Of a stretch of DNA of 64,000 nucleotides, positions 1 to 64,000 are shown piece after piece; within the stretch, counting starts at the first letter, position 1, and each line of letters starts with the position of its first letter. Below the pieces are notes generated by a model, which had not been told where the DNA came from, did not search any database, and worked only from the letters and a program-made list of their open reading frames with translations. Origin of the DNA: Rickettsiales bacterium (lineage in GTDB: Bacteria; Pseudomonadota; Alphaproteobacteria; Rs-D84; CACZYB01); the NCBI GenBank assembly GCA_031263095.1, contig JAISGI010000015.1, positions 12,328 to 76,327 on the forward strand, in the 5' to 3' direction. The position numbers and the translations under genes were made by a program.

Positions 1-284
1 TCGCAAAGCGCAAGGATGTGCTTGGCCTTTACATTGAAAAACCCGGTTCTTTTTATGATTTCAGACAGCCGCCGCTCACCCAAGGCAAGCATTTTTTGCG
101 GCGTGTCCGCATCCTTGAACAGCTCGGCCGTGGCGATGTTGACACCCTTGTCGGTCGATTGGGCGGACAGCAGCACCGCTATCGCGAAAGTGAACGGGGT
201 CGTGTATCTAAGCTCGGACTTCTTGTCCCCGATTTGGTCTTCGAAGAAGTGGAGTATCTTTTCAAGGTTTTTCGGCGTTATCAT
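1..284 (-). CDS. nth: endonuclease III (Nth), N-terminal part; gene runs off the left edge of the window
   Basis: Reverse-strand translation from the ATG at 284 gives MITPKNLEKILHFFEDQIGDKKSELRYTTPFTFAIAVLLSAQSTDKGVNIATAELF..., the typical HhH-GPD endonuclease III N-terminus. It lies downstream of dnaG on the same strand. No stop codon occurs before the window edge. Confidence 0.6.
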   Translation of the reverse strand, partial: MITPKNLEKILHFFEDQIGDKKSELRYTTPFTFAIAVLLSAQSTDKGVNIATAELFKDADTPQKMLALGERRLSEIIKRTGFFNVKAKHILALC

Positions 285-329
285 TTCATCTCCTGTTTTA
301 TTATTCCACAGTCTTTCATAAATGCAACA

Positions 330-2078
330 TCAAAACATATCCCCTATGATTTCATCCGTTTTGGCAAGCTCCTCCTGCAAAGCGGAAATCCGCGCGCGCA
401 GCCGCTCCACCTCCAGGTCGAGCGAGGCGGTAAGGAGCTTGGTGTTTAGCTCGCGTATCTCGGCCGCAAGGTTCTCGCGCGAAAGCCGGGCCGCTTTCTC
501 GCGCATTATGCCCTCTGCCGTATCGGGCGAAGCGGCAAGCGAGTCCATCTCGAATTTGAGCGCGCTTCGCGCGTCGAAACCCTTGGCGGACAAAAAGGCG
601 CAGATTGTATCGCGCGTATGCGGCTGGGTCGAGGTTTCCGCCGCTACCGCCTCGAATATCCGCTTGAACTTCGCGTTCGTAAGATTGACGCGGAGCCCGC
701 CCTCGACAAGCTTGGCAAACTTGTTCGGGTACGATATGGCAAAGGCGAGAATCATCCGCTCGTTCCCGTTCTCGGGGTTGGCTTTCGGTGCGACTGGTAT
801 TTTCGCGGTCGGGATTTTCGAGAACGAGGCTTTCTCCCGCCGGTTGAACTCCTCGGTATAGAAAGTGCGCACGGACTCGTCCGCAATGCGCCCGATTTCC
901 CGCGTGATGTCCGCTTTTAGGCCAGCGCGCTGCTCCGGCGTCCTGACCTGCCTCCCCTCGGTGAAATAGCTCCAAAGCACATCCGACAGCGGAAGCGATT
1001 TGTCAAGCAGCGCCTTGAACTTCTCCGCGCCGAACGCGTTCAGGAATTCGTCCGGGTCTTTCGCGTCCTTGATAAGGCAGAAGCGCAAGGATTTCCCTGG
1101 TTTCAAGATTGGCAAAGCTCGCAATGCCGCCCTCGCCGAGGCATTCCGCCCCGCGGTGTCGTTGTCGAAACACAATATCGGCTCGGCCGAGATTTTCCAG
1201 ATTATTTCAATCTGCTTCTCGGTCATGGCCGTGCCAAGCGGCGCGATAGCGGTGGTGAATCCGAACTTGTGCAAGGAGATTGTGTCCATATACCCCTCGC
1301 ACGCGATTATTGGGTGCTCCGTATCCGTGTTCGCGCGCGAAAGCGCAAGGGCGTATAGGTTCGCGCCCTTGACGAACATCATGTTCTCGGGCGAGTTGAG
1401 GTACTTGGGTTCGCTGTTGTCGAGCACGCGTCCGCCGAATGCTATTATGCGTCCGCGCGGATCGGTAATTGGGAACATCACACGCGAACGGAAATAGTCG
1501 TACGCCGAGCCGTCTTTGTCGCTTTTCCTGGCAAGCCCTGCGGCCATGATTTGCTTGGGCTCTATGCCCTTGTTGGTAAGGAAACGGACAAGCTTGTTCC
1601 CCGGCGGCGCAAAGCCAAGCTTGAAATTGGCGATAATCTCGTCCGTGAGTCCCCGGCGGCGGAGATATGCCAAGCCCTCCGCTCCCTCCGGCTCGTAAAG
1701 CTCGCGCGCGAAATATTCCGCCGCCATCAAAAGTATGTCATAGAGGTTCTTGGCCTCCTTGGCCTTGGCAGCCTCGGCGGGCGTGAATTTCGGCACCTCG
1801 AGCCCGGCCTCCATGGCAAGCTTCTCCACCGCCTCGGGAAAGCTCATGTGCTGGTGCTGCATGACGAAATCTATGACCCCGCCGTGCGCGCCGCAGCCGA
1901 AGCAGTGGAAGAATCCCTTGTCCTCGGATACCGAGAAAGAGGGCGTCTTCTCCTTGTGGAAAGGACAGCAGCCCCAGTATTGGCGGCCCTTTGCGCTCAA
2001 GGGCACGTATTTGCCTATGACCTCGGATATCGAAAGCCTGGATTTAAGAAGTTCTATGAATGTTCTGTCAAGCGCCAT
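330..2078 (-). CDS. dnaG: DNA primase
   Basis: 582-aa ORF with a CHC2 zinc finger (CCPFHKEKTPSFSV...FHCFGCGAHG), a Toprim region and a C-terminal helicase-binding region. Confidence 0.9.
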   Translation of the reverse strand: MALDRTFIELLKSRLSISEVIGKYVPLSAKGRQYWGCCPFHKEKTPSFSVSEDKGFFHCFGCGAHGGVIDFVMQHQHMSFPEAVEKLAMEAGLEVPKFTPAEAAKAKEAKNLYDILLMAAEYFARELYEPEGAEGLAYLRRRGLTDEIIANFKLGFAPPGNKLVRFLTNKGIEPKQIMAAGLARKSDKDGSAYDYFRSRVMFPITDPRGRIIAFGGRVLDNSEPKYLNSPENMMFVKGANLYALALSRANTDTEHPIIACEGYMDTISLHKFGFTTAIAPLGTAMTEKQIEIIWKISAEPILCFDNDTAGRNASARAALRALPILKPGKSLRFCLIKDAKDPDEFLNAFGAEKFKALLDKSLPLSDVLWSYFTEGRQVRTPEQRAGLKADITREIGRIADESVRTFYTEEFNRREKASFSKIPTAKIPVAPKANPENGNERMILAFAISYPNKFAKLVEGGLRVNLTNAKFKRIFEAVAAETSTQPHTRDTICAFLSAKGFDARSALKFEMDSLAASPDTAEGIMREKAARLSRENLAAEIRELNTKLLTASLDLEVERLRARISALQEELAKTDEIIGDMF

Positions 2079-2173
2079 GGTTCAAGCCTACCACTCTCAC
2101 GTCTTATATGTCAACTATCCGCTTTACAAATACACAGATTCAGTGTAAAATATTCTGGATACAGGAGAGTATT

Positions 2174-5014
2174 ATGAGAAAAGTACTTCTTTTCCTTGCC
2201 GCTTTTGTCATGGCGAATGGCGCCTTTGCGGCAAGGACTATAAACGGGATAACTTATTCCGAGGGACCCTACAGCTGCGCCGTCTGCGTGGCGGGCACCT
2301 ATTGCCCGCAGGGTTCGACAAGCTCCGTACCCTGCGTGCCCGGCGACTATTGCCCCGAGAATTCCGCGGCGAAGATAACCTGCCCGGGCGGGTCTTTCTG
2401 CACGACGCCGGCGACCAAGGACGACTGCGCCCTTGGCGAGTATTGCCCTGCCGGCACGACCGGAGCGACAATTCAGGATAGATTATGCGACGCAGGTTCG
2501 TTCTGCTCCACCACCACTTTGATAGCCAACTGCCTGCCCGGCGAATACTGCCCCGCCGGCACTTTCGCACCCGATAGGACAAGCAGGCTTTGTCCCGCAG
2601 GCTCGTGGTGCACGTCCGATACGCTTACCAAGAAGCCCTGCGGCTCTGGCGAGTATTGCCAGGCGGGTACTACCGAATCCGACCCGGAGAAAAGGAAATG
2701 TCCAGCGGGCAATTACTGTACCGATACTACCTCGCCTCCTTTGCCCTGCGACCTTGGCGAATACTGTCCGCTTGGAACTAGCGAGCAGAATTCCGCAAAC
2801 CGCCAGTGTCCCGCCGGCTGGTACTGCGCCGACACGACTGACAAGGTTGGGTGCGTATCGACCATGTATTGCCCGGAAGGCAGCACGACCCCGGATAGTT
2901 GCGCCGCGGGAAGCTATTGCTCCTCGGACGCCAAGACCCAGACGCCATGCGCAAGCGGCCAGTACTGCCCGGCCGGAAGCGTATTTACCCAGCCTTGCCC
3001 TGCTGGTTCCTACTGCGAGACCCCGGCGACGATAGCGCTCTGCCCGGCTGGCAAATATTGCGACGAGGGTTCGACCTTGCTCACGGACAGCACGCATGTC
3101 CACCCGTGCCCGGCCGGATATATCTGCGATGCCGGCACGACGCCCGCGACCAAGACGGCCACTTCCTGCTACGCCGGATTCGTATGCCCCGAGGGTACTT
3201 CGCCCGCGACTGCCAACAATACCAAGTGTCCCGCGGGCTACGTCTGCGGCTACGGCACCACTCCGGCCACGGCTCAGGATACGCAGTGTCCGGCTGGTTT
3301 GGTCTGCGGCGAGGGCGCGACCCCGAACGATGTTTCAAGCGTAAGCGGCAACGTCGGCTATTGCCCTGCCGGAAAAGTGTGCGACGTTGGCACTACCCCG
3401 GCGACCGCGAACAATACATGCTGCCCCGCCGGTTTTGCCTGCGGCGAGGGTACTTCGCCCGCGGACGTCGCAAACCCGAGCGGTTCGGACGGCCGTGTCG
3501 AGGTCTGCTCGTCCTGTCAGGCCTGCTCGGTGATAGTGCCCGATTCGACATCCTGCCCCGCCGGCCACTTCTGCTTCAACGGCATAAGGGGAACCTGCCA
3601 GGCGGGCGAATACTGCCCTGAGGGTGGAACCTACACCTCGGTCGAACGTAGCGACAGGCTCTGCGCCGGGGGCGATGTTTGCTCCGCCGACACCAAGACC
3701 ATAACCGATACATGCGACTCGGGCGAGTTCTGCCCTCCCGGCACCTACTATGGCCAAACCGTGGTATCCGCGGTAAGTGGACGGCAGGAATGCCCCGCAG
3801 GGTACTATTGCTCCACCGACACCAAGACTATAACCGAGTGCGAGACCGAGGGTTGGTACTGCTCCGCCGGCTCTACCACGTGGCAGTATTGCCCTGCTGG
3901 CTCGTACTGCTCCACTTCTAAGGTCATACAAGCATGCGTCGCTGGACAGTACTGTCCCGAGGCCTCGAGCGCCGCGGCAACCTGCCAGGCCGGTTATAAA
4001 TGCTCCAAAGAGGCGGACACAAGGTCCAAGTGTGACGAGGGCTGGCTCTGCTTAGCCGGAACATATGACACTCAGCCGATAGTCTCTGGCTCTTCCGGTG
4101 AGCAGCGTTGCCCCGCGGGACACGTGTGCGCCGCTGACGCGTCTTCCATTACGAAATGCACCGCAGGCGAGTATTGCAACGAGGGTACCTACGTCGGACA
4201 GCCTGTTGTCCCGGGCTCTACCGGACGCCAGACATGCCCGGCAGGCTATGAGTGTACTGACGACGCGGCCGCTATCGAGCCGTGCGAATCTGGACAGCTT
4301 TGTTTGGCGGGTTCAAACGTGGGCAAAATGGGCAGCTCCGGCACCGACATAGGCCGCCACCAATGTCCTGCGGGATACGAATGTTCGGCTGCCGCGTCAA
4401 GCTATACCGAGTGCGCCTCCGGCGAATACTGCCCTGCTGGCTCCTACGTGGGTCAGGCTGTGGTAGAGGCTTCCGCCGGCAGGCAAAGCTGTCCCGCCGG
4501 ACGCTACTGCCTGAATGCGGCAAGCATTTCCCAGTGCTCGCCCGGTTCGTACTGCCCGATAGGCATGACTACGGCGAATCCCGACTGTACGGCCGGTTCA
4601 TGGTGCACCACTGACGCCAAGACTATTACGGAATGTAGTGCTGGCGACTACTGCCCGGCGCGCACGTTCGCAGATAACGCCGCTGGAGTAAGTTGCCCGG
4701 TCGGATACGTATGTTCCAACGTGACGACCAAGAACAACTGCGGCGCTGGATATATCTGCCCTAATACCGGCATGCAGACTGCGATACCGTGCGCGCCTGG
4801 CTCGTACTCTGACGCGACGAACTCGACGGCGCTTGCCTGCATCGCTTGCCCAGCCAATGCCTGGAGCGACCCGGCCTCAAGCGCGCTTGAGGCCTGCGGC
4901 ACCTGCGACGCCGGCAAGTTCATCGAGGTCTGCCCGACCGGCGACTGCGACGCCGAGAAAAAGGCTCGCCCGAACTGCTCGTATAATTCGAACAATACAT
5001 ATACCTGCTCGTAA
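2174..5014 (+). CDS. large secreted cysteine-rich repeat protein (~40 tandem C-P-A-G-x-Y-C units; GCC2/GCC3- or ephrin-receptor-like pattern)
   Basis: An AGGAG Shine-Dalgarno site precedes the ATG at 2174. A signal peptide (MRKVLLFLAAFVMANGAFA) is followed by about 940 aa made of ~20–24-aa repeats of the form C(P/A)AG(S/T/Y)(Y/W/F)C...T(T/S)...C. A hairpin terminator follows at 5018-5048. The listed ORF start at 2060 reads through the upstream intergenic region and is unlikely to be the true start. Confidence 0.75.
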   Translation: MRKVLLFLAAFVMANGAFAARTINGITYSEGPYSCAVCVAGTYCPQGSTSSVPCVPGDYCPENSAAKITCPGGSFCTTPATKDDCALGEYCPAGTTGATIQDRLCDAGSFCSTTTLIANCLPGEYCPAGTFAPDRTSRLCPAGSWCTSDTLTKKPCGSGEYCQAGTTESDPEKRKCPAGNYCTDTTSPPLPCDLGEYCPLGTSEQNSANRQCPAGWYCADTTDKVGCVSTMYCPEGSTTPDSCAAGSYCSSDAKTQTPCASGQYCPAGSVFTQPCPAGSYCETPATIALCPAGKYCDEGSTLLTDSTHVHPCPAGYICDAGTTPATKTATSCYAGFVCPEGTSPATANNTKCPAGYVCGYGTTPATAQDTQCPAGLVCGEGATPNDVSSVSGNVGYCPAGKVCDVGTTPATANNTCCPAGFACGEGTSPADVANPSGSDGRVEVCSSCQACSVIVPDSTSCPAGHFCFNGIRGTCQAGEYCPEGGTYTSVERSDRLCAGGDVCSADTKTITDTCDSGEFCPPGTYYGQTVVSAVSGRQECPAGYYCSTDTKTITECETEGWYCSAGSTTWQYCPAGSYCSTSKVIQACVAGQYCPEASSAAATCQAGYKCSKEADTRSKCDEGWLCLAGTYDTQPIVSGSSGEQRCPAGHVCAADASSITKCTAGEYCNEGTYVGQPVVPGSTGRQTCPAGYECTDDAAAIEPCESGQLCLAGSNVGKMGSSGTDIGRHQCPAGYECSAAASSYTECASGEYCPAGSYVGQAVVEASAGRQSCPAGRYCLNAASISQCSPGSYCPIGMTTANPDCTAGSWCTTDAKTITECSAGDYCPARTFADNAAGVSCPVGYVCSNVTTKNNCGAGYICPNTGMQTAIPCAPGSYSDATNSTALACIACPANAWSDPASSALEACGTCDAGKFIEVCPTGDCDAEKKARPNCSYNSNNTYTCS

Positions 5015-5017
5015 GGA

Positions 5018-5048
5018 AAAAGGAGGCTCGCAAGCCTCCTTTTTTATA
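5018..5048. terminator. Rho-independent bidirectional terminator hairpin
   Basis: aaaaaGGAGGCTCGCAAGCCTCCttttttat: a GC-rich stem with A- and T-tracts on both sides, between convergent genes. Confidence 0.55.
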
Positions 5049-5281
5049 AACAAATAATTTTATTGTTATTCCACAGGCGAACTTATTTCCTTTCTACAGC
5101 TTTGGGCGCTTCTATCTTGACCGATTCGGTCTTGATTCGTATCGGCGCCTGCCAAAGCGAAAGGAAGACAAGCACGCTTGCGCTTATTGCGATTGTTATC
5201 CGCCGCCGCATCATCGAAACGTGCCGCCTAGGCGCGCTGCTCCCGCCAAGCCCGATTCCCATGCCTATCATAAAAACCTCC

Positions 5282-6052
5282 TCACTCCTCGACCAGCCTA
5301 TTGAATTCCCTCTCGACCGCCGCATGCGCCGCAGCCGCCATTTCCTTGCGATTCGCATATTTCGCCAGGTCGAGCGGCTCGCCTATCGAGATCTCGGCCG
5401 ACACGGGAAATTTGTCGCGTATTGCGCCGAAATGCTGGGCAAGAGTCTGCTCCGGCAGATACCAGGAATAAAGCTGCCTCTCGGCAAGCGTCATCCGCCT
5501 CCGCCCGCGCCGCGTATATGCAATCGCCATGGGCTGTACGATTATATCCGCCGCGCCGCCGCCCTCGAATATGGAAAACATCGAGCTTTTGAAGGACAAA
5601 ATGCTTGCCCCGTCGCCGCTGGTTCCCTCGGGAAAGATAAGCAAGGGTATGCGCCGGCCGTCAAACGCCTGCTCGATGACGCTCACTTCGCCCGCCGCCG
5701 CCATCCGCCTGCGCGAGATGAAGACCGTGTTCCCAAGCCGCGTGATAACGCCGAACAGCGGCCAGGTGGCCACATCCTCTTTCGCAACAAAGTTTATTTT
5801 GAGAAGCCGCCCTATGGCAAGGATGTCAAGATACGACATGTGGTTGCACAGCAGCAGGACTTTCTTGCCCCCGACAATCCGTCCATGCCTGACCCGCGAA
5901 TGCAGGCCAAGGAAAAGGCAATAGACTTTGAAGTAAAAACGATGGAACGACGGCGCCAGCCACCGCAGCCCCGGCACATACCTCACCGCCCACATTATCG
6001 GCATGGCGACAATCGCCCATATGAACATGAAGAAAAGCTTTATGTAAATCAT
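5282..6052 (-). CDS. plsC: 1-acyl-sn-glycerol-3-phosphate acyltransferase
   Basis: Contains the HxxxxD acyltransferase motif (LCNHMSYLDI) and the FPEGTSGDG motif, with an N-terminal transmembrane segment. Confidence 0.8.
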   Translation of the reverse strand: MIYIKLFFMFIWAIVAMPIMWAVRYVPGLRWLAPSFHRFYFKVYCLFLGLHSRVRHGRIVGGKKVLLLCNHMSYLDILAIGRLLKINFVAKEDVATWPLFGVITRLGNTVFISRRRMAAAGEVSVIEQAFDGRRIPLLIFPEGTSGDGASILSFKSSMFSIFEGGGAADIIVQPMAIAYTRRGRRRMTLAERQLYSWYLPEQTLAQHFGAIRDKFPVSAEISIGEPLDLAKYANRKEMAAAAHAAVEREFNRLVEE

Positions 6053-6074
6053 ACTTTCCCTTTTTATTATTATA

Positions 6075-6128
6075 ACCTGTGGGAATGCCGGAAATAACTT
6101 GAAAAGTTATTCTGGCTTTCCACAGGCC
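6075..6128. repeat. REP-like palindromic element (CCTGTGG...CCACAGG family)
   Basis: acCTGTGGgaatgccggaaataacttgaaaagttattctggctttCCACAGG: a ~22-bp imperfect inverted repeat around a GAAAA loop. It is preceded by the T-rich stretch ttttattattataa. Confidence 0.6.
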
Positions 6129-6146
6129 TTAAACTCCTCCAGCTTC

Positions 6147-6569
6147 CTATTTAAGCTCCACCTTGTCGAAGTTTATTGGGTTCAAGACAAAAGGCGAGAA
6201 TCCCGAATCCGCTGTAACACCTGCGATGACCGCGCGTATGAACGGGAACAGATGCGAGGGGATGGTCTTGGTAAGCAGACGCTTCAAGGCCTCCTCTTCG
6301 GTTATATGCACCGCGGCCATGGAACCGTAGGCAAGCTCGATTACGAACAGCGGCTTGTCGGCAAGCGTGTTGGTAATCTTCAGGTTCATGACGACCTCGT
6401 AAAGCTCATCTCCCATTTTGGCTGTCTTGACCTCAAGGTTCATGTCGATTTTTGGCTGGCCCTCAAGCTTCTCGAAGAATATGCGCGGACTGGACGGCGC
6501 CTCGAACGAAAGGTCTTTGATATACTGGTTCAGGATTTCGAATTCCGGCTTCGGCTGGACGTTTTCCAT
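6147..6569 (-). CDS. secB: protein-export chaperone SecB
   Basis: 140 aa with typical SecB sequence (EFEILNQYIKDLSFE...LFVIELAYGSMAAV...FPFIRAVIAGVTADSGFSPFVLNPINF). Confidence 0.85.
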   Translation of the reverse strand: MENVQPKPEFEILNQYIKDLSFEAPSSPRIFFEKLEGQPKIDMNLEVKTAKMGDELYEVVMNLKITNTLADKPLFVIELAYGSMAAVHITEEEALKRLLTKTIPSHLFPFIRAVIAGVTADSGFSPFVLNPINFDKVELK

Positions 6570-6651
6570 TTATTGCTCCTTGTTTGGCTTGCTTTTCTCT
6601 CATTATAGGATATAATGGCCGCTACGCAACAAGTTTTTTAAGGAGTGGATT

Positions 6652-7296
6652 ATGAGTGCTATAGACGTATGCATGCTTGGGTTCTTCGGGTTCGTCTGCT
6701 ATTGCGCTTGGCGCACGTTCAAGGGGGACAAACCCGAGCCGCTCGCCGCGGCGGGCAAAACCGCGGCCGAACCCATAAAGCCGCTTATAAGCCTTGCGCC
6801 CGCAAAGCCGGTTGAGAAAGCGGAGCCGGTAAAGCAGGAGGACAGCCTTGAGATGAAAGTCCTCTCTCTTGCCTCCCGCGACAAGGGGTTCGAGCCGCAG
6901 GCGTTCATGGAGTCCGCCCGCCAGGCGTTCGATATTATACTGAAGTCGTTCGAGGAGGGGGATGTCGAGGCAATCCGCCCGCTGGTCTCGGCCAAGGTTG
7001 CCAAATCGCTTGAAAAGCAGATGGCCGCGCTTGCCGCCAAGAAACACAAACTCTCGACCGAAATCGTAAGGTATAAAAAGGTCTATATGGAGGACATCGC
7101 CATTTCGGACAAGTCCGCGCGCATAGTTGTGCATATAATAACCGAGCAGACAGCGCTTCTTACCGACGCCAAGGGCAAGATTATAGAGGGGGACGAGAAC
7201 AGCATACGCGAGGTCAAGGACGCCTGGGCGTTCGAACGCAACTTCTCCTCCCGCGGCGGCTGGGTGCTGGTGGAAATGCTAAAGGCGGATAAGTAG
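6652..7296 (+). CDS. Tim44-like domain membrane protein
   Basis: N-terminal transmembrane segment, a low-complexity linker and a C-terminal Tim44/NTF2-like region (ARQAFDIILKSFEEGDVEAIRPLVSAKVAKSLEKQ...WVLVEM). Confidence 0.6.
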   Translation: MSAIDVCMLGFFGFVCYCAWRTFKGDKPEPLAAAGKTAAEPIKPLISLAPAKPVEKAEPVKQEDSLEMKVLSLASRDKGFEPQAFMESARQAFDIILKSFEEGDVEAIRPLVSAKVAKSLEKQMAALAAKKHKLSTEIVRYKKVYMEDIAISDKSARIVVHIITEQTALLTDAKGKIIEGDENSIREVKDAWAFERNFSSRGGWVLVEMLKADK

Positions 7297-7302
7297 CCGA
7301 CG

Positions 7303-7554
7303 CTATTTGCTGTCTTTTGTGGATTTATAGAGCGCCATGACGCCGATGATAAGGTTTATTATCACGGATAAAGCTGCCGCCACTATGAAAATAAATCCCA
7401 TAAGCTCGCTCGCATTCTTGAACAAGGCCGCGCCTATAAGCCCAAGCGGCATCGCAATCAGCCAGCCGAACAGTACTTTCCAAGTGAATATATTACGGTT
7501 TTTCAGCTTGTTGTTTATGCCCCTAAGCAAAGCTTCAATCCTATCTTCGTTCAT
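7303..7554 (-). CDS. small hypothetical membrane protein (83 aa, two TM segments)
   Basis: ORF with two hydrophobic helices; no motif recognised. Confidence 0.35.
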   Translation of the reverse strand: MNEDRIEALLRGINNKLKNRNIFTWKVLFGWLIAMPLGLIGAALFKNASELMGFIFIVAAALSVIINLIIGVMALYKSTKDSK

Positions 7555-7684
7555 ATCTAGCCTCCTTTTTTATCCGTAATAATATCAAATTTTATTATTA
7601 TTGTCAATCCTCGCTCTCCACAGTCTATCAAATTCTTTCTTGATTCTTGAGGTTCCATAATATATCCTCCCTTGAGAGGAAAAC

Positions 7685-9643
7685 ATGGCTCAAAGTTCAT
7701 ACAGCGCGAAAGACATCGAGGTTTTGGAGGGGCTCGAGCCCGTCCGCATGCGCCCCGGCATGTACATCGGCGGCGTGGACGCGAACGCTCTCCACCATCT
7801 GGCAAGCGAGATTCTTGATAACGCTATGGACGAGGTCGGCGCCGGCTTCGCGCGCGAAATTTCTATGGAAATCTTGGAGGACGGCCGCGTCCGCATATCC
7901 GACGACGGCCGCGGCATTCCCGTGGACGACCATCCCAAGTTTCCGGGCAAATCCGCGCTCGAGGTGATACTCACAACGCTCCACTCCGGCGGCAAGTTCA
8001 GCGACAAGGTGTACCAGACCTCCGGCGGCCTGCACGGCGTCGGCTCCTCGGTCGTGAACGCGCTTTCTGAGGAAATGACGGTCGAGGTCTCCCGCGGCGG
8101 CAACATCTACCGCCAGAAATATTCCCGCGGCCTGCCGACTTCGAAACTCGAAATCGTCGGCAAATCCAAGAAGACCGGCACCACGGTCGAGTTCAAGCCC
8201 GACGCCACGATTTTTGGCGAGGGAAACGTGTTCAAACCGCTGCGGCTCTTTCGCATGGCGCGTTCCAAGGCGTTCCTTTTCAAGGGCGTGGTAATACACT
8301 GGAAGTCGCAGATTCCCGTGGATGGCGTGCCGGCTGAGGCTACGCTCAATTTTCCAAACGGCATCGCCGACTTCTTGGCCGAAACAATAGAAACGCGTCC
8401 TAAGGTGATAGACGAGATTTTCTATACCGAAACCCCGCTTGCCGAGGACAAGGGCAGGGTGGAGGTAGCTCTGTCGTGGATAGATACCACGCGCGAGGAG
8501 GGCGCGACCGGCGGGTTCATAAGCTCTTACGCCAATACGATTCCGACACCCGACGGCGGCACGCACGAGGCCGGGTTCAAGTCGGCCATCACGAAAAGCC
8601 TCAAATCTTTCGCCGACATGGTTGGCAATAAGAAATTCGCCCAGGTCATATCCGAGGATATTTTCGACGATGCCGCGGTGGTGCTCTCGCTCTTTTACAA
8701 GAACCCGCAGTTCCAGGGTCAGACCAAGGAGAAGTTCAGCTCTGCCGAGGCGACCCGCCTAATCGACACGGCGCTCAAGAACTATTTCGACTACTTTTTG
8801 ACCCAAAACCCGGCTCAATCTAATCTTTTGCTTGGTTATATAATCGAAAAGGCCGAGGCAAGGCTTAAACTTAAAAAGCTCAAGGAAACGATTCGCAAGT
8901 CGCCTACGAAAAAACTCCGCCTGCCGGGAAAATTGGCCGACTGCTCCAACCGCGACCGCACGGGAACCGAGCTTTTTTTGGTCGAGGGCGACTCCGCGGG
9001 TGGCAGCGCGAAACAGGCTCGCAGCCGCGCGACTCAGGCGATTCTCCCGCTGCGGGGAAAAATTCTCAACGTCGCCTCCGCCTCAAGCGACAAGCTCTCC
9101 GCGAACAAGGAGATTGGCGATATTACCGAGGCCTTGGGCGCGGGCGCCGGACGCGATTATAACGAGGACAAGCTCCGCTACGACAAGGTAATAATCATGA
9201 CCGACGCCGACGTCGACGGCGCGCATATAGCAAGCCTTTTGATGACGTTCTTCTTCGAGCAGATGCCAGGGCTCATCGCCGACGGCCACCTGTATCTGGC
9301 GCTTCCGCCGCTGTTCAAGGTCTCCGACGGCCGCACGTCGTACTACGCCATGGACGAGCAGGAAAAGGACGCTATAATCGCCAGGCATTTCAAAGGAAAA
9401 AAGGTCGAAATCTCCCGCTTCAAGGGCCTTGGCGAAATGATGCCGGGACAGCTCAAGGAAACGACAATGGATCCGAAAACGCGCCAGCTGCTGCGCGTGG
9501 AAATTCCTCCGCATACCGAGGAGGGGCGCGAGGATTTCGCCGCCACGCGCGAGCTTGTCGCCAACCTCATGGGCAAGAATGCCGAGTTCCGCTTTCGCTT
9601 CATACAGGAGGGGGCGAAGTTCGGGGTCGAGCTGGATATATAA
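7685..9643 (+). CDS. parE: type IIA topoisomerase B subunit, short form (topoisomerase IV subunit B ParE-like)
   Basis: 652 aa with the GHKL ATPase region (LEGLEPVRMRPGMYIGG...HHLASEILDNAMDE), a Toprim domain ([34 protein letters not shown]) and the DADVDG motif. It lacks the ~170-aa insertion present in the 818-aa GyrB at 13450. Confidence 0.8.
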   Translation: MAQSSYSAKDIEVLEGLEPVRMRPGMYIGGVDANALHHLASEILDNAMDEVGAGFAREISMEILEDGRVRISDDGRGIPVDDHPKFPGKSALEVILTTLHSGGKFSDKVYQTSGGLHGVGSSVVNALSEEMTVEVSRGGNIYRQKYSRGLPTSKLEIVGKSKKTGTTVEFKPDATIFGEGNVFKPLRLFRMARSKAFLFKGVVIHWKSQIPVDGVPAEATLNFPNGIADFLAETIETRPKVIDEIFYTETPLAEDKGRVEVALSWIDTTREEGATGGFISSYANTIPTPDGGTHEAGFKSAITKSLKSFADMVGNKKFAQVISEDIFDDAAVVLSLFYKNPQFQGQTKEKFSSAEATRLIDTALKNYFDYFLTQNPAQSNLLLGYIIEKAEARLKLKKLKETIRKSPTKKLRLPGKLADCSNRDRTGTELFLVEGDSAGGSAKQARSRATQAILPLRGKILNVASASSDKLSANKEIGDITEALGAGAGRDYNEDKLRYDKVIIMTDADVDGAHIASLLMTFFFEQMPGLIADGHLYLALPPLFKVSDGRTSYYAMDEQEKDAIIARHFKGKKVEISRFKGLGEMMPGQLKETTMDPKTRQLLRVEIPPHTEEGREDFAATRELVANLMGKNAEFRFRFIQEGAKFGVELDI

Positions 9644-9666
9644 CAAGCAAACAAAAGGAGCCTATA

Positions 9667-10110
9667 ATGCCCAAAACCGATGTCGGCGCCGGATGCGCAG
9701 TAGTGGTCTTCAACGAGAAGAAACAGTTTCTCATGCTCCACCGCCGCAAGGATGTCAAGCACGCACCCGACACATGGTGCCTTCCCGGCGGCTGGATAGA
9801 GAAGTTCGAGGAGCTGGAAATCGCCGCCGCGCGCGAAACGCTCGAGGAAACCGGAGTCCTTGTCCGCAATGTCAAAGTAATGGGCGTCCAGAACAATATA
9901 AGGCGCAACGAAGACCACCATACGATTACGGTGATTATGGCGGCGGTTATGAGGGATGGCAGTCCCGCACCCACGAACGCCGAACCGGACAAGGCCGACG
10001 CCGTGCGCTGGATAGATGATTGGAATAATATGCCCGCCCCGACATTCTCCGCCTACTCCGCCGCCGTCTCCCGCGAAACGCTCGAAAAATATCTGTCTGA
10101 AAATCTATAA
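9667..10110 (+). CDS. NUDIX hydrolase
   Basis: Carries a Nudix box (GGWIEKFEELEIAAARETLEETGV). Confidence 0.75.
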   Translation: MPKTDVGAGCAVVVFNEKKQFLMLHRRKDVKHAPDTWCLPGGWIEKFEELEIAAARETLEETGVLVRNVKVMGVQNNIRRNEDHHTITVIMAAVMRDGSPAPTNAEPDKADAVRWIDDWNNMPAPTFSAYSAAVSRETLEKYLSENL

Positions 10111-10222
10111 TCTTTTTGTTATTATTGCCCCTGTGGAATCAGGAGATAACTTGAAAAGTTATCCTTGATTCCATAGGGCACTTGGGTTATAGTCATAAAT
10201 GTCAAACCAAAGGACAAGACCG

Positions 10223-10800
10223 ATGACAAGGAACTATAAACGTACGGGGGGGGGCAAAAGGCTAAATACCTAGCGTTTACGCTTCTCCTACTATCAGCCA
10301 ACAACTCTCAATCAGCCAATTATTATACCTGCACAGCTTGCGCCGTGCCCGGTGTCTGCCAAGCCGGAGCAAGCACAGATTTTAATAAGTACAACGCTCC
10401 GCTCACACTTGCCGAGGCTACCGCCGCCATAGGAACACCCGCAACGAACAGGTGGACGCTTGTGGACGAGCAGCCAACCGCATACCAAGTAAAATGCGGC
10501 ACTCTTCCAACCGGAATATACCGTCTTGACGCATACAACTCGGTGGAATCCTACAGCTCGCAGATAGCCGTGCTCGATAAGCCGACGGATTATACCCTTT
10601 GGCTGAACGATAGTCCTACTCCTGGATTGAATGTAAGGATTTATATGGGGACCAATTCTTGCGGCGCTTTCAATGGCTGTAACGGTGAGAACTGCAAATT
10701 TATGATACTTGCGTCCACGAATTCCAGATATACGCCCGGCATAACGCTTGACGACATGAAGCATGCCGCAAGGAATGTCGCCATATATCGGCTTCAATAG
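10223..10800 (+). CDS. phase-variable small secreted Cys-motif protein, family copy A; G9 tract at 10246-10254 leaves it out of frame (ON at 10 G)
   Basis: Leader GTCAAACCAAAGGACAAGACCG-ATG (Shine-Dalgarno plus ATG at 10223). ATG ACA AGG AAC TAT AAA CGT ACG-G9 then hits TAG at 10271 with 9 G. With 10 G it reads MTRNYKRTGGGQKAKYLAFTLLLLSANNSQSANYYTCTACAVPGVCQAGASTDFNKYNAPLTLAEATAAIGTPATNRW...AIYRLQ (the frame of ORF 10345-10800). Confidence 0.8.
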
Positions 10801-10807
10801 GAAAAGG

Positions 10808-10874
10808 GCGCAGGGAAGATTGGCGGCACGGGCTTTGGTTAGACGCAAATACCTCCCGCCAATCTTCCTTGCGC
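10808..10874 (+). ncRNA. conserved structured 3'UTR element of the family (19-bp stem, ~30-nt loop carrying an anti-leader sequence)
   Basis: Stem GCGCAGGGAAGATTGGCGG pairs with CCGCCAATCTTCCTTGCGC, the only mismatch being a G·U pair in the sense transcript. The loop contains GCTTTGGTTAGACGC, complementary to the GTCTAACCAAAG leader. The same element follows copies B and K and, on the minus strand, copy D. Confidence 0.55.
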
Positions 10875-10891
10875 CCGAAACCTCAGGAATC

Positions 10892-12499
10892 TTAAACGCT
10901 CTTCCTAATTTCCTTGACCGCGGCGATAAGCGCGGTGGTCGAGGAATCATGCGCCGCAATGTCCGCGCTTTTCAGGTCGGCAACCACGGCCGAGGCAAGC
11001 TTTTTGCCAAGCTCCACCCCGAACTGGTCGAAACTGTTTATGTCCCACATTACCCCCTCGGCGAACGTCTTGTGCTCGTACAGGGCGACAAGCATGCCGA
11101 GCGAGGCAGGAGTGATTTTCCGCACCAAAAAAGTATTGCTCGGCCGGTTGCCCTCAAACGTCTTGAACGGCGCCAATAAATCGCCCGCAAGCTCCGGCGA
11201 ATCCGCGGCTCGCCCGCGCATAAGCGCCTCGGCCTGGGCAATACCGTTCGCGACAAGCTTTATATGGTGCTCGCCAAGCTCGTTGTGTGACAGCGCAGGT
11301 ATGATAAAGTCGCACATCATGGGCTTCGTGCCCTGGTGGATAAGCTGATAGAAGCTGTGCTGCCCGTTCGTGCCCTCCTCGCCGAACAACACGGGCGAGG
11401 TCTGGTATTTGACCGGCATGCCGTCGCGACCCACGTATTTCCCGTTGCTCTCCATGACAAGCTGTTGCAGGTATGAAGGCAGATAGGCGAGATAGTGGTC
11501 GTACGGCAACACGGCAAGCGTGTCCATGCCCAAAAAATTCGCATTCCATATTTCCATAAGCGCCATGATGATCGGGATATTTTGGCGGAAATCCGTGGAG
11601 CGGAAGTGTCGATCGGCCTCCGCCGCGCCGGCAAGCATGGCCTTGAAGTTTGCCGTGCCGATAGCTATCATGATTGCAAGCCCGATTGGCCCCCACATGG
11701 AATAGCGGCCGCCCACATAGTCGCCGAAGGGGAATACCTGTGCGGTCGGAATACCGAACTCGTTGGCAAGGCGCGCGTTGGTGGAAATCGCCGCGAAATG
11801 GTGCGCGACCGCGCTTGCGCCAAGCTTCTCGATAATCCAATTCCGGCACGTCGCGGCATTGGTCATCGTCTCGTCCGTGGTGAAGGTTTTCGACGATACT
11901 ATGAACAGGGTCGACTCCGGCTCCAGCCGCCGCAAAACCTCAGCCGTGTCCGTCCCGTCGACGTTCGAGATGAAGTGGAAATTGACAAGCGGCGACTTGT
12001 ACGGAAGCAGGGCATGGATAGCCATTTTTGGCCCAAGGAACGATCCGCCGATTCCTATATTCACCACGTCGAGGATTCGCCCCTTCTTCGCACCAGTGAA
12101 ACGTCCGTCCCTTACCCGCTCCGCAAACTCGCTTGTCGCCGCGAAAGTCTCGCGTATGTCGAGGGACACATTGCGCCCGTCCACGGTAAAGTCTTCGTCC
12201 ATGTTGCGAAGCGCGGCATGCAAAACGGCGCGGTTCTCGGTGAAGTTGATTTTCTTGCCAGCGAACATCGCTTCGATTGCCGAGGCCAAACCCGCCTGCT
12301 CCGCCATTTTTACAAGGAACCCGAGGGCTTTTTTATCCACAAGATTCTTGGAAAAGTCGAACATTATGTCGCCCAAGGCAAGGCTCATTTCGCCCGCCCG
12401 CTCCGGCTCTTGGTCGAACAGGTCGGTGATTTTATAGTCGCTTAAATAGGCTTGGTGCTTTTTAAGCTGGCCATAGGCCGACGTTTCGGTGAAATTCAT
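10892..12499 (-). CDS. pgi: glucose-6-phosphate isomerase
   Basis: 535 aa with typical PGI sequence (DYSKN...GGRYSMWGPIGL...HQGTKP). Confidence 0.9.
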   Translation of the reverse strand: MNFTETSAYGQLKKHQAYLSDYKITDLFDQEPERAGEMSLALGDIMFDFSKNLVDKKALGFLVKMAEQAGLASAIEAMFAGKKINFTENRAVLHAALRNMDEDFTVDGRNVSLDIRETFAATSEFAERVRDGRFTGAKKGRILDVVNIGIGGSFLGPKMAIHALLPYKSPLVNFHFISNVDGTDTAEVLRRLEPESTLFIVSSKTFTTDETMTNAATCRNWIIEKLGASAVAHHFAAISTNARLANEFGIPTAQVFPFGDYVGGRYSMWGPIGLAIMIAIGTANFKAMLAGAAEADRHFRSTDFRQNIPIIMALMEIWNANFLGMDTLAVLPYDHYLAYLPSYLQQLVMESNGKYVGRDGMPVKYQTSPVLFGEEGTNGQHSFYQLIHQGTKPMMCDFIIPALSHNELGEHHIKLVANGIAQAEALMRGRAADSPELAGDLLAPFKTFEGNRPSNTFLVRKITPASLGMLVALYEHKTFAEGVMWDINSFDQFGVELGKKLASAVVADLKSADIAAHDSSTTALIAAVKEIRKSV

Positions 12500-12602
12500 T
12501 TGCGTCTCCTTTTTGACCGGAGAATTTTAACATAGTATTTTATTGTTGTAAAGCCCACCTGTTTCTGGTATAATGGTATAGTCAAACCAAAGGAGAAGAC
12601 CG

Positions 12603-13200
12603 ATGACAAGGAACTATAAACGTACGGGGGGGGGCAAATAAGTATATAGCTACTGCGCTTCTTCTGGTTTCAGCCAACAACTCTCAATCTGCCAATTATT
12701 ACACCTGTACCGCCTGCACCGTACCTGGAGCATGCCAACCCGGGGCGACAACGGACTGCAGCCGGTACAACGATGTATATGCGACGGGCAATCAAGGCAA
12801 CGCGGACATGGTGGCTGCATGCATAGGTTCGCCCGACAAAAGCAGGTGGCAGCTTGTCGCCAAATACTCGCTGGGCGATACTGCGGGCAATGTTTCCTCC
12901 GGCAGTCTGACGCCCGGAATCTACCGGTTCGACGGCTATTATTCGGACGACAAATACGGCTATGGCATAGTAATATTCGACCACGAGGTCAAGTATGCGT
13001 TCAAAGATTTCATCTCCAACAGCGAATCCTGCTGCAACCGCATAGTAGTCAATGTGAACAACGAAGATGCGCTGACGCATAACGCACCTGGTACGCAAAC
13101 GGCGGACGTAGGAAATTATCAGGTCAAGGCCGTGCCGAACATAACCCTTTCGGATATGATTCGTACTGGCAAAACAGGCGCAATATACAAACTGAACTAG
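12603..13200 (+). CDS. phase-variable family copy B; G9 at 12626-12634 (ON at 8 G)
   Basis: Same leader (GTCAAACCAAAGGAGAAGACCG-ATG). At 9 G translation stops (..GGC AAA TAA). At 8 G it reads MTRNYKRTGGANKYIATALLLVSANNSQSANYYTCTACTVPGACQPGATTDCSRYNDVYATGNQGNADMVAACIGSPDKSRWQLVAK...GAIYKLN, joining ORF 12808-13200. The promoter has an extended -10 (TGGTATAAT) at about 12569. Confidence 0.8.
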
Positions 13201-13208
13201 AGGGCAGG

Positions 13209-13276
13209 GTGCAGGGAAGATTGGCGGCACGGGCTTTGGTTAGACGCTAAGCGCCTCCCGCCAATCTTTCTTGCGC
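13209..13276 (+). ncRNA. family 3'UTR hairpin element (copy B)
   Basis: Stem GTGCAGGGAAGATTGGCGG pairs with CCGCCAATCTTTCTTGCGC. All three mismatches are G·U or U·G in the sense RNA. The loop is CACGGGCTTTGGTTAGACGCTAAGCGCCTC. Confidence 0.55.
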
Positions 13277-13419
13277 CCAACTCTAAATAGATAAATATTT
13301 CAACCTTTTTTATTGTTTTTATGCCTGTGGTATGCAAAGGCAACTCGCCAGAGTTGTCCTGCATTCCACAGGCGTTTAGGCATGCTTTTTTCCTTGCTTT
13401 TGGCGCTCCCTTTTGCTAG

Positions 13420-15879
<2,460 letters not shown>

Positions 15880-15900
15880 ATAACTGCAAAAGGCTATATA

Positions 15901-16473
15901 ATGGAAATCGAAACCAAACACCGCGTTCACGACCTCTCGAAGCTAAAGGAAGCCCTCGAAAAACAGGGCTTTAGGTACGAGAAGACCAAGCGTCAAATCG
16001 ACCGCTATTACATCCCGCGCGCCTACGACGACAGGGTCGAGACGGTATGGCCGATACTGCCGGATATGGTCGGCAATGTCCGCCTTCGGGAGACCGACGG
16101 CAAAACGCAAAGCCTCGACCTGAAGTATATAGGCGTTGACGTGGACGAGTCTGACGCCAGGAAAATTACCGAATTCGAGGTAGCCATAGCGGACGCTGGC
16201 TCGCTTGCGAACGCTACGAAAATCCTTGACCTGCTTGGCTTTGCCGAGATCTGCGTAATCGACAAGACCCGCGAAATCTGGCGGTTTGAGGAGGTCGAGG
16301 CCTGCCTCGACTCGGTCGCGAACCTAGGCGATTTTATCGAGCTGGAAATAATGTCCGACGACAAGGACTTGGCCGCCGCGCGCCTGGTAAGCCTCGGCGC
16401 CGCGCTTGGCCTGTCCGATTCAGACAAGCTTAAATGGGGCTATAACGAACTTTTGAAAGGACGCAAGAAATGA
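15901..16473 (+). CDS. CYTH-domain protein (class IV adenylate cyclase / triphosphatase family)
   Basis: N-terminal EIETKHRV pattern and acidic motifs typical of CYTH/CYaB; 190 aa. Confidence 0.55.
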   Translation: MEIETKHRVHDLSKLKEALEKQGFRYEKTKRQIDRYYIPRAYDDRVETVWPILPDMVGNVRLRETDGKTQSLDLKYIGVDVDESDARKITEFEVAIADAGSLANATKILDLLGFAEICVIDKTREIWRFEEVEACLDSVANLGDFIELEIMSDDKDLAAARLVSLGAALGLSDSDKLKWGYNELLKGRKK

Positions 16474-17372
16474 GCATTATGGTTTTTGGACACTCCGCGC
16501 CGGACACCGATTCGGTCGTATCGGCCATCGCCGCCGCATACCTGATAGGGGGCGAGCCGTACGTCCAAGGCGAGATTCAGCCCGAGGCGGAATTCGTGCT
16601 TGAAAAATTCGGTTTGGAAACGCCGAAACGGCTGGAATCCGTGGCTGGTGCGGATGTCGCGCTTGTCGATACGACCGAGCCCTCCCAACTGCCGGACGAT
16701 ATTGCCGAGGCGAACGTCAAGTACGTCTTCGACCACCATAACTTGGGCGGTTTGAAGACAAGAGGCGCGTTCGAGGGGTGGTTTATGCCCGTGGGCTGCT
16801 CGTCCACTGTTTTGCGCGACTATGCCGAGTGCGAGGGCAGGGAGCTCCCGGTAAATCTCGCCGGCGCCATGCTCTGCGCCATACTTTCGGATACGGTTCT
16901 GTTCAAGTCGCCGACCACGACCGATGCTGACAAAACTGCGGCCGAGAAGCTTGCCAAAATTGCCGGCATAGAGGACTATAATGCATTGGGCATGGAAATG
17001 CTCCGCGTCAAGTCCGCCATCGGGGACAAGACAGCCGACGACCTTATCGGCGGCGATTACAAGGAAATAGAGATAAACGGCAAGATGTTCGGCACCGGCC
17101 AGATTGAGCTTGTCGACGCATCCATGGCCGACCGCCTGGTTCCGGCGATTCGCGCACGGTTGGAGGAGCTGAAAAACAAGAAAGGCTACTTCGGCATGAT
17201 ATTCCTTATAACGGATATAATGAGGGAGGGCTCCCGCCTGTTCGTCTTCTCGGACGACGACGCGAAAGTCGCCGCCGCGCTCCACGCCGACCTGAACGAC
17301 CACGAGGCTTGGGTCGACGGCCTGATGAGCCGCAAGAAACAGATTGTCATCCCGCTTGGCGAGAAAATCTGA
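16470..17372 (+). CDS. ppaC: manganese-dependent inorganic pyrophosphatase (family II, DHH)
   Basis: MVFGHSAPDTDSV...DHHNLGG DHH motifs, followed by a DHHA2-like C-terminal half. Confidence 0.8.
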   Translation: MSIMVFGHSAPDTDSVVSAIAAAYLIGGEPYVQGEIQPEAEFVLEKFGLETPKRLESVAGADVALVDTTEPSQLPDDIAEANVKYVFDHHNLGGLKTRGAFEGWFMPVGCSSTVLRDYAECEGRELPVNLAGAMLCAILSDTVLFKSPTTTDADKTAAEKLAKIAGIEDYNALGMEMLRVKSAIGDKTADDLIGGDYKEIEINGKMFGTGQIELVDASMADRLVPAIRARLEELKNKKGYFGMIFLITDIMREGSRLFVFSDDDAKVAAALHADLNDHEAWVDGLMSRKKQIVIPLGEKI

Positions 17373-17395
17373 CCGCTAAACAAATTGAAGCTATG

Positions 17396-17425
17396 AAAAA
17401 CCCGCGGCATGTACGTGGGTTTTTC
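17396..17425. terminator. bidirectional terminator hairpin
   Basis: aaaaaCCCgcggcatgtacgtGGGttttt sits between the convergent ppaC gene and the lipoprotein gene. Confidence 0.5.
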
Positions 17426-17494
17426 ATTCAAATTTCCCAATTGAAAAAGACGACCCCGGGCTTTACCCGGGGGAAGTATTTTTCAATTGCCCGG

Positions 17495-18526
17495 CTACTG
17501 CCTTTTAGCACCAAACACACCATATACAGATAACGGCTGATTCGTCGCCGTGTTGTCAAGCCAGAAATTTCCCGCGGTTTCCGATATTATTCCACCCTCA
17601 CCGAAGAAAGAGTGGTTATAGCACTGCCCGCTGCTTGGGTTCCCGCACGTGGCGTTCTCTGCTTGGGACATGTAGTACTTGCTGTTGTTGCCCAGGATGC
17701 GTATTGTGCCGTCGGTCTTATAGGTTATGTTGTACCCCCACGTGTCCTTGAAATTCAGTTGGAGCTGCTCGTTTCCGTTCTGCTCGATGGTGAATATGGA
17801 TTGCCCGGTAAAGTCAGCCCAATCGTCCGTCCCGTCCTTGCCCACGACCGCATAGGCCTTGCCGAAGAAGTTTATTTTTCCAAGGTGCTGGTCTCTGGTC
17901 GCACTCGTGTCGAAAATCTGGCTCTCCGGCCGCGGCACGGTTATGAAGAGGTCATACTCCGGATGCGGCCCGGCGATAAGCTTGCCGTTCAGGAACACCT
18001 GCGACACGCTCTTCCAGTATCCGAAATCCGCATACTGCATGCCGAGCGACCCGCCGCCAAGCACGATCGAAGCGTCGATTCTCTGATTCATGGCGGTTAT
18101 CTTGCTTCTGTCGTATTGGATGCCTAATTGGTTCAGTTGGGAGATAAGCAACTCTGTGCTGCGCGCCTCGTATTTGTCTCCACTGGACGACGTGTATCCG
18201 AACAGCGGTAGGTTCATGGTCTTGTCCGCCTGATACGAGCCCGAGTTGTTCATATAGAAGTCGTTCACGGAGAATGCAACCTCGTCTTTAAGGTCGCTCG
18301 ACTGGTGCCATATATAGTTGATTTTGCCGTCTTCGTTGAAAAAATACTTTACCTGCCCGCCAGACGAGGGATTGACCGCATTATAGTTTATGCCGGTTAT
18401 GTCGTATGTTACAGGCTCGGCGGCAAGGGTGACAATTTTCTCGGCCGGAATATGCACCTCCTTGGGCGAAGACGTCCCGCACGCGCCAAGACAAAGCATG
18501 ATTGCTATAAGGGAAGTGTGTTTCAT
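17495..18526 (-). CDS. surface lipoprotein, TbpB/fHbp-like C-terminus (putative Slam-type SLP)
   Basis: A GAGGAG Shine-Dalgarno site precedes the ATG at 18526. It has a lipoprotein signal (MKHTSLIAIMLCLGAC-G) and a beta-rich body, and ends in ...YGVFGAKRQ. Confidence 0.55.
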   Translation of the reverse strand: MKHTSLIAIMLCLGACGTSSPKEVHIPAEKIVTLAAEPVTYDITGINYNAVNPSSGGQVKYFFNEDGKINYIWHQSSDLKDEVAFSVNDFYMNNSGSYQADKTMNLPLFGYTSSSGDKYEARSTELLISQLNQLGIQYDRSKITAMNQRIDASIVLGGGSLGMQYADFGYWKSVSQVFLNGKLIAGPHPEYDLFITVPRPESQIFDTSATRDQHLGKINFFGKAYAVVGKDGTDDWADFTGQSIFTIEQNGNEQLQLNFKDTWGYNITYKTDGTIRILGNNSKYYMSQAENATCGNPSSGQCYNHSFFGEGGIISETAGNFWLDNTATNQPLSVYGVFGAKRQ

Positions 18527-18602
18527 AATGCTCCTCTCTTTGCCAATATGATACCACAAAATCCCCTTTTCGTCAACAATATATGATTTCTATATAAAAG
18601 CG

Positions 18603-18636
18603 AAAAAATCCTTACGGCGTGTACGTGGGATTTTTT
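18603..18636. promoter_or_regulatory. hairpin element in a divergent promoter region, related to the one at 17396
   Basis: aaaaaaTCCttacggcgtgtacgtGGGAtttttt shares the GTGTACGTGGG core and flanks (…CAAT(T/C)GAAAAAGA) with 17396-17450. Confidence 0.4.
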
Positions 18637-18777
18637 CTCAAACAACCAATCGAAAAAGAGCGGAGCCGCTAGGCGAGCGCGACTTTTCGATTGCTAGTAT
18701 ATTTTTCATATTGCCAAGACGCCGAAAATGTGGTATAATAATCCCAGACATAAGGCAATACCTAGGAGGAGGAAGTC

Positions 18778-19890
18778 ATGCATAAACTCATGAAGTCGAT
18801 ATCGGTTCTGGCGATTCTTGCGCTTGCCGCGTGCGGAGGATCTGATAGCAATAGCCCGAGCGTTGACAATCCTGGCACGGGCTCGGGTACTGGTACCGGT
18901 ACAGGCTCAAAGAATCCGTCGTACAAGACAGATACCCCCACGAACGAGGATATGGTAACCCTTGCCTACGACCTCCCGCTTGGGCTGGTCCAGATTGAGG
19001 GCGATACCGAAATGTACGACATCCTCAAGTACGAGGCCAACACATACAACGAAAATATCGGCCTCTGGTACAGTACCATTCTGAACCTGGACGCTGCAGA
19101 TCCGGATGACGAGATAGAAGTCGAACGGTTCATCCCGGCCAAGCAGTTTATAAAGGACGGCAACGGCAACTGGACGGCCAAGACAACGTTCAATTTCACC
19201 TCCGGAGATTCTTACGCCAAGTTTGTCGATGGGTACATGACCACTTCGGAGGCTTCCGACGCTAATAATTTCGACCTTATCAAGCTTGACGTTGCACCGG
19301 TGCTGATGGGCGCGACTACGGACAAGACGGGCATGGCTTTCGTCGAGTACGGCTATTGGAAAAAGACCGCTTACCAAGGCGCTGTCGCCCAGTTCACTAC
19401 GTTCGAGCCGTTCGTCGGCGGCTTCGAGACGCACATGATTGACGACGCGTTGCTTCCCACGACCGGCGCTGCTATGACATTCTCGGGCCACGCTGGCGGC
19501 GGCATAAACGGCGTCGCTCCCGGCGCGACAAACACCGCCTTGAGCGGCGCGCAGCAGGAGCTTGTCGGCACCTCGTACCTTGTCCTTACTCCCGGCACTA
19601 CCTCGTCCGAAACGCTTAAATTGGCGTTCAACAACTTCTATACGTTCAACTTCACGAACGGCGGCTTCACGAGCATAGAGGGCGCGGCCACCGGAGACTA
19701 TGCCACCGCCTATGCTGGCAAACTTGCAACGTCCGGTGTCGATACGTCCAACAGCGGCTATACCCGCGACTTCTACGGCCGCAACTATACGCCCGAGGAG
19801 GTAGCCGGCATTGCCAACTTGACCATAACCGGAACGGATAGCAACATATACTATCTCAACGCCGCTTTCGGCGCCAAGAAAGCGAAATAG
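18778..19890 (+). CDS. surface lipoprotein paralog, TbpB/fHbp-like C-terminus
   Basis: GGAGGAGG Shine-Dalgarno site, a lipobox (LAILALAAC-G), a G/S/T-rich linker and the motifs FVEYGYWK and ...AAFGAKKAK at the C-terminus. It is transcribed divergently from 17495..18526. Confidence 0.55.
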   Translation: MHKLMKSISVLAILALAACGGSDSNSPSVDNPGTGSGTGTGTGSKNPSYKTDTPTNEDMVTLAYDLPLGLVQIEGDTEMYDILKYEANTYNENIGLWYSTILNLDAADPDDEIEVERFIPAKQFIKDGNGNWTAKTTFNFTSGDSYAKFVDGYMTTSEASDANNFDLIKLDVAPVLMGATTDKTGMAFVEYGYWKKTAYQGAVAQFTTFEPFVGGFETHMIDDALLPTTGAAMTFSGHAGGGINGVAPGATNTALSGAQQELVGTSYLVLTPGTTSSETLKLAFNNFYTFNFTNGGFTSIEGAATGDYATAYAGKLATSGVDTSNSGYTRDFYGRNYTPEEVAGIANLTITGTDSNIYYLNAAFGAKKAK

Positions 19891-19912
19891 TCTATACTGG
19901 CCAAAAGGCTTG

Positions 19913-19944
19913 GAAAAATCCCGGGGTTTCCCCGGGATTTTTTC
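19913..19944 (+). terminator. Rho-independent terminator
   Basis: gaaaaaTCCCGGGGtttCCCCGGGAtttttt. Confidence 0.7.
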
Positions 19945-20032
19945 TCATATCTCCTAATACACAAAAAACTTGTTTTTTGTATTGCTTGACCCCTAAAAAT
20001 ATGGTATAATAATAGCAAACGAGGAGAGAGAT

Positions 20033-20773
20033 ATGAAGCTCAATATCGCAAGTATCGCAGTTTTGGCCGCGCTTGGCCTTGCCGTGCCTGTGTCGGCGGA
20101 CGTGAATTCCAATCCTTGGGAGGATAGGGACAGGGAGGCGAAAATGCCCGGCCACTCGCCTGATTCCGTCGTGTACGAAATCTCCGACATCTGGGCCGGC
20201 CGCGACCGCGAGGAAAATATGAAGGGCGGCGGCCACATGGCCGAGAAGAAAGAGAGTGCTCCCAAGGCGCGCGCCTCAAGCCCTAAAAAGGAAAAGGAGA
20301 CGAAATACGTTTCCTACGAAAAGGAGCCGGAACCCAAATCCCGCCGCTACTCCGACAAGCCGGTCGAGCGCAAGATGTACGCGCCCGCGGCCTATGACGA
20401 CGATCTGACGCCGGATGAGCTTGCCTCCATCGAGCGGTGGCAGAATGGCATAAAGAACGTGTTCTGGGAGGACTATCGCGGAAACAACGTCCGCGTCGAG
20501 GTTCTCCGCACCAACCAGGATGTCAAGGAAATGCGCCTGAAGTTCGTCCAAAGCCAGGATATGAACTCCGATCCTGACGGCTCGGTTACCGCAATGCTCG
20601 ACAATGTGGCGGACGCGGTGATAAAGCGCACCTGCGGCAAGGCCAGCCGGCAGGCGATAATCCTCTACGAGCGCCCCTCGGTCGAGGTCACCAAACAGAC
20701 GACCTACGACGACTATCGCATAGTCGCCCGCGGCGCAAGCTTGCGCGAATACGGCTTCCGCTGTATATACTAG
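20033..20773 (+). CDS. secreted hypothetical protein with a charged K/E/P-rich linker
   Basis: Shine-Dalgarno site GAGGAGAGAG, a signal peptide (MKLNIASIAVLAALGLAVPVSA) and a terminator at 20793-20822. Confidence 0.5.
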   Translation: MKLNIASIAVLAALGLAVPVSADVNSNPWEDRDREAKMPGHSPDSVVYEISDIWAGRDREENMKGGGHMAEKKESAPKARASSPKKEKETKYVSYEKEPEPKSRRYSDKPVERKMYAPAAYDDDLTPDELASIERWQNGIKNVFWEDYRGNNVRVEVLRTNQDVKEMRLKFVQSQDMNSDPDGSVTAMLDNVADAVIKRTCGKASRQAIILYERPSVEVTKQTTYDDYRIVARGASLREYGFRCIY

Positions 20774-20792
20774 CCGACCACTCGCAAGAATG

Positions 20793-20822
20793 AAAAAAAA
20801 GCCGGTTTCGACCGGCTTTTTT
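20793..20822 (+). terminator. Rho-independent terminator
   Basis: aaaaaaaaGCCGGTttcgACCGGCtttttt. Confidence 0.7.
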
Positions 20823-20894
20823 GTAATAATCCCCGCTGCACTAGAAATATTACAATAACATTATTTGATTATTTTTTTTGTTGTTATTATTGTC

Positions 20895-20945
20895 CCTGTG
20901 GGCAAGCGGAGATAACTCGGGAGAGTTATCCTGCTTGTCCACAGG
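20895..20945. repeat. REP-like palindrome, preceded by the CTAGAAATATTACAAT motif (20843-20858) and a T-rich run
   Basis: CCTGTGGgcaagcggagataactcgggagagttatcctgcttgtCCACAGG, followed directly by the copy-C promoter (TTGACA, 17-nt spacer, TATTAT). Confidence 0.6.
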
Positions 20946-21006
20946 CTTGACATATATCCTTATTCATGCTATTATATATAGGTCTAACCAAAGGAGAAAG
21001 ACGGCA

Positions 21007-21547
21007 ATGACATATATGAACAAAAAGCGTACGGGGGGGGGCAAATAAGTATTTAGTTATTGCGCTTCTCCTGATTTCGACTAACTCTCAATCTTCAAAT
21101 TACTATACCTGTACTGCCTGCGCCATACCCGGAGCATGTCAGGCCGGGGCAAACGCAGACTTTGACAAGTACAACACTCCACTTACGCTTGCCGAAGCTA
21201 CCGCCGCAATCGGCACGCCCTCAAAATCGAGATGGAGCCTTATAGATGGTGGCCATTTCGTCAACAAGCGCGGTACTCTCTCGCCCGGAGCTTACATGAT
21301 AAGCGGCAATGCCAGCATGTCCGCCGGAGGCTGCACGTCCCAGGTGGCGGTGTTCGACAGGGAAGTTGGCTATAACCTGCTTGCCGACGGCATAACGATA
21401 GACACGAACAACCCCGTGTTCAGCGGCACTACCTGGGGAGTGTATAGTCCAGCGGACTGCTCGGCAGACACGCTTCAGACTCCTGGCTGGAGCAAGGAGG
21501 ACATAACCGCCCAGTCTTTCGGCAGCTATATATACAAACTCCAATAA
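21007..21547 (+). CDS. phase-variable family copy C; G9 at 21033-21041 (ON at 8 G)
   Basis: Leader GTCTAACCAAAGGAGAAAGACGGCA-ATG. At 9 G it stops (AAA TAA). At 8 G it reads MTYMNKKRTGGANKYLVIALLLISTNSQSSNYYTCTACAIPGACQAGANADFDKYNTPLTLAEATAAIGTPSKSRWSLIDGG...GSYIYKLQ. Confidence 0.8.
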
Positions 21548-21565
21548 ATTTCTGTTGCTGCCACC

Positions 21566-21612
21566 CCTGTGGAAAGTCGGCGACAACTTGTCAAGTTGTC
21601 CCGGCTTTCTAT
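21566..21612. repeat. REP-like palindrome with a degenerate right end
   Basis: CCTGTGGaaagtcggcgacaacttgtcaagttgtcccggctttCTATGG. Confidence 0.5.
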
Positions 21613-21642
21613 GGTCTCCTGAACCAAATATCTTATACCCGG

Positions 21643-21752
21643 GCGCAAGAAAGATTGGCGGAGGGCAAAGATTCCGTCTCCGGAATCCAAAAGCGTCTAA
21701 CCAAAGGGCAGAGAGAATCTGCCTATGCCGAACCCGCCAATCTCACTTGCGC
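21643..21752 (-). ncRNA. family 3'UTR hairpin element belonging to copy D, with an extended loop
   Basis: On the minus strand the stem GCGCAAGTGAGATTGGCGG pairs with CCGCCAATCTTTCTTGCGC. The loop carries CCCTTTGGTTAGACGC (anti-leader) plus a small internal hairpin (GGATTCCggagacGGAATC). Confidence 0.5.
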
Positions 21753-21772
21753 CAGGAAAGGAGCCGGCCAAG

Positions 21773-22358
21773 CTAGTTCAGCCGATAAATCGCGCTGCCA
21801 AGCCTTGTTCCGTAATGGTATATGTCGTCCTCGGCAAGTCCAGGTGTTCTTACGCCCTTGTCTAGGTATCCCGTGACGCGCGTGCTCTCCGTGGTATAGG
21901 TCGCATGGTCGAAGTCTATCATGGTGCACGATTGGTCGGAATATTGGTTGTACAGTTGATACGATATGTCCCTGTCCGCGACCACCACGCGCGAGTCGTA
22001 CATATTGCCACCGGTATAGTTGTCGAAGCGGTATATTCCCGGCGGCAGGGTTCCTCTAGGTTGAGAGTATTGTCCCTCGGCAAGCGCTTCGCCCGATACG
22101 ACCATAGTCCACCTGGCCTTGTCGGGCGTGCCGATGCATGCTGTCGCCTCCTCAAGCGAAAGAACTTTGCGCGGCGGACATTCGGCCGGAGGATTGGCGT
22201 ATTCGCTTACCGCGCCAGCAGAGCAAAATTTCGCGATTGTGCACGCGCTACAGGTGTAGTAATTAGCAGAGTTTGATTTGTTAGTAGATAATAAGAGAAG
22301 CGCAGTAGCTAAGAATAACTTATTTGCCCCCCCCCGTACGCATATCGTTCCTTGTCAT
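21773..22358 (-). CDS. phase-variable family copy D; C9 on the plus strand at 22327-22335 (ON at 8)
   Basis: The reverse strand reads GGTCAAACCAAAGGAGAAGACCG-ATG ACA AGG AAC GAT ATG CGT ACG-G9. At 8 G it gives MTRNDMRTGGANKLFLATALLLLSTNKSNSANYYTCSACTIAKFCSAGA...CIGTPDKARWTMVVSGE...AIYRLN. The promoter has an extended -10 (TGATATAAT). Confidence 0.8.
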
Positions 22359-22498
22359 CGGTCTTCTCCTTTGGTTTGACCTTTATATTATATCATACTT
22401 TACCCATATAATCAAGGACAATGATAACAAAAAATATTATTGTAATATTTCTAGCGCACCGGGAAATGCTGCAAAAAACCCGGCTGAAAACTGGCTTT

Positions 22499-23185
22499 TC
22501 ACTCTTTCAGGAATTCGCTTTCCATGCTTTCAAGCTGCTTGAGTTGCCGTTCCAGGTCGCGCACTTCGGAGGCTTTATAGCCATCCTCGTCCGCCGAGGT
22601 CGCATCCTCTAGGGGCGCCACATCCGGGCGGTTCAGGCTTTCGAATTTAAGCTCGGATTCCGAGATATTGCTGTGGACAAGCTCGTGCACCGGCTTGAAA
22701 GCCCCGTCGTCCGGAAGCAGCATGGCTACGAACAGCGCACTCGAGCGAAGCACCGGCTTTGATTTCGCCTGCTGAACCCAATCGGGACGCTCGGCCGGGT
22801 TGGGCATGAACCACAGTATCCCAATATACACCGCCGCCATAAGCAATATGCCCCTCATTATCCCGAACAGGAAGCCAAGGGACTTGTCTATGCCGTCGAA
22901 GCTCGTCTCGCGCAGGCGGGTACCGGACCAGTGGCCGATGAAGCTCAGAAGCATTATCACGATAACGAAGACCGATATATATGACGCTATGCTGACCAGC
23001 ATTGCGCTGTGCCCGAAGACTCCGGCGAACATCGGCTCGGCCATTGGAGAGAACGCCTTGGCAAGCAGGGCGGCGGCTATCCACGATACAACCGAAAGCA
23101 CGCCGGCGATGAAGCCTCCGCTATAGCCGAATACTGCGGACGCAGCCACCATCGCTATAAATATGAAGTCCATAAGCGTCAGCAT
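22499..23185 (-). CDS. cvpA: CvpA-family membrane protein (colicin V production protein homolog)
   Basis: Four TM helices at the N-terminus with a charged C-terminal tail; typical CvpA architecture. Confidence 0.65.
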   Translation of the reverse strand: MLTLMDFIFIAMVAASAVFGYSGGFIAGVLSVVSWIAAALLAKAFSPMAEPMFAGVFGHSAMLVSIASYISVFVIVIMLLSFIGHWSGTRLRETSFDGIDKSLGFLFGIMRGILLMAAVYIGILWFMPNPAERPDWVQQAKSKPVLRSSALFVAMLLPDDGAFKPVHELVHSNISESELKFESLNRPDVAPLEDATSADEDGYKASEVRDLERQLKQLESMESEFLKE

Positions 23186-23299
23186 AGTATCCTTAGTATA
23201 CCATACCAGGCAGGCAAAATCAAGGGATGGTTTATTTACTGATTGACTGGTTTAGGGATTTGTAGTATAATAGGAGTGTCAAACCAAAGGAGAAGACCG

Positions 23300-23895
23300 A
23301 TGACAAGGAACTATAAACGTACGGGGGGGGGCAAAAGGCTAAATACCTAGCATTCGCGCTTCTCTTACTATCTGCCAATAACTCTCAATCAGCAAACTAC
23401 TACACCTGCTCGGCATGTGCTGTGCCTGAACTATGCAAAGCAGGCGCAGGCACGGACTTTGACAAGTACAACGCCCCACTCACACTTGCCGAGGCTACCG
23501 CCGCCATAGGAACGCCCGCAAAATCCCGTTGGACGCTTGTCGATTCATTCGAGGAATATGGAAGCAAGCCTGGCACTCTGTCGCCGGGACTATATAGAGT
23601 CGACGCCTCGGGCATCACAAGCGTCGGCTGCCTAAGAATATCGCAAACCGTGGCCATGTCCAAGGATACCGGATACATTATGAGGAGCAGCTCGCTCCCC
23701 GCCGAGGGGAATTGCGCAGGCTGCGCCGGAGTTGTATTCGACAGCAACAATGCAACATACTCGAGCGTTTCATACACGGTAGTGGCTCAAAATAGTACGG
23801 CCTACTCGCAAAGCTACACTCCTGGTATAACCCAAGATGACTTCGCGCCAGCCGATTGCTCCACTCACAAAACGGCGATTTATAGATTAAATTAA
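23300..23895 (+). CDS. phase-variable family copy E; G9 at 23323-23331 (ON at 10 G)
   Basis: Leader GTCAAACCAAAGGAGAAGACCG-ATG. At 9 G it stops at TAG. At 10 G it reads MTRNYKRTGGGQKAKYLAFALLLLSANNSQSANYYTCSACAVPELCKAGAGTDFDKYNAPLTLAEATAAIGTPAKSRWTLVD...TAIYRLN. The promoter has TGTAGTATAAT. Confidence 0.8.
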
Positions 23896-23917
23896 AATAT
23901 TTTTTGTTATTATTATA

Positions 23918-23967
23918 CCTGTGGTAAGCGGGAGATAACTTGAAAAGTTATCCTCGCTTTCCACAGG
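23918..23967. repeat. REP-like palindrome
   Basis: CCTGTGGtaagcgggagataacttgaaaagttatcctcgctttCCACAGG. Confidence 0.6.
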
Positions 23968-23970
23968 CCT

Positions 23971-24675
23971 CTAACGCAACTGTAACTTCTCCGCCATGAA
24001 ATCCATAAGGCTATAACTCTTGCCGTCAAGCGACACCTGCTTAGCCTCCGCATAGCGGCTGATTGCGACGAAGTACAATATTTCGGCTTTCTTGAACCGG
24101 TACGCCTGCACGGTTTTAAGGTCGGCCCGACCCTTTGCACGCGCGAGGAAATCCTCGATTGCGCCGCATGGCGCCACAAGGAAAGCCCTTTTCTCCGCTA
24201 CTTCAACCATGGCCTCATCGACGCGCGCCACACCCGCCGCACCCGCGTCAAGCGGTAGTTTTACGCCAATAAGCGCAAGCGGCCGCATTGTCTTGGCAAG
24301 CGCGAAAGCCATCTCGTCCGGACTCGCCGCCTTGCGCCGTGCGCCCTCGACCGCTATGCACAAAAAGTCGCGACCCGCCGGCACGGGGATAAAGTCAAGC
24401 CGGTCAAGGACTTTCTCGTCGAACGTCGCGCCAAAGAATATATCCACGTTCGTATTCCCTTTCGGGTCGTATATCATCGCGGACTGCAACGCGCTGTTGT
24501 ATGAATCCGCAGGCACCGAACGAACGCTTGCGTCCGTCCCGTCGAAGATTTTCTCCATAGCCGACTTGGCCACAGCCGCCAAATACGGCGGGGCGACATA
24601 ACGCAAAGTCTCGCCCGCGAACACAGGCAAACCGGCAAGCAGCAGAAATATAAATAACTTTCTCAAACCCCTCAA
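23971..24675 (-). CDS. periplasmic hypothetical protein (possibly a substrate-binding-like fold)
   Basis: Signal peptide MRGLRKLFIFLLLAGLPVFAGE. No firm motif. Confidence 0.35.
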   Translation of the reverse strand: MRGLRKLFIFLLLAGLPVFAGETLRYVAPPYLAAVAKSAMEKIFDGTDASVRSVPADSYNSALQSAMIYDPKGNTNVDIFFGATFDEKVLDRLDFIPVPAGRDFLCIAVEGARRKAASPDEMAFALAKTMRPLALIGVKLPLDAGAAGVARVDEAMVEVAEKRAFLVAPCGAIEDFLARAKGRADLKTVQAYRFKKAEILYFVAISRYAEAKQVSLDGKSYSLMDFMAEKLQLR

Positions 24676-24682
24676 ACCTCCA

Positions 24683-25783
24683 TTATCCGTCCTCGCGGTA
24701 CAAAAACACCGTCGCGCACGTAAGTATCACGGTAATCGGGACAAGCAGGCTCGAGCCAAGCAGAGGCAGCCGCCCCGCCGCACCCATCGCGCGTACAATC
24801 TGGTCGAGGAAGAATGCCCCAAACCCAATCATCACCCCGGCCGAAAGCTTGAGGACAAGGTTCTTCTGGTCTCGCGACGGCGAAATCGAGAACAACGCCG
24901 ATATGAACAACATCGCCGAGAGTATAAGCGGCATGAATAAAAGGGTATAGAAGTAAAGCCTGTGATTCTTGGCCGAAAACCCCGACGCTTCGAAGAACTT
25001 GATGAACCCCGGCAGCTCCCAGAACGAGAACGCATCCGGCTCGGACGAGTTTTCCTCGATTTTCTCGCCCGATAACGATGTCGGATACTCGTACGTGGCA
25101 AAGCTCTCCTCGCGCAGCTGCGGATCTATCATCTTCACGTCCGTCATTTGCAGGCTGTGGTTTTCAAGCGTGGCCGAGCGCGCCTCTATCCGACGCAGGA
25201 AGTTGCTCTCAAGGTCGGTCGTGAATATGCTGACATTCTCGGCTTTAAGGGTCTGCCCCTCCTTGACCACGCGCCCTGCGTAAAGGAAACTTTGCGTCAG
25301 GTCGGTCTTTTCTTTAAGCCAAAGTCCGTTTTGCGAGAACAACATCGGATTCCTGCGCGAGAGCGAGTGGCGGTACTTGAGCTTGTTTATCCGCGTGTCC
25401 ATGGCCGCGTTGATAGGACTCAAGATTGTCATGTCCAAAATGCCGATAAGTACGCATGCACCTATCATTGGGGCTAAAAACCCCCACACGGACACGCCCG
25501 CTCCACGGATGACCGTAAGCTCGCTCGACCGCGACAGCCGCCAGAACGCCAAGCTCCCGGCCAAAAGGACAGAAAGCGGCAAAGTGGTCGTAAGCGTACG
25601 CAGTATCTCGAGGAACGCAAGCTGCGCCACAACCCTGAACGGCACCTGCGCGCCGGTCGCGGCCATCGACTTGATTATCGAGAATAAAAGGATTATCCCC
25701 GCTATGCAGAAGAATACAAGGCCGAACGCGCGAAAGAAATGCGCGGCCAGGAATCTGTCGAGTATTCTGTGCTTCAGCCTCAT
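24683..25783 (-). CDS. LptF/LptG-family LPS export permease
   Basis: YjgP/YjgQ architecture (N-terminal TM helices, a periplasmic beta-jellyroll, C-terminal TM helices), beginning MRLKHRILDRFLAAHFFRAF. Confidence 0.7.
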   Translation of the reverse strand: MRLKHRILDRFLAAHFFRAFGLVFFCIAGIILLFSIIKSMAATGAQVPFRVVAQLAFLEILRTLTTTLPLSVLLAGSLAFWRLSRSSELTVIRGAGVSVWGFLAPMIGACVLIGILDMTILSPINAAMDTRINKLKYRHSLSRRNPMLFSQNGLWLKEKTDLTQSFLYAGRVVKEGQTLKAENVSIFTTDLESNFLRRIEARSATLENHSLQMTDVKMIDPQLREESFATYEYPTSLSGEKIEENSSEPDAFSFWELPGFIKFFEASGFSAKNHRLYFYTLLFMPLILSAMLFISALFSISPSRDQKNLVLKLSAGVMIGFGAFFLDQIVRAMGAAGRLPLLGSSLLVPITVILTCATVFLYREDG

Positions 25784-25886
25784 GGATGGTATTATAATCG
25801 AACGCGCAACTCTTTCAACTCTTTTGTTGTTTTCTCTGTTGAGTCATGATATTATGATATAGTCTAAACAAAAGGAGAAGACAACG

Positions 25887-26446
25887 ATGAATATGAACGA
25901 AAAGCGTACGGGGGGGGGCGGAAGGCTAAGTATATAGCGACAGCGCTTCTCCTGATAGCCACTAACAACTCTCAATCTGCTAATTATTACACCTGCACCG
26001 CTTGCCCGGTACCGGGAACTTGCCCCGCCGGAAGCGTCAGGGATTGTCCCCTGAACCGCCACACATCTGCCGAAGAAGGCCTTGCCTGCGTCGGCGCGAA
26101 TCCGACATGGACGCTTGTCGATTCCATAAGCGGGTGCGGGCAGTCCGCTCAAAGCAAAAGTGTGCCCCTCCAACCGGGAGTATATAGGATAGAGGCTTGG
26201 CGTGCCGAGGGCTGGGGTTCTACCTTGGTTGCAATCGACCACACCCAAGACGCATTCCTGCAGTCCGACGGTGGAGGGCAGAAGTGGACTCTTGCTAACT
26301 TGGGCGACGCGAACGTATATCATGGAGGCGACGGCGGAGTAGGTTTCAATAGGTGGTTCTGGCATGACGGCCAATTCGCACCCGGCGCGCCTGCATCAAA
26401 CCAAATCCAAACCCCTTGCTCCGCAAGCGTGTATAAGCTGCAATAA
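25887..26446 (+). CDS. phase-variable family copy F; G9 at 25910-25918 (ON at 10 G)
   Basis: Leader GTCTAAACAAAAGGAGAAGACAACG-ATG AAT ATG AAC GAA AAG CGT ACG-G9-CGGAAGGCTAAG. At 10 G it reads MNMNEKRTGGGRKAKYIATALLLIATNNSQSANYYTCTACPVPGTCPAGSVRDCPLNRHTSAEEGLACVGANPTWTLVDS...SVYKLQ. Confidence 0.8.
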
Positions 26447-26477
26447 TATTTAATATTTTCTTTTTTATTATTGTTTT

Positions 26478-26527
26478 CCTGTGGTAAGCGGGAGATAACT
26501 TGAAAAGTTATCCTCGCTTTCCACAGG
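26478..26527. repeat. REP-like palindrome
   Basis: CCTGTGGtaagcgggagataacttgaaaagttatcctcgctttCCACAGG, identical in core to 23918 and 41501. Confidence 0.6.
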
Positions 26528-26544
26528 CTACTGAAACAAGCTGC

Positions 26545-26997
26545 TTACTTGTAAATCTTTTCCCGATTCTCGTGCTCTTCCTGCGCCTCGACGGAAAGCT
26601 TGGCCACCGGCCGCGCCTCAAGCCTCGCAAGGCCGATAGGCTCGCCAGTAATCTCGCAGTAGCCGAAAGTCCCGTCCTGTATGCGCAGCAGGGCGGCGTC
26701 GATTTGAGCGATAAGCTTGCGCTCCCGGTCGCGCGCGCGAAGCTCGAGCTGCTTTATGGCCTCGTCGTTCGCGCGGTCTACGTCATCCCCGGCCGAGCCG
26801 TACGTGTCCGCCGTCTCCTCGACTATTTCCTTGAGCGTGTCCTCCGACTCTTTCATCAGGTCGGCTTTCCAAGCGAGGAGCTTGCGCCGGAAATACTCCA
26901 GCTGCATGGGGTTCATATACTCCTCTTTTTTAGAGGGTTTGTATCCTTTCGGCAGGTCTATTTCAGGAAGTGCTTTCCCGTGCGCTCCGGTCATCAT
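26545..26997 (-). CDS. dksA: RNA polymerase-binding transcription factor DksA
   Basis: Coiled-coil with acidic tip residues and a C4 zinc finger (CEITGEPIGLARLEARPVAKLSVEAQE). Confidence 0.85.
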   Translation of the reverse strand: MMTGAHGKALPEIDLPKGYKPSKKEEYMNPMQLEYFRRKLLAWKADLMKESEDTLKEIVEETADTYGSAGDDVDRANDEAIKQLELRARDRERKLIAQIDAALLRIQDGTFGYCEITGEPIGLARLEARPVAKLSVEAQEEHENREKIYK

Positions 26998-27012
26998 CGT
27001 TTTCTCCTATGC

Positions 27013-27357
27013 TTATATGTGCTTCTTTATGAACTCGATGAGCGAGGTTTTGCCCATGGCGCCGCTGTGCCGGGCCAGGATCTCGCCATTCTTGAATAGT
27101 ATGGCGGTCGGAATTCCGGTTATGCCGAAACGGGCGGGAAGATCCGGCTCCTCGTCGACATTGACCTTGAAGAAGTCGCAGGAATCGCCCATTTCGCCCG
27201 ATACTTCCTCGACGATAGGCAGGAATTGGCGGCAAGGCCCGCACCACTGGGCCCAAAAATCCACGAACACCGGCTTCTCGCCTTGAATGGTTTTGTCGAA
27301 GTTTTCTTGGGTCAAGCTAGTGAATGCCATATTTTTTCTCCTTGTCAAATCCAGCAC
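27013..27357 (-). CDS. trxA: thioredoxin
   Basis: WCGPC active site; 114 aa. Confidence 0.85.
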   Translation of the reverse strand: MLDLTRRKNMAFTSLTQENFDKTIQGEKPVFVDFWAQWCGPCRQFLPIVEEVSGEMGDSCDFFKVNVDEEPDLPARFGITGIPTAILFKNGEILARHSGAMGKTSLIEFIKKHI

Positions 27358-27388
27358 TACAATATAGTATTAAAAGCAGGAAAAAGCA

Positions 27389-28570
27389 ATGAAAAATAAA
27401 CTAAAGGATTCTTTCCCGATTTTCGCCGCCAATGCGGATCTGGTCTATCTTGACAGCGGGGCAAGTGCGCACAAGCCCGCCTCCATGATAGATGGGATGA
27501 TGGATTTCCTCGCGCGCGATTACGCCAACATCCACCGCGGCCTGTACCCGCTTGCCGAAAGGGCGACCGCCGCCTACGATTCGGCCCGCGCCAAGGTCGC
27601 AAGGTTCCTGAACGCAGATGTCGGCGAAGTTGTCTTTACCCGCAGCACTACCGACGGCATAAATCTTCTGGCCACGGTTTTCGGCCGTTCCTTGACATCG
27701 GAGGACGAGGTTTTCATATCCGCATCCGAACACCATTCCAACCTGCTTCCATGGCAAAACACGCCTGCCAAGCTAAGAATAATCCCTGTGCTGCCTGATT
27801 GTTCGCTCGACTTGGACTGGCTGGCGGCAAATATAGGTCCGCACGCGAAAATCGTCTCCATAACCGGACAAAGCAACGTGCTTGGATTGCAGACGGATAT
27901 AGGCGCGGCTGCGGCTATAGTTCACTCCGTCGGCGCAAAAATCATCATCGACGCAGCCCAGCTTGCCGTACATGCGAGTATTGACGTCAAGGCCCTGGAC
28001 ATCGACTTTCTGGCTTTCTCCGGGCACAAGGTTTATGGCCCGACCGGCATAGGCGTTCTGTATGGTAAAAGGGCATTGTTGGAGGCTCTTCCGCCATACC
28101 AGTATGGCGGCGATATGGTCGAATCCTGTACGCTTGAAAGGGCAAGATTCATGCCACCACCGCAAAGGTTCGAGGCCGGAACACCCCCGCTTGCCGAGGC
28201 TGTCGGCCTTGGTTTGGCAATCGACTTTATGGAAAGTGTAGGGCTCGAAAATATCGCCCGCGAATCTCTGAACTTGACCCATTATGCAATCAAAAAATTG
28301 GCCGAAATCCATGGTTGCAGGTTGATAAGCTCGCCAATCGCGAACGGTACCGTTTCATTCTCCATAGAGGGCGTCTCGCCGTTCGACGTGGCCGCGATTC
28401 TGGGCAAAAAAAATATCTGCGTTCGCGCCGGATTCCACTGCGCCGAGCCATTGCACAAGGCGCTCGGACTGCCCGGCTCGCTCCGCGTCTCGCTCGGGGT
28501 CTATAACGATTCGGACGACATCGATAAATTCATCGAAGCGCTTAAAAAGGTGGTAAAAATCCTTAAATGA
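27389..28570 (+). CDS. sufS: cysteine desulfurase (SufS/CsdA-type class V aminotransferase)
   Basis: PLP-lysine region (FLAFSGHKVYGPTGIGVLY) and a C-terminal active-site cysteine (RAGFHCAEP). Confidence 0.8.
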   Translation: MKNKLKDSFPIFAANADLVYLDSGASAHKPASMIDGMMDFLARDYANIHRGLYPLAERATAAYDSARAKVARFLNADVGEVVFTRSTTDGINLLATVFGRSLTSEDEVFISASEHHSNLLPWQNTPAKLRIIPVLPDCSLDLDWLAANIGPHAKIVSITGQSNVLGLQTDIGAAAAIVHSVGAKIIIDAAQLAVHASIDVKALDIDFLAFSGHKVYGPTGIGVLYGKRALLEALPPYQYGGDMVESCTLERARFMPPPQRFEAGTPPLAEAVGLGLAIDFMESVGLENIARESLNLTHYAIKKLAEIHGCRLISSPIANGTVSFSIEGVSPFDVAAILGKKNICVRAGFHCAEPLHKALGLPGSLRVSLGVYNDSDDIDKFIEALKKVVKILK

Positions 28571-28977
28571 TCACCGATAAAATAATTTTGGACGGCGACA
28601 TAGTCGAACTTCCCGACATCACGGCGACCGCGGGAAATCCTCTGTCCGCAGGGCAAAAACCGCTCAGGGACAAGGAAACCATAATCGAAGCGATAAAGCT
28701 TGTCCTCGACCCTGACGTGCATATCGACGTCTATAACCTCGGGCTTATTTATAGCATAGACTTGCTTGACAACGGCGATGTCATGATAGACATGACGCTT
28801 ACCTCGCCGACCTGTCCGATGGCCGAGGAGATGCCGCAAATGGTAGCCGATTCGGTCGCCCGTCTTGGTGGGGTGGGGCGCGTGGAGGCAAGGCTTGTCT
28901 GGAGTCCTGCATGGACGCTCTCCATGCTCTCGGACGAGGCGAAATACCAACTTGAAATAGGAGATTTAGAACTATGA
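28567..28977 (+). CDS. SUF-system Fe-S assembly protein (DUF59/MIP18 family)
   Basis: Conserved ...VYNLGLIYSIDL...TLTSPTCP motif. It overlaps the sufS stop. Confidence 0.7.
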   Translation: MITDKIILDGDIVELPDITATAGNPLSAGQKPLRDKETIIEAIKLVLDPDVHIDVYNLGLIYSIDLLDNGDVMIDMTLTSPTCPMAEEMPQMVADSVARLGGVGRVEARLVWSPAWTLSMLSDEAKYQLEIGDLEL

Positions 28978-29876
28978 AATACTACATCGACATAGGCTCG
29001 TCCACGGTCAAGACATACCGGTACGATGACGGCAAGCTTGATTTGGTGGATGAAAACTCGCTTCATATGAAGCTCGGCTTCACGCCCGGCACCGGTCTGT
29101 CGGACGATCGTCTAGCCTCGCTTTTCAGCCATTTCGAAAGGATAAAGGCTGAATTCGGCCTCTCCCGAGATAATACAAGCACATACGCCACCGGCGTCTT
29201 TCGCGATATTCCAGAAGAACAAAAGGTCTGGATACAGCAGAAATTCGTGGACGAACTTGGCTTGGACTTCAATATAATAAGCCACGAGCAGGAGGGATAT
29301 TACCTCAAGAAAGCGACCGAGCTTGACTACGGCGCCAAGAAGGTCATGATTGTGAACATGGGCGGCAAGACTACCGAAATAGTGACCGTCGCCCGCGACA
29401 GCTCTACGCAAACACAGCTTATAAACCTCGGTGCCGCGGACTTGACCGCCGCTTTCCTGCCCAGGGTGAACGAACCATACTCCGGCGCAAGCATAGAGGA
29501 AATGGAGGCTTTCGTCGCGAACGCGATAAGGGAGGTCGAATTCGACAGGGACTATGACTTCGCGCTTTTTACGGGCGAGCTTAGGGCCGAACGACTGGTC
29601 GGCTACCCGATGGAAAAGAACACGATGTTTGCCGACGCCAACCACCCGTTTCAGGAGAGTTTGGAGGATTTCATCGAGGGCACCCGCCGCATGTTTTTCG
29701 ACATGAAGTACGAGGAGCTTGAGCAACTGACTCCGCACAATCCGAAATGGTGGGTCGGCGGCCGCGCCGGTGCAGTTCTGCCGCTTGCGATTTTCAGGAA
29801 AGCGGATATAAAGGTCATCGTGCCAAGCGACCTGAACCTCATAAACGGCGTCATCAACGACGAAAATAATAAATAA
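28974..29876 (+). CDS. hypothetical protein with an ASKHA/actin-like ATPase N-terminus (Ppx/GppA-like?)
   Basis: MKYYIDIGSSTVKTY phosphate-1 motif. Its stop codon TAA is the first 3 nt of the TAAAATTATTACAAT motif. Confidence 0.35.
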   Translation: MKYYIDIGSSTVKTYRYDDGKLDLVDENSLHMKLGFTPGTGLSDDRLASLFSHFERIKAEFGLSRDNTSTYATGVFRDIPEEQKVWIQQKFVDELGLDFNIISHEQEGYYLKKATELDYGAKKVMIVNMGGKTTEIVTVARDSSTQTQLINLGAADLTAAFLPRVNEPYSGASIEEMEAFVANAIREVEFDRDYDFALFTGELRAERLVGYPMEKNTMFADANHPFQESLEDFIEGTRRMFFDMKYEELEQLTPHNPKWWVGGRAGAVLPLAIFRKADIKVIVPSDLNLINGVINDENNK

Positions 29877-29902
29877 AATTATTACAATCTTTTGTTATTA
29901 TC

Positions 29903-29954
29903 CCTGTGGAATCCGGAAATTATTTGCTGCGCAAATTATTCTGGATTCCACAGG
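29903..29954. repeat. REP-like palindrome (variant core)
   Basis: CCTGTGGaatccggaaattatttgctgcgcaaattattctggattCCACAGG. The centre differs from other copies but is still self-complementary. Confidence 0.6.
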
Positions 29955-30000
29955 GCACATGTGATATAATCATAAAGTCTAACCAAAGGAGAAGACGACA

Positions 30001-30551
30001 ATGAATAAGAACGTATTACGTACGGGGGGGGGCAAAAGGCTAAATACATAGCATTCGCACTTCTCTTACTATCTGCCAACAACTCTCAATCTTCAAATTA
30101 TTACACTTGTACCGCATGCGCCTTACCAGGGGCTTGTCAGGCCGGAGCCACGCAAGACTGCAAATACAATGCAACCTTGAGCCTAGCAGAAGCGACCGCT
30201 TGCATAAGCGTTCCCGTTCAAGCCGACTGGGAGCTTGTCCGCTCGCAAGGCGATACACAGGAAACTTTCCAGCTCGCCGCGGGAGTATATAGGATAGACG
30301 CGAGAAGAGACGTCGAGACATGCCAATACGGGTACACTCCGACAAGTTATGTATTCGTCCTGGCCGAGCCGATGTACGTTTCAAGCGCCAATGTATGTAC
30401 GAATGGAGCCATAAGGTTTTACAAGTCGGCGCCGCCGGCCACTGAAGTATTCGCCATACACGCTTATTCAACCATATCGACTCCGGGCATAACCGCGGCG
30501 GATTTGTCATACCTTGAAAACGCTTCGCGCAAGTTTTATAAGTTGAAGTAG
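30001..30551 (+). CDS. phase-variable family copy G; G9 at 30024-30032 (ON at 10 G)
   Basis: Leader GTCTAACCAAAGGAGAAGACGACA-ATG. At 10 G it reads MNKNVLRTGGGQKAKYIAFALLLLSANNSQSSNYYTCTACALPGACQAGATQDCKYNATLSLAEATACISVP...KFYKLK. The promoter has TGTGATATAAT. Confidence 0.8.
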
Positions 30552-30562
30552 CATTCGGGAGT

Positions 30563-30608
30563 CCTGTGGAAAGGTGTGCAATCTAAAAGTTGTGCACGGT
30601 TCCACAGG
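30563..30608. repeat. REP-like palindrome (variant core)
   Basis: CCTGTGGaaaggtgtgcaatctaaaagttgtgcacggttCCACAGG. Confidence 0.6.
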
Positions 30609-30613
30609 TTTCT

Positions 30614-31483
30614 CTAATGCTTCATTTTCCCAAGCGGATGTCCGGCCTCGACCGCCTCGCGCAGATGTTCGGGCAGTATGTGGGTATAGATCTGCGTGGT
30701 CGAAATGTCGCTGTGCCCAAGCATGGCTTGCACTGCGCGCAGATCGCTTCCGCCCGCAAGCACATGCGATGCGAACGAGTGTCGAAACACGTGCGGCGAC
30801 ACCCGCGCGGGGTCAAGGCCGGCCGAAACGGCCGTGTCTTTCAACTCCTTGAGAAACGCGTTCCGCGTCAGGTGTCTGCTTGCGCCCTTGCCGGGAAAGA
30901 GGAACTTCGACCCCTCCGGCTTCCTGAATACCATCCATTTGCCAAGCTTTTCCATAATGCGACGGTTCAGGGGGACAAGCCGCTCTTTGCTGCCTTTGCC
31001 CATTACGCTAAGCGTCTCGCCCTTTATAATAGATGCAAGCGGCAGGCTGACAAGCTCGGACACCCGGAGCCCGGTTCCGTATAGAAGCTCAAGCATGAAG
31101 TCAAGCCTGACGCCTATCGCTGCTCCACGCTTTTCCGCCGATTCGATAAGCTTGTCCACCTCCGAGGGAGATAGGTATTTCGGAAGCGGACGTCCCGCCT
31201 TCGGCGGATACACGCCATCCGCTGGATTGGCCACAATCGCCCGCGACTCGAGCAGGAACTTGAAATAGCCTTTAAGCGCGGAAAGCTTCCTCGCCTGCGA
31301 CCGCGCCGCAATGCCCCGACCGGCAAGCATGCCAAGCCACGCTTTCACATCCTCGGTCGTCGCGGCCGTTGCGCCTCCAGCCACGGTTTTCTCGAATTCC
31401 TCAAGGTCGCGCCCGTACGCCGCGCATGTGGCAAGCGAAGCGCCCCTCTCCGCCATCATCATTTCAAGGAACTGCTTTATCAT
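30614..31483 (-). CDS. xerD: tyrosine recombinase XerD/XerC
   Basis: R...HxxR...Y catalytic pattern (VFRHSFASHVLAGGSDLRAVQAMLGHSDISTTQIYTHI). Confidence 0.8.
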   Translation of the reverse strand: MIKQFLEMMMAERGASLATCAAYGRDLEEFEKTVAGGATAATTEDVKAWLGMLAGRGIAARSQARKLSALKGYFKFLLESRAIVANPADGVYPPKAGRPLPKYLSPSEVDKLIESAEKRGAAIGVRLDFMLELLYGTGLRVSELVSLPLASIIKGETLSVMGKGSKERLVPLNRRIMEKLGKWMVFRKPEGSKFLFPGKGASRHLTRNAFLKELKDTAVSAGLDPARVSPHVFRHSFASHVLAGGSDLRAVQAMLGHSDISTTQIYTHILPEHLREAVEAGHPLGKMKH

Positions 31484-31522
31484 GGTTGCATTATACCATA
31501 TTTCCTGTATAATTGAAAGGTT

Positions 31523-32056
31523 ATGTACGAGAAATCGAAATCACCAAAATGCGACTTTCCCGGGTGCAAGGAGGAGGGGCTCCACCGCGCGCCCAAGGAC
31601 AGGAACTTGAAGGAGTATTATAGCTTCTGCCAAAAGCACGCGGCCGAATATAACAAGTCGTGGAACTATTGCGACGGCATGTCCGCGGACGAGATAGAGT
31701 GCGAAATAAGGGCGGACGAAATCTGGCGCTCGCAGACTTTCCGCTTCGGCCTGAACCTGGGGCAAATGCTAAAGGACGGGCATATCGACGACCCGCTGGG
31801 CTTGTTCGAGGGCTTGATGGGCCATGCCGCTCCAGCCGCGGGAAAACCTGCTCTTGCGCCCGCGTTGACCCCGGCACAAAGAGAGGCGTTGAAGACCTTG
31901 TGTCTAGAGTATCCTTTTACCGCCTCGACGCTGAAATCGGCATATAAGAAACAGGTAAAAATCCACCACCCGGATCTGAACGCCGGCTCCAAGGAGTCCG
32001 AGGAGCGCTTCAAATCCGCCGTCGCAGCATATAATTTGTTGAAACAGTCATTGTAG
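31523..32056 (+). CDS. J-domain (DnaJ-like) protein
   Basis: C-terminal J domain with an HPD motif (YKKQVKIHHPDLNAG) and an N-terminal CxxC/H-rich region. Confidence 0.55.
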   Translation: MYEKSKSPKCDFPGCKEEGLHRAPKDRNLKEYYSFCQKHAAEYNKSWNYCDGMSADEIECEIRADEIWRSQTFRFGLNLGQMLKDGHIDDPLGLFEGLMGHAAPAAGKPALAPALTPAQREALKTLCLEYPFTASTLKSAYKKQVKIHHPDLNAGSKESEERFKSAVAAYNLLKQSL

Positions 32057-32103
32057 CATTTCCCGTCGTGCTAGAAATATTACATATATTTTCTGTTATT
32101 ATC

Positions 32104-32154
32104 CCTGTGGAATCCGGAAATTATTTGCGAAGCAAATTATTCTGGATTCACAGG
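32104..32154. repeat. REP-like palindrome, preceded by CTAGAAATATTACAT (32068-32082)
   Basis: CCTGTGGaatccggaaattatttgcgaagcaaattattctggattCACAGG. Confidence 0.6.
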
Positions 32155-32201
32155 ACACATGTGATATAATCATAAAGTCTAACCAAAGGAGAAAGACGAC
32201 A

Positions 32202-32808
32202 ATGACATATATGAACAAAAAGTGTACGGGGGGGGGCAGGTAAGTATATAGCTTTAGCGCTTCTCCTAATATCGACTCAATCACAATCTTCAAACTACTA
32301 TACTTGCACAGCTTGCGCATTGCCCGGTGCCTGCCAAGCGGGTGCGGCGCAAGACTGCAAATATAATGCAACCTTGAGCCTAGCCGAAGCGACCGCTTGC
32401 ATAGGAGTCCCGGAATTGAACAGATGGAAAGTCTATACCGGCGGCCACGTCTTGACGCCGGGCATATATAGGCACGACATAGAGAAGAACGCGGTTTCGC
32501 ACAGCTTGGGCCTTGAGGATGGAAGCGCGGTGTTCACCGTGGTGCAGAATTCCTATTTAGCCTGCTTCATCGGCAACGGCACATACGAAGGCACTAGCGG
32601 AATATCGAACTGCGGGTGCCAGGCCCGAACCGATGGCTCGAACGAGCCTTTTAACTATCAGCAGGCAGGCATACCGAAGTTCGCGGCGGGCGCGGCGCTT
32701 AGGACGGCGATACTCACTCCCGGCCTGACAAGCGAAACCCTGACCAAAGGAGAGACTTTGCCCACGTGGTGCAGATATACCCTGTACAAGCTTGACAGCG
32801 ATAGCTAG
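32202..32808 (+). CDS. phase-variable family copy H; G9 at 32228-32236 (ON at 8 G)
   Basis: Leader GTCTAACCAAAGGAGAAAGACGACA-ATG ACA TAT ATG AAC AAA AAG TGT ACG-G9. At 8 G it reads MTYMNKKCTGGAGKYIALALLLISTQSQSSNYYTCTACALPGACQAGAAQDCKYNATLSLAEATACIGVPELNRW...YTLYKLDSDS. Confidence 0.8.
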
Positions 32809-32828
32809 AACGCTTTTAGCATATTGTC

Positions 32829-32879
32829 CCTGTGGGATTAGTGTGCAACTCTAACGGAGTTGTGCACGGATTCCACAGG
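32829..32879. repeat. REP-like palindrome (variant core)
   Basis: CCTGTGGgattagtgtgcaactctaacggagttgtgcacggattCCACAGG. Confidence 0.6.
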
Positions 32880-32885
32880 GTAAAG

Positions 32886-33422
32886 TTATAACCGGTTCAT
32901 AACTTTGTTCACGAAATCTATCCATTGCGTTCGTGGATGCATTACGCCGCTCTTCATCATGTTCAAAAGCTCGGTATAGTCGGCCCATTTTACTTCGTCA
33001 ACCTCGGCGTCGTTGAAGCTGATGTTGTCGAGCGCAAGGTTCTTGCGTATCACGAACAGGTTATAGAACTGGTTTTCCTTGAACTCACCGATAGTCCTGC
33101 GGTCGCGGAAAGTCTTGGTGAACAGGAAGTCGGACACGCGGATGTCCCGGGGCAGTTGGAGCCCGATCTCCTCGTTGTTTTCCCGCATTATGGTGGAGAG
33201 CGCATCTTCGCCCGCGCTTATGTGCGAGGCAAGCGATATATCCCACAGTCCCGGATACTTTTCCTTCGTCATCGAACGTTTCTGCAAAAGCACATGGTTC
33301 TTCTGGTTTATGATGGCGACGATTGCGGCCTCGTGCCAGTCGCCGTCCCTGTGCACTTCGTCCCGGGTCTTTATTTTTCCGGTCGGAATGCCGTCTTCGT
33401 CCAATATGCTTATGTATTCCAT
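32886..33422 (-). CDS. NUDIX hydrolase (IDI-like)
   Basis: The true start is MEYISILDEDG... at 33422. Its ATG shares the A of the fabG TGA stop. The ORF-track start at 33704 would overlap fabG. It carries a Nudix box (GEDALSTIMRENNEEIG). Confidence 0.7.
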   Translation of the reverse strand: MEYISILDEDGIPTGKIKTRDEVHRDGDWHEAAIVAIINQKNHVLLQKRSMTKEKYPGLWDISLASHISAGEDALSTIMRENNEEIGLQLPRDIRVSDFLFTKTFRDRRTIGEFKENQFYNLFVIRKNLALDNISFNDAEVDEVKWADYTELLNMMKSGVMHPRTQWIDFVNKVMNRL

Positions 33423-34159
33423 CAAACCCTCAACATCCCACCGTTCACGTGTAAAGTCTGCCCAGTGATGTACGAGGCTTCGTCGCTTGCCAAATAAGCA
33501 GCGGCCGAGGCGACATCCGAGGGAGTGCCGAAGCGTTTCAAGGGAATCTGCGCCATCATGGAGGTCTTGACATCTTCGGAGAGCACGTCCGTCATAGCGG
33601 TCTCGATGAACCCGGGCGCAATGCAGTTCGCGGTTATTCCGCGGCTTGCGACCTCGGCCGCCAAGGCCTTGGTAAGCGAGGTCAGCCCACCCTTCGAGGC
33701 GCAATAGTTCGCTTGGCCCGGGTTGCCCATAAACCCGACAATCGAGGTTATGTTGATTATCCGCCCGAACCGCTGCTTCATCATGGGGCCGACAGCCTCG
33801 CGCATAAGCCGGAACGAGGCGGTCAGGTTCACGTCGATTACGCGCAAAAAGTCTTCGTCTTTCATCCGCATCATAAGCGTGTCTGCGGTCAAGCCCGCAT
33901 TGTTGACAAGGATGTCAAGCCGCCCGGCTTTTTCAATCGACTCCTTGATAAGACGCGCCGGCTCGTCGGCAATGGAAAGGTCGGCCGGTATCGCGAACAC
34001 CCGCCCGCCAAGCTCGCCCGCAAGCTTCTCAAGCACATCCGCCTTGCGCCCGGTTATAACTACCGCCGCGCCAAGTGAATGGAGCGTCCGGGCAATCGCC
34101 TCGCCAATCCCGCCGGTGGCGCCGGTAATCAGGGCAGTTTTTCCGCTTAAATCGAACAT
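33422..34159 (-). CDS. fabG: 3-oxoacyl-[ACP] reductase
   Basis: SDR with TGATGGIG and YCASK motifs; 245 aa. Confidence 0.85.
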   Translation of the reverse strand: MFDLSGKTALITGATGGIGEAIARTLHSLGAAVVITGRKADVLEKLAGELGGRVFAIPADLSIADEPARLIKESIEKAGRLDILVNNAGLTADTLMMRMKDEDFLRVIDVNLTASFRLMREAVGPMMKQRFGRIINITSIVGFMGNPGQANYCASKGGLTSLTKALAAEVASRGITANCIAPGFIETAMTDVLSEDVKTSMMAQIPLKRFGTPSDVASAAAYLASDEASYITGQTLHVNGGMLRV

Positions 34160-34186
34160 TTTTGCCTCTTGTTTTGTAAAGGTTTC

Positions 34187-34471
34187 CTACTTGTCCTTGG
34201 GAAAGTATAGGCCGAGGACGAACGGCAGACAGTATGACAATACCCACAGGACGGCTTTTATCAAAGTATCGGGCGAATTCCAGTTCAAATAAATGGCCAG
34301 CCCTACTATTATAAGTATAAAGACCGAGCCACCTATTACCAGCATGGGTATGACGAAGCTGCAAATTACGTCCGTGAACGCTTCCCTTACCTTCTTTGTG
34401 GTCTCGAATTTAAGGTTCTGATACCTGTCGTTCAAATCTTCGTTCGGCACCAGAGGGTTTTCGACTGTCAT
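34187..34471 (-). CDS. small hypothetical membrane protein (94 aa)
   Basis: Two TM helices. It sits between fabG and fabD, where acpP would normally be expected. Confidence 0.35.
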   Translation of the reverse strand: MTVENPLVPNEDLNDRYQNLKFETTKKVREAFTDVICSFVIPMLVIGGSVFILIIVGLAIYLNWNSPDTLIKAVLWVLSYCLPFVLGLYFPKDK

Positions 34472-34692
34472 TTCAAAAGCTCTTTTTGCGGGCTCATGAA
34501 CTCGACCGAGTCATCAGCCTTTACAATGCCCACGGCATTGCGGTTCGTGGCCGCAAGTATGGCTATCATATAGTCCATGATGGATTCATAGTCCTTGAAC
34601 CCGAACCTGTCCTTGATTATTTCAAGCTTGCCGACCTCGCCGTTGTCGACGGTGTAGATTATTTTGTCGTCTTCTTTTTTTGCCAAAATCAT
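34468..34692 (-). CDS. small hypothetical protein (74 aa)
   Basis: The ORF overlaps the next gene by 4 nt. It has no ACP DSL motif. Confidence 0.35.
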   Translation of the reverse strand: MILAKKEDDKIIYTVDNGEVGKLEIIKDRFGFKDYESIMDYMIAILAATNRNAVGIVKADDSVEFMSPQKELLK

Positions 34693-34735
34693 GTCGTACC
34701 TCTAAACGGGAACATACACCGGATTTGCGAAAAAG

Positions 34736-35638
34736 TCAAGTATTTTTCAGGGTTTCGACCCCTGCCTTGTCCTCGACGGAAGCACAGCTTGCCGCATCCG
34801 TACAACGCTTGACAAGGCCGCCTAGCACGGCTCCACTGCCAAGCTCGAAGAATTCGGAAACTCCCGCACCCACCATGAACCCGACGCATTCCGTGAATCG
34901 CACGCCGCTGGTCATCTGCTGGGTAAGAAGAGCCTTTATGTCCGAGGCTTTCGCAACCGCCGCGGTTCGGTTCGAGACGAAAGGTATCGAGGGTTCGCCT
35001 ACATCGACCGAAGACAGGAGAACTTCCATTTTTTCGCGCGCGGGCTGCATAAGCGGACAGTGCGCAGGCACGGACACGGGCAGTATAACACACTTTTTCG
35101 CCCCTGCGTCTTTAAGCATGGCTTCCGCCGCTACGACCGACTCCTTGACGCCCGAGATTACGATTTGTCCCGGACAGTTGTCGTTCGCGACCCATACCTT
35201 GTCGAGCTTCGAGCATACGTCCGCCACCACATTCGCGCCAAGGCCGATTACCGCCATCATACCGCCAAGTCCTGCCGGAACCGCCGCTGCCATCGCCTCG
35301 CCACGCGCGCGCAGAAGGCGGGCGCCGTCCGCAAGAGTTATCGCGCCAGCGGCGACCAGCGCCGAATATTCGCCAAGCGAATGCCCGCATACATAGTCGG
35401 CCATAGGCGAACCTGCCGCACGATATGCCGCCACGCTCGCCGCCAATAACGCGGGTTGAGTGTTCTGCGTCTGGTTCAGCGCCTCCATATCCTCGCCCCA
35501 AATAACGGCAGACAAGGAAAATCCCAAAGCTTCGTCGACCTCCTCGAATACCGCCCGCGCTTCGGGAAATTCGGACACAAGCTCTCGCCCCATACCAAGC
35601 TTTTGCGAACCCTGTCCGGGAAATAGGAATGCTCTCAT
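34736..35638 (-). CDS. fabD: malonyl-CoA-ACP transacylase
   Basis: An AAGAGG Shine-Dalgarno site precedes the ATG at 35638 (MRAFLFPGQGSQ...GHSLGEYSAL). Confidence 0.85.
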   Translation of the reverse strand: MRAFLFPGQGSQKLGMGRELVSEFPEARAVFEEVDEALGFSLSAVIWGEDMEALNQTQNTQPALLAASVAAYRAAGSPMADYVCGHSLGEYSALVAAGAITLADGARLLRARGEAMAAAVPAGLGGMMAVIGLGANVVADVCSKLDKVWVANDNCPGQIVISGVKESVVAAEAMLKDAGAKKCVILPVSVPAHCPLMQPAREKMEVLLSSVDVGEPSIPFVSNRTAAVAKASDIKALLTQQMTSGVRFTECVGFMVGAGVSEFFELGSGAVLGGLVKRCTDAASCASVEDKAGVETLKNT

Positions 35639-35651
35639 TATACAACCTCTT

Positions 35652-36917
35652 TTATAGATATTCATTATTGTTCATATAAGGCCTGATTTTCTCCGGCAGT
35701 CGTACGCGCCCATCCTCGGTCTGATGGTTCTCGATGAACTGCGCCAATATGCGCGGCGTAGCAATGCCGGTATTATTCAAAGTAAAGCAGTGCCGCACCT
35801 TGTTCGTCCCGTTCTCGCGATAGCGAAGATTCGCCCGCCTCGCCTGCCACTCGGTAAGATTCGAGCAGGAATGCGTCTCGCGATAGCGGTTCTCCGACGG
35901 CATCCAGGTCTCGAGATCGTTCATCTTGTACTTGCCCGCGCCCATGTCCCCGGTACAGCACTCGACCACTTGGTAAGGAAGCTCGAGGTCTGCCAAAACC
36001 TCCTCCGCGCACGACAGCAGCACGCCGTACCACTTCTTTGATTCCTCAAGGTCGTTCTTGCAGATTACGTACTGCTCGACCTTCATAAACTGGTGCACAC
36101 GGAACAGTCCGCGCACGTCCTTTCCGGCCGAGCCCGCCTCGCGCCTGAAACAAGGAGAATATCCGGCATACAGCAGGGGCAGTTGTGCCTCCTCGAGTAT
36201 CTCGCTCGAATGTAGCGAGGTCAGCACGACTTCGGCCGTACCGGAAAGGTAAGTATCGTCCTTTTCCAGATAATATACCTCCTCGCGCCCCGTGGGAAAG
36301 TGCCCGGTGCCGTACAACGCGGTTTCACGCACCATAGAGGGCACGGTTATCATGGTGAAGCCCTTGGCGGTCAGCTTGTCCATCATGTACGCATGCAGGG
36401 CTATCTCAAGCCGAGATAACGCGCCCTTTAACGCGACCGAACGACTCCCACACACATTCGGAATCCGCTTGAAGTCGGCCCAGTTGTTCATTTCGGCAAG
36501 CTCCCAGTGGGCTTTCGGCGCAAAGCCGAATTCCCGTGGTTTGCCTACTTGCCGTACGACCACGTTTTCCGAGTCGTCCTTTCCAACCGGCACATCCGGC
36601 GCAGGAATATTGGGAACAAGCCACATAAGCTGCTCGAATTCGGCGCCGCTTGCCTTGCTGTTAGACTCAAGCTTGGATATTTCCTCGCCAAGCTCTTTGG
36701 ATTTGGCCACGGCCGCGGTTTTCTCGCCAGCGCCAAGCTTGGGGATAGACTCGGAAATCGCGTTCTTCTCCGCGCGTAGGTTCTGAAGCCTGGTGTCAGC
36801 CTCGCGAAGCTCGGCGTCCAGCTGTAAAAGCCGGTCTAGGTTCAAATCGACCCGCTTGTCCGCGATGGCTTTTTTGACGGCATCGGGATTTTCCCGAATG
36901 AATTTTATGTCAAGCAT
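35652..36917 (-). CDS. serS: seryl-tRNA synthetase
   Basis: N-terminal coiled-coil plus class II motifs (FRREAGSAG, GTGLAxxR-like). Confidence 0.9.
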   Translation of the reverse strand: MLDIKFIRENPDAVKKAIADKRVDLNLDRLLQLDAELREADTRLQNLRAEKNAISESIPKLGAGEKTAAVAKSKELGEEISKLESNSKASGAEFEQLMWLVPNIPAPDVPVGKDDSENVVVRQVGKPREFGFAPKAHWELAEMNNWADFKRIPNVCGSRSVALKGALSRLEIALHAYMMDKLTAKGFTMITVPSMVRETALYGTGHFPTGREEVYYLEKDDTYLSGTAEVVLTSLHSSEILEEAQLPLLYAGYSPCFRREAGSAGKDVRGLFRVHQFMKVEQYVICKNDLEESKKWYGVLLSCAEEVLADLELPYQVVECCTGDMGAGKYKMNDLETWMPSENRYRETHSCSNLTEWQARRANLRYRENGTNKVRHCFTLNNTGIATPRILAQFIENHQTEDGRVRLPEKIRPYMNNNEYL

Positions 36918-37101
36918 TTCTTGCTCCTGTTTGTGGATACTTTAGCGATTTTGCATGGGAAAGCAAGAAATTTCTATCCAACACCAGTTCGTATTTTATT
37001 GTTATTGACAAAAGCCTTTCGCCTGAATATAATTCTTTTCAGCGGTTTAAGAGAGCCGCAAAATCAACCGACTTCAGCAATATAATCTTAGGAAAAATCA
37101 A

Positions 37102-38364
37102 ATGCACATAAGAGACGTCCGCCAGATAAAGCCGGCAGAGCTTATCGTAATGGCCGAGGCAAAAGGCATAGAAAACCCCGGCAGCTTCGATATACAGACG
37201 CTGCGCTTCAACTTCCTCAAAAAAATGGCCGCCGAGGAGACGCTTACCGGCGAGGGCGTGCTCGAGCTGATGAGCGACGGCTACGGCTTCCTTCGTTCGC
37301 CGGACGCAAGCTATACTGCCGGGCCGGACGACATCTATGTCAGCCCCATGCTGGTCAAGAAATTCGGCCTAAAGGCCGGCGACACCATTGAGGGCGAACT
37401 GCGCGCACCCAAGTCGAACGAGAAATACTTCGCGCTTGACAACGTGAACCGCATAAACTTCGACGCAGACCTTAGCAGATCCAAACACAGGGTGCATTTC
37501 GACGACCTTGTGCCCCTGTACCCGCAGGACAAGCTTGACCTTGACGTCCAGATGGGCGACGGGAAGAAGCCGAACTTCACCACGCGGATAATCGACCTGG
37601 TAGCTCCGCAGGGCAAGGGCCAGCGCGCCCTCATTGTCGCTCCGCCCAAGGCCGGAAAGACCATGATGCTCCAGAACATCGCGCACGCGATTACCGAGCG
37701 GCACCCCGAGGTTTATCTTATAGTCCTCCTCATCGACGAGCGGCCGGAGGAGGTCACGGACATGGAGCGCTCTATAAAGGGCGAGGTCGTGTCCTCGACT
37801 TTCGACGAGCCCGCGGCCCGCCACGTCCAGGTAACCGAAATGGTCATCGAGAAGGCCAAACGCCTTGTTGAGTACAAGCGGGACGTCGTTATCCTTATGG
37901 ATTCTATTACCCGTCTTGGGCGCGCATACAACGCGGTAGTCCCCTCCTCGGGCAAAGTGCTGACCGGCGGCGTGGACGCGAACGCGCTCCAGCGGCCCAA
38001 ACGCGTCATAGGCGCGGCCAGGAACATCGAGGACGGCGGGTCTTTGTCGATTATAGCGACCGCGCTTATCGAAACCGGCTCTAAGATGGACGAGGTTATC
38101 TTCGAGGAATTCAAGGGCACTGGCAACTCGGAAATCGTGCTCGACCGCAAGCTTTCGGACAAGCGTACTTTCCCAGCAATCGACGTTACCCGGTCTGGCA
38201 CGCGCAAGGAAGAGCTGCTCGTCTCGCCCGAGACTTTGCAGAAAATGTGGCTTTTGCGCCGGATTTTGGTCAGCATGGGCTCCTCGGACGCCATGGACTT
38301 CCTGCTAGAAAAGATACGGCACACCAAGACCAATGCAGAATTTTTCGAGACAATGAACCAGTAA
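37102..38364 (+). CDS. rho: transcription termination factor Rho
   Basis: N-terminal RNA-binding domain and Walker A (APPKAGKT); 420 aa. Confidence 0.9.
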
Positions 38365-38371
38365 ATCAACT

Positions 38372-38445
38372 AAAAAATCCCTGCGGGCTTTTTTAGTTGG
38401 AAGTTTGAGAAAAAAGGCCGGGGAAACCCTGGCCTTTTTTCGATT
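38372..38445. terminator. two terminator hairpins (rho 3' end and the 3' end of 38460..39020)
   Basis: aaaaaATCCCTGCGGGCTtttttag and gaaaaaaGGCCGGGGaaaCCCTGGCCttttttcg. Confidence 0.6.
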
Positions 38446-38459
38446 TTATCCAAGATTGT

Positions 38460-39020
38460 TTAATTCAGCTTGTACAAATACACCATGCCGGAAGTCCTGT
38501 CCATATCGGAAAGTGTGAGGCCGGGTGTGGCCATCCTTCCGCCGTTGGGGTTATTTGCGTACATTTGTGCTCCGTAAACCAAAACATTCTCTGCAGATCC
38601 CATATAAGGCGATTTGAAGAATACAAGGTCGGTGCAAGCATTGTTCAAACACCCTCCGGCATTCAACAGCGAATATATACGCACAGAGGCAGGCTGGTTC
38701 AATACCACTATGTTGGACGAGTAACTATTCCCGGCTACGTAGGCGTCTATGCGATAGACTCCAGGTGCGTAAAGGTTATCCGCTGAAGCGCTTATGCCAT
38801 TGCCGGGCGAAGAAGTTTGGGCGACGACCTGCCACCTCGATTTTTCCGGCGTTCCTATTGCTGCTGTCGCTTCTTCAAGCGTCAATACAGCATTGTACCT
38901 GCAATCTTGGGTGGCGCCGGATTGGCAGGCACCGGGCACGGCGCACGCCGAACAGGAATAATAGTTCGCCGCACCGGCTGGCATTGCCATAAGCATCACC
39001 ATTGCTAGTAGTTTTTTCAT
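38460..39020 (-). CDS. family copy I with no homopolymer tract: constitutive-type member with a standard signal peptide
   Basis: MKKLLAMVMLMAMPAGA-ANYYSCSACAVPGACQSGATQDCRYNAVLTLEEATAAIGTPEKSRWQVV...PGVYRIDAY...PGLTLSDMDRTSGMVYLYKLN. Shine-Dalgarno site AAGGAGG-ACTGA-ATG. It has all the family motifs but a different, uninterrupted leader. Confidence 0.85.
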   Translation of the reverse strand: MKKLLAMVMLMAMPAGAANYYSCSACAVPGACQSGATQDCRYNAVLTLEEATAAIGTPEKSRWQVVAQTSSPGNGISASADNLYAPGVYRIDAYVAGNSYSSNIVVLNQPASVRIYSLLNAGGCLNNACTDLVFFKSPYMGSAENVLVYGAQMYANNPNGGRMATPGLTLSDMDRTSGMVYLYKLN

Positions 39021-39210
39021 TCAGTCCTCCTTTGGTTGTGGCTGAAAGTCGCACCCTCCACGGGGCTATGTGCAATTGCTCGCAAAAGGCGCGAACCTTG
39101 CCGGCGAATCTCTTCGTCGGCGGAAGTATTATAGCACAAAATCGGGACGCGGACAACCGGAAAAGAATTTCTTGCAATTTTCGGCCGTGCGCCTTATATT
39201 GGCCTGCAAC

Positions 39211-39299
39211 GGAAGGTTGGCAGAGCGGTAATGCAGCGGATTGCTAATCCGTGACGGGGTTAAATCCGTCCAGAGGTTCGAGTCCTCTACCTTCCGCCA
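39211..39299 (+). tRNA. tRNA-Ser (anticodon GCU), type II with a long variable arm
   Basis: Acceptor GGAAGGT/ACCTTCC, anticodon loop TTGCTAA, variable arm GACGGggttaaatCCGTC, T-loop GGTTCGAGTCC, and discriminator G followed by an encoded CCA. Confidence 0.85.
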
Positions 39300-39348
39300 T
39301 TCTATTGTAGTTCCCCGGCTTGACCAAGGAATCCAGTCAGCCATAATC

Positions 39349-40014
39349 CTATTTTATTTTTGCAGCCCTGCGCAGCACCCATCCGGATTCTCTCTTCCAT
39401 ATTACGCCTCGTCGGATGACGGACGCCGGGTTTCCCGCAATCGCGGTGTGTTTTTCCGAAAAGCTCTTTGTGACCACTGCACCGGCGCCGACTATGGTGC
39501 CGTCGGGTATGGAAGCATTTTTCGTGAATATTGCGGCTTGCCCTATCCAGCAGTGCTCTCCTATACGCAGCGGATTCCGCGGATTGCTTATTATTTCACC
39601 GGACGCCGCCTCTATTATTGCGTGTCCTTCCGACGGGCGCAGGGTTGCGCTGTTTATCATACAGTCTTTCCCAATCTCGCACCGACATTCCTCCGACATT
39701 CGGATGAACATCGGGCCCGAGCTCAATCCCTCGTCGATGGTCAATGTCTGCTTCTCTCCGTCCGACATAAGAATGCGGAGCTCGTTTATGTGGAGTGGAC
39801 TGCGGATTTCGATTTTGCAGTCATCGGCAAGGCATTCGATACTGCAATTTTTCGCATTCGTCGGAAAGAAAAACTTCACAAGATTGTTTTTCCCGCCAAG
39901 GGTTATGGCAAAGCCCGGGACTTTTTCTCCATGGGCAAGCTCTCGCTCGTTGCCATTCTCGACTACGATTATCTTGTTATCGGTTCCCGTATCTGACACA
40001 GACGATTCTGCCAC
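39349..40014 (-). CDS. hexapeptide-repeat (LbH) acetyltransferase. A C9 contingency tract (plus-strand G9 at 40042-40050) lies upstream; at 10 C an N-terminal extension from the ATG at 40151 joins in frame
   Basis: The core ORF begins at the GTG at 40014 and contains LbH repeats (IGEHCWIGQAAIFTKNASIPDGTIVGAGAVV). From the ATG at 40151 the reading frame (MEIRKALVNLICIFVPNRGLRHRIRTICAKSAIYPPP...) runs through the C-tract. With 9 C it terminates at 39969 (60 aa). With 10 C it continues as ...PPPTFPDKSNTDVAESSVS... into the acetyltransferase. Confidence 0.7.
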   Translation of the reverse strand: MAESSVSDTGTDNKIIVVENGNERELAHGEKVPGFAITLGGKNNLVKFFFPTNAKNCSIECLADDCKIEIRSPLHINELRILMSDGEKQTLTIDEGLSSGPMFIRMSEECRCEIGKDCMINSATLRPSEGHAIIEAASGEIISNPRNPLRIGEHCWIGQAAIFTKNASIPDGTIVGAGAVVTKSFSEKHTAIAGNPASVIRRGVIWKRESGWVLRRAAKIK

Positions 40015-40152
40015 ATCCGTATTGGATTTATCAGGAAACGTGGGGGGGGGTAAATCGCTGATTTTGCACAGATTGTCCGTATTCTATGGCGCAAGCCTCT
40101 GTTTGGGACGAAAATGCATATAAGATTGACGAGAGCCTTGCGGATTTCCATT

Positions 40153-40857
40153 TTACATATCCGCCCGGGTCTTCACCACCTTGTCAATCAAGCCAAAGCC
40201 TTGGGCTTCCTCGGCGCTCATGAAGTTGTCCCGCTCGACCGCTGCGGCGACCTCGGCAATCGGCCGCCCGGTGTGGAATGCATAAAGCGAATTGAGCTTC
40301 TCCCTGGTCTTCAAAATCTCCCGCGCGTGAATCTCGATGTCCGTGGCCTGACCTTGGTACCCGCCAAGCGGCTGGTGTATCATTATGCGCGAGTTGGTAA
40401 GCGCGAATCGCTTGCCCTTCGCACCGCCGGCGAGCAGAAACGAGCCCATCGAGCACGCCTGGCCAAGACAAAGCGTGGCCACATCCGGCTTGACGTACTG
40501 CATGGTGTCGTATATTGCAAGACCCGATGTCACTACACCGCCTGGCGAGTTTATGTACATGAATATGTCCTTGTCCGGGTTCTCCGACTCGAGAAACACA
40601 AGCTGCGCCACGACGAGCGAGGCCGAGGCATCGTTTATCTCACCGTTGATGAAGATTATACGCTCCTTGAGTAGGCGCGAGAATATGTCGAAACTCCGCT
40701 CGCCGCGGGCCGTCTGCTCGATTACATAGGGTATGAAATTCATTGAATCATCCATTTGAGGCTCCTTTTTTAAGAAGAGTCTAACATACTTTTTAGCCGT
40801 TGTAAAGCCTGTGGAAAGCCAAACGGTTATCCTCGCTTTCCACAGGAAAAATAACAA
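40153..40857 (-). CDS. clpP: ATP-dependent Clp protease proteolytic subunit
   Basis: Ser-His-Asp triad context ([14 protein letters not shown]...MIHQP). Confidence 0.9.
40808..40846. repeat. REP-like palindrome plus GGACTAGAATTATTACAAT motif (40861-40879, minus orientation)
   Basis: CCTGTGGaaagccaaacggttatcctcgctttCCACAGG. The motif's TAG is the stop codon of copy J. Confidence 0.55.
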
Positions 40858-40878
40858 AATTCAATTATTGTAATAATT

Positions 40879-41439
40879 CTAGTCCAGCTTATATATTGCT
40901 GCTTTGCCTTCCGAGCCTATGTCGTCACTTGTTATCCCTGGAGTAGTGATTACAACCGACGGTGCGTTATCTCTGACAGCCTGCTGTATATACCAATTAG
41001 GGTCATTGGGCTTGCGCGTCCATATCCACCCGCATAATAAACCGTCGCATTCAATTGTATGTTCCAAGTATCCTGTACGATTGTCGGGAATAACAGCCAC
41101 TCCGGAGCGTTTGTTGTTTGCAGCGCGTATGACGTCGAACCTATACACCCCTGGCACAAGCTCGACCGACTGATGATCTCCGGCAAATGCACTTTGCTTC
41201 ACAAGACTCCACCTTGATTTCTCGGGAGTACCTATGCAGCGTGTTGCCTCCTCAAACGAAAGTATGTTTTCTGTATAGGCGCAATCCTTTGTCATTCCTG
41301 CCTGACAAGCCCCTGGTACAGAACAATTGGTACAGGTATAGTAGTTTGATGATTGAGAGTTGTTGGCTGAAATCAGGAGAAGCGCAATAGCTAAATACTT
41401 ATTTGCCCCCCCCCGTACGCTTTTTGTTCATAATACTCA
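40879..41439 (-). CDS. phase-variable family copy J; C9 at 41405-41413 (ON at 8)
   Basis: The reverse strand reads GTCTAACCAAAGGATAAAGACATTA-ATG AGT ATT ATG AAC AAA AAG CGT ACG-G9. At 8 it gives MSIMNKKRTGGANKYLAIALLLISANNSQSSNYYTCTNCSVPGACQAGMTKDCAYTENILSFEEATRCIGTPEKSRWSLV...AAIYKLD. The promoter is TTGACA, 18-nt spacer, TATAGT. Confidence 0.8.
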
Positions 41440-41500
41440 TTAATGTCTTTATCCTTTGGTTAGACAATTATACTATATCATCATTTATTATTGTTGTCAA

Positions 41501-41550
41501 CCTGTGGTAAGCGGGAGATAACTTGAAAAGTTATCCTCGCTTTCCACAGG
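41501..41550. repeat. REP-like palindrome
   Basis: CCTGTGGtaagcgggagataacttgaaaagttatcctcgctttCCACAGG. Confidence 0.6.
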
Positions 41551-41567
41551 CGCTCTATACAACTATC

Positions 41568-42470
41568 TTACATCTTTTTAACATTCGCTCCGCGGCGCAG
41601 ACGGTCGAAGTACTTGTTCGAATAAACCTCGAGCTTGCCGCCAAGCAGGCTCCATTTTAGCCGCGCCTTGTCCTCGTCCGTGGCTGTGATGTCCTTTTTC
41701 TGCTTGTCGCACACGAAGAAGATTGTAAGCGTATCCTCGAACGCAAGCGGAGCAAGAGTGTCGCCGACGCTGGCACCCTGCGCAAGAGCTTTGAGCTCCG
41801 GTTGCATCTGAACCTCCATTATGACGATTTTCTCGCCCGAGATCCCGGTTCCGCCCTCGCGCGCGACGGCCGCGAATTCTTCGCACGATTTCGCTCCAGC
41901 CACGGATTTCTGGGCATTCTCGATGTCGGGTTTGGCCACCAAGTAGGGCACGAGCGAGTACTCGAACGAGCTTGTCCCGTTCTGCTCGGCAAACACGCCG
42001 TCAACCTCCCTGTCCGAGGCGTTCACATATGCGCGCAGGACTTGGAAAGTAAGCTTGGACCACAGGACGTCGGCCTTGGCTTGGGATTTAAGCGTGTCCT
42101 CGGCAATCCCCTCCTTGGCCATAAGGGCTTTTAGGCCCTCCGCGGTGGTATTGTAGAATTTCGCGAACTTTTCTATGGATTCGGATGTTTCTTTCTCGTC
42201 CGCGGTAATCTTGTACTTTGCCGCCTCTTGCACACGAACAATGTCGTCTATCATGTTGTCGAGCATGTGGGTATAAAGCGCATCCTCCGGCGGCAGCTTG
42301 GCCTCGATAAGCGGGGCCAAGGCCTTGATAAGCCTGACCCGCGCAGAGACTTCGGCCGAGGTGATAATCTCGCCGTTCACGACCGCCGCGATTTTGACTT
42401 CCGCGGCAATGGCGGAAAACCCGAATAGTAATAACATCAAAATTATTATTTTATTTTTTGCCTTGTTCAT
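41568..42470 (-). CDS. surA: periplasmic chaperone, SurA N-terminal-domain family
   Basis: Signal peptide plus a SurA-N-like helical chaperone region, immediately downstream of lptD as in the lptD-surA operon. No clear parvulin domain. Confidence 0.55.
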   Translation of the reverse strand: MNKAKNKIIILMLLLFGFSAIAAEVKIAAVVNGEIITSAEVSARVRLIKALAPLIEAKLPPEDALYTHMLDNMIDDIVRVQEAAKYKITADEKETSESIEKFAKFYNTTAEGLKALMAKEGIAEDTLKSQAKADVLWSKLTFQVLRAYVNASDREVDGVFAEQNGTSSFEYSLVPYLVAKPDIENAQKSVAGAKSCEEFAAVAREGGTGISGEKIVIMEVQMQPELKALAQGASVGDTLAPLAFEDTLTIFFVCDKQKKDITATDEDKARLKWSLLGGKLEVYSNKYFDRLRRGANVKKM

Positions 42471-42481
42471 TTTCTCCTCCT

Positions 42482-44629
42482 TTATTTATACATTCCGACG
42501 CCGGATATGCCGTTGGTCTCCGAAAGGCTTGAACCATACCCGATTGTGCCGAGCGTGTTGTACGTGACGGTCAAGTATATCGACTTGTTCCCTTCATAGT
42601 CGCGGTCGCGCATATAGTCGTTGGCAAGGTTCAGTGCCGCGCGGAAGCAGTTGTTCTCGAACGCGACGCCGCCCACTATCTGAAGCGTCTTGTTCGCGTT
42701 GAAGTCATACTTGTTCGCAGCAAACACGCTCCAAGTGCGGGTAAGCTGGCTCGAGATTCTGGTGTTGAGCTCGTCTTTCCTCTGGTTGTCGCCGTCCTCG
42801 GTGAATATGCTGCGCAGATAGACGTAGTTGGCAGTGAAGTTCAAAGCCCTTGGGCCTATCTGGAACCGGAGGTCCTGCCGGTTCATTGAGAAATTCTCGT
42901 GGTTCATGCGGAACTTGTACCCAAGATAGAGGAACCCCGACGGGCGATAGCTTATGTCCGATACGACGTCCGAGAATCCGTCTCCGCTTGCAAGGCCCGA
43001 GCCGTCAAGGTAAAGCTCCTCCGGCGTGTCGATGTTATAGTTCTGGCCAAGGAATACCGAAGTCCGCCCGCCGAATGTATAGCGAAGCCCATAATTGGCG
43101 CGCGTACCGGACTCGAAAAGGTCATAACCTGCGAACCTGTCCTCCTGGAACAGGTTGTCCGAATCAAGCTCCATGTACTTCGAGTCCATGTTCGGTATTG
43201 AATCCGGACGGTTGGCTTTCGGCGAGGCTATTATCTGCGCCGTAGGCTCGAGTATCTCCTTGCCTCTGACTAAAGGATAGCGCCACATCGCACTCGCTTG
43301 GGTCGAGGCGATTGCCTCGCTCCCGCTGAAATGCTCGCCGTTTTGCTGCATTATGTCCGAAAGAGAATACACATCCGCCCGCGCGGAAAGCCCGAAGTCG
43401 AACAAATGCCCGCCGTCCGTGCGCGCCGGCTGCAGATACTTGGTCTGTGCGGACGTGCGGAAATAGCTCTCGTCAGGAGTGTTTGTCTTGGTATATTCGC
43501 GAAGTATCCGGGCCGAGTTCAGGTTCGTATCCCACTGCCCTCCGGCCGAGTTGGTCTCGCTTATCCTGCGATAGTTGACAATGGGGAGCACTTTTGGGCT
43601 GAACCCGTCCGGCACCTGGCGCAGGTCTTGGTAGGTATAGGTATCGAGCGTAAGATAGCTTTTTCCTCGCACCCCTTCCAAATGCGCGCGCGAGGTAAGC
43701 CACGGATCGGTATTCAGCTCGTAAAGGCGAAGATAGGTATCATCCGACGTGCGGCTGAAGTCGATTTTCGCCCGCCAGGTATTGTCGAACTCCATATAGT
43801 CGTATATGTTGTAGTACCAGCGGGCGTTCTCGCTCTCGTTTTCGCCCCTCTTGTAATTTCCGAACAGCCGGGCGGTCATGAAGTCCTGGTTGGTGCGGTA
43901 TTCTCCCTCATAGATAAGGCCGCGCTTTGTCGTGAATATGGGAGTGAAGGTCAGGTCGTTGTATCTGTTTATATTCAGGTACGCCGGCTGACGATATACG
44001 GTGCCAAGGACGTTGGACATTCCGATTGCCGGGGTAAGAAATCCGGTCTTGTTCTTGACGTTCGGGCCATAGTTTGTAAAGAACGGAAGCCAGAATATCG
44101 GCACGTCCCACATGTACACGACCGCATTTTTATATAAAAGCTGCCCCGATTCTTGGTAATGGGTCACTCTCGAGGCGCCGATTTTCCAAGTAGGGGTCTC
44201 CCCGCAGTCGAGAAGCTCTTTCTTGCATGCCGAGTATTCGACGTTCTGCATGACTATGGTGTCGTCGCCCCGCACCTCCATCCCGTCGGATTTAAGGGCG
44301 GCCGCAGTGCCAAGCTCGACTTTGGCTTCGCCAAGCGTCCCGGTCGCGGTATCGGTGTTGTACAAAAGGTCGCGCGTGGTTATCGTGGCCTCTTTGGTTT
44401 TCATGTCGATTTTTCCGTCGACCTCGATTTCGTTTTTCTGGGCGTCGAACTCGATGGCATTGGCTCTCATGTCGCGCCCGCCCTCCGAAAGCGTTATTCC
44501 GCCTATGGCCGTGAATTTGTCCGAGGTTTTGTCATAAACTACCGCCTGGCCGGTAAAATCGACCTCTCCAGCAAGCGCGGACGAACCGAAAAACAACAAA
44601 AATAATCCCAACCGCCGCCCGACTTTCAT
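42482..44629 (-). CDS. lptD: LPS assembly outer-membrane protein LptD
   Basis: 715 aa with a signal peptide, an N-terminal OstA-like domain and a large C-terminal beta-barrel. It overlaps the upstream permease gene by 4 nt. Confidence 0.85.
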   Translation of the reverse strand: MKVGRRLGLFLLFFGSSALAGEVDFTGQAVVYDKTSDKFTAIGGITLSEGGRDMRANAIEFDAQKNEIEVDGKIDMKTKEATITTRDLLYNTDTATGTLGEAKVELGTAAALKSDGMEVRGDDTIVMQNVEYSACKKELLDCGETPTWKIGASRVTHYQESGQLLYKNAVVYMWDVPIFWLPFFTNYGPNVKNKTGFLTPAIGMSNVLGTVYRQPAYLNINRYNDLTFTPIFTTKRGLIYEGEYRTNQDFMTARLFGNYKRGENESENARWYYNIYDYMEFDNTWRAKIDFSRTSDDTYLRLYELNTDPWLTSRAHLEGVRGKSYLTLDTYTYQDLRQVPDGFSPKVLPIVNYRRISETNSAGGQWDTNLNSARILREYTKTNTPDESYFRTSAQTKYLQPARTDGGHLFDFGLSARADVYSLSDIMQQNGEHFSGSEAIASTQASAMWRYPLVRGKEILEPTAQIIASPKANRPDSIPNMDSKYMELDSDNLFQEDRFAGYDLFESGTRANYGLRYTFGGRTSVFLGQNYNIDTPEELYLDGSGLASGDGFSDVVSDISYRPSGFLYLGYKFRMNHENFSMNRQDLRFQIGPRALNFTANYVYLRSIFTEDGDNQRKDELNTRISSQLTRTWSVFAANKYDFNANKTLQIVGGVAFENNCFRAALNLANDYMRDRDYEGNKSIYLTVTYNTLGTIGYGSSLSETNGISGVGMYK

Positions 44630-45717
44630 TTAAGCCGCCTTGCAAGGAATATTATTCCGCCGATTGCGGATATATAGACAACCGGCCATATATAGCGGTT
44701 GATTGCCATCGCGTCATAGGACGAGATAAGACCAATCTGCGCTCCGACCATAACCGCCGCGGCGATAATGCTGTGCCTGCTTGCCGAGCGGGAGATTAAA
44801 GGGCTCGAGAATATTGCCGCAAGCGCGATAAGCGCGAACAATACGTTCATAAGCGGGGACAAGAGCCGCCGGTGCAGCTCGACCATAATCCTCAAATAGT
44901 GATTATCGCTATGCGCAAGCCCGCGCTCGCGCGCGAACAAAAGGTCTAAGGCCGAGAATTCATCCAAATTCGGGCTTCTCTCCTCCTGCTGGGATACAAG
45001 GCCAAGGTCGGCCGTATAGTGTTCGAACGTGCCGAAAGTGTATTTGTCGCCGTTCTTCTCCTGTATGCTGCCGTTCTCTAGGATAAGTATGGCCGAGTCT
45101 TTGCTCGGGCGTATAATACCTTTTTGGGCGATTATGGTGCGCGCCATGCCGGAGCGCCGACTGTCGTTGACAAATATGTCGCTCATGGTGTTGTTGAAGG
45201 CGCTTTTGACATAGATTGTGACGCCTTGGGTAAGTTGGTTGAACTCGCCCTCTTTGATAAGCAGGGCCGATAGGTCGTTTTTGGACGAGGAAATCATGTT
45301 GCGGTATGCGCGCGAACCTGCCGGCGCGACGAACATGGTACACGCATAGGCGACTATCATGCCGGCAGCCGCGACGATAAGAGCCGGTCGTGCAAGCCGC
45401 TTGGGCGGCAGGCCCGCGGCCTCCATTATGACAAGCTCCCTGTCCGCGATAAGACGGTTATATACGAACAGTATTACGGAAAATATCGCGATAGGCATGA
45501 TTATGACAATCAGGTCTGGAAGCAAAAGGGACGTCATCTTTATGAACGTCCAGAAAGAAAGCGAGTTGTTCACAAGATAGGACAGCAGGCGGATAATCTG
45601 GGAAAACCAGGCAATGCCAAGCAGAATCGCGCCGACTATGGCGGCGCCTGCGACAATCTGCCCCGCTATGTACCTGTCAAGGGTGCTTGGTTTTCGAAAC
45701 ATACGCCGATGATACAC
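44626..45717 (-). CDS. LptF/LptG-family LPS export permease
   Basis: YjgP/YjgQ architecture, translationally coupled to lptD. Confidence 0.75.
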   Translation of the reverse strand: MYHRRMFRKPSTLDRYIAGQIVAGAAIVGAILLGIAWFSQIIRLLSYLVNNSLSFWTFIKMTSLLLPDLIVIIMPIAIFSVILFVYNRLIADRELVIMEAAGLPPKRLARPALIVAAAGMIVAYACTMFVAPAGSRAYRNMISSSKNDLSALLIKEGEFNQLTQGVTIYVKSAFNNTMSDIFVNDSRRSGMARTIIAQKGIIRPSKDSAILILENGSIQEKNGDKYTFGTFEHYTADLGLVSQQEERSPNLDEFSALDLLFARERGLAHSDNHYLRIMVELHRRLLSPLMNVLFALIALAAIFSSPLISRSASRHSIIAAAVMVGAQIGLISSYDAMAINRYIWPVVYISAIGGIIFLARRLK

Positions 45718-45814
45718 CGTGCCATTGCCTAACTCAATAAATTTTTTCTGTTATTCTTGACACCAACCGCGACTTATGGTATATTCTAAAAGTCAACCAA
45801 AGGAGAAGACAATA

Positions 45815-46416
45815 ATGACATATATGAACAAAGTACGTACGGGGGGGGGCAAAAGGCTAAATACATAGCATTCGCACTTCTCTTACTATCTGCCAATAAC
45901 TCTCAATCATCCAATTATTATACCTGTACCGCATGCACAATTCCTGGCGCATGCCAGGCTGGAGCGACGCAAGAGTGCACATACAACGTAATGCTTACTA
46001 AGGCAAGCGCGATAGGTTGTTTCGGCTCGCCCTCCAAGGAAAGTTGGACGCTTGTGGACAAGGTAACAAGCGGCAACAGGTCCGGCACCTTGCAAAAGGG
46101 AATATATAGGTTCGAGGCTATAATCCCCGGTCATCCCGGCCATGCAAGCACAGCCGCAGTGGTCTTCGACCACCCGGTCGGCTATATAATGTACAGGCAA
46201 GCCTCAACCGGAACGCCGGGTTGGCCTAACATCACATGCGACGCATGCCCTGGAATCCTTGTGGATTTGAACAGTCAGACATACTCCGGTGCGTCGCTGT
46301 TCTTCGTGGCAAACGGCGCTGGTATCGGGACAGGCTCGAATGTTCCAAATATAACAACCGAAGCCGACATGGATTCCGCTTCAGGAGTGCACGCGGCTAT
46401 ATACAAGCTGAACTAG
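45815..46416 (+). CDS. phase-variable family copy K; G9 at 45841-45849 (ON at 10 G)
   Basis: Leader GTCAACCAAAGGAGAAGACAATA-ATG ACA TAT ATG AAC AAA GTA CGT ACG-G9. At 10 G it reads MTYMNKVRTGGGQKAKYIAFALLLLSANNSQSSNYYTCTACTIPGACQAGATQECTYNVMLTKASAIGCFGSPSKESWTLVD...AAIYKLN. The promoter has TGGTATATT. Confidence 0.8.
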
Positions 46417-46424
46417 AGGGCAGG

Positions 46425-46492
46425 GCGCAGGGAAGATTGGCGGCACGGACTTTGGTTAGACGCTAAGCACCTCCCGCCAATCTTCTCTGCGC
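46425..46492 (+). ncRNA. family 3'UTR hairpin element (copy K)
   Basis: Stem GCGCAGGGAAGATTGGCGG pairs with CCGCCAATCTTCTCTGCGC, the single mismatch being G·U. The loop is CACGGACTTTGGTTAGACGCTAAGCACCTC. Confidence 0.55.
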
Positions 46493-46516
46493 CCGAGCCA
46501 AAAAATAAATATCCCT

Positions 46517-47242
46517 CTACCATCTAAGAGTCAACTTTTCGAACATTGCGCGGAGCTTGGCCTCGAATTCGGTATCGGTAAAGAACTGCATTATGTCCGC
46601 GGACGAGGGCACGCCATCGGCATTCTTATCGACGGGGCGGTACCGCTGCACCGCATAGTTCCGCACACCGAGCCGCGACAGGAGCGAGGCCAGCTCGAGT
46701 ATTGCCTCCTTGTCCAATACGCGCGGATCTGCGGTAGTGCGCACTTCGAACGGCAGACAGCTTTTAAGAAGCAGGTCGAGAGACCTGAACGCCGCCTCGG
46801 CCGACCCGGGCACGCACGTTATATCCTCGTAAAGCCGAGCCGGCGCCTTGATGTCAAGCCCAACCCAATCGACAAGGGGCAGTAGGTCCTCCACCGCGTC
46901 CGGCAGGCACCCGTTCGTATGCAACCCTATTTTGAAGTCCGGAGATATGAAATGTATGTCCGCGATAGCGTTCGCAACCTCCTTTGACTGCATTGTAGCC
47001 TCTCCGCCCGAGAACACTACAGCGTCGATGACCTTTGTGCGTCTCGACAACATGTCCAAGACATACTGCCAGTTTTCGATGTCTTGCTCGGCCGCCTGCC
47101 TCGCCTCGAACAGGTGGGGGTTCGAGCAATACACGCACCTCCAAGGACAGCCCTGAAGGAATACGACCATCGCGACCTTTCCCGGATAGTCGATTGTGGT
47201 AAAGGGGACAAGCCCGCCGACGATGATTTTAGAACTCGCCAT
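46517..47242 (-). CDS. nrdG: anaerobic ribonucleoside-triphosphate reductase activating protein (radical SAM)
   Basis: CxxxCxxC-type cluster motif (GCPWRCVYCSNP). Confidence 0.8.
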   Translation of the reverse strand: MASSKIIVGGLVPFTTIDYPGKVAMVVFLQGCPWRCVYCSNPHLFEARQAAEQDIENWQYVLDMLSRRTKVIDAVVFSGGEATMQSKEVANAIADIHFISPDFKIGLHTNGCLPDAVEDLLPLVDWVGLDIKAPARLYEDITCVPGSAEAAFRSLDLLLKSCLPFEVRTTADPRVLDKEAILELASLLSRLGVRNYAVQRYRPVDKNADGVPSSADIMQFFTDTEFEAKLRAMFEKLTLRW

Positions 47243-47918
47243 TTAAGTATCCCTCAAGGTATTCTAGCCACTCCGCGGCATCTATTTCAAGGAAATATTG
47301 CCTTAGGAATTCGACCATTATCGCCTTGCGTTTTTCTGCTTCCGCCTTGCCCGGCTCGGTCAGCATAAAGCTGCTCAGGCGCAAAAGCTTCTCGAAAAAG
47401 TGGTTGATTGCTGTGTTCGCCGGCCGGTCAAGGTGCTTGTAATCCTCAATGGAAAGGTCAAGCTCGGGGAACAGGTCGCGCCTGAACGTCCCGCCGCCCC
47501 ATTTTGTATGGGAGATTATGTTCCGCGCTATGCCGTGGGCGCCTATGGCGTCGCACATGTCCGCATCCGACACGATTTTCGCCTCTATGCTGGATGGCAC
47601 GACGCCGGACAAACGCTTGGAGTATCCAATGGTCTTGATAAGGAAAAGGATTTCTTTCTGCGCCTCGCCCGGCACCTGCGCCGCGTCCATAACTACGCGC
47701 GCATTGGCAAGCCCGCCTGCGACCCCAGCTCCGACTAGCTTATAGTCGTCAACATCGTGCAGCCACGCTCCAGCCACGGCAATCTCGCGATTCGCCTTTG
47801 GCGTGAAAAGACAGAACCGCTCGGTCAAAGCAACGGTGTTCAGTATATGCTCCGCCCCGTGTCCGGTCTTGTCGTCCCGTACTATTTTAAGCACCGAAGT
47901 TTTTATTTTCTCAAGCAT
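47229..47918 (-). CDS. HD-domain phosphohydrolase
   Basis: H..HD motif (AGAWLHDVDDYK). Confidence 0.55.
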   Translation of the reverse strand: MLEKIKTSVLKIVRDDKTGHGAEHILNTVALTERFCLFTPKANREIAVAGAWLHDVDDYKLVGAGVAGGLANARVVMDAAQVPGEAQKEILFLIKTIGYSKRLSGVVPSSIEAKIVSDADMCDAIGAHGIARNIISHTKWGGGTFRRDLFPELDLSIEDYKHLDRPANTAINHFFEKLLRLSSFMLTEPGKAEAEKRKAIMVEFLRQYFLEIDAAEWLEYLEGYLNGEF

Positions 47919-47919
47919 T

Positions 47920-48501
47920 CTAGGCCCTTTCGTTCGAATATATGTACAGCGGTCCGCTGGCGAAGTTGACGAATTTGTCCGTATTTACAAGACGCATTCC
48001 GGCAAGCTTGAACTTGTTCGATATTATGAGCGTTTTTGAGGGTAGCTCGCGCTTCAACTTGCCCGTAATCTTTGCGTTCGCGGCCCTGCTAAGGTAAAGA
48101 TATACCGCGTCCGGCCGAACGGCTCCGATGTCCGCCTTGAATATGTCCGCTGAAATGGCCGAAGCGTTTTTAAGACCAAGAATCCGCCGCTTTATATTGA
48201 ACAAAAGCCTGATGTACGGATTATGCTCTATGCCTATTGAGCGGGCAAGGGGAAAGCGCTGCGCGACAAAAAGGACGATTCGCCCGCTGCCGCAGCCAAG
48301 GTCTAGGAATGTGAATTTACGCCCGGAAAAACGCTTGATAAGTAGTGGCTCAAGCCTGTTGCACGCTATCCGGGTCGAGGGTAGCGGCACAGCCGATCCG
48401 CTCCTGAACGACATGAACGCGAACAAGATGAAATAATGCACCGCCACAAGCGTTAGCGCTATGTTGGCAAGTATAAGTACGATGTCTTTGATTTCGCTCA
48501 T
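47920..48501 (-). CDS. class I SAM-dependent methyltransferase
   Basis: Motif I LDLGCGSGRIVLF. A TM helix may be present at the N-terminus. Confidence 0.55.
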   Translation of the reverse strand: MSEIKDIVLILANIALTLVAVHYFILFAFMSFRSGSAVPLPSTRIACNRLEPLLIKRFSGRKFTFLDLGCGSGRIVLFVAQRFPLARSIGIEHNPYIRLLFNIKRRILGLKNASAISADIFKADIGAVRPDAVYLYLSRAANAKITGKLKRELPSKTLIISNKFKLAGMRLVNTDKFVNFASGPLYIYSNERA

Positions 48502-48592
48502 GTCTTTTCTCTAAAAAACTGCTGGAATCCGGCGGTTTGTACGACGAATTCCAGCACATATTTCTAAAACGGATTTATTACATAAATTCGCT

Positions 48593-48796
48593 TTAAGCAG
48601 CTTTCCGCTCGCACAGGCAGAATCCTTCCATCGAGGCAAGCGTGGCCGGCTCGGTGAAGAAACGGCGCTCCTTGAACTCGGACTTTTTGCCCTTGTTGAA
48701 GTTCTGCACCGGGCGACAGTATCCCATGGCGCGGGTCCAAACCTCGCACTTGGTGCGAAGCTTCATATCTATGTTGTCGAAAGTCATCATTGCCAT
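48593..48796 (-). CDS. stand-alone glycyl-radical domain of class III RNR (NrdD C-terminal-like small protein)
   Basis: An AAGGAGG Shine-Dalgarno site precedes the ATG at 48796. MAMMTFDNIDMKLRTKCEVWTRAMGYCRPVQNFNKGKKSEFKERRFF carries the R-x-x-G-Y-x-R-P...N-x-G-K...E glycyl-radical signature that is missing from the NrdD ORF upstream. Confidence 0.5.
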   Translation of the reverse strand: MAMMTFDNIDMKLRTKCEVWTRAMGYCRPVQNFNKGKKSEFKERRFFTEPATLASMEGFCLCERKAA

Positions 48797-48864
48797 TTCA
48801 AGTCCTCCTTTTGTTGTTTCTTTTTTAACCACTCTACACAAATCATCGTCTCTACATATAATTT

Positions 48865-50895
48865 CTAAGCAACTTTGCGTTGGGTAAGCTCCTCGTCGCA
48901 GATAGGGCAATACTCGTGCTCCCCCGCGATATACCCATGTTTCGGACAGATCGAGAATGTCGGCGTAATCGTTATGTACGGCACGCGGTAGTTCTCGAAT
49001 ACCTTGCGGATTATGTCGCGGCACACCTGGCTGTCGGAAATCCGCTCTGCCATATAGAGGTGCAACACTGTGCCGCCGGTGTAAAGCGTCTGAAGCTTGT
49101 CCTGCAGATCGAGCGCCTCGAACGGATCGTCGGTATATCCGGCATGCACCTGCGAGGAATTGGTGTAATAAGGAGCCTCTTTCGTCCCGGCCTGGATTAT
49201 ATCGGAATAGGCTTTTGCATCCTCCTTGGCGAAACGGTAGGTAGTACCTTCGGCAGGAGTGGCCTCGAGGTTGTACATATGCCCGGTCTCCTCCTGGAAC
49301 TCCACCATCTTGGTGCGTATGTGCTCAAGGAATTCAACCGCCATCTTTTGCCCGCGCGGGTCGGTAATATCGTACTCGTCCTCGGTAAAGTTGCGTATCA
49401 TCTCGTTGATGCCGTTGACACCAATGGTCGAGAAATGGTTCTTCAAAGTTCCCAAGTACCTTTTCGTGAACGGATAAAGCCCGCCGTCCATAAGCTTCTG
49501 TATGGTCTTGCGCTTTATCTCGAGCGAGGTTTTCGCAAGGTTCATAAGCTGGTCAAGGCGATAGTACAGCCCCTCCATGTTGCCCTTGTGGTTATAGCCA
49601 AGCCTGGCGCAGTTGATTGTCACAACGCCGACCGACCCGGTCTGCTCTGCGCTGCCGAACAAGCCGTTCCCACGTTTCAAGAGCTCGCGCACGTCCAGCC
49701 TCAACCTACAACACATCGAACGAACGTCCGTGGGCTTCAGGTCGGAATTTATGAAGTTCTGGAAATACGGTAGTCCGTACTTGGCTGTCATCTCGAACAG
49801 AAGATCCGCCGTCTCTCCCTCCCACTTGAAGTCCTTGGTAACATTATATGTGGGTATGGGGAAAGTGAACGGCCGTCCCTTTGCATCTCCCGAAGTCATG
49901 ACTTCGATATATGCCTTGTTTATCATGTCCATCTCGGTTTGCAGGTCGCCATAGGTAAAGTCCACCTCTCGCCCGCCGATTTTCGGATGCACGTCCTTCA
50001 GGTCGGCCGGACACACGCCGTCGAAAGTAAAGTTGGTGAACGGCGTCTGTGTGCCCCACCGGGACGGAACGTTCAGGTTGTAGATAAGCTCCTGCATCTT
50101 CTGCTTCACCTCGCGATAGGTCATGCCGTCAAGCTTGATGTACGGGGCAAGGTAAGTATCGACCGAGGAAAACGCCTGCGCGCCCGCCCATTCGTTCTGC
50201 AAGGTGCCCATGAAGTTGACCATCTGGCCGACTGCCGCGGACAAATGCTTGGGCGCGACCGATTCGACATGCCCCGGCACGCCGTTGAAGCCTTCCTCCA
50301 AGAGGGTGCGCAAAGACCAGCCCGCGCAATATCCCGAAAGCATGGAAAGGTCGTGTATGTGATAGTCGCCATTCCTATGTGCCTCGCCTACCTCCTTGGG
50401 ATATATGTGGGAGAGCCAATAGTTGGCTATCACCTTGCCGGAAATGGAGAGAATCATTCCGCCAAGGGAATAGCCCTGATTGGCATTTTCGTTCACGCGC
50501 CAGTCAAGCTGGTCTATGTATTCGTTGACTGTGGAATCGACGTCAACCTTGATTTTCTCGGATTCGCGGTTGCTTGCGCGCTTCTCACGGTATATTATAT
50601 AGGCCTTGGCAGTTTCGAAATGCCCGGCGTTGATAAGCGCCTGCTCGATAATATCCTGTATTTTCTCCAAAAATACGGCCTGCTCGGCGGAATATTTGTG
50701 GTTTATGACATCGACGACGCTGTTCGTGATGGATATAAGCTCGTCCGCGGTAAAGGGTCTGACCGCATCTCCGGCCATCTTTATTGCTGCCGAGATTTTT
50801 CCGATGTCGAAAGGCACGATTTCGCCGTTCCTTTTGACCACGCTTTTCGGCACTACCTTTTTGGTTGGCGCAAGCTCGATAACATTGTCCACCAC
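48865..50895 (-). CDS. nrdD: anaerobic ribonucleoside-triphosphate reductase, large subunit
   Basis: 676 aa with an ATP-cone-like N-terminus, a conserved catalytic core (CCRLRLD, NxGxxxxS) and a C-terminal zinc ribbon (CPKHGY...CPICDE). It ends before the glycyl-radical motif. Confidence 0.9.
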   Translation of the reverse strand: MVDNVIELAPTKKVVPKSVVKRNGEIVPFDIGKISAAIKMAGDAVRPFTADELISITNSVVDVINHKYSAEQAVFLEKIQDIIEQALINAGHFETAKAYIIYREKRASNRESEKIKVDVDSTVNEYIDQLDWRVNENANQGYSLGGMILSISGKVIANYWLSHIYPKEVGEAHRNGDYHIHDLSMLSGYCAGWSLRTLLEEGFNGVPGHVESVAPKHLSAAVGQMVNFMGTLQNEWAGAQAFSSVDTYLAPYIKLDGMTYREVKQKMQELIYNLNVPSRWGTQTPFTNFTFDGVCPADLKDVHPKIGGREVDFTYGDLQTEMDMINKAYIEVMTSGDAKGRPFTFPIPTYNVTKDFKWEGETADLLFEMTAKYGLPYFQNFINSDLKPTDVRSMCCRLRLDVRELLKRGNGLFGSAEQTGSVGVVTINCARLGYNHKGNMEGLYYRLDQLMNLAKTSLEIKRKTIQKLMDGGLYPFTKRYLGTLKNHFSTIGVNGINEMIRNFTEDEYDITDPRGQKMAVEFLEHIRTKMVEFQEETGHMYNLEATPAEGTTYRFAKEDAKAYSDIIQAGTKEAPYYTNSSQVHAGYTDDPFEALDLQDKLQTLYTGGTVLHLYMAERISDSQVCRDIIRKVFENYRVPYITITPTFSICPKHGYIAGEHEYCPICDEELTQRKVA

Positions 50896-50935
50896 TTTTG
50901 TTTTCTCCCTGTAAGAAGTTTTCCTTATGTCTCTT

Positions 50936-50985
50936 GAAACACAATATATAGTGTTTTTCGCCGATTCACAACCAATATTTTGTGT
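50936..50985. promoter_or_regulatory. probable NrdR boxes upstream of nrdD
   Basis: Near-palindrome ACACAATATATAGTGT, with a weaker second box (ACAACCAATATTTTGTGT) about 30 bp away, in the nrdD 5' region. Confidence 0.4.
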
Positions 50986-51315
50986 TTTTTAACAATTTTT
51001 TTGCTTGACTGGAAAAAAGTTGGGGAAAATAGGGAGGTTAGAAAAAAAAGAAAAATATAAACTTTTTAAGGGACAAAAACGGCTGTGCGAAATGTCGATT
51101 TTGCGTCCAAAAATCTGGTCGTTTTTTGGCAAATTAGAGGTGTTTTGGCAAAGTTTTTGGTATAGCGCGATTCGTGGCCGATTCGTTCCGATTCTCGCGA
51201 CTTTATAGGGCTTCTGAAACACTTCCCGGCACACTAGAATTATTACAATCTTTTGTTGTTGCCATACCTGTGAAATCATGCTATTATATATGGGTCTAAC
51301 CAAAGGAGAAAGACG

Positions 51316-51883
51316 ATGAATAAGAACATACTGCGTACGGGGGGGGGCAAATAAGTATATAGCTACTGCGCTTCTCCTAATATCGGCTCAAACTCAATCT
51401 TCAAATTATTACACCTGCACAGCTTGCCCGCCTTTGCGCGACGCACCTGCCGGCTCGACCAGCTGCAAGCCGACCGGCGCGACTTGCCCAAAAAACCGCT
51501 TCCTGACCCTGGCCGAAGTTGAAAGTTGCCTCGGCGACATAGCGCTTGCCGAATGGGGCGAGGCGATCTTCACCGCGAGTATGAATAATCCGTCGCAAAC
51601 TCCGACAACTGTACAGCCGGGAATCTATAGGGCCGATACGTTCTACAATAATACATCGCTGGATGCCTCCGCGATATTCGTCGCGGACAAGCCCTTGGGT
51701 CTAAGCTTCCAGCATTCCTCGGACAATTTCTCCGTCCGCATAGATGCGGATAACGCGACGTATGCAAACCCTACCTCAAGCCTTGGCAACTGTAGCGTTT
51801 GCTCGCAAAACAGAACCGTAGAAACGCCGAACGTCGTGAACTATCCATCCGGCGCCAACAAAGGCTATCTGTACAGGCTCTAG
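51316..51883 (+). CDS. phase-variable family copy L; G9 at 51339-51347 (ON at 8 G)
   Basis: Leader GTCTAACCAAAGGAGAAAGACG-ATG AAT AAG AAC ATA CTG CGT ACG-G9. At 8 G it reads MNKNILRTGGANKYIATALLLISAQTQSSNYYTCTACPPLRDAPAGSTSCKPTGATCPKNRFLTLAEVESCLG...GYLYRL. It is preceded by ACTAGAATTATTACAAT (51233-51249) and a promoter with TATTATAT. Its stop overlaps the 3' end of the lipoprotein gene on the opposite strand. Confidence 0.8.
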
Positions 51884-52611
51884 CGCTTGACGCCCCATAC
51901 GCCTTCAAGCCGGGAGAGACCCGAGGATACAGACACTCTCCCGGCCGCCTCGGTCGGGTTTCCACTGTCAATGCCGTAAAGCTGGCCGGAGAGGTTCCCG
52001 ACGGTTTCTCCAGATGAAAACGTTATACCGGATATATTCTCCCCGGTTCTGATGACGGCTACCGGACCGTTATAGGAGATTGCACCGCCTTCGGACGTTA
52101 TATTCGCGAACGAGAATTTATAGAAGTCCGCGAATTCAAGGTCGAGCTTTTGCACAGAAAAGTCAAGCTTGGCCACGCCGGATACTATCATGGCCACGTC
52201 CGACCCGTTAGAGGCGACTGCCACGGTCGAACCGGTGAAGATTCCGCCGGACGGAGCCGTTGTCGCCCACCTAGCCTCGTCTTCGGCAATCTCGATTTTA
52301 TACGCGGCCCAAGGCATTGTTTCATAGTGTGGGCTCGGAGCGAACTCTCCGACAGAGGCCCAAAGGCCAAGCGATACATGCTCAAGCTCGAACTTTGTCC
52401 AATCTCCCCGCACGCCGCCAAGATAGTCGTTGTTTTCCGCCTGCCTGCCAGAGGAAGATTCTCCGCCGGGATTTCCCGCCCCCGGTTGGTTTTCCAAGGG
52501 CGGAGGAACGCTCCCTTCTTTCTGACTATTGGAAGTGAATTCCGGTGCGCCGGCCCTATAACATCCCGCAAGCATTACTAGAACAAGCAGACGTAATTCC
52601 CGCAAATGCAT
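51880..52611 (-). CDS. lipoprotein with a TbpB/fHbp-like C-terminal barrel-type motif
   Basis: Signal-peptide lipobox (LVMLAGC-Y) and a C-terminus ...LSRLEGVWGVKR, related to the ends of 17495..18526 and 18778..19890. Confidence 0.5.
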   Translation of the reverse strand: MHLRELRLLVLVMLAGCYRAGAPEFTSNSQKEGSVPPPLENQPGAGNPGGESSSGRQAENNDYLGGVRGDWTKFELEHVSLGLWASVGEFAPSPHYETMPWAAYKIEIAEDEARWATTAPSGGIFTGSTVAVASNGSDVAMIVSGVAKLDFSVQKLDLEFADFYKFSFANITSEGGAISYNGPVAVIRTGENISGITFSSGETVGNLSGQLYGIDSGNPTEAAGRVSVSSGLSRLEGVWGVKR

Positions 52612-52709
52612 ATATTTTCCCCTCTACTGGGAGGATAATCCTGCGAGATGAAAATGCAAGCATTTTTTGAATAAATTCCAAATGTTTTTTATTTTTGCAG
52701 CATGATATA

Positions 52710-53984
52710 TTAAACAATTTTGCCCCTAAGGTTGGCATAGCTTGCCGATTCGACCTTGACTTTGGCGATGCGTCCGACAAGCTCCGCGCCTCCGGGCGCG
52801 ATGACAAGCTGCTGATACTCGTTCCGTCCAATTGCGCTGTCGCCGTCGATTTCAGTGAACAGAGCTTCCGTCTCGCCGCCTATGAAAGTTTTGTTGAACT
52901 CGTCCTGCTGGGCGCGCAGTAGCCATTGGATTTCCGCGATTCGCCGCGATTTCACCGGCAGGGGAATCTGGTCGTCCATCTTGGCCGCGACTGTTCCCGG
53001 CCGCGGAGAATAGCGGAACGAAAAACTCTGCACAAACCCGATTTCGCGTATGGCCGAAAGCGTGTCCTGAAAGTCCTCCTCGCTCTCGCCGGGAAACCCG
53101 ACGATAAAGTCGCTCGAAAGTTTCACGCGCGGCGCAACCTGGCGGATATGCGTGGCTAGGGCTATATATTGCTCGCGCGTATATTTGCGATTCATAAGCT
53201 TCAAAATCCTGTCCGACCCCGACTGCATAGGTAGGTATAAAAGGGGCATAAGCTTATCTTCCTCCGCGAACAACTGCACAAGCTCCTCGGTCATCTTCGA
53301 CGGGTACGAGGTTGTGAAACGGATACGCCTCACACCGCCGATTTTTGCGATTTCTCGGATAAGACCCGCAAGGTCGGGATAGCTGTTCACATTCTGCCCG
53401 ACAAGGTTGAGCTCGACCGCACCCAAGTCAGCCAACCGCTCCGCCTCGGCAATGACATCCGCCACCGGACGGCACACCTCGCGCCCGCGTGTGAACGGGA
53501 CACAGCAATAGGTGCAGTATTGGTCGCACCCCTCCTGTATTTGCAAATACTCGACCGCCACTGCGCGTGAAACCGGCGGCAGACAGCCGAACTTCTCGAG
53601 CCCCGAAAGCCCGAGGTCAAGCGAACGCTCGCCGGCAATCGCCGCCGCAAGCATATCCGGAAGCAGGTGGTACTTCTGGCTCGACAGCACGACTTTGACG
53701 AACGGCGCGCGCTTGAACACGTTATCGCCCTCGGCCTTGGCCATACAGCCGACAATCGCGAACACCGGCGAGAGGCGCAGGGCTTTTTTAAGCCGCCCAA
53801 GCTCGGAAAACACTTTCTCCCCGGCTTTCTCGCGGATATAGCATGTATTGAAAATTATGGCCTCCGCTTCCTCGGGTTTGTCTGTCTCGACATAACCCGA
53901 GGAGGTCAAAAGGCCGGCAATGCGCCGGGTGTCATAGACGTTCATCTGGCACCCGAACGCGCGTATATAGAATTTGTGCGACAT
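52710..53984 (-). CDS. miaB: tRNA methylthiotransferase (MiaB family)
   Basis: UPF0004 N-terminal domain (FYIRAFGCQMNVYDTRRIAG), a radical SAM CxxxCxxC cluster (CDQYCTYCCVP) and a C-terminal TRAM domain. Confidence 0.8.
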   Translation of the reverse strand: MSHKFYIRAFGCQMNVYDTRRIAGLLTSSGYVETDKPEEAEAIIFNTCYIREKAGEKVFSELGRLKKALRLSPVFAIVGCMAKAEGDNVFKRAPFVKVVLSSQKYHLLPDMLAAAIAGERSLDLGLSGLEKFGCLPPVSRAVAVEYLQIQEGCDQYCTYCCVPFTRGREVCRPVADVIAEAERLADLGAVELNLVGQNVNSYPDLAGLIREIAKIGGVRRIRFTTSYPSKMTEELVQLFAEEDKLMPLLYLPMQSGSDRILKLMNRKYTREQYIALATHIRQVAPRVKLSSDFIVGFPGESEEDFQDTLSAIREIGFVQSFSFRYSPRPGTVAAKMDDQIPLPVKSRRIAEIQWLLRAQQDEFNKTFIGGETEALFTEIDGDSAIGRNEYQQLVIAPGGAELVGRIAKVKVESASYANLRGKIV

Positions 53985-54026
53985 GGGGCAAGCTTATACC
54001 GCCCGCCCCGCCATTGCAACTTTATT

Positions 54027-54561
54027 TCAGTTCAGACGATATATGGCGCCATACATTCCCGCGGCCTGGTCGGACAGATTGGGAGTGTGCATATTGAAGT
54101 CATACATGAGATAAGTCTTGCCGTCGGTGGCGTCGTTCGTTATCCTGGCAGTAGGGTTGACTCCTGCCGTAGGGTCGGAATCTCCCACAAAATATTCGGA
54201 CGCGCGGTCGACTATCACTATGCCAGACGACCTTGTGTTGTTCGCAACCGCGTCTAGCCTATAGATTCCCGCCTGTACTTGGCCGGTTTTCTGTTCGGCT
54301 CCATTAGCTCTGTCTATAAGAGTCCACGCAGACTCGGCTGGGGAACCGACGCACCGCGCGACCTCGCCCGGATAGCCCCAATTGGTAAGCAGCCTGTTAT
54401 AGGTACAGTCGGATACGGCCCCGGCTTGGCACGCCCCCGGTACAGCACAAGCTGTACAAGTATAATAATTTGATGATTGAGAGTTGTTGGTAGATAATAG
54501 GAGAAGCGCTAAAGCTAAATACTTATTTGCCCCCCCCCGTACGTTTATAGTTCCTTGTCAT
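54027..54561 (-). CDS. phase-variable family copy M; C9 at 54530-54538 (ON at 8)
   Basis: The reverse strand reads GTCTAACCAAAGGAGAAGACAG-ATG ACA AGG AAC TAT AAA CGT ACG-G9. At 8 it gives MTRNYKRTGGANKYLALALLLLSTNNSQSSNYYTCTACAVPGACQAGAVSDCTYNRLLTNWGYPGEVARCVGSPAESAWTLID...GAIYRLN. The promoter is TTGACA, 17-nt spacer, TATTAT. Confidence 0.8.
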
Positions 54562-54619
54562 CTGTCTTCTCCTTTGGTTAGACAATCCGTATAATACTCT
54601 ATTTTATTATTATTGTCAA

Positions 54620-54669
54620 CCTGTGGAAAGCCAGAATAACTCGGGAGAGTTATTCTGGCTTTCCACAGG
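54620..54669. repeat. REP-like palindrome
   Basis: CCTGTGGaaagccagaataactcgggagagttattctggctttCCACAGG. Confidence 0.6.
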
Positions 54670-54739
54670 CGGCCTAACTAAACAATTCTCCTTGATTTCA
54701 TAATCGCCGCCTCTTATACTTCCGCTCAAGGAGACCCAG

Positions 54740-55393
54740 ATGAAGAAAATTTCCGCCACGCGTATCAAGACCATAAAGAGCGCGCCCAAGGCTATCAAAA
54801 GGAACCTTGCCTTGGCGCTTCCGAACCTGCTGACCTACGCTCGAATCCTGGTGATTCCAATAGTGTGCTACATGCTGTATATGAATAGCGAGATGTATTC
54901 CCGCTACGTTGCCTGCCTGCTGTTCTTTTTGGCAAGCATTACGGACTATTTCGACGGCTATCTTTCGAGGAAGATGAAGATAACCTCGGAAATAGGCCGC
55001 TTCCTCGACCCGATTGCGGACAAGCTTCTGGTCGGCGCGGTGCTTATTTCCATGGCCCAGACCAAGTTCGTGACCGGGTTCGAGACCATGCTCGCCGCCA
55101 TAATCATCAGCCGCGAGATTTTCATCTCCGGCCTGCGCGAGTACTTGGGCGGCAAAAGCGTCAAGGTGCCGGTTTCGCGCCTTGCCAAATGGAAGACCGC
55201 GGCGCAGCTTTTCGCCATAGGCTTCCTGATATTCGGCCGGAATTACAGGTACCGGTTCTATAACTCCTGGTGGGACGGACTTTTGTTCGATATATATGTT
55301 GCGGGAGTTGTGTTGCTGCTTGTTGCGTGCGCGCTGACCATAATCACGGGTTGGAAATATATGCGCGCCGCGTTCAAGTATATGAAGGAATAG
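54740..55393 (+). CDS. pgsA: CDP-diacylglycerol--glycerol-3-phosphate 3-phosphatidyltransferase
   Basis: CDP-alcohol phosphatidyltransferase motif (DGYLSRKMKITSEIGRFLDPIADK). Confidence 0.85.
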   Translation: MKKISATRIKTIKSAPKAIKRNLALALPNLLTYARILVIPIVCYMLYMNSEMYSRYVACLLFFLASITDYFDGYLSRKMKITSEIGRFLDPIADKLLVGAVLISMAQTKFVTGFETMLAAIIISREIFISGLREYLGGKSVKVPVSRLAKWKTAAQLFAIGFLIFGRNYRYRFYNSWWDGLLFDIYVAGVVLLLVACALTIITGWKYMRAAFKYMKE

Positions 55394-55394
55394 C

Positions 55395-55988
55395 GTGATA
55401 TACAAGCTCACCGGCATAGTCGACGAGATTTCCGACAATCACTTGGTCTTGGACGTGGGCGGAGTGGGCTACGGCATATTCGCGCCGATTGGTACGCTTG
55501 CGCACCTTGCGCCCAAATCTCCCGCGAACCTGTATATAGAGATGGTGGTGAAAGAGGACGGCGTATCATTATACGGTTTTTCCGCCGCGGCCGAGAAAGC
55601 CTTTTTCAACCTACTGACCACAGTCCAGGGCGTAGGGCCCAAGGCCGCGATGGCGATATTGTCCGCCCTACCGCTCGAGCAGGCGGTATCGGCGATACTT
55701 GCTGGCGATTCGGCATCTCTTGCAAAGGCTAACGGGATAGGGGCCAAGACCGCCGTGCGCATAGCCTCGGAACTGAAGGACAAGGTAGCCAAGCTTGGCC
55801 TCGACCTGGCCGTTGCCGACGTTTCTAAAACAATCACAAACTCGGACGCTGGGGATGCGATTTCCGCGCTTACTAACCTAGGCTATTCGAGGACGGAGGC
55901 CGCCGCAGCCGTGGCCAAGACGCTCGAGGCAGAGCAGGGCCTTACCGTCGGCGATATAATCCGCAAGGCCCTGGCCAGGTTTTCCTAA
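55395..55988 (+). CDS. ruvA: Holliday junction DNA helicase RuvA
   Basis: GTG start. N-terminal OB domain, two HhH motifs and a C-terminal RuvB-interaction domain. Confidence 0.85.
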   Translation: MIYKLTGIVDEISDNHLVLDVGGVGYGIFAPIGTLAHLAPKSPANLYIEMVVKEDGVSLYGFSAAAEKAFFNLLTTVQGVGPKAAMAILSALPLEQAVSAILAGDSASLAKANGIGAKTAVRIASELKDKVAKLGLDLAVADVSKTITNSDAGDAISALTNLGYSRTEAAAAVAKTLEAEQGLTVGDIIRKALARFS

Positions 55989-55991
55989 GGT

Positions 55992-56586
55992 TTAGTCAAG
56001 CTTGTATATTGCGACAGTAGGGTCTATCGTGTATATCATGTCCGAGACAGTTATACCGGGGACATATGATACAGTGCTTGGCTTTTGGGTACTACTATTC
56101 GCATTGATCGTGTGGTACCTGCCACCACAGTTGTTGAAGCGTTGCACTGTTGTCCAGTCTTCGGACGAGTTATCTATGCATACATGTGCTCCGCTGTCTA
56201 CGAATTTACCGCTCCAGGTGCCATAGTCGGTGTCTTGGGCAAGCACTACAATCCGTGATGTCCAGCTTGCCTCGGTATGCCACAAATCTACGCGATAGAT
56301 TCCGGGCGAAAGCATGCCAAGCTTTTGCGGCCCCCGAGGACCCTCTTCTTTTTTAACAAGCGTCCATCTGGATTTAGCGGGCGTACCTATACAGCGGACA
56401 GCTTCTTCCAAAGACAAAGTTTTGTCATAAGTGCAATCCTTGGTCGCACCAACTTGACACGCACCCGGCACTGCACAGGTCGAGCATGTGTAATAATTTG
56501 CTGAATAGGATTGGTTAGCTGATATTAGGAGAAGCGCAACAGCTATATACTTATTTGCCCCCCCCCATACGTATATTATTCCTCAT
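55992..56586 (-). CDS. phase-variable family copy N; C9 at 56558-56566 (ON at 8)
   Basis: The reverse strand reads GTCAAACAAAAGGAGAAGACCGATA-ATG AGG AAT AAT ATA CGT ATG-G9. At 8 it gives MRNNIRMGGANKYIAVALLLISANQSYSANYYTCSTCAVPGACQVGATKDCTYDKTLSLEEAVRCIGTPAKSRWTLV...VAIYKLD. The promoter is TTGACG, 17-nt spacer, TATAGT. Confidence 0.8.
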
Positions 56587-56648
56587 TATCGGTCTTCTCC
56601 TTTTGTTTGACTTAAATACTATACCGCAAATCCCTAAATCCGTCAATC

Positions 56649-57410
56649 TTAAATCTTAAATTTCATGCCAAGGTAAAAGGCATTCGCCTCGACATCGACT
56701 ATGGCCGTGGTCGCGATGGTGTTTATGCCTGTGTCGATAAGCATGCCGCCGCTCAGCTCGCCATAGCTTATGTGGCGCCAGCCGAACTCGACCGCAATAC
56801 GCTCGCTCACGTCCGCATTCGCGCCAAGCATGACTTGCCACCCGAACCCAGCTTCTCTGATGCTTGCGCCCGAAAGGATGGTCGGCCCGCCGCGGCCCCA
56901 AAGGTCGAACTCGGCCGACAGCAGGGTAATGCCAAACCCTATTCCGACATAAGGGGTTATGACGCTGGTATTGCCAAAGTCGTAATAGCCGTTCAACATA
57001 AGGGCCGATGCTTTGAAATTGTCCGTCTCTCTAATCGCCTCGACTTTGACGCCCCCGGCGATAATAAGCTCGCCCTCGGTTCGTAATTCTCCGCTTTTGC
57101 TTCCATAGGCAAGAGTAAGGCCGCCGGGCTTTGCCGTCGCGTCAAGCGCGAACGCCCCGCCAAGGCTTACATCCACATCCATGTTGCGGTAGGCCAAAAG
57201 CCGCGCGGCTATGTACCCGCCGTCTTTGCCCATAGAGGTCATAGGGACGGGTGCCGGCTCGACAACAACCGCCTCGGGTGGCGGCATTGCGATAGAGGCA
57301 GGTTTCGGCGTTCCGAATTTGGCCTGGAATTCCGCCTCGCGCTCCTCAAGACTCTGCGCCCGCACGCCAAAGGCAGACAATGTAGCTATTATGAATGCAA
57401 ATTTTCTCAT
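56649..57410 (-). CDS. outer-membrane beta-barrel porin-family protein (Omp25/RopB-like)
   Basis: Signal peptide (MRKFAFIIATLSAFGVRAQS), alternating beta-strand pattern and a C-terminal ...FYLGMKFKI. Confidence 0.6.
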   Translation of the reverse strand: MRKFAFIIATLSAFGVRAQSLEEREAEFQAKFGTPKPASIAMPPPEAVVVEPAPVPMTSMGKDGGYIAARLLAYRNMDVDVSLGGAFALDATAKPGGLTLAYGSKSGELRTEGELIIAGGVKVEAIRETDNFKASALMLNGYYDFGNTSVITPYVGIGFGITLLSAEFDLWGRGGPTILSGASIREAGFGWQVMLGANADVSERIAVEFGWRHISYGELSGGMLIDTGINTIATTAIVDVEANAFYLGMKFKI

Positions 57411-57535
57411 TTCTTACTCCTTGCTCAAAGGATACAACCATAAATATATAACTCAATAATTTTTTTCTGTTATCCTTGATTCCGCTGATAAAGTATGCTA
57501 TCCTATAAAAGTCTAATTGAAAGGAGAAGACGAAA

Positions 57536-58119
57536 ATGATTATTATGAACAAAAAGCGCACGGGGGGGGGCGGCGGCGGAATGCTAAGTATAGAGCAACT
57601 GCGCGTCTCTTACTATCAGCTAACAACTCTCAATCATCAAATTATTATACCTGTACAAACTGCGCTGTACCCGGCGCTTGCCAAGCTGGCGCCACGGCGG
57701 ACTGTACTTATGGCCAATTCCTATCCCTTGAGGGAGCGGCGCGTTGTTTAGGAACTCCAGCGAAAACCAGATGGACGGAAGTCTATAGGTGTACAAACAA
57801 CTGCTCTTCTTCTGCAGGAGGTTTTCCAAAAGGAGTCTACAGGTTCGATCTCAAGAACTCGAAAACCGTATATTCACGCGTCTTTATATCGTTATATGAT
57901 ACGAAGCTATACAGCTTCCAGCGCGCCTGCAACGGGGTTGAAGACCGAGCGTGCGTGGGAATGCTGTGCGGCCCATCACAGACGTTCGACGAATGCAACC
58001 GATGGGCAGGAATGAACGAAAATTCAACAGCGCCGCAGATATTCACTCCGGGCATAACGGCCGATGACATAACGAACCCAAGTGCCGGGTCAATTGTGGT
58101 GTATAGGCTCGAGGGATAG
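57536..58119 (+). CDS. phase-variable family copy O; G9 at 57562-57570 followed by (CGG)3 (ON at 10 G)
   Basis: Leader GTCTAATTGAAAGGAGAAGACGAAA-ATG ATT ATT ATG AAC AAA AAG CGC ACG-G9-CGGCGGCGG. At 9 G it yields a 71-aa out-of-frame product (ORF 57536-57751). At 10 G it reads MIIMNKKRTGGGRRRNAKYRATARLLLSANNSQSSNYYTCTNCAVPGACQAGATADCTYGQFLSLEGAARCLGTPAKTRWTEV...IVVYRLEG. Confidence 0.8.
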
Positions 58120-58132
58120 AGGAACTCGGGCC

Positions 58133-58163
58133 CCTGTGGAAATCTGCCCGGGATTTCCACAGG
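58133..58163. repeat. short REP-like palindrome
   Basis: CCTGTGGaaatctgcccgggatttCCACAGG. Confidence 0.55.
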
Positions 58164-58226
58164 TTTCATAAATTGTCTTGCATTCCACCCGCGGTCAATA
58201 TATCTTTGAGCCGTGGGAGGAACAAG

Positions 58227-58397
58227 ATGAAGAAAGCCATCATCGCCGTGCTGCTTGCCTCGTGCGGCTCGATTTATGAAACCGACCCGGTCGGAGTCGG
58301 ATACGACGCGAACGAGCTCAAGCTTTCGCCGTGCGCCTGCATCCAGGTTGAAACCCTGCCGGGGCTGCCCGAATGGTTCGCAAGCGCGATAGCGTAA
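58227..58397 (+). CDS. small lipoprotein (56 aa; VirB7-like?)
   Basis: A GGAGG Shine-Dalgarno site precedes the ATG at 58227. Lipobox MKKAIIAVLLASC-GS. Confidence 0.4.
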   Translation: MKKAIIAVLLASCGSIYETDPVGVGYDANELKLSPCACIQVETLPGLPEWFASAIA

Positions 58398-59149
58398 ATC
58401 CCGCGCAGGAGGACGCGCCGGTATATCCCTTTTCTGTCGATGCCGGAGCAGACCTTTCGCGCAAATATCTTGCCGCCACGTATTCGCTGGCGCGGTTTTC
58501 CTATGCCGTGCTCGGCCTTTGTATAGTCGTCGTCCTGCTTGGTGTGCTTGGCGCCGGAAATATGAAGAGCGCGCCTTATTTCGTCAAGTGGGACGAGGCA
58601 GAGCGGCGGTTCGTCGCAATAGGCTCCGGCACCGACGCGCCCGAAACCCTGCCCGAGGGACAGTATTTCGAGGAATACTTCGCGCGCGAGTATATACGAC
58701 GTATGTTCGGGATTTCGGGCGTCTTGGCCGAGAACGACGACAACTGGTGCCAGTGCGAGAATTCATCCAAGCCCGGACTGTTCGACACGCAAGCGCGGTG
58801 CTGGCTTTGCAATTTCTCTGCCACTCCGGTATATTCCAACTTCGCAAGCAACGCCAAGCCCGCGTTCGAACTTGCCGCCAAGCGGGGCGAGAGCCGCCGG
58901 GTCAAAATCCTCGATTCCCATTATCTCTCCGGGTTCGCTGATCCCGCGCCGTTGGGCCTTTCCGCCTATCTGCCAATAAAAAAGCCAACGCGGTTCAGGC
59001 ATTCGGAGTATCGAATCGACTTTATAACCGGAGGCGAGCATTTGACCGCCAACATCGCTATTTCAAGCCCTATCACGAACCCAAGGTACCAATACCGGGT
59101 TGAATCCGCCTCGTTCTCGTTCACTCCAAGGGCAAGGTGGCGCGAATGA
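58373..59149 (+). CDS. bitopic membrane protein with a VirB8-like (NTF2-fold) periplasmic domain, low confidence
   Basis: One TM helix (FSYAVLGLCIVVVLLGVLGAG), then ...EEYFAREYIRRMFG..., resembling the VirB8 core. Start uncertain. Confidence 0.35.
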   Translation: MVRKRDSVNPAQEDAPVYPFSVDAGADLSRKYLAATYSLARFSYAVLGLCIVVVLLGVLGAGNMKSAPYFVKWDEAERRFVAIGSGTDAPETLPEGQYFEEYFAREYIRRMFGISGVLAENDDNWCQCENSSKPGLFDTQARCWLCNFSATPVYSNFASNAKPAFELAAKRGESRRVKILDSHYLSGFADPAPLGLSAYLPIKKPTRFRHSEYRIDFITGGEHLTANIAISSPITNPRYQYRVESASFSFTPRARWRE

Positions 59150-59844
59150 GAAAGTCCGGGGTAATCCTTGTCATTTCGAGCTTTTTGTGCCTTGCCGCAG
59201 CGGTGCTTTGCATCTATGCGGCGCTTGGATTTTCGGACAGCCTCGAACGCGACCGCCTGCGTGTGCTTGTAGTTGTGAAAGAGGACGGCCGCGGACTCGA
59301 CTTTTCCGCGACCCCGCTCAAAATGCCGGCCCTTTCGGCTGCGCGGCGCGAGGAGCTTCTTAAAAAGCTTATAGTGGAGTATATAGTCGCGCGCTATACG
59401 TGGACGGGAAGCGCAACCGAGTCGCGGCGCATATTCGGCGGATGGGGCAAGGATATGGCCTCGGGCTCGCTGTTCAAGCTTGCCTCGCTCGCCACGTTCG
59501 ATCCGGAAAGGCCGGACGCGCCGCCGTACCTTGCGCCCTATTACGACTTTATGAAAGAGAAAGAGGAAATCCGCAGGCTTTCCGAATCTGGCACCACGCG
59601 CACGGTCGAAATTACCGTGCCTCCACGGCGGTACAAGGACGATATGTGGATAGCCGAGGTCGAGTTCGTCTATAAGGGCCCGGCCGTATGGAATCTCGCC
59701 CAGGCCAACCGAGAGAAGTACGAGCTCCAGATGACAATCGAGCCCATTACCGATCTTCGTACACCTACGGCCGCAATGCTCCTGAATCTGCCGTCCGCTG
59801 TGTTCGAATGGCGCATTGTCTGGTTCAAGCGCGTGGTGAAGTAG
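59137..59844 (+). CDS. second VirB8-like bitopic membrane protein, low confidence
   Basis: TM helix (VILVISSFLCLAAAVLCIYAAL) then ...LIVEYIVARYTW...; paralogous in architecture to the preceding gene. Confidence 0.35.
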   Translation: MARMRKSGVILVISSFLCLAAAVLCIYAALGFSDSLERDRLRVLVVVKEDGRGLDFSATPLKMPALSAARREELLKKLIVEYIVARYTWTGSATESRRIFGGWGKDMASGSLFKLASLATFDPERPDAPPYLAPYYDFMKEKEEIRRLSESGTTRTVEITVPPRRYKDDMWIAEVEFVYKGPAVWNLAQANREKYELQMTIEPITDLRTPTAAMLLNLPSAVFEWRIVWFKRVVK

Positions 59845-59860
59845 GACATTGGGGATATAA

Positions 59861-59895
59861 AAAAAGGCCGGTAAAACCTTGGCCTTTTTTCGGTT
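59861..59895. terminator. bidirectional terminator
   Basis: aaaaaaGGCCggtaaaaccttGGCCttttttcgg. Confidence 0.6.
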
Positions 59896-59909
59896 TTATT
59901 TTAGATTGC

Positions 59910-60477
59910 TCAGTTTAGTTTATACAGGGCAGCGACTGTATCCTCGCTATATGCCGCGATTGCGGTTTGCAGGGTTATGCCCGGCGTCCATATTCCTTGA
60001 TTGGCCGAGGAAACAACACGGTCATTACCTGGACCGGGCGCTCCGCCAGTATATCCTGCGTTCGGAAGCGCGATGGCTCCGCTTCCAGCCCAATACTGTA
60101 CATTTGAAGTCTTGTCCAAGACTATGACGCCGGAAGAAAACCGAGGATTTCCACCATTTTTCAGGAATCCGTCAAGCCTATAGACGCCCGGGCCGACGGA
60201 TGTTCCCCCGCCGTCGCCAGAGGTGTATTTCTGGACTAGGTTCCAGCGGCCGGCGGCCGGAGTACCTATGCATGCCGTCGCCTCCTCGAGGCTTGACATC
60301 TTGTTCATTGTGCATACAGGTTTGACTGCTGTACCAGCAGGGCAAGTTTCGGAAATATCGCACGCACTACAAGTGTAATAATTTGAAGATTGAGAGTTGT
60401 TAGCAGATAATAGGAGAAGCGCAATAGCTAAATACTTATTTGCCCCCCCCCGTACGTACTGTGTTCATAACAGTCAT
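59910..60477 (-). CDS. phase-variable family copy P; C9 at 60443-60451 (ON at 8)
   Basis: The reverse strand reads GTCTAACCAAAGGAGAAGACATA-ATG ACT GTT ATG AAC ACA GTA CGT ACG-G9. At 8 it gives MTVMNTVRTGGANKYLAIALLLLSANNSQSSNYYTCSACDISETCPAGTAVKPVCTMNKMSSLEEATACIGTPAAGRWNLV...AALYKLN. The promoter is TTGACT, 17-nt spacer, TATATAAT. Confidence 0.8.
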
Positions 60478-60720
60478 TATGTCTTCTCCTTTGGTTAGAC
60501 TATACCATTATATACCAAGTCCGTAAATCAGTCAATCCTAAATCCATAAATAGTTATCCCGGCTTTCCACAGGCACCTAAACCGACTGCTTTTTGTCCCC
60601 TTCTCGTCTTATTCTGCAAAACCTTGACAAAACCGCAAAAAATCTAGCCTATAGCGATGTTTTTTGTTGAAAGTCTTGACGCCTGATGTTAGACTTGACC
60701 AAATTAAAAAAGAGGTTGAT

Positions 60721-61782
60721 ATGATAAGAAAACTAAAGGCGCGGTATATGAACTCGCGCTTGGGGCAAAAACATCCCAAGGTTCAGGCGGTCGTGTTTTT
60801 CATGGCGGCTCTCGTCCTATGGTTCGCGCTTGGCATGCTTACCAAGTCGGCGCCCAAGTTGACGCCGCGCGAGGACAAGCTGATGAAGGTCGGTGTCAGG
60901 GTGCTTCATTCCGAAAGTGCGACCGCGGACATCCTTGTCTTCGGCCATACCTTGGCCGAGGAGCGGGTCGAGCTTAAAACCCGCACCGCCGGCACTATAG
61001 AGAAGATTCTCAAGCCCAAGGGCTCGCGCGTGAAGAAAGGCGAGACCATACTAAGGCTAGGTATGGAAGACCGTCAGGCCCGCCTTGTCGCCGCCAAGAC
61101 CGAGGTCGAATGGCAGACCGCCCAAGAGTTGATGAAGAAAGGCCTGATTTCCAAGGTCGAGTATATCGCCGCCGAAGCCGCGTACAAGCAGGCATCTCTC
61201 GATGTCGAATACGCCAATATAAAGGCTCCGTTCGACGGCGTGGTCGGCTCTCTCGATTACGAGGAGGGCGCCTACATCCCCGCCAACACGCACATAGGGC
61301 TGTTCCTGAACCTCGCGACTATGAAGATAGTGGCCGAGCTGCCCGAGAAGTACGTTTCCCGTGCGCGTATCGGTTCGGTTGCGGCCGCAAAGATAGCGGA
61401 CGGCTCGAAAATCGACGCCGCGCTTATGTACATAGCGCCTGCCGCGAACTCCTCCACCCGCACGTTCTCGCTCGAGTTCATAGCAAGGAATAATGGAAGG
61501 ATTTCCGAGGGTATGACCGCCGAGGTAAGATTGCCTCTGGACGCTGTGATGGCCTCGCGCCTGCCGTCAAGCTCGTGCCTGACGTTCGGCGACGACGGCC
61601 GCATAGGGGTCAAGGCCTTGGACGACGGCGACAAGGTGGAATTCTATCCCGTGGAGCTGGTCAAGGATGAGGACGTCGGCCTGTGGGTATCTGGCCTGCC
61701 GGACAAGGCGTCCGTTATAGTATCCGGGCAGGAGTTCGTCCGCACCGGCGAAAAGGTCGAGCCCAAGTATCAGGAGGACTAG
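60721..61782 (+). CDS. RND efflux membrane fusion protein (HlyD/AcrA family)
   Basis: An AAAGAGG Shine-Dalgarno site precedes the ATG at 60721. TM anchor, coiled-coil/lipoyl-like region and beta-barrel domains. Its stop is 4 nt before the pump start. Confidence 0.8.
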   Translation: MIRKLKARYMNSRLGQKHPKVQAVVFFMAALVLWFALGMLTKSAPKLTPREDKLMKVGVRVLHSESATADILVFGHTLAEERVELKTRTAGTIEKILKPKGSRVKKGETILRLGMEDRQARLVAAKTEVEWQTAQELMKKGLISKVEYIAAEAAYKQASLDVEYANIKAPFDGVVGSLDYEEGAYIPANTHIGLFLNLATMKIVAELPEKYVSRARIGSVAAAKIADGSKIDAALMYIAPAANSSTRTFSLEFIARNNGRISEGMTAEVRLPLDAVMASRLPSSSCLTFGDDGRIGVKALDDGDKVEFYPVELVKDEDVGLWVSGLPDKASVIVSGQEFVRTGEKVEPKYQED

Positions 61783-61785
61783 AAC

Positions 61786-64000
61786 ATGTCCATAATAAAC
61801 TGGGCGCTCGCGCGCAAAAGGCTGTTTTTCTTTACCCTCTTCATGCTGGTGATAGTGGGTGTGCAAAGCTATCAAAAGATGCCCAAGGAGGCATTCCCCG
61901 ACATCAACATCCCGTTCATGATAGCGACCGTGACCCAGACGGGCATCTCGCCCGAGGATGGCGAGCGACTGATTGCCAAGCCGCTCGAGAAGGAGTTCAA
62001 GACCATCGAGGGCATGAAGAGCATGAATACCAAGTGCTACGAGGGCTACTGCAACGTTGTGCTCGAGTTCTTCGTCGGCCTCGATCCGGAACGCTCGCTG
62101 CGCCAGACCAAGGACGCGGTTGACAAGGCCAAGCCGTACCTGCCGATAGACGCGGACGAGCCTGTGATAACCGAGATAAACACCTCCGAATTCCCGATTG
62201 CGATAGTCAACGTCTATGGCGCCGCGCCGGAAAAGACGCTTGCCCGCGTCGCCGACCGGCTTCAGGATATATTCGAGGCTCTGCCGGGTGTCTTGGAGGC
62301 CGAGGTAGGTGGAAAACGCGAAGAGCAGGTCGAGATAGTTATACACCCGGGCCTGCTTGACAGCTATCGCCTATCGGTCTCCGGCATTTCGCAGTTCTTG
62401 GCCCAGACGAATATCCTTGTCCCCGCCGGCAATATCGAGACCCCGCGCGGCAGCTTTCCGATAAAGGTTCCGGGGCTGATAGAATCGGTCGAGGATGTCC
62501 TTACCTTGCCTATAAAATCCTCGGGCGATTCCGTGGTCAAGCTCTCCGACATAGCGGACGTAAGACGCAACTACAAGGACGCTGACGGGTACGTCAGGAT
62601 GAACGAGCGTCCCTCCCTATCTCTCGAGGTGAAGAAGCGCGTCGGCGCCAACACGATTGACACGGTCGAGGCCGTAAGGTACGTGATAAAACGCGCAGCT
62701 TCGATAATCCCCGACAACGTGGTCGTGACGCTTACGAACGACACTTCGAAAAGGATAAAGGACAACCTGATGGATCTGGGCAACAGCGTCATCTTCGCTA
62801 TGGTGCTGGTCATATTGTGCGTAGTCCTTATGCTTGGCGTTCGCGAGGGACTGCTGGTGGGCTTTTCGATACCACTGTCGTTCATATTGGGTATATGGAT
62901 ACTCTCGTTCGTTATAACAAGCATAAATATGATGGTTTTGTTCGGGCTTATACTCTCTGTTGGGCTACTTGTGGACGGAGCCATAGTCGTAACCGAATAC
63001 GCCGACCAAAAGCTTGCCGAGGGCGAGAATAGGGTCAATGCCTATTCCGAGGCAAGCCGCCGTATGGCGCTTGTCGTGATACTTTCGACTGTCACTACGC
63101 TTATGGCGTTCGCGCCGCTGATGTTTTGGCCCGGCACTATGGGCGAATTTATGCGCTTCCTGCCTATAACAGTCTCCTGCATCCTTGCCGCAAGCCTTCT
63201 GGTGGCGCTTGTCTTTCTGCCCATACTGGGCGCCATGTTCGGCTCGAAAAAGTCGGCAGAAGGGCCGGAGAAAGAGCAGATTTTGGCCGCCTCGTCCGGC
63301 GAGTACGGCAAGCTTACCGGCTATATGAAGGTGTATCACAACATACTTGATTGGGCCTTGAAGCGCCCCGGTAAAGTATTCGCCGGCGTTTGCGCCATGC
63401 TTGTGCTTTCGATTTTCCTATACGGCAGGCTTGGCGTGGGGGTCGAGCTTTTCCCCTCGACCGACCCCGATTTCATAAACATAAACGTTCGCGCGCGCGG
63501 CAACCTGTCGGTCGAGGAAAAGACCCGCTATGTAATCGACGTTGAAAAACGCGTCATAGACATGCCGTACTTCAAGAACGTGTATTCAAGAAGCGGCGCC
63601 CGCTCTCAGGACGCGGCCGAGGATGTGGTTGGATACGTCCAGGTCGAGCTTGACGATTGGGATGTGCGCCCCAAGGCCGATACCGTGGTAGCCGAGATGG
63701 AGCGTCGCCTCGACGACATCGAAGGTGTGCAGATAGAGGTTGTCAAGGAACGCAAGGGCCCGTCAAGCGGCAAGCCGATAGATATACAGATTTCCGCCCT
63801 CGGCGACGACCAGAAGCTCATAGATGATGGATACCGCTATATCATGGCCGCTATCGGCAAAATCGGCGGCTTCGCCAACGTCGAGGATACGACCAGCCTG
63901 CCGGGGATTCAGTGGGAGATGAGGATAAACAAGGCCCAGGCGGCCAAGCTTGGAGTCTCCATCGGCTCGATAGGCGGCATAGTCCAGATGATGACCCACG
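61786..64000 (+). CDS. RND efflux transporter permease (AcrB/CusA family), partial; runs off the right edge
   Basis: MSIINWALARKRLFFFTLFMLVIVGVQSYQKMPKEAFPDINIPFMIATVTQ... is a typical RND N-terminus. The frame stays open to the window end. Confidence 0.85.
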   Translation, partial: MSIINWALARKRLFFFTLFMLVIVGVQSYQKMPKEAFPDINIPFMIATVTQTGISPEDGERLIAKPLEKEFKTIEGMKSMNTKCYEGYCNVVLEFFVGLDPERSLRQTKDAVDKAKPYLPIDADEPVITEINTSEFPIAIVNVYGAAPEKTLARVADRLQDIFEALPGVLEAEVGGKREEQVEIVIHPGLLDSYRLSVSGISQFLAQTNILVPAGNIETPRGSFPIKVPGLIESVEDVLTLPIKSSGDSVVKLSDIADVRRNYKDADGYVRMNERPSLSLEVKKRVGANTIDTVEAVRYVIKRAASIIPDNVVVTLTNDTSKRIKDNLMDLGNSVIFAMVLVILCVVLMLGVREGLLVGFSIPLSFILGIWILSFVITSINMMVLFGLILSVGLLVDGAIVVTEYADQKLAEGENRVNAYSEASRRMALVVILSTVTTLMAFAPLMFWPGTMGEFMRFLPITVSCILAASLLVALVFLPILGAMFGSKKSAEGPEKEQILAASSGEYGKLTGYMKVYHNILDWALKRPGKVFAGVCAMLVLSIFLYGRLGVGVELFPSTDPDFININVRARGNLSVEEKTRYVIDVEKRVIDMPYFKNVYSRSGARSQDAAEDVVGYVQVELDDWDVRPKADTVVAEMERRLDDIEGVQIEVVKERKGPSSGKPIDIQISALGDDQKLIDDGYRYIMAAIGKIGGFANVEDTTSLPGIQWEMRINKAQAAKLGVSIGSIGGIVQMMTH

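Follow-up and report, generated by a model that had tools for sequence, protein, structure and literature searches.

The question raised by this locus is how a family of genes can be expressed when all of its tract-bearing copies are out of frame in the assembled DNA, and why the tract that breaks them has the same length everywhere. The stretch analysed, called here the window, is 64 kb long and comes from an NCBI metagenome-assembled genome (MAG) labelled Rickettsiales bacterium (LBL52), which GyrB places in an uncultured alphaproteobacterial clade; its JGI samples may be derived from termite guts. The window holds part of a new family of secreted proteins with more than 20 scattered copies, each broken by a run of nine G (G9) in the signal peptide, and the most likely answer is that single-base slips switch the copies on and off. 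The mechanism itself is not new, and the poly-G family adds one more case to a kind of switch already familiar in bacteria.

Poly-G tracts and the genes that carry them

The window contains exactly 16 G/C homopolymers of at least 7 nt, all of length 9, and none of lengths 6 to 8. Runs extend up to 5 nt and appear again at 9, and this gap is common to four different assemblies. There are 48 words of seven G, where shuffled sequence would lead one to expect 9.5. What is non-trivial in the observation is that the tracts are so uniform in length. The genome has a G+C content of 54%. Fifteen of the 16 tracts are located within paralogous genes for secreted proteins, 17-26 nt 3' of the ATG, in a conserved module composed of a TTGACA-like -35 element, a TGnTATAAT -10 element, an AAAGGAG Shine-Dalgarno sequence, the ATG, 6-9 codons, the G9 and the signal peptide. 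Each of these copies has its own promoter and stands singly among housekeeping genes.

The six copies that are in frame only with 7 or 10 G (class A) are all on the forward strand, at 10223-10800 (G9 at 10246-10254), 23300-23895 (23323-23331), 25887-26446 (25910-25918), 30001-30551 (30024-30032), 45815-46416 (45841-45849) and 57536-58119 (57562-57570). The nine that are in frame only with 8 or 11 G (class B) are found on the forward strand at 12603-13200 (12626-12634), 21007-21547 (21033-21041), 32202-32808 (32228-32236) and 51316-51883 (51339-51347), and on the reverse strand at 21773-22358 (22327-22335, read as C9 on the forward strand), 40879-41440 (41406-41414), 54027-54561 (54530-54538), 55992-56586 (56558-56566) and 59910-60477 (60443-60451). 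The ATG is at the first coordinate of the forward-strand genes and at the last coordinate of the reverse-strand genes. Copies of unlike class are spaced 1-2.5 kb apart.

A sixteenth family gene, P0009 (LBL52_01755; 38460-39020, reverse strand), carries no tract. It is an intact ORF of 186 aa with its own promoter (TGcTATAAT), a long 5' UTR and an ordinary signal peptide, MKKLLAMVMLMAMPAGA, cleaved before ANYYSCSAC. In P0009, and in the homologues P0008 and P0005, which come from elsewhere, the signal peptide is of the ordinary type and stops immediately ahead of (A/S)NYYTC; the mature N-terminus is therefore fixed, and the G9 leader is an added switch. The remaining tract of the window, a C9 at 40042-40050 (reverse strand), does not belong to the family. 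It is flanked by clpP and by the gene of a hexapeptide O-acetyltransferase (39349-40014), just 5' of the latter or within its 5' end, and an upstream ATG joins the frame of this gene only with 7 or 10 C. The nearest solved structures to its product are the polysialic acid O-acetyltransferases OatWY and NeuO (E = 5e-18, over the C-terminal hexapeptide domain only).

Other contigs of the MAG contain seven further family copies, all with G9 and all out of frame, and one promoter tract of G8. Of the 25 tracts in this MAG, 24 have length 9. Among the family tracts whose DNA was examined, 22 of 22 are exactly 9 and no length variation was seen, in what is a single assembly; none of the 22 tract-bearing copies (or 23, counting P0001) is in frame at 9. 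The relatives also have dense G9 tracts, seven of them in 18.8 kb in one case, and 9 is the modal length throughout the lineage.

The part of each gene that follows the tract is under coding constraint. Beyond the tract, the reading frame of each of the 15 window copies stays open for 166-189 codons. Among 120 paralogue pairs, pN is lower than pS in every one, and synonymous sites are saturated. These intact ORFs and the pN/pS values rule out pseudogene decay and, on this sequence evidence, the genes are functional and not decaying. The product is predicted to be a secreted, Cys-rich beta-sandwich of about 180-200 aa and 17 kDa. Its AlphaFold2 (AF2) model, a beta-sandwich, gave no significant match in the PDB, and the family found no match in Pfam or NCBIfam. 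It has no homology to the eight-stranded beta-barrel of the Opacity porin family (PF02462), and for the Ephrin-receptor-like family PF07699 (GCC2_GCC3) there were only 'faint' precomputed matches on the relative P0005 and none on P0009. The motif NYYTCxxCxxPGxCxxG bears a mere resemblance to Cys-rich repeats of the GCC2_GCC3 type. Giant proteins with PKD repeats among the profile matches were left out, their similarity being probably weak, Ig-like or compositional.

A 50-aa family query found no match in a large protein database, and family-profile scans of genome and metagenome contigs gave no confirmed relatives. Scans with DNA patterns for the conserved Shine-Dalgarno module GTCNAACCAAAGGAGAAGAC returned chance matches only, with no poly-G nearby, and exact look-ups of the truncated gene products of the window did not find a second assembly of these loci. 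By profile, DNA-pattern and exact-product searches, no close relative with the tract-bearing family was found. In the literature searched, neither this family nor a poly-G phasome in a MAG had been described before, and the sample and accession numbers gave no match. The NCBI and JGI gene callers report only N-truncated ORFs for the tract-bearing genes.

The two frame classes

Decoding from the ATG reproduces the two classes proposed by the first-pass annotation, with six copies in frame at 7 or 10 G, nine at 8 or 11 G and none at 9. At 8 or 10 G, according to class, every copy encodes a full protein of 177-201 aa, and at 9 G a product of 10-17 aa, or of 71 aa in the copy at 57536-58119. The same annotation had every copy terminating 3-8 codons after the tract, which is approximate: class B copies read one sense codon (GGC AAA TAA), class A copies five, and the 57536 copy goes on to 71 aa. 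The motif given for this last copy was wrong, the actual sequence after its tract being CGGCGGCGGAATGCTAAG. That every family copy is OFF at 9 G holds for the 15 tract-bearing copies and fails for the tract-less gene, and because this paralogue is intact the reference state is not, strictly, globally silent.

The classes amount to no more than the two registers in which a copy can be out of frame. Every distance from ATG to tract (17, 20, 23, 26 or 29 nt) equals 2 mod 3, a +3 or +6 indel after the tract leaves the class unchanged, and the sole indel between classes that is not a multiple of three is the 4-nt AGGC. In the tree of mature proteins the classes are interspersed, probably by 5' gene conversion, which also spreads a frame without selection. 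Because paralogues inherit their frame by descent, a value of (2/3)^15 overstates the case for a missing class that would be ON at 9. It had also been proposed that the class structure limits co-expression. The evidence does not support this: nothing couples the tract length of one locus to that of another, the copies have their own promoters and lie alone, and the classes are mixed in the tree.

How the out-of-frame copies may be expressed

It is probable, in our judgement, that the dispersed family is a set of contingency loci, in which slipped-strand mispairing at the poly-G tract turns each copy on or off individually. In 22 copies the G9 is inside the ORF, 17-29 nt after the ATG, and a change of one unit moves the start codon into or out of frame with an intact ORF. 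Each copy is a separate transcription unit with a promoter of the sigma-70 type and a strong Shine-Dalgarno sequence, and its tract encodes Gly-Gly(-Gly) in the n-region of the signal peptide. Slippage during replication would alter the tract by one G, and the ATG would be brought into frame with the body by the gain of a G in class A or its loss in class B. The loci would switch independently and reversibly, and the consensus length would be the mutational attractor G9, at which no tract-bearing copy is in frame. Any one cell would then express a small random subset of the family plus one constitutive tract-less paralogue. The population would be heterogeneous at these loci, the proteins may be exposed at the surface, and the benefit may be variation of an exposed antigen or ligand.

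Among the options offered by the first-pass annotation, a modal length reported over a heterogeneous population is the best supported. The assembly is a consensus over a metagenome and therefore reports, locus by locus, the commonest length. In Campylobacter jejuni, G9 is both the modal and the attractor length of poly-G tracts, G6-G8 are scarce, and the mutational bias is towards insertion at G8 and towards deletion at G10-11 (PMC3401435). The neutral stationary distribution calculated from these rates, which are those of a distant organism and may not be those of this MAG, gives 49% G9, 28% G10 and 15% G8. In a relative, tract length does vary: over 18,787 bp its two assemblies, L020 and L021, differ at a single point, a tract in a TupA-like gene that reads G8 in one and G9 in the other. 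With 8 G this gene is ON and with 9 G it is OFF. Two observations count against the reading as contingency loci: a copy strongly selected ON should show a consensus of 8 or 10 and none does, and all 22 family tracts read 9.

A tentative refinement of the contingency-locus explanation, involving no separate mechanism and possible, though less likely than not, is that selection has set all copies to be out of frame when their tracts have the attractor length, leaving each one ON in only a minority of cells. Classes A and B would then differ in ON frequency and dwell time because the rates of insertion and deletion at G9 differ. Such asymmetric rates are documented in C. jejuni (PMC3401435), and with them, although they may not be the host's, the illustrative ON fractions are 34% and 17%. 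That no family copy is in frame at 9, when other genes of the relative are, favours this design; so do tracts of G9 or G8 within promoter spacers, which at the observed length give sub-optimal spacers of 14-15 or 19 nt. However, a copy takes its frame class from its ancestor and the classes stand one 4-nt indel apart, the absence of an ON-at-9 class has a chance of about 1 in 3 under a null of one founder and one indel, and the mixing of classes in the tree needs no selection if it came about by 5' gene conversion.

According to a different explanation, which is unlikely, the DNA is fixed at G9, and RNA polymerase slips or the ribosome shifts on the GGG codons to give minority +1 or -1 products. 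All copies would be expressed weakly and constantly, class A by insertion (or a -1 frameshift) and class B by deletion (or a +1 frameshift). In insect endosymbionts, transcriptional slippage at poly(A) tracts is an established means of rescuing frameshifted genes, as it is at A/T runs in E. coli, in Thermus dnaX and in Shigella mxiE; the known cases involve A/T runs and not G runs. A homopolymer of 9 nt is close to the length of the RNA-DNA hybrid and so long enough for such slippage, and the registers between tract and ATG and between tract and body have been kept through several indels. Because all 22 family tracts are 9, each one step out of frame, fixation of G9 retains some probability. 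A more specific form, in which G9 was selected for its match to the polymerase hybrid, is essentially fixed, and the classes represent two directions of RNA-level slippage, is quite improbable. If RNA-level slippage were true, the family would be a non-heritable, transcript-level lottery over more than 20 paralogues and the first programmed transcriptional recoding on a G run.

The slippage option had been raised by the first-pass annotation and is still a candidate, yet one without positive support. The G run could serve as a slippery site for programmed ribosomal frameshifting, but no stimulatory structure was found in the 80 nt downstream of the tract (z from -0.7 to +1.6), there is no internal Shine-Dalgarno sequence upstream of it and no stop codon adjoins the shift site. 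Besides, the like tract of the relative varies at the DNA level (G8/G9). In a relative, a G9 is read in frame within a conserved SDR (GGGSIVNISS), within an APH/choline-kinase-like gene and within a TupA-like gene, and efficient slippage would be harmful in such ordinary enzymes. For the promoter-spacer tracts, decoding at the RNA level is irrelevant. Re-initiation after the short leader ORF was rejected, as no start codon in the correct frame is found near the stop.

It is very improbable that errors in calling the homopolymers, or their collapse to 9, have hidden genes that are truly in frame: such runs are error-prone, almost all tracts of the MAG read 9 and the gene callers saw only truncated ORFs, but one wrong length cannot restore both classes, because class A needs 10 and class B 8. 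A limit of the assembler at 9 is ruled out by the G8 in the same assembly. The in-frame G9s in conserved enzymes of relatives, obtained with other pipelines, imply that 9 was called correctly there, and the same empty interval, from 5 to 9, is found in each of four assemblies and agrees with what cultured C. jejuni genomes show. The earlier worry about assembly error is largely answered by these in-frame G9s, by the G8/G9 data and by the G8 of this assembly.

Significance and known systems

Work on contingency loci has centred almost solely on cultured pathogens such as Neisseria, Haemophilus, Campylobacter and Helicobacter. The present lineage is an uncultured alphaproteobacterial one, known only from metagenomes, and has a very dense G9 phasome, with a tract every 3-4 kb or so in the stretches examined; one part of this phasome consists of more than 20 secreted proteins, which form a new family with its gate in the signal peptide. 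Such switch systems can be read directly from MAGs, with the warning that a consensus assembly shows the mutational mode and not the expression state of any cell. Because gene callers truncate these genes, every database entry for the family lacks its signal peptide. The locus is also a good test bed for the independence of switching, which long reads could measure, given that copies of unlike class are so close together.

The Opa genes of Neisseria (PMC3745409) are likewise scattered single paralogues with their own promoters, in which a leader repeat (CTCTT, in the region coding for the signal peptide) sets the frame; each locus switches on its own, and at a given moment most copies are out of frame. 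They differ in having a pentamer repeat and an eight-stranded barrel, instead of a G homopolymer and a small, Cys-rich beta-sandwich (predicted) that has no Pfam match. The host here is an uncultured alphaproteobacterium, and its family, with at least 23 copies, is about double the size. In its working it resembles opa, but it does not belong to the Opa family.

C. jejuni, with a genome of about 1.6 Mb and 31% G+C (54% here), reportedly has no mismatch repair of the MutL type, whereas MutL is encoded in this MAG. Its phasome is alike in consisting of G/C homopolymers, mostly on the coding strand and close to the 5' end of surface-related genes, with a modal length of 9, scarce G6-G8, changes of one unit and some intergenic or promoter tracts (PMC3401435). 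Tract density is about ten times higher here, with 16 in 64 kb and 7 in 18.8 kb of the relative against 11-29 per C. jejuni genome (PMC3401435), and the tracts of the window, unlike those of C. jejuni, belong mostly to one paralogous family.

The Hop genes of Helicobacter pylori (sabA, hopZ, oipA and babB) are also a paralogous surface family with translational ON/OFF switching by a repeat in the 5' signal region, but the repeat is the dinucleotide CT, only some members carry it and the fold is another. Poly(A) slippage rescue in Buchnera and Blochmannia resembles the present case in that a long, conserved homopolymer puts otherwise intact genes out of frame; it differs in involving A/T runs and housekeeping genes, with no family that has a dedicated leader, whereas here the tract is of G, it changes at the DNA level in a relative, and the targets are accessory and secreted. 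NeuO of E. coli K1, which owes its phase variation to repeats in the 5' part of its gene, can be compared only with the gene next to the possibly coding tract at 40042-40050, and the likeness is limited to the C-terminal hexapeptide domain.

The 5' module and the genes that carry it

The window has a G+C content of 54%, and its G or C runs reach up to 5 bases, after which there is a gap and the next length is 9; the 16 G or C homopolymers of at least 7 bases are each exactly 9 bases long. Fifteen of these 16 tracts share one conserved module, composed of a TTGACA-like -35 box, an extended -10 (TGnTATAAT), the element GTC(A/T)AACCAAAGGAGAAGAC with a strong Shine-Dalgarno sequence within it, an ATG and then 6-9 codons up to ...CGT AC, the G9 tract, and a hydrophobic signal-peptide core that ends in ...NNSQS and is followed by (A/S)NYYTC(T/S)AC..PG.C..G. 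The distance from ATG to tract takes five values (17, 20, 23, 26 and 29 nt), every one of them 2 mod 3, and where +3 or +6 nt indels follow the tract, the frame class is unchanged; the register of ATG, tract and gene body is kept up across the family copies.

The family genes are alive. In all 15 tract-bearing copies of the window the correct downstream frame is open for 166-189 codons, and pN is lower than pS in 120 of 120 pairs, with saturated synonymous sites (median pS 0.74). The 5' module is much more strongly conserved, at 76-78% nucleotide identity. Within the window these genes sit singly among housekeeping genes, each as its own transcription unit, and the other genes belong to the core housekeeping set (dnaG, parE, pgi, gyrB, lptF/G, lptD, surA, clpP, rho, serS, fabD/G and nrdD). 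On the contigs seen, the family amounts to at least 23 copies.

Database matches come solely from two NCBI metagenome-assembled genomes (MAGs) labelled Rickettsiales bacterium, with LBL52 and LBO78 locus tags, the former assembled from JGI metagenome 3300042612 and with a contig of 105,376 bp among its sequences. GyrB shares 75-79% identity with its counterparts in several further MAGs of uncultured alphaproteobacteria, and about 65% with those of Magnetospirillum and Rhodospirillales. The MAG encodes MutL (L016, a further contig, 1-1121), beside a VirD4/TraG-type coupling protein, so, unlike C. jejuni, it is not obviously deficient in mismatch repair.

Searching 1.8 billion representative proteins with a family profile returned 79 relatives, and no relationship to any described protein family is detectable. 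The close relatives are nearly all gene calls of the LBL52 MAG that start just past the Cys motif, as is typical when the frameshift misleads a gene caller. All public family protein entries of the MAG (P0002-P0004, P0007, P0010, P0013-P0015, P0017 and P0018) are truncated at the N-terminus; they begin at an internal GTG, TTG or ATG and lack the signal peptide, as at 10345-10800, 23422-23895, 51434-51883 and other family loci. In P0001 the call is spuriously extended upstream, through the promoter. Databases thus annotate the family wrongly in a systematic way. Besides, tblastn of all family proteins against the window found a sixteenth, tract-less paralogue that the first-pass annotation had missed (P0009, LBL52_01755), at 38460-39020 on the minus strand. 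Its ORF is intact and its signal peptide is of the ordinary kind (MKKLLAMVMLMAMPAGA|ANYYSCSAC); it has a promoter of its own with an extended -10, its 5' UTR measures about 110 nt, and its expression is presumably constitutive. Ordinary signal peptides are also found in the tract-less relatives P0008 (Logan assembly) and P0005 (LBO78 MAG), which indicates that the G9 leader is an add-on switch and that the mature N-terminus is (A/S)NYY(T/S)C.

Reading frames of the two classes

Decoding from the ATG exactly reproduces the two switch classes of the first-pass annotation, and none of the 15 tract-bearing copies is in frame at 9 G. Class A (six copies, in frame only at 7 or 10 G) has the tract followed by CAAAAGGCTAAA or CGGAAGGCTAAG, or by CGGCGGCGGAATGCTAAG in the copy with the tract at 57562, whereas class B (nine copies, in frame only at 8 or 11 G) has CAAATAAG or CAGGTAAG; one 4-nt indel (AGGC) sets them apart. 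The statement that every family copy is OFF is too broad, given the intact ORF at 38460-39020. The stop 3-8 codons past the tract is likewise not exact: at 9 G, class A copies terminate after five codons and class B copies after a single one, and the product of copy 57536 extends to 71 aa.

The two classes are the two possible out-of-frame registers. In the tree of mature proteins A and B copies are intermingled, with pairings across class such as 23323(A)/21033(B), 30024(A)/32228(B) and 45841(A)/54530(B), and the leader types MTRNYKR, MxxMNKKR and MNKNxLR are each found in both classes. 5' modules have evidently been swapped between family copies. The built-in limit on co-expression that had been proposed finds no support, as the tract lengths of separate loci have no link to one another, and mutual exclusion at a common length is arithmetic and no mechanism. 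An arrangement that is OFF by default, with two kinetic classes, may be real, given that gains and losses of one base at G9 could differ in frequency. However, frames pass on by descent, so few independent events underlie the lack of any class ON at 9, and we consider this refinement somewhat unlikely.

The length of nine and its origin

Seven extra family copies on three further contigs of the same MAG (L016, L017 and L023) are all G9, one of class A and six of class B. These contigs also carry two tracts in promoter spacers, TTGACA-N6-G9-TAAAAT and TTGACA-N6-G8-TAGAAT, and the second shows that the assembly is able to report lengths other than 9; 24 of the 25 tracts of the MAG are 9 bases long. 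In relatives with 76-77% GyrB identity that were assembled by other pipelines, the length is 9 in six of seven tracts of L020 (ENA, MEGAHIT), seven of seven of L021 (JGI 3300010049) and two of two of L022 (ENA), and none is at 7. Three of the L021 tracts lie in frame at 9 inside ordinary enzymes, namely an SDR (...MGGGSIVNISS...), an APH/choline-kinase-like gene and a TupA-like ATP-grasp gene. The length call of 9 is correct wherever the reading frame permits checking.

L020 (ENA ERZ27264051) and L021, two assemblies of one related alphaproteobacterium, match base for base along 18,787 bp save one difference, a G8 (L020 9803-9810) versus a G9 (L021 9802-9810) in a second TupA-like ATP-grasp gene. 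This gene is ON, at full length, with 8 G and OFF, N-truncated, with 9 G. The difference is direct evidence that tracts in the lineage change at the DNA level and toggle a gene. The region is syntenic with parE-pgi-gyrB of the window, and the accessory genes between the same housekeeping genes differ. Among the 11 non-family tracts (window 40042-40050, L017 6253-6261, seven in L021 and two in L022), 10 are followed by TA (G9-TAAAAT, G9-TAGAAT, G9-TAGCAT, etc.); several clearly adjoin a -10 hexamer, and TTGACA then precedes the tract by 6 nt, which makes a 15-nt spacer at G9. The G9TA preference is also present in coding tracts.

In C. jejuni the modal length of poly-G/C tracts is 9, with hardly any G6-G8; most changes are gains of a base at G8 and losses of one at G10-G11 (PMC3401435). 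A birth-death chain run with these published rates (PMC3401435) gives a neutral stationary distribution of 49% G9, 28% G10 and 15% G8, under which 22 loci all at G9 in one clone would have a chance of about 1e-7. One clonal isolate would be expected to show mixed lengths over its loci, and a metagenome consensus shows the population mode per locus, that mode being 9, as seen in 24 of the MAG's 25 tracts; we infer length heterogeneity at the family tracts themselves. The borrowed rates would put about one third (class A) or one sixth (class B) of cells in the ON state, as an illustration only, and about 5 of the 23 copies would be expressed per cell, a figure that is likewise illustrative and not measured here.

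Transcriptional slippage on the 9-nt homopolymer would account for a truly fixed G9, but such tracts are also found within promoters and, in frame, within enzyme genes, a tract has changed at the DNA level in a relative, and slippage is known from A/T runs, which makes it unlikely. Ribosomal frameshifting at the tract has no visible stimulators, as the 80 nt after it fold no better than shuffled sequence (z-scores -0.7 to +1.6), with neither an SD-like element before the tract nor a stop codon beside it.

Neighbouring elements and known systems

The sixteenth tract (40042-40050), a C9 on the minus strand, does not belong to the family and lies between clpP and a hexapeptide acetyltransferase gene (39349-40014, minus strand), which among solved structures is closest to the polysialic-acid O-acetyltransferases OatWY and NeuO. 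A putative start, the ATG that directly follows the stop of clpP, shares the frame of this gene only at 7 or 10 C, and the enzyme may be a phase-variable modifier of surface glycans.

Nearly all family genes are bordered, on one or both sides, by long near-perfect palindromes built on CCTGTGGAAAGC...GCTTTCCACAGG, with stems of 13-25 bp and -21 to -45 kcal/mol (10131-10180, 13325-13371, 21567-21612, 23919-23966, 26479-26526, 29904-29953, 30564-30610, 32105-32150, 32830-32878, 40809-40845, 41502-41549, 54621-54668 and 58134-58162). Three copies are identical, and the half-site occurs 30 times in the window against 3.2 expected. T-runs are absent at the palindromes. Possible identities are REP-like elements, terminators or insulators, or the palindromes may be left over from cassette mobility.

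An XerC/D-type tyrosine recombinase gene, probably that of a housekeeping Xer recombinase, lies at 30614-31483 (minus strand), between the opposite-class copies 30001-30551 and 32202-32808. Genes for small outer-membrane beta-barrels with weak Opacity-family similarity occur in the lineage; two adjoin family copies (window 56649-57410, minus strand, and L023 10619-11269), and that of L022 (21632-22111) has a G9 tract in its promoter region (21568-21576). At 2060-5014 (plus strand) there is a 984-aa ORF that encodes 104 cysteines and contains repeats (for example CVAGTYCPQGSTSSVPCVPGDYC) similar to those at the N-terminus of P0005 and to the family motif NYYTCxxCxxPGxC; it has no Pfam or NCBIfam match, and its true start is likely MRKVLLFLAAFVMANGAFA.

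The system stands out because its host is an uncultured alphaproteobacterium, because the family is large and because G9 tracts are so dense in the lineage. The functionally closest system is the opa family of Neisseria, whose paralogues are dispersed, carry a repeat in the leader-peptide region and are switched independently at translation. The window family does not belong to the Opa proteins; the tract chemistry is the same as in the Campylobacter phasome.

Follow-up and report, generated by a model that had tools for sequence, protein, structure and literature searches.

The window analysed here, a 64,000-nucleotide stretch of DNA from an uncultured Rickettsiales MAG, carries a large family of secreted-protein genes whose 12 copies (A–L) are dispersed among housekeeping genes on both strands. 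Each copy possesses its own promoter and a G9 tract that is identical throughout the family, and in each copy the reading frame is lost after about 12–17 codons; the family is apparently phase-variable. Conserved 5′ and 3′ blocks surround a hypervariable core, the mature proteins of A, B and K share 29–32% amino-acid identity, and A, B, D and E have one common 5′ block. A rho gene is present within the window, and a tyrosine recombinase gene is located between copies F and G. The genome is rich in palindromic repeats, and a separate REP-like family occurs in the same window.

Four of the family genes are followed by a stem–loop, recognised in the initial annotation behind A, B and K and, in an extended form, behind D on the minus strand. 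Hairpin A (10806..10876, +) begins 5 nt past the copy A TAG (10798–10800) and comprises a 21-bp stem (10806–10826 / 10856–10876) and a 29-nt loop with the motif CTTTGGTTAGAC at 10833–10844 (+); the convergent pgi gene stops 15 nt away, at 10892. Hairpin B (13207..13278, +), 6 nt past the copy B stop (13198–13200), has a 21-bp stem, three of whose pairs are G·U or U·G, and a 30-nt loop (motif 13234–13245, +), and hairpin K (46423..46494, +), 6 nt past the copy K stop (46414–46416), likewise combines a 21-bp stem with a 30-nt loop (motif 46450–46461) and faces a convergent radical-SAM gene whose stop is at 46517. Hairpin D (21642..21753, −) lies 19 nt past the copy D stop (21775–21773); its outer stem consists of 8+12 pairs flanking one U·U mismatch, and its 72-nt loop holds the motif (21695–21706, −) single-stranded between two inserted sub-hairpins. 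The loop length of about 30 nt given earlier for A, B and K thus holds, while the stem is two pairs longer than the 19 bp first described. The stems are GC-rich, and their arm sequence occurs within the window only as these four intact pairs. Three of the four hairpins (A, K and D) lie between convergent genes. As had also been stated before, a U-tract 3′ of the hairpin on the sense strand is absent in all four copies; the hairpin is not an intrinsic terminator and, having no U-tail, is unlike a classical Hfq-type sRNA. A scan of A, B and D found no promoter-like site directly upstream of the hairpin. The family copies without this hairpin have other palindromes, or canonical terminators, at their ends.

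The hairpin forms a distinct, conserved module at the gene 3′ end and folds best on the sense strand. Folding energies range from −50 to −65 kcal/mol (z = −5 to −8 against shuffles), the sense-strand values for the four copies being −50.4, −53.8, −54.7 and −65.2 kcal/mol and the corresponding antisense values −47.2, −38.4, −51.7 and −62.5 kcal/mol, weaker in every case. Standard pairs occupy 79 of the 80 cells of the stem pair table, with G·U or U·G in six that would be A·C if read from the opposite strand, and one pair varies between G-C, G·U and A-U; the initial annotation, which took all stem differences for G·U pairs, was correct apart from the single U·U in D. Each of the five one-sided stem transitions produces G·U when read on the sense strand, where the antisense strand would have A·C (p≈0.03), an asymmetry comprising five events only; transitions in the conserved 5′ block of the family are strand-symmetric (21 vs 21), revealing no general sense-strand C>T or A>G bias. 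The sense-strand asymmetry and the better sense-strand fold agree with the earlier claim of a functional RNA structure, but with just four copies, all in one genome, covariation lends it no significant support, since the observed score for the four sequences was reached by 371 of 500 shuffles. Searches beyond this MAG found no copy of the hairpin, so covariation cannot be established. Within the family, the hairpins of A, B and K are 83–96% identical, compared with 13–60% in 30-column blocks of the central coding sequence, while hairpin D is more diverged and lacks a comparable identity peak; the high identity could reflect gene conversion instead of selection.

Whereas the remaining loop differs between copies, all four carry the 14-nt motif CTTTGGTTAGACGC unchanged, and its 12-nt core is, as first noticed in the initial annotation, the exact reverse complement of GTCTAACCAAAG. 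The latter starts at the predicted +1, 6–7 nt past the −10 box, and extends 4 nt into the start of the AAAGGAG Shine-Dalgarno sequence; leader conservation sets in exactly at the predicted transcription start, the spacer upstream being variable. Allowing at most one mismatch, the 12-mer occurs at 15 sites in the window against 0.18 expected, every one of them a family leader or a hairpin loop, and none of 200,000 loop shuffles reached a 12-nt leader match in either orientation. The complementarity is far beyond chance. A perfect leader–loop duplex is calculated at −19.4 kcal/mol, the cost of opening the loop at 1–9 kcal/mol and that of opening the leader at 1.5–5 kcal/mol, and by these calculations the pairing is thermodynamically adequate. 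The motif in loop B is partly self-paired and takes 9 kcal/mol to open; the unpaired motif in loop D takes 1.0 kcal/mol, and here the complementarity to perfect leaders extends to 13 nt.

Perfect complementarity was initially ascribed to the leader of every family mRNA, a claim that fails for five of the 12. Seven genes carry a perfect GTCTAACCAAAG and are candidate targets: C (20982..20993, +), F (29977..29988, +), G (32177..32188, +), H (41454..41465, −), I (51294..51305, +), J (54572..54583, −) and L (60489..60500, −). The leaders of A (10201..10212, +), B (12581..12592, +), D (22369..22380, −) and E (23278..23289, +) read GTCAAACCAAAG, with one mismatch to the loop, and that of K (45792..45802, +) reads GTCAACCAAAG (GTC-AACCAAAG), with a 1-nt deletion. 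All of these except E belong to hairpin-bearing genes, none of which (0/4) has a leader perfectly complementary to its own loop; with loops A, B and K, the leaders of the hairpin genes are calculated to form duplexes of −10 to −16 kcal/mol. A naive Fisher test of the confinement of the hairpins to imperfect-leader genes gives p = 0.01; with one 5′ block common to A, B, D and E, this ‘self-immunity’ pattern amounts to just two independent mutations of the leader.

Our favoured reading, which we put forward tentatively and at somewhat less than even confidence, is that a transcribed 3′UTR stem–loop caps the mRNA 3′ end and that its antisense loop acts mainly in trans on sister copies. The 21-bp stem would block 3′–5′ exonucleases and thereby define and stabilise the mRNA 3′ end, and likewise that of any decay or processing fragment ending in the hairpin. 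The loop of such an RNA would pair with positions +1..+12 of sister mRNAs and mask part of the ribosome-binding site, so that translation of the sister copies would fall; the duplex might in addition be an RNase III substrate. Since the leaders of the hairpin genes are mismatched or shortened, the hairpins of A, B, D and K would act mainly in trans, on the seven perfect-leader copies. The initial annotation had left the choice between a regulatory 3′UTR RNA and cis pairing; the mismatches in the genes’ own leaders favour the former and disfavour the latter.

The hairpin might instead be purely structural, which we regard as rather unlikely. It would then stabilise the 3′ end, serve RNase III as a processing site or mark the transcript boundary, at A, K and D jointly for the family gene and its convergent neighbour, and the leader match would have no pairing function, being a relic of origin such as an inverted leader copy trapped between two arms. 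In its long, GC-rich stem and its lack of a U-tract the hairpin recalls REP-type stabilisers, convergent genes flank three of the four copies, and the varied palindromes and terminators at the other family ends suggest that any 3′ hairpin suffices. The antisense strand of the loop is, moreover, weakly similar to the leader flanks (17/19 in A, with a gapped extension in D). A functionless relic would, however, be expected to decay like the remaining loop positions, whereas the 14-nt motif is unchanged while these vary and has stayed single-stranded in the remodelled loop of D; this invariance is offset by the calculation that zero changes in 14 nt at about 10% divergence are not improbable (about 0.2). 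REP/BIME, Correia and Rickettsia palindromic elements are dispersed extragenic palindromes (reviewed in PMC10969869). Like REP/BIME-type elements, the family hairpin is a GC-rich palindrome right behind genes, without a U-tract, from which mRNA stabilisation or RNase III cleavage would be expected; such elements, however, are numerous and dispersed irrespective of the neighbouring gene, while the hairpin occurs four times in 64 kb, at the same position behind one family and with a loop tied to the leader.

An element acting at the level of DNA is unlikely, be it a 12-bp inverted repeat for site-specific inversion or recombination, a set of homology handles for gene conversion, or a mobile palindrome (MITE/RPE-like). 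The 12-bp inverted repeat fits a recombination or protein-binding site equally well, GTCTAACCAAAG flanks the gene in inverted orientation, copies occupy both strands, palindromic repeats abound in the genome, and antigen families that recombine typically show such conserved blocks on either side of a hypervariable core. Precedent exists in Mycoplasma agalactiae, where site-specific inversion by Xer1 switches the Vpma surface-protein family from sites within the conserved 5′UTR of the vpma genes beside xer1 (PMC2268961). Both systems comprise multigene variable secreted or surface proteins with a highly conserved 5′UTR and signal peptide, a short conserved 5′UTR sequence that occurs in either orientation and, among the copies, a tyrosine recombinase gene. 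Vpma has one promoter, with the silent copies clustered at one locus (PMC2268961); here, by contrast, the copies lie dispersed between housekeeping genes, each with a promoter and a G-tract, so that no one expression site exists, and the inverted site lies inside a hairpin. The recombinase gene scores as an ordinary XerD/XerC-type enzyme, and neither a recombinant junction nor a half-hairpin was seen anywhere in the window. Target-site duplications are not visible, the constant position relative to the family stop codon (4/4) is unlike that of independent insertions, and strand-asymmetric stem mismatches are not predicted by duplex-DNA or cruciform function.

A DNA- or RNA-binding regulator that recognises GTCTAACCAAAG, with the inverted 3′ copy as auxiliary operator or decoy, is very improbable: the family-specific motif does sit at +1..+12, a typical repressor position, and is invariant in all four loops, but the 21-bp flanking palindrome would be superfluous for a double-stranded operator, the sense transcript shows an RNA-binding protein the complement and not the same sequence, and no candidate regulator is evident beside the family copies.

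A precedent for the proposed pairing is Staphylococcus aureus icaR, in which pairing of a 3′UTR motif with the ribosome-binding region prevents initiation and gives RNase III a substrate (PMC3868564). Both harbour a 3′UTR motif complementary to a ribosome-binding region, but icaR is a single gene with a short UCCCCUG anti-Shine-Dalgarno motif in a long 3′UTR that targets its own mRNA (PMC3868564), whereas the family antisense is 12 nt long, forms part of a loop closed by a 21-bp stem, would target the 5′-terminal 12 nt with just 4 nt of the Shine-Dalgarno sequence, and is a poorer match to its own leader than to those of sister paralogs. Further relatives are 3′UTR-derived sRNAs such as GlnZ (PMC9731577), UhpU (PMC12704781) and the RNase III-processed ManS (PMC11745405). 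As is proposed here, these place a promoterless regulator in the 3′ end of a sense mRNA, with a conserved seed against translation-initiation regions. Most known 3′UTR sRNAs possess a Rho-independent terminator with a U-tail and, 5′ of it, the seed, depend on Hfq or ProQ and act on unrelated genes; the family hairpin differs in having no U-tail, a seed in the loop and predicted targets that are paralogs of the host gene. It is a candidate variant of 3′UTR-based regulation, as yet unproven.

A further parallel is with Neisseria Opa-type contingency gene families (general background in PMC5320596). In Opa the reading frame is set by CTCTT repeats. The present family is alike in its roughly one dozen dispersed paralogs with their own promoters and a slippage-prone repeat in the signal-peptide coding region, and differs in that the repeat is a G9 tract, identical in all copies, and that a subset bears a 3′ antisense hairpin. 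No RNA cross-talk between opa copies is known. In this one genome, the hairpin with its antisense loop looks like a built-in RNA cross-regulator. More speculatively, with the copies out of frame and rho present, the 3′UTR may be transcribed efficiently only after a switch into frame; if so, this frame-dependent transcription would tie the silencing of other copies to one copy being ON.

The contig (105,376 bp) comes from a metagenome-assembled 'Rickettsiales bacterium' with LBL52_* locus tags, and the window carries 12 paralogs (copies A to L) of a secreted protein of ~190 amino acids, dispersed on both strands among housekeeping genes (pgi, gyrB, rho, serS, lptD/F/G, nrdD, miaB, ruvA). Searches of Pfam and NCBIfam with the family protein returned no match; beta-strands make up most of its AlphaFold model (pLDDT 72), which gave no significant match in a PDB search. 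The mature parts of the proteins share 17–46% identity among the copies. A C-terminal domain of ~130 amino acids (…EATACIGTP.KSRW.LV…PGIYR.D…TPGIT…IYKLN; for example window 12634–13197, and L124 10001–10753 in a second Rickettsiales MAG) was found by profile search in 53 representative proteins, some of which have long, differing N-terminal regions.

Every paralog possesses its own sigma-70-like promoter followed by an almost invariant 5′ block, comprising GTC(T/A)AACCAAAGGAG, the ATG, an invariant CGTACG, a tract of nine G residues (G9) and a conserved signal peptide. The tracts are located inside the signal-peptide coding region at 10246–10254, 12626–12634, 21033–21041, 22327–22335, 23323–23331, 30024–30032, 32228–32236, 41406–41414, 45841–45849, 51339–51347, 54530–54538 and 60443–60451. 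All 12 have exactly nine Gs with CGTACG ahead of them; at this length the reading frame from the ATG is off and, as read from the sequence, translation of every copy ends after ~12–17 codons. The frame would be restored at G8 or G11 in eight copies and at G10 or G7 in A, E, F and K, where 4 nt (AGGC) are inserted just 3′ of the tract. Random slipped-strand phase variation would not be expected to leave such uniformity, which could reflect transcriptional slippage, selection for the OFF state or homogenisation by the assembler. Two further family members, a 13th in the window (38460–39020, minus strand; MKKLLAMV...) and one on another contig (L120 275–793; MKKNFCII...), have ordinary signal peptides, no G tract and a different 5′UTR. 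The ribosome-binding region of the 13th member retains AACCAAAGGAGG, and a canonical terminator, a stem with a T-run, closes this gene as it does copy L.

Four of the copies are followed, 5–19 nt past the stop codon and in the gene's own sense, by a long hairpin. Hairpins A (10806–10876), B (13207–13278) and K (46423–46494), all on the plus strand, start 5–6 nt past the stop and consist of a 21-bp stem and a 29–30-nt loop, and hairpin D (21642–21753, minus strand) has the same arms around a 72-nt loop with two extra small hairpins. On the sense strand the stem of A, B and K reads GGG[C/T]GCAGGGAAGATTGGCGG pairing with CCGCCAATCTT..GCGCCC; the predicted fold energies of the four hairpins range from −50 to −65 kcal/mol, 5–8 SD under those of shuffled sequence. 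The initial annotation had placed these four elements correctly and had stated that they lack a U-tract, which holds for all four: 3′ of the hairpins the sense-strand tails are CGAAACCTCA, AACTCTAAAT, GAGCCAAAAA and GGGTATAAGA. Rho-independent terminators consist of a GC-rich stem, a U-tract immediately after it and a short loop of about 3–8 nt. With no U-tract and loops of 29–30 nt (72 nt in D) the hairpins were rejected as intrinsic terminators, and a terminator scan did not report them. A promoter inside the element, on either strand, was likewise considered and rejected, and a scan of 10000–24000, which takes in hairpins A, B and D, reported no promoter-like site immediately 5′ of these three.

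Some of these hairpins adjoin other transcription units. Hairpin A is located 15 nt past the stop of the convergent pgi gene (window 10876–10892) and hairpin K 22 nt past that of a convergent radical-SAM (nrdG-like) gene (window 46494–46517), and they would consequently also form the 3′ ends of the pgi and radical-SAM transcripts. The antisense strand of hairpin A is followed by TTTTCCTATT. Copies C (plus) and D (minus) converge on a 228-bp spacer (window 21548–21775) that holds one REP-like palindrome and the extended hairpin of D; read-through from C would transcribe hairpin D in antisense, giving the leader-like GCGTCTAACCAAAGGG.

Pairwise alignments of the A, B and K loci reveal two islands of identity, the 5′ block (mostly 60–100%) and the hairpin (83–96%), flanking a coding region with 13–60% identity per 30-column block; identity falls again past the stem for the pairs A-B and A-K and some 30 nt beyond that point for B-K. 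This marks the hairpin as a discrete module, which either selection or concerted evolution keeps constant. Hairpin D is more diverged than the other three, and in the star-like protein tree the hairpin-bearing genes are not one clade. The element is genuine, specific to this family and not a product of chance.

Across the four copies 15 of the 20 aligned stem pairs are invariant and five vary on one side, and one pair is G·U in A and B, G-C in K and A-U in D. The earlier claim that all stem differences are G·U pairs is accurate for nearly the whole stem (79 of 80 pair cells are standard, six of them G·U or U·G) and fails at a single U·U in D. All five one-sided transitions yield G·U on the sense strand where the antisense strand would have A·C, and the sense strand folds better than the antisense strand in each of the four hairpins. 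Transitions in the 5′ block are strand-symmetric (21 vs 21), so a general C>T bias offers no explanation of the stem pattern. The asymmetry has p≈0.03 under a 50:50 model, formal covariation controls with four sequences are not significant, and the pattern is suggestive, short of proof, of a sense-strand RNA.

The loops carry an invariant 14-nt motif, CTTTGGTTAGACGC, and differ at their remaining positions. The 12-nt core of this motif is the exact reverse complement of GTCTAACCAAAG, the motif of the family leaders. Allowing one mismatch, the 12-mer occurs at 15 sites in the window against 0.18 expected, all of them family leaders or hairpin loops, and none of 200,000 loop shuffles reached a 12-nt match to the leader. 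The −10 hexamers end 6–7 nt ahead of the leader motif and the spacer between them is variable, from which we infer that the motif represents nt +1 to +12 of the mRNA, the predicted start being the G of GTCTAACC; with its last four bases the AAAGGAG Shine-Dalgarno sequence begins. In hairpin D the loop motif is unpaired between the two inserted sub-hairpins and costs 1.0 kcal/mol to open, compared to 4.7–9.1 kcal/mol in A, K and B. The loop-leader duplex amounts to −19.4 kcal/mol with perfect leaders and up to −24.1 kcal/mol with the 13-nt complement of D.

The initial annotation had ascribed the complement to every family mRNA, which proved too broad, as the perfect 12-mer is confined to seven of the 12 leaders (C, F, G, H, I, J and L); those of A, B, D and E read GTCAAACCAAAG and that of K has a one-base deletion. 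Each loop would thus encounter an A·A mismatch in its own leader in A, B and D and a deletion in K, and own-leader pairing (−10.6 to −19.5 kcal/mol over the hairpin genes, about −10 to −16 kcal/mol for loops A, B and K) is weakened in all four. The association of hairpin genes with imperfect leaders has a naive Fisher p of 0.01, beneath which lie just two independent mutations, as one 5′ block is common to A, B, D and E. Every loop has an anti-Shine-Dalgarno-like CCUCC at its 3′ edge, beside the stem (for example 10850–10856, 13252–13258 and 46468–46474); from this side it could not lengthen the duplex with the leader, and it was dropped as a part of the pairing.

A covariance model of the four hairpins, run unfiltered over the window and three related loci, found just these four, all behind family genes. 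In a genome collection the pattern GATTGGCGGN{20,50}CCGCCAATC was too loose and was discarded, its 119 hits, spread over unrelated phyla, being chance palindromes that lack the loop motif. The pattern AGATTGGCGGN{4,34}CTTTGGTTAGAC gave two chance matches only in metagenome contigs (the first inside a coding region of Bacteroidetes-like type, the other on an unrelated contig) and no match in viral contigs, and BLAST of the D element against plasmids found none. Rfam reported only tRNA at the gathering threshold, the hairpins appearing as sub-threshold look-alikes of miRNA precursors, a type of match that is generic for long hairpins. Protein searches confine the family essentially to the one MAG (LBL52_*), to which every truncated ORF of the G-tract type that was traced belongs, on at least six contigs (those with family genes measure at least 105, 62, 47, 39, 21 and 12 kb); a distant homolog in the second Rickettsiales MAG (LBT92, L124) is without the leader motif, G tract and hairpin. 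The related contigs (short Logan contigs breaking at repeats, plus L124) include none that spans a hairpin. The first interpretation had named a lack of conservation beyond these copies as refuting; on that condition the element fails for the present, in that no further copy turned up in the collections covered, although relatives may still carry it.

Several classes of known element were rejected. The restriction to four copies behind family genes, in the window and three related loci, speaks against a REP/BIME, RPE or MITE-like palindrome; no direct repeats indicative of a target-site duplication flank the stems, and no described palindromic element showed similarity, be it in Rfam above threshold or among plasmids. 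A second, REP-like family of ~48-nt palindromes (CTGTGG...ATAACTT..AAGTTAT...CCACAG) has 11 copies in the window compared to 0.03 expected (6077–6125, 13325–13371, 20896–20944, 23919–23966, 26479–26526, 29904–29953, 30564–30607, 32830–32878, 40809–40845, 41502–41549 and 54621–54668), often just upstream of family promoters or just past hairpin-less family stops. Integron attC sites pair R″/R′ cores (RYYYAAC/GTTRRRY) at the stem base and have extrahelical bases. An attC site was rejected here, the stem base being GGGCGC/GCGCCC with no such cores and the A, B and K stems being free of bulges; a GTTAGAC is present in the hairpin loop, and its partner GTCTAAC is ~600 bp off. An integron cassette array was equally rejected, as every gene has a promoter of its own and the copies are spread among housekeeping genes, and the integron-integrase model reaches 130 bits against a cut-off of 265.

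Among the alternatives that remain, the hairpin may be purely structural and its match to the leader a relic of evolution. Convergent genes surround three of the four copies, and other family copies have REP-like palindromes or terminators at the equivalent place. The second alternative is a site acting at the level of DNA: the 12-bp GTCTAACCAAAG, present at the leader and in the opposite orientation in the loop, brackets the gene, and a tyrosine recombinase gene (30614–31483, minus strand; 289 aa, Phage_integrase and SAM-like N domain) is located between copies F and G. Recombination at conserved 5′UTR sites is known from Vpma-type systems (PMC2268961), and the Vpma, Vsa and shufflon inversion switches have in common with this locus short conserved sites in inverted orientation. 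They operate, however, with one expression site and promoterless silent copies, whereas here all 12 copies have their own −35 and −10 elements 6–7 nt upstream of the motif. Inversion would join the −10 box and GTCTAACCAAAG to CCCGTGCCGCCAATC and create a reciprocal junction, but the window contains no recombinant junction, the arm AGATTGGCGG occurring only as four intact inverted pairs. Nor is the strand asymmetry of the stem expected of duplex DNA, and the recombinase resembles an ordinary XerD/C: its best model is the generic XerD/XerC type NF001399 (305.8 bits), it falls under the XerD and XerC equivalog cut-offs and it is probably a housekeeping enzyme, albeit a candidate should DNA inversion occur. 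A protein-binding site shared by leader and loop is the third alternative.

An RNA element with an antisense loop is the best-supported and most economical reading, one that we adopt tentatively and that is unproven. Its mechanistic steps are, without exception, ones that we infer from the sequence relationships observed here. The stem would define and protect a 3′ end, be it that of the transcript or of a fragment left by decay, and the loop would offer antisense to the 5′-terminal 12 nt of sister mRNAs. Once paired, these would have their ribosome-binding site covered in part and might become a target of RNase III, as happens in icaR, where the 3′UTR pairs with the ribosome-binding region (PMC3868564). 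Alternatively, pairing may protect the 5′ end of the target. Since their own leaders are mismatched, the hairpins would act in trans on the seven perfect-leader copies rather than by circularisation in cis. Given the stop after ~12–17 codons at G9 and the presence of rho, the 3′UTR would be transcribed efficiently only from an in-frame copy, and the hairpin could then represent an ON-state signal that silences the other copies. It is possible, if rather unlikely, that the paralogs form an RNA-based dominance or mutual-exclusion circuit amongst phase-variable genes. In such a circuit a hairpin copy would slip into frame, ribosomes would shield its mRNA from Rho and the hairpin would be made; its loop would pair with the first 12 nt of the sister mRNAs and silence their genes, and the producer would escape because of the mismatch in its own leader. 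If true, the 'one gene expressed at a time' principle of antigen families would have a post-transcriptional counterpart in bacteria.

The hairpins share with 3′UTR-derived sRNAs a sense-encoded location in the 3′UTR, the lack of an own promoter (in the scan of A, B and D) and an invariant 14-nt motif with a 12-nt perfect complement in the translation-initiation regions of seven leaders. They differ from the Hfq-type architecture, which has a terminator hairpin with a U-tail, in lacking the U-tract. Cis pairing of the icaR type would here have to rely on imperfect complements in the own leaders (a mismatch in A, B and D, a deletion in K). As an RNA regulator the hairpin would be a variation on known 3′UTR-based regulation and not a separate category.

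Bacterial 3′UTRs are an under-explored regulatory layer, and the known cases target either their own mRNA (icaR) or unrelated genes (3′UTR-derived sRNAs). A 3′UTR loop aimed at the 5′ end that paralogous contingency genes have in common would link genes in another way. We consider the significance moderate to high, limited by the element's occurrence in one genome. Should the hairpin only be stabilising, it is a clean case of a family-specific 3′ module beside a hypervariable coding region. If the antisense reading is true, stochastic ON/OFF switching at the level of DNA or transcription would be tied to RNA cross-talk within the family, and a host-associated Rickettsiales lineage would have a means to order or restrict its surface-protein repertoire.

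What the first reader, a model, noticed from the sequence alone, without database searches (positions are those of the whole stretch)
17495..19890. Divergent pair of paralogous surface lipoproteins with a TbpB/fHbp-like C-terminal motif; a third relative lies at 51880-52611
Three lipoproteins (17495-18526, 18778-19890, 51880-52611) end in G(V/A)(F/W)G(A/V)K(R/K) after a beta-rich domain (...YGVFGAKRQ, ...AAFGAKKAK, ...GVWGVKR). The first two share YGYWK motifs.

This ending is characteristic of Slam-dependent surface lipoproteins (TbpB, LbpB, fHbp, HpuA) that bind host proteins.

The first gene is bracketed by two copies of a ~55-nt hairpin element (17390-17450 and 18595-18660, shared core GTGTACGTGGG(A/T)TTTTT...CAAT(T/C)GAAAAAGA). 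That is consistent with duplication or insertion as a unit.
Basis: partly seen in the sequence, partly recalled or inferred. Interest (0 to 1): 0.55.

Follow-up and report, generated by a model that had tools for sequence, protein, structure and literature searches.

The report
Slam-cargo-type surface lipoproteins, unlinked from Slam
Three fast-evolving lipoprotein genes in this uncultured Rickettsiales-labelled bacterium belong to a database-unnamed family that in other bacteria sits directly upstream of the Slam outer-membrane exporter, so they are probably cell-surface proteins of a known kind, but no Slam gene and no iron-uptake partner lies near them here.

Summary
A (17495-18526, -), B (18778-19890, +) and C (51880-52611, -) are real lipoprotein genes with the stated C-terminal endings. 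A is flanked by two copies of a two-hairpin element.

The three are distant paralogues (23-29% identity) of one family of about 60 metagenomic clusters. No member reaches a curated cut-off in Pfam or NCBIfam. The only recurrent weak hits are TbpB_B_D (10 of 37 domains) and slam_lipo (5 of 37).

An AlphaFold model of B gives a confident C-terminal beta module. Its only geometrically sound PDB match is the NHBA barrel (TM 0.59).

The decisive evidence is gene context. Four family members I looked up are each directly followed by a Slam gene (PF04575). In a Slam-seeded genome scan, all 7 loci with upstream DNA carry a family member just upstream of Slam.

So the family is Slam/T11SS-cargo type. 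In this window and three Rickettsiales-type loci no Slam is adjacent, and the rest of the genome could not be searched.

I found no Fur, Irr or RirA box and no TonB-dependent receptor, so these are not TbpB-like iron receptors. The head-to-head A-type/B-type pair is conserved in two other genomes, so A is not a recent insertion.

Verdict: new member of a known kind, moderate interest. Separately, the window holds 15 genes that each begin with a frame-breaking G9 tract.

The parts
17495..18526 (-). Lipoprotein A (343 aa, 'A-type'). Signal peptide plus lipobox LGAC (Cys16), an N-terminal variable domain, and the C-terminal family module ending YGVFGAKRQ.
   Evidence: ORF. Identical to MAG protein LBL52_01620. 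Leave-out family profile E=3.5e-23. Best full-length relatives are P0009 and P0010.
17498..18070 (-). C-terminal family module of A (about residues 153-342): LGG..L.YADFGYW ... F.GKA ... L.L.F ... FFG....SETAGNF ... GVFGAKR.
   Evidence: hmmsearch alignment. Pfam TbpB_B_D E=0.14 on residues 148-193 of the domain, matched to the C-terminal end of the profile.
18778..19890 (+). Lipoprotein B (370 aa, 'B-type'). Signal peptide plus lipobox LAAC (Cys19), a Gly/Ser/Thr-rich disordered linker, a small beta handle, and the C-terminal family module ending AAFGAKKAK.
   Evidence: ORF. Identical to LBL52_01625. AF2 model pLDDT 71. Counterpart P0004 at the syntenic position, 31% identity.
19279..19887 (+). 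C-terminal beta module of B (residues 168-370). Three strands precede the FSGHAGG motif, and eight strands follow from it to the C-terminus.
   Evidence: AF2 model: blocks at pLDDT 80-95, strands 168-178, 189-200, 203-215, then 233-246 through 357-368. Foldseek hit on the NHBA C-terminal barrel 6cuj_A, TM 0.59, prob 1.0.
51880..52611 (-). Lipoprotein C (243 aa). Lipobox LAGC (Cys17), a short Gly/Pro-rich linker, then essentially only the family module, ending EGVWGVKR.
   Evidence: ORF. Leave-out family profile E=9e-30. NCBIfam slam_lipo E=0.17 at its C-terminal end. 32% identical to a C-like gene beside the B counterpart in L002.
18548..18576 (-). Promoter-like site for A: TTGACG-17-TATCAT, with TG before the -10 element.
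   Evidence: Consensus scan, 10 of 12 matches. Consensus match only.
18711..18739 (+). Promoter-like site for B: TTGCCA-17-TATAAT, with TG before the -10 element. An AGGAGGAGG ribosome-binding site lies upstream of the ATG.
   Evidence: Consensus scan, 11 of 12 matches. Sequence.
17388..17491 (.). Left copy of the two-hairpin element, between the convergent 3' ends of the pyrophosphatase-like gene (16470-17372, named from my reading of its translation, no family search run) and A. Both hairpins have A-run/U-run flanks, the shape of a bidirectional terminator.
   Evidence: MFE -50 kcal/mol, z -6.3.
18598..18699 (.). Right copy of the two-hairpin element, lying between the divergent A and B promoters. 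No gene reads into it there.
   Evidence: No Rfam family. The A-type/B-type spacers in L007 and L025 are only about 105 nt, against 251 nt here.

Best explanation
A, B and C are members of a family of outer-membrane lipoproteins that no curated model names, and that is of the Slam (type 11 secretion) cargo kind. Each has four parts:
- a Sec signal peptide with a lipobox cysteine;
- a flexible linker;
- a variable N-terminal handle or effector part (nearly absent in C);
- a conserved C-terminal module of about 180 residues, which in the model of B has three strands followed by eight, the last two carrying the motifs (F/L)YG....(P)xE(A/V)xG and G.(F/W)G(A/V)K(K/R).

**Shown here.**
- The three genes, their lipoboxes and their shared family.
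- The beta-rich fold of B's C-terminal module.
- A weak but specific sequence and structure resemblance to TbpB_B_D, slam_lipo and NHBA barrels.
- Tight gene linkage of other family members to Slam genes in other Proteobacteria.
- Conservation of the head-to-head A-type/B-type pair in related genomes.
- Much faster divergence of B than of its neighbours.

**Inferred.** After lipidation and Lol transport to the outer membrane, the proteins are passed through a Slam translocon encoded elsewhere in the genome and displayed on the cell surface. There the variable N-terminal parts bind an unknown host or environmental ligand. With no adjacent TonB-dependent receptor and no iron-regulator box, they would act as stand-alone surface proteins, as fHbp, NHBA or NilC do, and not as the lipoprotein half of a TbpA/TbpB-type iron receptor.

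The two-hairpin element on each side of A is most likely a duplicated terminator-like intergenic repeat, not the scar of a gene insertion.
For: **Family.**
- The A+B+C profile against 1.84 billion representatives gave 60 non-self relatives at E<=1e-3. Most are lipoproteins of about 330 aa with a CGGGGGG linker, matched up to their C-termini.
- A leave-out profile recovers only A, B and C in the window.

**Relation to known surface-lipoprotein barrels.**
- TbpB_B_D is the only Pfam family hit by more than one member: 10 of 37 domains, best E=2.2e-4, always at the profile's C-terminal end.
- slam_lipo is hit by 5 of 37 domains, best E=7e-6.
- The PDB profile search puts the NHBA barrel in the top three places (E 0.17-0.41).
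- hhalign against NHBA gives 77% probability and E=2e-5. Against a three-sequence TbpB/NHBA/fHbp barrel template it gives 80% and E=1.4e-5 over the last two strands.
- The AF2 model of B has pLDDT 80-95 in the C-terminal module. Foldseek matches NHBA 6cuj_A at TM 0.59, prob 1.0.

**Slam linkage.**
- P0012, P0021, P0033 and P0013 are each followed on the same strand by a PF04575 SlipAM gene; three of the four also carry PF24575 TPR_Slam, and P0033's shows only faint generic TPR hits.
- In the Slam-seeded genome scan, 7 of 7 loci with upstream DNA have a family member directly upstream of Slam.
- P0033 is the closest relative of B and P0004 outside the Rickettsiales-type genomes.

**Pair conservation.** L007 and L025 carry a 564-aa or 490-aa B-type member head-to-head with an A-type member.

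**Fast evolution.** B and P0004 share 31% identity, while the flanking genes share 60% and 62.5%.

The cargo architecture and export pathway are taken from PMC5449769, PMC12282271 and PMC9090332.
Against: - No Slam gene lies in the 64-kb window or in the three Rickettsiales-type loci. The rest of the MAG was not searchable.
- No family member reaches the curated cut-off of TbpB_B_D (26 bits) or slam_lipo (80 bits).
- Foldseek gave no PDB hit at E<=1e-3, and TbpB, fHbp and HpuA were not in the top 50.
- The resemblance in sequence to classical barrels covers only the last two strands.
- The model of A failed (pLDDT 38.6), and C was not modelled.
- Three family members outside the Rickettsiales-type genomes had no Slam in the sequence available (P0007, P0017, P0019).
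- The ligand is unknown.
Confidence: 0.68

Rival explanations
1. Slam-independent lipoproteins. The lineage kept the cargo-type lipoproteins but has no Slam. They either stay on the periplasmic face of the outer membrane or reach the surface by another route.
For: 0 of 4 Rickettsiales-type loci have an adjacent Slam (window, L002, L007, L025). By contrast, 4 of 7 looked-up members from other bacteria, and 7 of 7 Slam-seeded loci, show the pairing. No paper in the searched library links Rickettsiales with DUF560/T11SS.
Against: About half of known Slam genes have no lipoprotein gene in their cluster (185 of 353 do; PMC5449769), so the two are often unlinked. The C-terminal motifs are fully kept in A, B and C, which suggests continued selection on the module that known cargo share. 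Only 64 kb of the genome was seen.
Confidence: 0.22
2. TbpB/LbpB/HpuA-like iron-acquisition co-receptors, iron-regulated and working with a TonB-dependent receptor.
For: The C-terminal ending is identical in type to TbpB's VVFGAKRQ. A and B (343 and 370 aa) are, from my own recollection, about the size of single-lobe HpuA.
Against: The best Fur-box match in the A-B spacer is 11 of 19. No Irr ICE or RirA IRO box is present. No TonB-dependent receptor is among the window's large ORFs or next to any relative examined. A, B and C are single-lobed, and there is no sequence match to TbpB handle domains.
Confidence: 0.05
3. Gene A was duplicated or inserted as a unit together with the hairpin element.
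For: Direct repeats of about 100 nt bracket exactly one gene, 1210 nt apart.
Against: A-type and B-type genes are head-to-head in L007 and L025 as well, so the pair predates this genome. A and B share only 23% identity. A and B face opposite ways, which a simple tandem duplication would not give. The window's spacer exceeds the ~105-nt spacers of L007 and L025 by about the length of the right element copy.
Confidence: 0.12
4. The similarity to surface-lipoprotein barrels is convergent: generic beta-rich lipoproteins with a chance C-terminal motif.
For: All matches to curated models are below their cut-offs. Alignments to TbpB and NHBA cover only 30-45 columns.
Against: Gene linkage to Slam in 11 independent loci. 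The recurrent and exclusive sub-threshold hits to TbpB_B_D and slam_lipo. NHBA is the top match by both sequence profile and fold.
Confidence: 0.04

Closest known systems
Slam-dependent surface lipoproteins, also called type 11 secretion system cargo (Hooda et al. 2017, PMC5449769; PMC12282271)
   Same: Lipobox. A Gly-rich or disordered linker. A variable N-terminal handle or effector part. A conserved C-terminal beta module ending in the FYG...E.AG...FGAK(R/K) strands. Other family members sit directly upstream of a TPR_Slam+SlipAM gene.
   Different: No Slam lies near A, B or C or near their Rickettsiales-type relatives. The sequences fall below the cut-offs of the existing models. Hosts are uncultured gut-type MAGs, not respiratory-tract pathogens. 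The ligand is unknown.
NHBA (GNA2132) C-terminal beta-barrel of Neisseria meningitidis (PDB 2LFU, 6CUJ)
   Same: Best PDB match by profile (E 0.17), by hhalign (77%) and by fold (TM 0.59). The motif vsGkFYGpagEEvAGky...GgFGV is shared.
   Different: NHBA has a long disordered Arg-rich heparin-binding N-terminus. Identity is 17%. Only the last strands align in sequence.
TbpB / LbpB (transferrin and lactoferrin binding protein B)
   Same: Lipoprotein. The barrel ends ...GGFYGPKAEELGGWF...VVFGAKRQ, the same two-strand signature and ending as A.
   Different: TbpB is bilobed: the TbpB chains run from about 510 to 720 residues. From established knowledge, it is iron-regulated and encoded with the TonB-dependent receptor TbpA. 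A, B and C are single-lobed at 243-370 aa, with no receptor partner and no iron box.
fHbp and NilC-type stand-alone surface lipoproteins
   Same: Single small lipoproteins with an N-terminal beta domain plus a C-terminal barrel. They act alone, without a TonB-dependent receptor. This is the closest functional analogy.
   Different: No significant sequence match (hhalign to fHbp 2.4%). fHbp binds human factor H and NilC mediates nematode colonisation; nothing here indicates either ligand.

Membership tests
Slam-dependent surface lipoprotein / T11SS cargo | N-terminal signal peptide with a lipobox cysteine | tested here: met
   LGAC, LAAC and LAGC at Cys16, Cys19 and Cys17. 42 of the 63 listed proteins (60 relatives plus A, B and C) were flagged as having a lipobox by a strict pattern, and several unflagged ones also show one by eye.
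Slam-dependent surface lipoprotein / T11SS cargo | [quoted passage not shown] | tested here: inconclusive
   The model of B has eight strands from the FSGHAGG motif to the C-terminus at pLDDT 80-95. NHBA barrel match TM 0.59. Recurrent sub-threshold TbpB_B_D and slam_lipo hits. hhalign 77-80% over the last two strands. No hit reaches a curated cut-off, A's model failed, C was not modelled, and barrel closure was not inspected.
Slam-dependent surface lipoprotein / T11SS cargo | Gene linked to a Slam (TPR + DUF560/SlipAM) gene, or at least a Slam in the genome | tested here: inconclusive
   Met at family level: 4 looked-up members and 7 of 7 Slam-seeded loci. Not met in this window or in L002, L007 and L025. 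The rest of the genome could not be searched.
Slam-dependent surface lipoprotein / T11SS cargo | Slam-dependent exposure on the cell surface | not testable with these tools
   Needs the E. coli co-expression and flow-cytometry or protease-shaving assay of PMC5449769.
Pfam PF01298 TbpB_B_D | Score at or above the gathering cut-off (26 bits) | tested here: not met
   Full-length A, B and C give no hit at E<=1. A's domain gives 13.1 bits, E 0.14. The best family member gives E 2.2e-4, below the cut-off.
NCBIfam NF041636 slam_lipo | Score at or above the cut-off (80 bits) | tested here: not met
   C scores 12.1 bits, E 0.17. The best family member gives E 7e-6.
TbpB / LbpB | Two handle-plus-barrel lobes | tested here: not met
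   One family module per protein at 243-370 aa. PDB TbpB chains run from about 510 to 720 residues, with two matched barrel stretches.
TbpB / LbpB / HpuA | Adjacent TonB-dependent receptor partner and iron-responsive regulation | tested here: not met
   No such receptor among the ten largest ORFs put through Pfam, nor in the others that I named by eye from their translations. No Fur, Irr or RirA box. These boxes are consensus sequences from other bacteria, so a negative result is only weakly informative.

The most novel reading that the evidence does not exclude
Rickettsiales-type, probably host-associated bacteria keep a conserved head-to-head pair of TbpB-barrel lipoproteins (A-type and B-type) but have no Slam. 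This would be either a Slam-independent route to the surface for cargo-type lipoproteins, or a new periplasmic or host-facing role for the barrel. The pair might act together as a fast-evolving two-part binder of a host ligand.
Probability: 0.18. Interest if true: 0.6.

Novelty: new member of a known kind. Interest (0 to 1): 0.4.

Why it matters
It gives a name and a testable export route to about 60 clusters of 'hypothetical' lipoproteins that current Pfam and NCBIfam models miss. It extends Slam-cargo-type surface lipoproteins to uncultured, gut-associated Proteobacteria, including MAGs whose isolate names follow the naming used for termite-gut MAGs, and to a Rickettsiales-labelled lineage in which I found no report of them.

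The family profile built here could seed a curated model.

If the lineage turns out to lack Slam, these genes would be a natural test case for how such barrels reach the surface without it. The much faster divergence of B than of its neighbours marks it as a candidate host-interaction or antigen gene.

Tried and rejected
**Searches that found nothing useful.**
- Direct family searches with full-length A, B and C found nothing significant in Pfam or NCBIfam.
- phmmer against the PDB found nothing relevant.
- The word-indexed homologue searches returned only the window's own proteins.
- Rfam found no family for the hairpin element. No third copy exists in the window or in the fetched loci.
- The search for Fur, Irr ICE and RirA IRO boxes was negative.

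**Structure work that failed or was blocked.**
- AF2 of A with a 3-sequence alignment failed (pLDDT 38.6).
- The GFP-like Foldseek hits for B have TM 0.16-0.26 and rmsd about 17 A. I rejected them as spurious.
- The PDB profile search with full-length alignment A3 was swamped by signal-peptide and Gly-linker matches. I discarded it and repeated it with the trimmed domain.

- hhalign against fHbp was not significant (2.4%). Against the TbpB C-lobe alone it was weak (15%).

**Attempts to reach the rest of the genome.**
- Trying to extend the contig beyond the window yielded only about 700 nt. The whole-genome Slam test was therefore not possible.
- I considered the 490-aa and 564-aa genes next to P0010 and P0009 as possible divergent Slams. 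I rejected this: they are B-type members of the lipoprotein family.

**Side observation.** A metagenome scan for the poly-G gene module found nothing.
Full report
**1. What is there**

The window comes from a 105-kb contig that its depositors labelled 'MAG: Rickettsiales bacterium' (locus tags LBL52_01620 and LBL52_01625). GC content is about 54%.

The ORF lists confirm three genes:
- A, 17495-18526 (-), 343 aa.
- B, 18778-19890 (+), 370 aa.
- C, 51880-52611 (-), 243 aa.

Each begins with a hydrophobic signal sequence followed by a lipobox (LGAC, LAAC, LAGC). A has FGYWK and B has YGYWK.

A and B are head-to-head across a 251-nt spacer that holds two strong promoter-like sites: TTGCCA-17-TATAAT for B and TTGACG-17-TATCAT for A.

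**2. Are the three related, and beyond chance?**

Pairwise similarity is weak. A/B gives E=2e-4 at 23% identity over the full length, B/C gives E=1e-3 over the last 100 residues, and A/C is not significant.

A profile of the three, searched against 1.84 billion representative proteins, found 60 further proteins at E<=1e-3. Most are about 330-aa lipoproteins with a 'CGGGGGG' linker, and the match runs to their C-termini.

The shared module is about 180 residues long: LGG...L.YA.FG.W, then FTG.A.G, then GTA.L......L.L.F.NFY.F, then GQFYG....PTEA.G.F, then G.FGVK(K/R).

A profile built from 34 of these relatives, without the window proteins, hits exactly three ORFs in the six-frame translation of the window: C 9e-30, A 3.5e-23 and B 4e-19. 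Everything else scores E>1. The paralogy is therefore real but old.

**3. Relation to known surface-lipoprotein barrels**

Full-length A, B and C hit nothing in Pfam. In NCBIfam only C gives a family-relevant weak match, slam_lipo at E=0.17.

Scanning the trimmed domains of 37 family members gives a clearer picture:
- TbpB_B_D is the only Pfam family matched by more than one member. Ten of 37 match, best E=2.2e-4. A's own domain gives E=0.14, aligned to the C-terminal end of the model.
- slam_lipo is the only recurrent NCBIfam model, matched by 5 of 37, best E=7e-6.
- None of these reaches a curated cut-off.

A PDB search with the domain profile puts three NHBA (GNA2132) barrel chains on top, at E 0.17-0.41.

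Profile-profile comparison gives:
- 77% probability and E=2e-5 against NHBA;
- 15% against the TbpB C-lobe alone;
- 80% and E=1.4e-5 against a small TbpB/NHBA/fHbp barrel template.

In each case only the last two strands are covered. They matched at 98% and 100% identity.

**4. Structure**

AF2 of A with only three sequences failed (pLDDT 38.6).

AF2 of B with a 61-sequence family alignment gave pLDDT 71 overall and 80-95 in residues 168-370. The model shows:
- a disordered linker at residues 26-82;
- a small four-strand unit at 93-134;
- three strands at 168-215;
- eight strands running from the FSGHAGG motif to the C-terminus.

That layout fits the 'effector, pedestal, eight-stranded barrel' scheme described for T11SS cargo (PMC12282271).

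**5. Gene context decides the family's nature**

Of the family members outside the Rickettsiales-type genomes that I looked up, four are followed at once, on the same strand, by a gene with PF04575 SlipAM, the Slam/DUF560 outer-membrane protein; three of these four also carry PF24575 TPR_Slam. These are P0012, P0021, P0033 and P0013.

I then turned the test around. Two of these Slam proteins were used to seed a scan of 185,579 species genomes, which returned 10 Slam loci. They lie in MAGs labelled Deltaproteobacteria, Azoarcus and Proteobacteria, plus Candidatus Mailhella merdavium. One isolate prefix, Nt197, appears in a paper on 589 termite-gut MAGs (PMC7024585).

In all 7 loci that include upstream DNA, a family member (E 6e-20 to 3e-54) lies directly upstream of Slam.

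This is the gene arrangement by which Slam-dependent surface lipoproteins were defined (PMC5449769). P0033 is also the closest relative of B and P0004 outside the Rickettsiales-type genomes.

**6. The Rickettsiales-type loci differ**

No Slam is present in the window. All ORFs of at least 400 aa are housekeeping genes, LptD or a Cys-rich repeat protein, and profiles built from two and then four Slam sequences found nothing. Some of these ORFs (GyrB, NrdD, MiaB) I named by eye from their translations, without a family search.

The contigs of the relatives P0004 (MAG LBH41), P0009 (MAG LBT92) and P0010 also lack Slam.

Whether this organism has a Slam therefore remains open. Known Slams are often unlinked from lipoprotein genes: only 185 of 353 Slam clusters contained one (PMC5449769).

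**7. Pair conservation and evolutionary rate**

In L007 and L025 the A-type genes P0009 and P0010 sit head-to-head with a 564-aa or 490-aa protein. That protein is itself a B-type member of the family, at E 2e-12 and 5e-14, with best BLAST hits to P0004 and B. The divergent A-type/B-type pair therefore predates these genomes.

In L002 the counterpart of B (P0004, at the syntenic position) is 31% identical. The next gene is 60% identical to 20033-20773, and the Colicin_V-family (CvpA-like) gene is 62.5% identical to 22499-23185. The lipoprotein thus diverges far faster than its neighbours, as an exposed, host-facing protein would be expected to do.

**8. The hairpin element**

The two copies (17388-17491 and 18598-18699) are significantly similar (score 25 against 8.7 +/- 1.3). 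They fold alike into two hairpins with A-run and U-run flanks, and they show a compensatory change in the stem of hairpin 2.

The left copy sits between convergent genes and looks like a bidirectional terminator. The right copy sits between two divergent promoters, where no terminator is needed.

The pair is ancestral, and the spacers in L007 and L025 are only about 105 nt. I therefore read the right copy as a duplicated or inserted intergenic repeat, not as evidence that A moved.

No Rfam family matches it.

**9. Function**

No Fur box (best 11 of 19), Irr ICE box or RirA IRO box lies in the A-B spacer. No TonB-dependent receptor lies nearby. An iron co-receptor role like that of TbpB or HpuA is unsupported.

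The most likely mechanism, inferred from the family, has these steps:
1. Sec export and lipidation.
2. Lol transport to the outer membrane.
3. Passage through Slam (PMC9090332).
4. Surface display, with the variable N-terminal part binding an unknown ligand.

**10. Verdict**

These are new, database-unnamed members of the known Slam-cargo surface-lipoprotein kind. The open question is whether this lineage has a Slam at all. Interest is moderate.

**11. Seen in passing**

The window holds 16 G9 tracts, where chance predicts almost none. Fifteen of them lie in a conserved 5' gene module, and in every case the start codon is out of frame with the 165-190-codon secreted-protein ORF that follows. 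This may deserve more attention than the finding itself.

Noticed in passing
window G9 tracts starting at 10246(+), 12626(+), 21033(+), 22327(-), 23323(+), 25910(+), 30024(+), 32228(+), 41406(-), 45841(+), 51339(+), 54530(-), 56558(-), 57562(+), 60443(-); each gene spans about 600 nt downstream: Fifteen paralogous genes share a conserved ~140-nt 5' module: a -10-like box, the ribosome-binding region 'aaccaaaggagaagac', an ATG, 5-8 codons ending KRT, then exactly nine G. After the tract comes a signal peptide (KYIA.ALLLLSANNSQS), an NYYTC.AC Cys motif, and a 165-190-codon ORF ending TPGIT....AIY(K/R)L(N/Q/D). In all 15 the ATG is out of frame with the long ORF: nine need G8 or G11 and six need G10 or G7. 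G8 runs occur 32 times against 2.5 expected. The pattern looks like contingency loci (phase variation) or programmed transcriptional slippage. That every tract is exactly G9 and every gene is 'off' is unexplained. No Pfam family matches.
   Followed up: partly
window 21008-21547 (+), 21773-22350 (-), 51317-51883 (+): Three of the poly-G genes lie beside the lipoprotein loci. One is convergent with C and overlaps its stop codon by 4 nt. Two lie between B's neighbour and the Colicin_V-family (CvpA-like) gene at 22499-23185, where the related MAG LBH41 (L002) instead carries a C-like lipoprotein gene.
   Followed up: partly
window 2168-5014 (+): A 948-aa secreted protein made almost entirely of Cys-rich repeats of the form 'CP(A/E)G.YC...T....C'. 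It has a signal peptide (MRKVLLFLAAFVMANGAFA) and no Pfam match. From my own recollection it resembles the variant surface proteins of protists.
   Followed up: partly
L011 4412-5578: One family member (P0019, 388 aa) is encoded inside a phage-like structural module, with Phage_Gp15 and Collar hits, a 1068-aa neighbour and glycosyltransferases. It is not next to Slam. This suggests a phage has borrowed the barrel lipoprotein.
   Followed up: no
window 20033-20773 (+): A 246-aa secreted protein (signal peptide MKLNIASIAVLAALGLAVPVSA) lies directly downstream of B. It is 60% identical to the gene downstream of B's counterpart in MAG LBH41 and matches no known family. It may be a conserved partner of the B locus.
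   Followed up: partly
window 40042-40050 (+): A sixteenth G9 tract lies outside the conserved 5' module, with no upstream ATG within 45 nt and only a 23-codon ORF downstream.
   Followed up: no
L001 start (about window 18664) and the L022 end that lies inside the window (about window 9830): Independent short-read assemblies of the same sample (SRR14710921) break inside the right hairpin element and about 400 nt short of the first poly-G module. This fits these sequences being repeats in the genome.
   Followed up: no

What the first reader, a model, noticed from the sequence alone, without database searches (positions are those of the whole stretch)
38460..39020. One family member lacks the G tract and has a conventional signal peptide: a candidate constitutive or ancestral copy next to tRNA-Ser
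Copy I (MKKLLAMVMLMAMPAGA-ANYYSCSACAVPGACQSGATQDC...LYKLN) carries every family motif. It is translated from a normal AAGGAGG-ATG with no homopolymer. Its 5' region differs from the shared GTCTAACCAAAGG leader.

It sits within 200 bp of tRNA-Ser(GCU) at 39211-39299 and the phase-variable acetyltransferase. It could be the always-on family member, or the donor from which the leader-fused cassettes were derived.
Basis: seen in the sequence. Interest (0 to 1): 0.6.

Follow-up and report, generated by a model that had tools for sequence, protein, structure and literature searches.

The report
Switch-free copy of phase-variable gene family
This intact gene is an ordinary-looking member of a large family of secreted proteins whose other copies each carry a slippery run of nine Gs that switches them on and off; it is a real non-switching copy, but it is not unique and cannot be shown to be the family's ancestor.

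Summary
Window 38460-39020 (-) encodes an intact 186-aa protein with every invariant family residue, an AAAGGAGG-N5-ATG start, a conventional signal peptide and no repeat longer than A6. It lies 190 bp from tRNA-Ser(GCU).

All 15 other paralogs in the window carry a G9 tract between the ATG and the signal peptide. All 15 are out of frame as assembled.

Three corrections:
- Copy I keeps the core of the shared leader (AACCAAAGGAGG).
- It is not unique. The same MAG (NCBI 'Rickettsiales bacterium', LBL52) has at least two more tract-less members, P0002 and P0082. One tract-bearing copy is apparently in frame at G10 (P0079).
- Nothing marks a tRNA-linked island.

'Always on' is best restated as 'not repeat-switched'. 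The gene has its own sigma-70 promoter, a roughly 100-nt structured 5' UTR and a terminator. Expression was not tested.

'Donor or ancestor' is not supported. Trees are star-like, copy I is nested rather than basal, its GC3 matches its paralogs, and synonymous sites are scrambled. However, a relative (Rho 80% identical) carries a family gene at the same fabG-fabD-serS-rho position, so the locus may be old.

The protein is a beta-sandwich with no Pfam, PDB or BFVD match.

The parts
38460..39020 (-). Copy I coding sequence (186 aa including stop). Identical to NCBI MAG protein LBL52_01755.
38970..39020 (-). Conventional Sec signal peptide MKKLLAMVMLMAMPAGA. Predicted SPase I cleavage is AGA|ANYY. 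There is no lipobox and no homopolymer above A6.
   Evidence: The cleavage site is inferred from the -3/-1 rule and from alignment with the mature N-terminus (A/S)NYY of all paralogs.
39026..39037 (-). AACCAAAGGAGG. The Shine-Dalgarno site (GGAGG 39030-39026, 5 nt before the ATG) is embedded in the conserved core of the family leader.
39021..39121 (-). Approximately 100-nt 5' UTR (start inferred from the promoter). Predicted to be structured, with a weak hairpin overlapping the Shine-Dalgarno site. No Rfam match.
39128..39156 (-). Sigma-70-like promoter TTGTCC-17-TATAAT with a TG extended -10.
38409..38441 (.). GC-rich hairpin flanked by an A-run and a T-run. Serves as a bidirectional terminator shared by rho (+) and copy I (-).
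   Evidence: Use on the minus strand is by inspection.
39211..39299 (+). tRNA-Ser(GCU), divergent from copy I.
39349..40151 (-). Hexapeptide acetyltransferase split by a C9 tract (40042-40050). The ATG at 40151 abuts the clpP stop. C10 would restore the frame.
10223..10800 (+). Paralog with G9 at 10246-10254. Off; needs n=1 mod 3.
12603..13200 (+). Paralog with G9 at 12626-12634. Off; needs n=2 mod 3.
21007..21547 (+). Paralog with G9 at 21033-21041. Off; needs n=2 mod 3.
21773..22358 (-). Paralog with C9 at 22327-22335. Off; needs n=2 mod 3.
23300..23895 (+). Paralog with G9 at 23323-23331. Off; needs n=1 mod 3.
25887..26446 (+). Paralog with G9 at 25910-25918. Off; needs n=1 mod 3.
30001..30551 (+). 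Paralog with G9 at 30024-30032. Off; needs n=1 mod 3.
32202..32808 (+). Paralog with G9 at 32228-32236. Off; needs n=2 mod 3.
40879..41440 (-). Paralog with C9 at 41406-41414. Off; needs n=2 mod 3. Flanked by identical 21-nt direct repeats at 40826 and 41530.
45815..46416 (+). Paralog with G9 at 45841-45849. Off; needs n=1 mod 3.
51316..51883 (+). Paralog with G9 at 51339-51347. Off; needs n=2 mod 3.
54027..54561 (-). Paralog with C9 at 54530-54538. Off; needs n=2 mod 3.
55992..56586 (-). Paralog with C9 at 56558-56566. Off; needs n=2 mod 3.
57536..58119 (+). Paralog with G9 at 57562-57570. Off; needs n=1 mod 3.
59910..60477 (-). Paralog with C9 at 60443-60451. Off; needs n=2 mod 3.

Best explanation
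Copy I is a functional member of a large paralogous family of small secreted proteins that is not switched by a repeat.

The protein has a Cys-rich N-terminus and a beta-sandwich body. The family has at least 30 loci in an uncultured anaerobic alphaproteobacterium.

Most members are contingency genes. A G9 tract sits between the start codon and the signal peptide, so a +1 or -1 slippage turns each copy on or off independently. This is inferred from their anatomy.

Copy I lacks any such repeat. It is transcribed from its own sigma-70 promoter through a roughly 100-nt leader and translated from a strong Shine-Dalgarno site. It is exported by Sec and cleaved at AGA|ANYY. Its presence therefore does not depend on tract length.

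It is one of at least three such copies in the genome. It probably occupies an old family locus beside rho.

- Shown: anatomy, frames, family membership, conservation, synteny.
- Inferred: export, expression, and a host- or ligand-binding function.
For: - The ORF is intact and has all invariant family residues.
- There is no simple sequence repeat in the locus.
- It has a promoter, a Shine-Dalgarno site and a terminator.
- All 15 tract-bearing copies in the window are out of frame at G9. Each keeps a 166-189-codon open frame that G10 (6 copies) or G8 (9 copies) would join to the ATG.
- Three further copies on another contig show the same arrangement.
- One copy elsewhere is in frame with an implied G10 (P0079). 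This indicates real differences in DNA tract length.
- P0002 and P0082 are further tract-less members. P0002 shares copy I's SD region and signal-peptide type.
- Homologues in other genomes (P0015, P0016, P0033, P0034, P0042, P0046, P0057) have conventional signal peptides.
- L089 has Rho 80%, SerS 72%, FabD 59% and FabG 67% identical to the window, and carries a family gene in the same fabG-fabD-serS-rho neighbourhood.
- The AF2 model has pLDDT 80.7 and pTM 0.80 and shows a beta-sandwich with a low-confidence variable segment.
Against: - There are no expression data.
- The structured 5' UTR may impose conditional control.
- In L089 both rho and the family gene are oriented differently from the window. 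Copy I and P0034 are only 23% identical over 78 aa.
- About one intergenic gap in three or four in the window holds a family gene (my estimate from the ORF map). Shared adjacency to rho could therefore be coincidence.
- The L089 gene has a C9 tract in its promoter spacer, so the locus is not repeat-free in the relative.
- The signal peptide was judged by eye, not with a predictor.
- No anchor or secretion route beyond Sec is evident.
Confidence: 0.6

Rival explanations
1. Copy I is a secondarily locked-on derivative. A tract-bearing copy had its 5' module (promoter, leader, tract, signal peptide) replaced by recombination with a tract-less paralog such as P0002.
For: - Copy I retains the AACCAAAGGAGG leader core typical of tract-type copies.
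- Its signal peptide and SD region resemble P0002, while its mature domain does not group with P0002.
- In trees its mature domain is nested among tract-bearing copies.
- DNA identity across the family falls from 62-69% in the 5' module to 32-37% in the 3' half. That pattern fits modular evolution.
Against: - There is no remnant of CGTAC-G9.
- The same ACAACCAAAGG leader occurs in a tract-less homologue from another metagenome (L006). The leader core is therefore not specific to tract-type copies.
- No tree node involving copy I has support.
- Synonymous sites are saturated, so any such event is ancient.
Confidence: 0.15
2. Copy I is conditionally regulated rather than constitutive. Its long structured 5' UTR would act as a translational or transcriptional control element, so it is a differently regulated member and not the 'always-on' one.
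For: - The copy I UTR folds at -38.3 kcal/mol (z -2.2), with the Shine-Dalgarno site partly inside a hairpin.
- The P0002 UTR folds with z -2.9, with CCUCC pairing to the GGAGG of the Shine-Dalgarno site.
- Both tract-less genes have 100-140-nt leaders, against about 20-25 nt in tract-type copies.
Against: - There is no Rfam match.
- The two UTRs share no evident sequence beyond the SD region.
- The z-scores are modest, and the hairpins over the Shine-Dalgarno site are short.
Confidence: 0.2
3. Copy I is an unexpressed relic and its intact appearance is incidental.
For: Only the lack of expression data, and GC3 lower than in housekeeping genes.
Against: - The 186-codon ORF is open and keeps all 12 invariant residues despite saturated synonymous divergence. 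That implies purifying selection.
- The promoter, Shine-Dalgarno site and terminator are intact.
Confidence: 0.05

Closest known systems
Neisseria Opa proteins (about 11 opa loci, each with CTCTT repeats in the signal-peptide-coding region). From general knowledge.
   Same: - It is a multi-locus family of exported proteins with hypervariable regions.
- The slippery repeat lies inside the 5' coding region for the signal peptide.
- Each locus switches independently by frameshift.
- The 5' module is far better conserved than the body of the gene.
   Different: - The repeat here is a G9 homopolymer, not a pentamer.
- The protein is a roughly 170-aa beta-sandwich with no Pfam hit, not an 8-stranded outer-membrane barrel.
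- The family here includes tract-less members such as copy I.
- The copies are scattered singly between housekeeping genes.
Poly-G/C contingency genes of Campylobacter jejuni and Helicobacter pylori, and poly-G pmp genes of Chlamydia pneumoniae. Literature pointers: PMC6321876, PMC4488443.
   Same: - G/C tracts of about 9 nt lie in the 5' coding region of surface-related genes, including sugar-modifying transferases such as the acetyltransferase here.
- Some paralogs carry tracts and others do not.
   Different: - Here 22 of the 23 tracts seen are exactly 9 nt. The 23rd is inferred from a protein as G10.
- Every coding-region tract read as DNA is out of frame.
- A single family accounts for most tracts.
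- The lineage is an uncultured alphaproteobacterium. Its best Rho match in the GTDB species representatives is 70%.
Promoter-spacer homopolymer switches (Neisseria opc/porA, Bordetella fim, Haemophilus hif). From general knowledge.
   Same: The L089 family gene beside rho has C9 inside TTGACT-N15-TAATGT. An unrelated gene on L002 has G9 inside TTGACA-N15-TAAAAT.
   Different: Copy I's own promoter spacer contains no tract.
PKD/Ig-like and Ephrin_rec_like (Cys-rich) domains
   Same: - The family profile gives weak partial hits to PKD repeat proteins (query positions about 46-106).
- The relative P0015 has Ephrin_rec_like repeats in front of the family domain.
- The CxxC...G motif of the mature N-terminus resembles one such repeat.
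   Different: - Copy I and its paralogs hit no Pfam or NCBIfam model at E<=1.
- There is no Foldseek match in PDB or BFVD (best E 0.05-0.3, TM below 0.3).
- There is no PDB sequence match.

Membership tests
SSR (homopolymeric-tract) phase-variable contingency gene | A hypermutable simple repeat (G/C of 7-8 nt or more) in the ORF or promoter | tested here: not met
   Copy I locus 38400-39210 has no tandem repeat, and its longest run is A6/T6. The feature is met by all 15 paralogs in the window.
SSR (homopolymeric-tract) phase-variable contingency gene | A +1 or -1 change in the repeat restores or destroys a full-length ORF | tested here: not met
   Not applicable to copy I, whose ORF is continuous. 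For the paralogs, G10 (6 copies) or G8 (9 copies) joins the ATG to a 166-189-codon frame.
SSR (homopolymeric-tract) phase-variable contingency gene | Observed tract-length polymorphism within or between populations | tested here: inconclusive
   The only evidence is indirect. P0079 is in frame, implying G10, while 18 other family tracts are G9. Reads were not available.
Sec/SPase I-exported protein | N-terminal positive n-region, hydrophobic h-region, small residues at -3/-1, and no lipobox Cys | tested here: met
   MKK-LLAMVMLMAMP-AGA|A was judged by inspection. The cleavage point aligns with the conserved mature start (A/S)NYY of all paralogs. No signal-peptide predictor was available.
PKD / Ig-like domain (Pfam PF18911, PF22352) | Match to the Pfam model above the gathering score | tested here: not met
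   No Pfam hit at E<=1 for copy I or a paralog. There are only weak profile cross-hits to PKD-repeat proteins.
Ephrin_rec_like Cys-rich repeat (PF07699) | Match to the Pfam model | tested here: not met
   Copy I has none. The relative P0015 matches at E 1.2e-6.
tRNA-linked genomic island | Integrase nearby, direct repeat of the tRNA 3' end, and composition unlike the flanks | tested here: not met
   - The neighbours are FabG, FabD, SerS, Rho, ClpP, SurA, LptD and LptF/G.
- No meaningful tRNA-end repeat was found.
- GC is flat across the region.
Neisseria Opa family | Eight-stranded outer-membrane beta-barrel with a pentameric CTCTT repeat | tested here: not met
   The protein is a beta-sandwich of about 170 aa with a homopolymer tract. 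This is an analogy of mechanism only.

The most novel reading that the evidence does not exclude
The near-uniform 9-nt tract length may be the designed resting state of this lineage's switches.

- All 16 tracts in the window are 9 nt, as are 4 of 4 on a second contig and 3 of 3 in two related genomes from independent assemblies.
- Every coding-region tract read as DNA is out of frame.

Low-level expression of tract-bearing copies would then come from RNA-polymerase slippage on a 9-nt G:C hybrid. That would yield both +1 and -1 transcripts and would serve both frame classes.

Under this reading the tract-less copies (copy I, P0002, P0082) are the only genetically 'on' members and form an invariant core of the system.
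Probability: 0.1. Interest if true: 0.7.

Novelty: new member of a known kind. Interest (0 to 1): 0.4.

Why it matters
Copy I gives a built-in control for an undescribed gene family. The family has at least 30 copies and looks phase-variable. It belongs to a deep-branching, uncultured, anaerobic alphaproteobacterium.

Copy I is a member whose expression cannot depend on tract length. Its locus can be compared across relatives. It offers a clean sequence for structural or binding studies of a fold with no known match.

On its own, a tract-less paralog within a contingency family is expected from better-studied systems and is not surprising. The wider family and its uniform G9 tracts are the more interesting objects.

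Tried and rejected
**Public collection scans**
- Scans of genome contigs and metagenome contigs with the NYYTC[TS][AN]C motif found no relatives.
- A leader DNA pattern scan of metagenomes gave two chance hits with no family gene.
- A viral-contig scan could not run, because the alignment had no stretch conserved enough.

**Contig look-ups**
- Exact-protein look-ups for P0001, P0007 and P0013 were not on record. No independent assembly of the window's tracts could be inspected.

**Synteny in GTDB**
- A Rho-based synteny search of the GTDB species representatives found nothing closer than 70% identity. None had serS or clpP linkage or a family gene.

**Structure and family libraries**
- Foldseek against PDB and BFVD gave nothing significant.
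- Pfam, NCBIfam, PADLOC, a PDB sequence search and Rfam gave no match for copy I or its UTR.

**Ideas rejected**
- Compositional distinctness of copy I. Its GC3 matches its paralogs.
- A tRNA-linked island.
- Copy I as sister of P0002 in the mature domain.
- A literature trace of the samples or MAG. None was found.

Full report
**Observation**

It is 100% identical to the NCBI MAG protein LBL52_01755 from a 'Rickettsiales bacterium' on a 105-kb contig.

tblastn with this protein finds 15 further paralogs in the window. In every one, a run of exactly nine G (or C on the other strand) lies 17-26 nt after an ATG. That ATG follows a near-consensus promoter and the leader GTC(T/A)AACCAAAGGAGAAGAC.

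Copy I has AAAGGAGG-ACTGA-ATG and then MKKLLAMVMLMAMPAGA|ANYY. No tandem repeat occurs in 38400-39210, and no homopolymer exceeds A6. Copy I keeps all 12 invariant columns of a 17-member alignment.

tRNA-Ser(GCU) is at 39211-39299. The neighbouring hexapeptide acetyltransferase is split by a C9 tract. An ATG at 40151, abutting the clpP stop, would be joined to the hexapeptide ORF by C10.

Copy I contains the exact leader core AACCAAAGG. That 9-mer has 14 matches in the window against 0.47 expected, and 12 of them sit in tract-type copies.

**Anatomy of the family**

Downstream of each G9 tract, one frame stays open for 166-189 codons. It encodes a signal-peptide h-region, a conserved mature start (A/S)NYYTC(T/S)AC, a Cys-rich segment, a conserved W...PG.YR.D core, a hypervariable stretch and a conserved TPGI...IYKL(N/D) end.

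At G9, all 15 copies are out of frame with their ATG. Six copies ('QKAKY' class) need n=1 mod 3, that is G10. Nine copies ('NKY' class) need n=2 mod 3, that is G8.

G/C runs in the window have lengths 1-5 and then only 9, which occurs 16 times against 0.7 expected.

Mean pairwise DNA identity is 62-69% in the promoter, leader and signal-peptide module. It falls to 32-37% in the 3' half. Third codon positions differ freely even in the conserved N-terminus. The copies are therefore old, and the tract and its flanks are held by selection.

**The family elsewhere in the genome**

A second contig of the same MAG (L002) has three more G9 copies. It also has a G9 tract inside a promoter spacer of an unrelated gene.

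The exhaustive profile search returned 67 hits. Twenty-one of them are N-terminally truncated ORFs either traced to LBL52 contigs or matching the window itself. The family therefore has at least about 30 loci.

One of these, P0079 (LBL52_04475), reads MTRNKIRTGGGQKAKY... in frame. That implies G10, an 'on' copy (inferred from the protein). This fits ordinary DNA-level slipped-strand phase variation.

**Copy I is not unique**

P0002 (LBL52_00195, locus L001) has MKKNFCIITMLAILPVGAGA|ANYY and the SD region TAACTAAAGGAGGAGTGAATG. It has a 140-nt structured leader and no tract.

P0082 (LBL52_01100) is a third tract-less member. It has a conventional signal peptide and CPAGYYC-type repeats.

P0002's best BLASTP hit is copy I. 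Copy I's own best hit is c56555, with P0002 a near-tie second. Their mature domains are about 38-42% identical and do not group in trees.

**Is copy I basal, or the donor?**

An NJ tree of the 17 sequences is star-like (30-47% identity). Copy I falls inside it.

Adding 13 more LBL52 copies and 15 homologues from other genomes gives the same picture. Copy I is nested beside P0008 without support, and outgroups interleave with the paralogs. The only strong clade joins c57571 with the foreign proteins P0024 and P0041 (97%).

Copy I's GC3 is 0.56. That lies within the family range of 0.45-0.63 and below housekeeping genes at 0.69-0.77.

So copy I is neither a recent derivative nor demonstrably ancestral. 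The donor idea has no support.

**What favours an old origin**

Complete homologues in other MAGs and metagenomes carry conventional signal peptides. These are P0015 (LBO78), P0016, P0026, P0033, P0034, P0042, P0046/P0070 (LBI17) and P0057.

At the DNA level, L003 and L006 have no G/C run of 7 or more. L006 even has the leader ACAACCAAAGGGAGG, the same 11-mer as copy I.

Most tellingly, L089 is an ENA scaffold whose Rho, SerS, FabD and FabG are 80, 72, 59 and 67% identical to the window's. It has the order fabG-fabD-serS-(orf)-rho-[family gene P0034]. This mirrors fabG (33422-34159), fabD (34736-35665), serS, rho and copy I in the window.

Four caveats apply:
- rho and the family gene are each in the opposite orientation in L089.
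- Copy I and P0034 are only 23% identical over 78 aa.
- Roughly one intergenic gap in three or four of the window holds a family gene (my estimate from the ORF map), so coincidence is not negligible.
- P0034 has a C9 tract in its promoter spacer (TTGACT-N15-TAATGT).

A further relative (L088) has a C9 tract between the ATG and the signal peptide of its family gene, again out of frame. Tract-based control is therefore not confined to LBL52.

**Regulation and export of copy I**

A sigma-70-like promoter, TTGTCC-17-TATAAT with TG, lies at 39156-39128. This implies a roughly 100-nt leader.

The leader folds at -38.3 kcal/mol (z -2.2), with a short hairpin over part of the Shine-Dalgarno site. No Rfam family matches.

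A GC-rich hairpin at 38409-38441, flanked by A and T runs, can terminate both rho and copy I.

Export by Sec with cleavage at AGA|A is inferred from the -3/-1 rule and from alignment with the paralogs. There is no lipobox.

**What the protein is**

- There is no Pfam, NCBIfam or PADLOC hit.
- AlphaFold2 with 39 sequences gives pLDDT 80.7 and pTM 0.80. The model is a beta-sandwich with a low-confidence variable segment.
- Foldseek finds nothing significant in PDB or BFVD. A profile search of PDB sequences finds nothing.
- In other genomes, the roughly 140-aa domain is the C-terminus of longer proteins with Cys-rich Ephrin_rec_like repeats or coiled coils.
- Weak partial hits to PKD repeats suggest an Ig-like relationship.

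A ligand- or host-binding role is an inference from the secretion signal, the hypervariable region and the contingency-type control.

**tRNA-Ser and genomic context**

The flanking genes are housekeeping: DnaG, ParE/GyrB, PGI, FabG/D, SerS, Rho, ClpP, SurA, LptD, LptF/G, NrdD and MiaB-like. There is no integrase and no tRNA-end repeat. Composition is flat across the region. The tRNA proximity appears incidental.

The organism is a Gram-negative anaerobe (LptD, NrdD). It has no close relative among the GTDB species representatives, where the best Rho match is 70%.

**Verdict**

The finding is real and correctly described. It is an ordinary feature of a contingency-gene family: a member without the switch.

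- 'Always on' should be read as 'not repeat-switched'.
- 'Ancestral donor' is unsupported, although the tract-less architecture, and possibly the locus beside rho, are old.
- The wider family, its scale and the uniform 9-nt tracts deserve more attention than copy I itself.

Noticed in passing
window, all 16 G/C tracts (10246, 12626, 21033, 22327, 23323, 25910, 30024, 32228, 40042, 41406, 45841, 51339, 54530, 56558, 57562, 60443); L002 25, 1866, 4856, 6253; L088 2770; L089 9931, 15503: Every G/C run longer than 5 nt is exactly 9 nt. That is 23 of 23 across three independent assemblies. Every coding-region tract is out of frame. The only exception is inferred from a protein (P0079, G10). This could be a mutational attractor, selection for the off state, an assembly consensus effect, or transcriptional slippage.
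   Followed up: partly
window 23947, 26507, 40826, 41530 (exact); 6106, 54620(-), 54649, 60553, 20925, 10130(-), 32859 (near): The 21-nt element GTTATCCTCGCTTTCCACAGG recurs at the boundaries of tract-type copies. Eleven of 16 hits lie within 125 nt of a copy, while shuffles give 0-5 hits. Identical direct copies flank the copy at 40879-41520, and palindromic pairs occur (54620/54649, 21563-21620). None lies next to copy I. It may be a REP-like element or a cassette-boundary element.
   Followed up: partly
window 39349-40151 (-), tract 40042-40050: The hexapeptide O-acetyltransferase is split by C9. Its ATG at 40151 abuts the clpP stop codon, which suggests co-transcription with clpP. C10 would restore a roughly 267-aa protein.
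   Followed up: yes
window 21693-21707 (+): An orphan GTCTAACCAAAGG leader has no tract or family ORF downstream. It is probably the remnant of a deleted or rearranged copy.
   Followed up: no
L002 6253-6261: A G9 tract lies inside a promoter spacer (TTGACA-N15-TAAAAT) upstream of an unrelated 186-aa ORF with no Pfam hit. The genome therefore also uses promoter-type homopolymer switches.
   Followed up: partly
L089 9931-9939 and 15503-15521: In the relative, the family gene beside rho has C9 in its promoter spacer. A C9A10 compound tract sits between nusA and infB.
   Followed up: partly
L088 2770-2778: A family homologue from another sample (P0027 gene) has a C9 tract between its ATG and signal peptide. 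It is out of frame and needs C8 or C11. The sequence context is unrelated to the LBL52 cassette, which suggests convergent or very old use of the same trick.
   Followed up: partly
window 57536-58119: This tract-type copy groups with proteins from other metagenomes (P0024, P0041) at 97% bootstrap, closer than to any paralog in its own genome. At least some family lineages therefore predate this species.
   Followed up: partly
window, tract-type copies: There are two frame classes. After G9, the sequence CAAAAGGCT (QKAKY) needs +1, and CAAATAAGTAT (NKY) needs -1. At G9 both terminate within a few codons (TAG or TAA).
   Followed up: yes
L001 1-30 and 3268-3741: P0002 is flanked by two more family copies. 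The Logan contig ends inside the shared leader, so assemblies break at the repeated 5' module.
   Followed up: no
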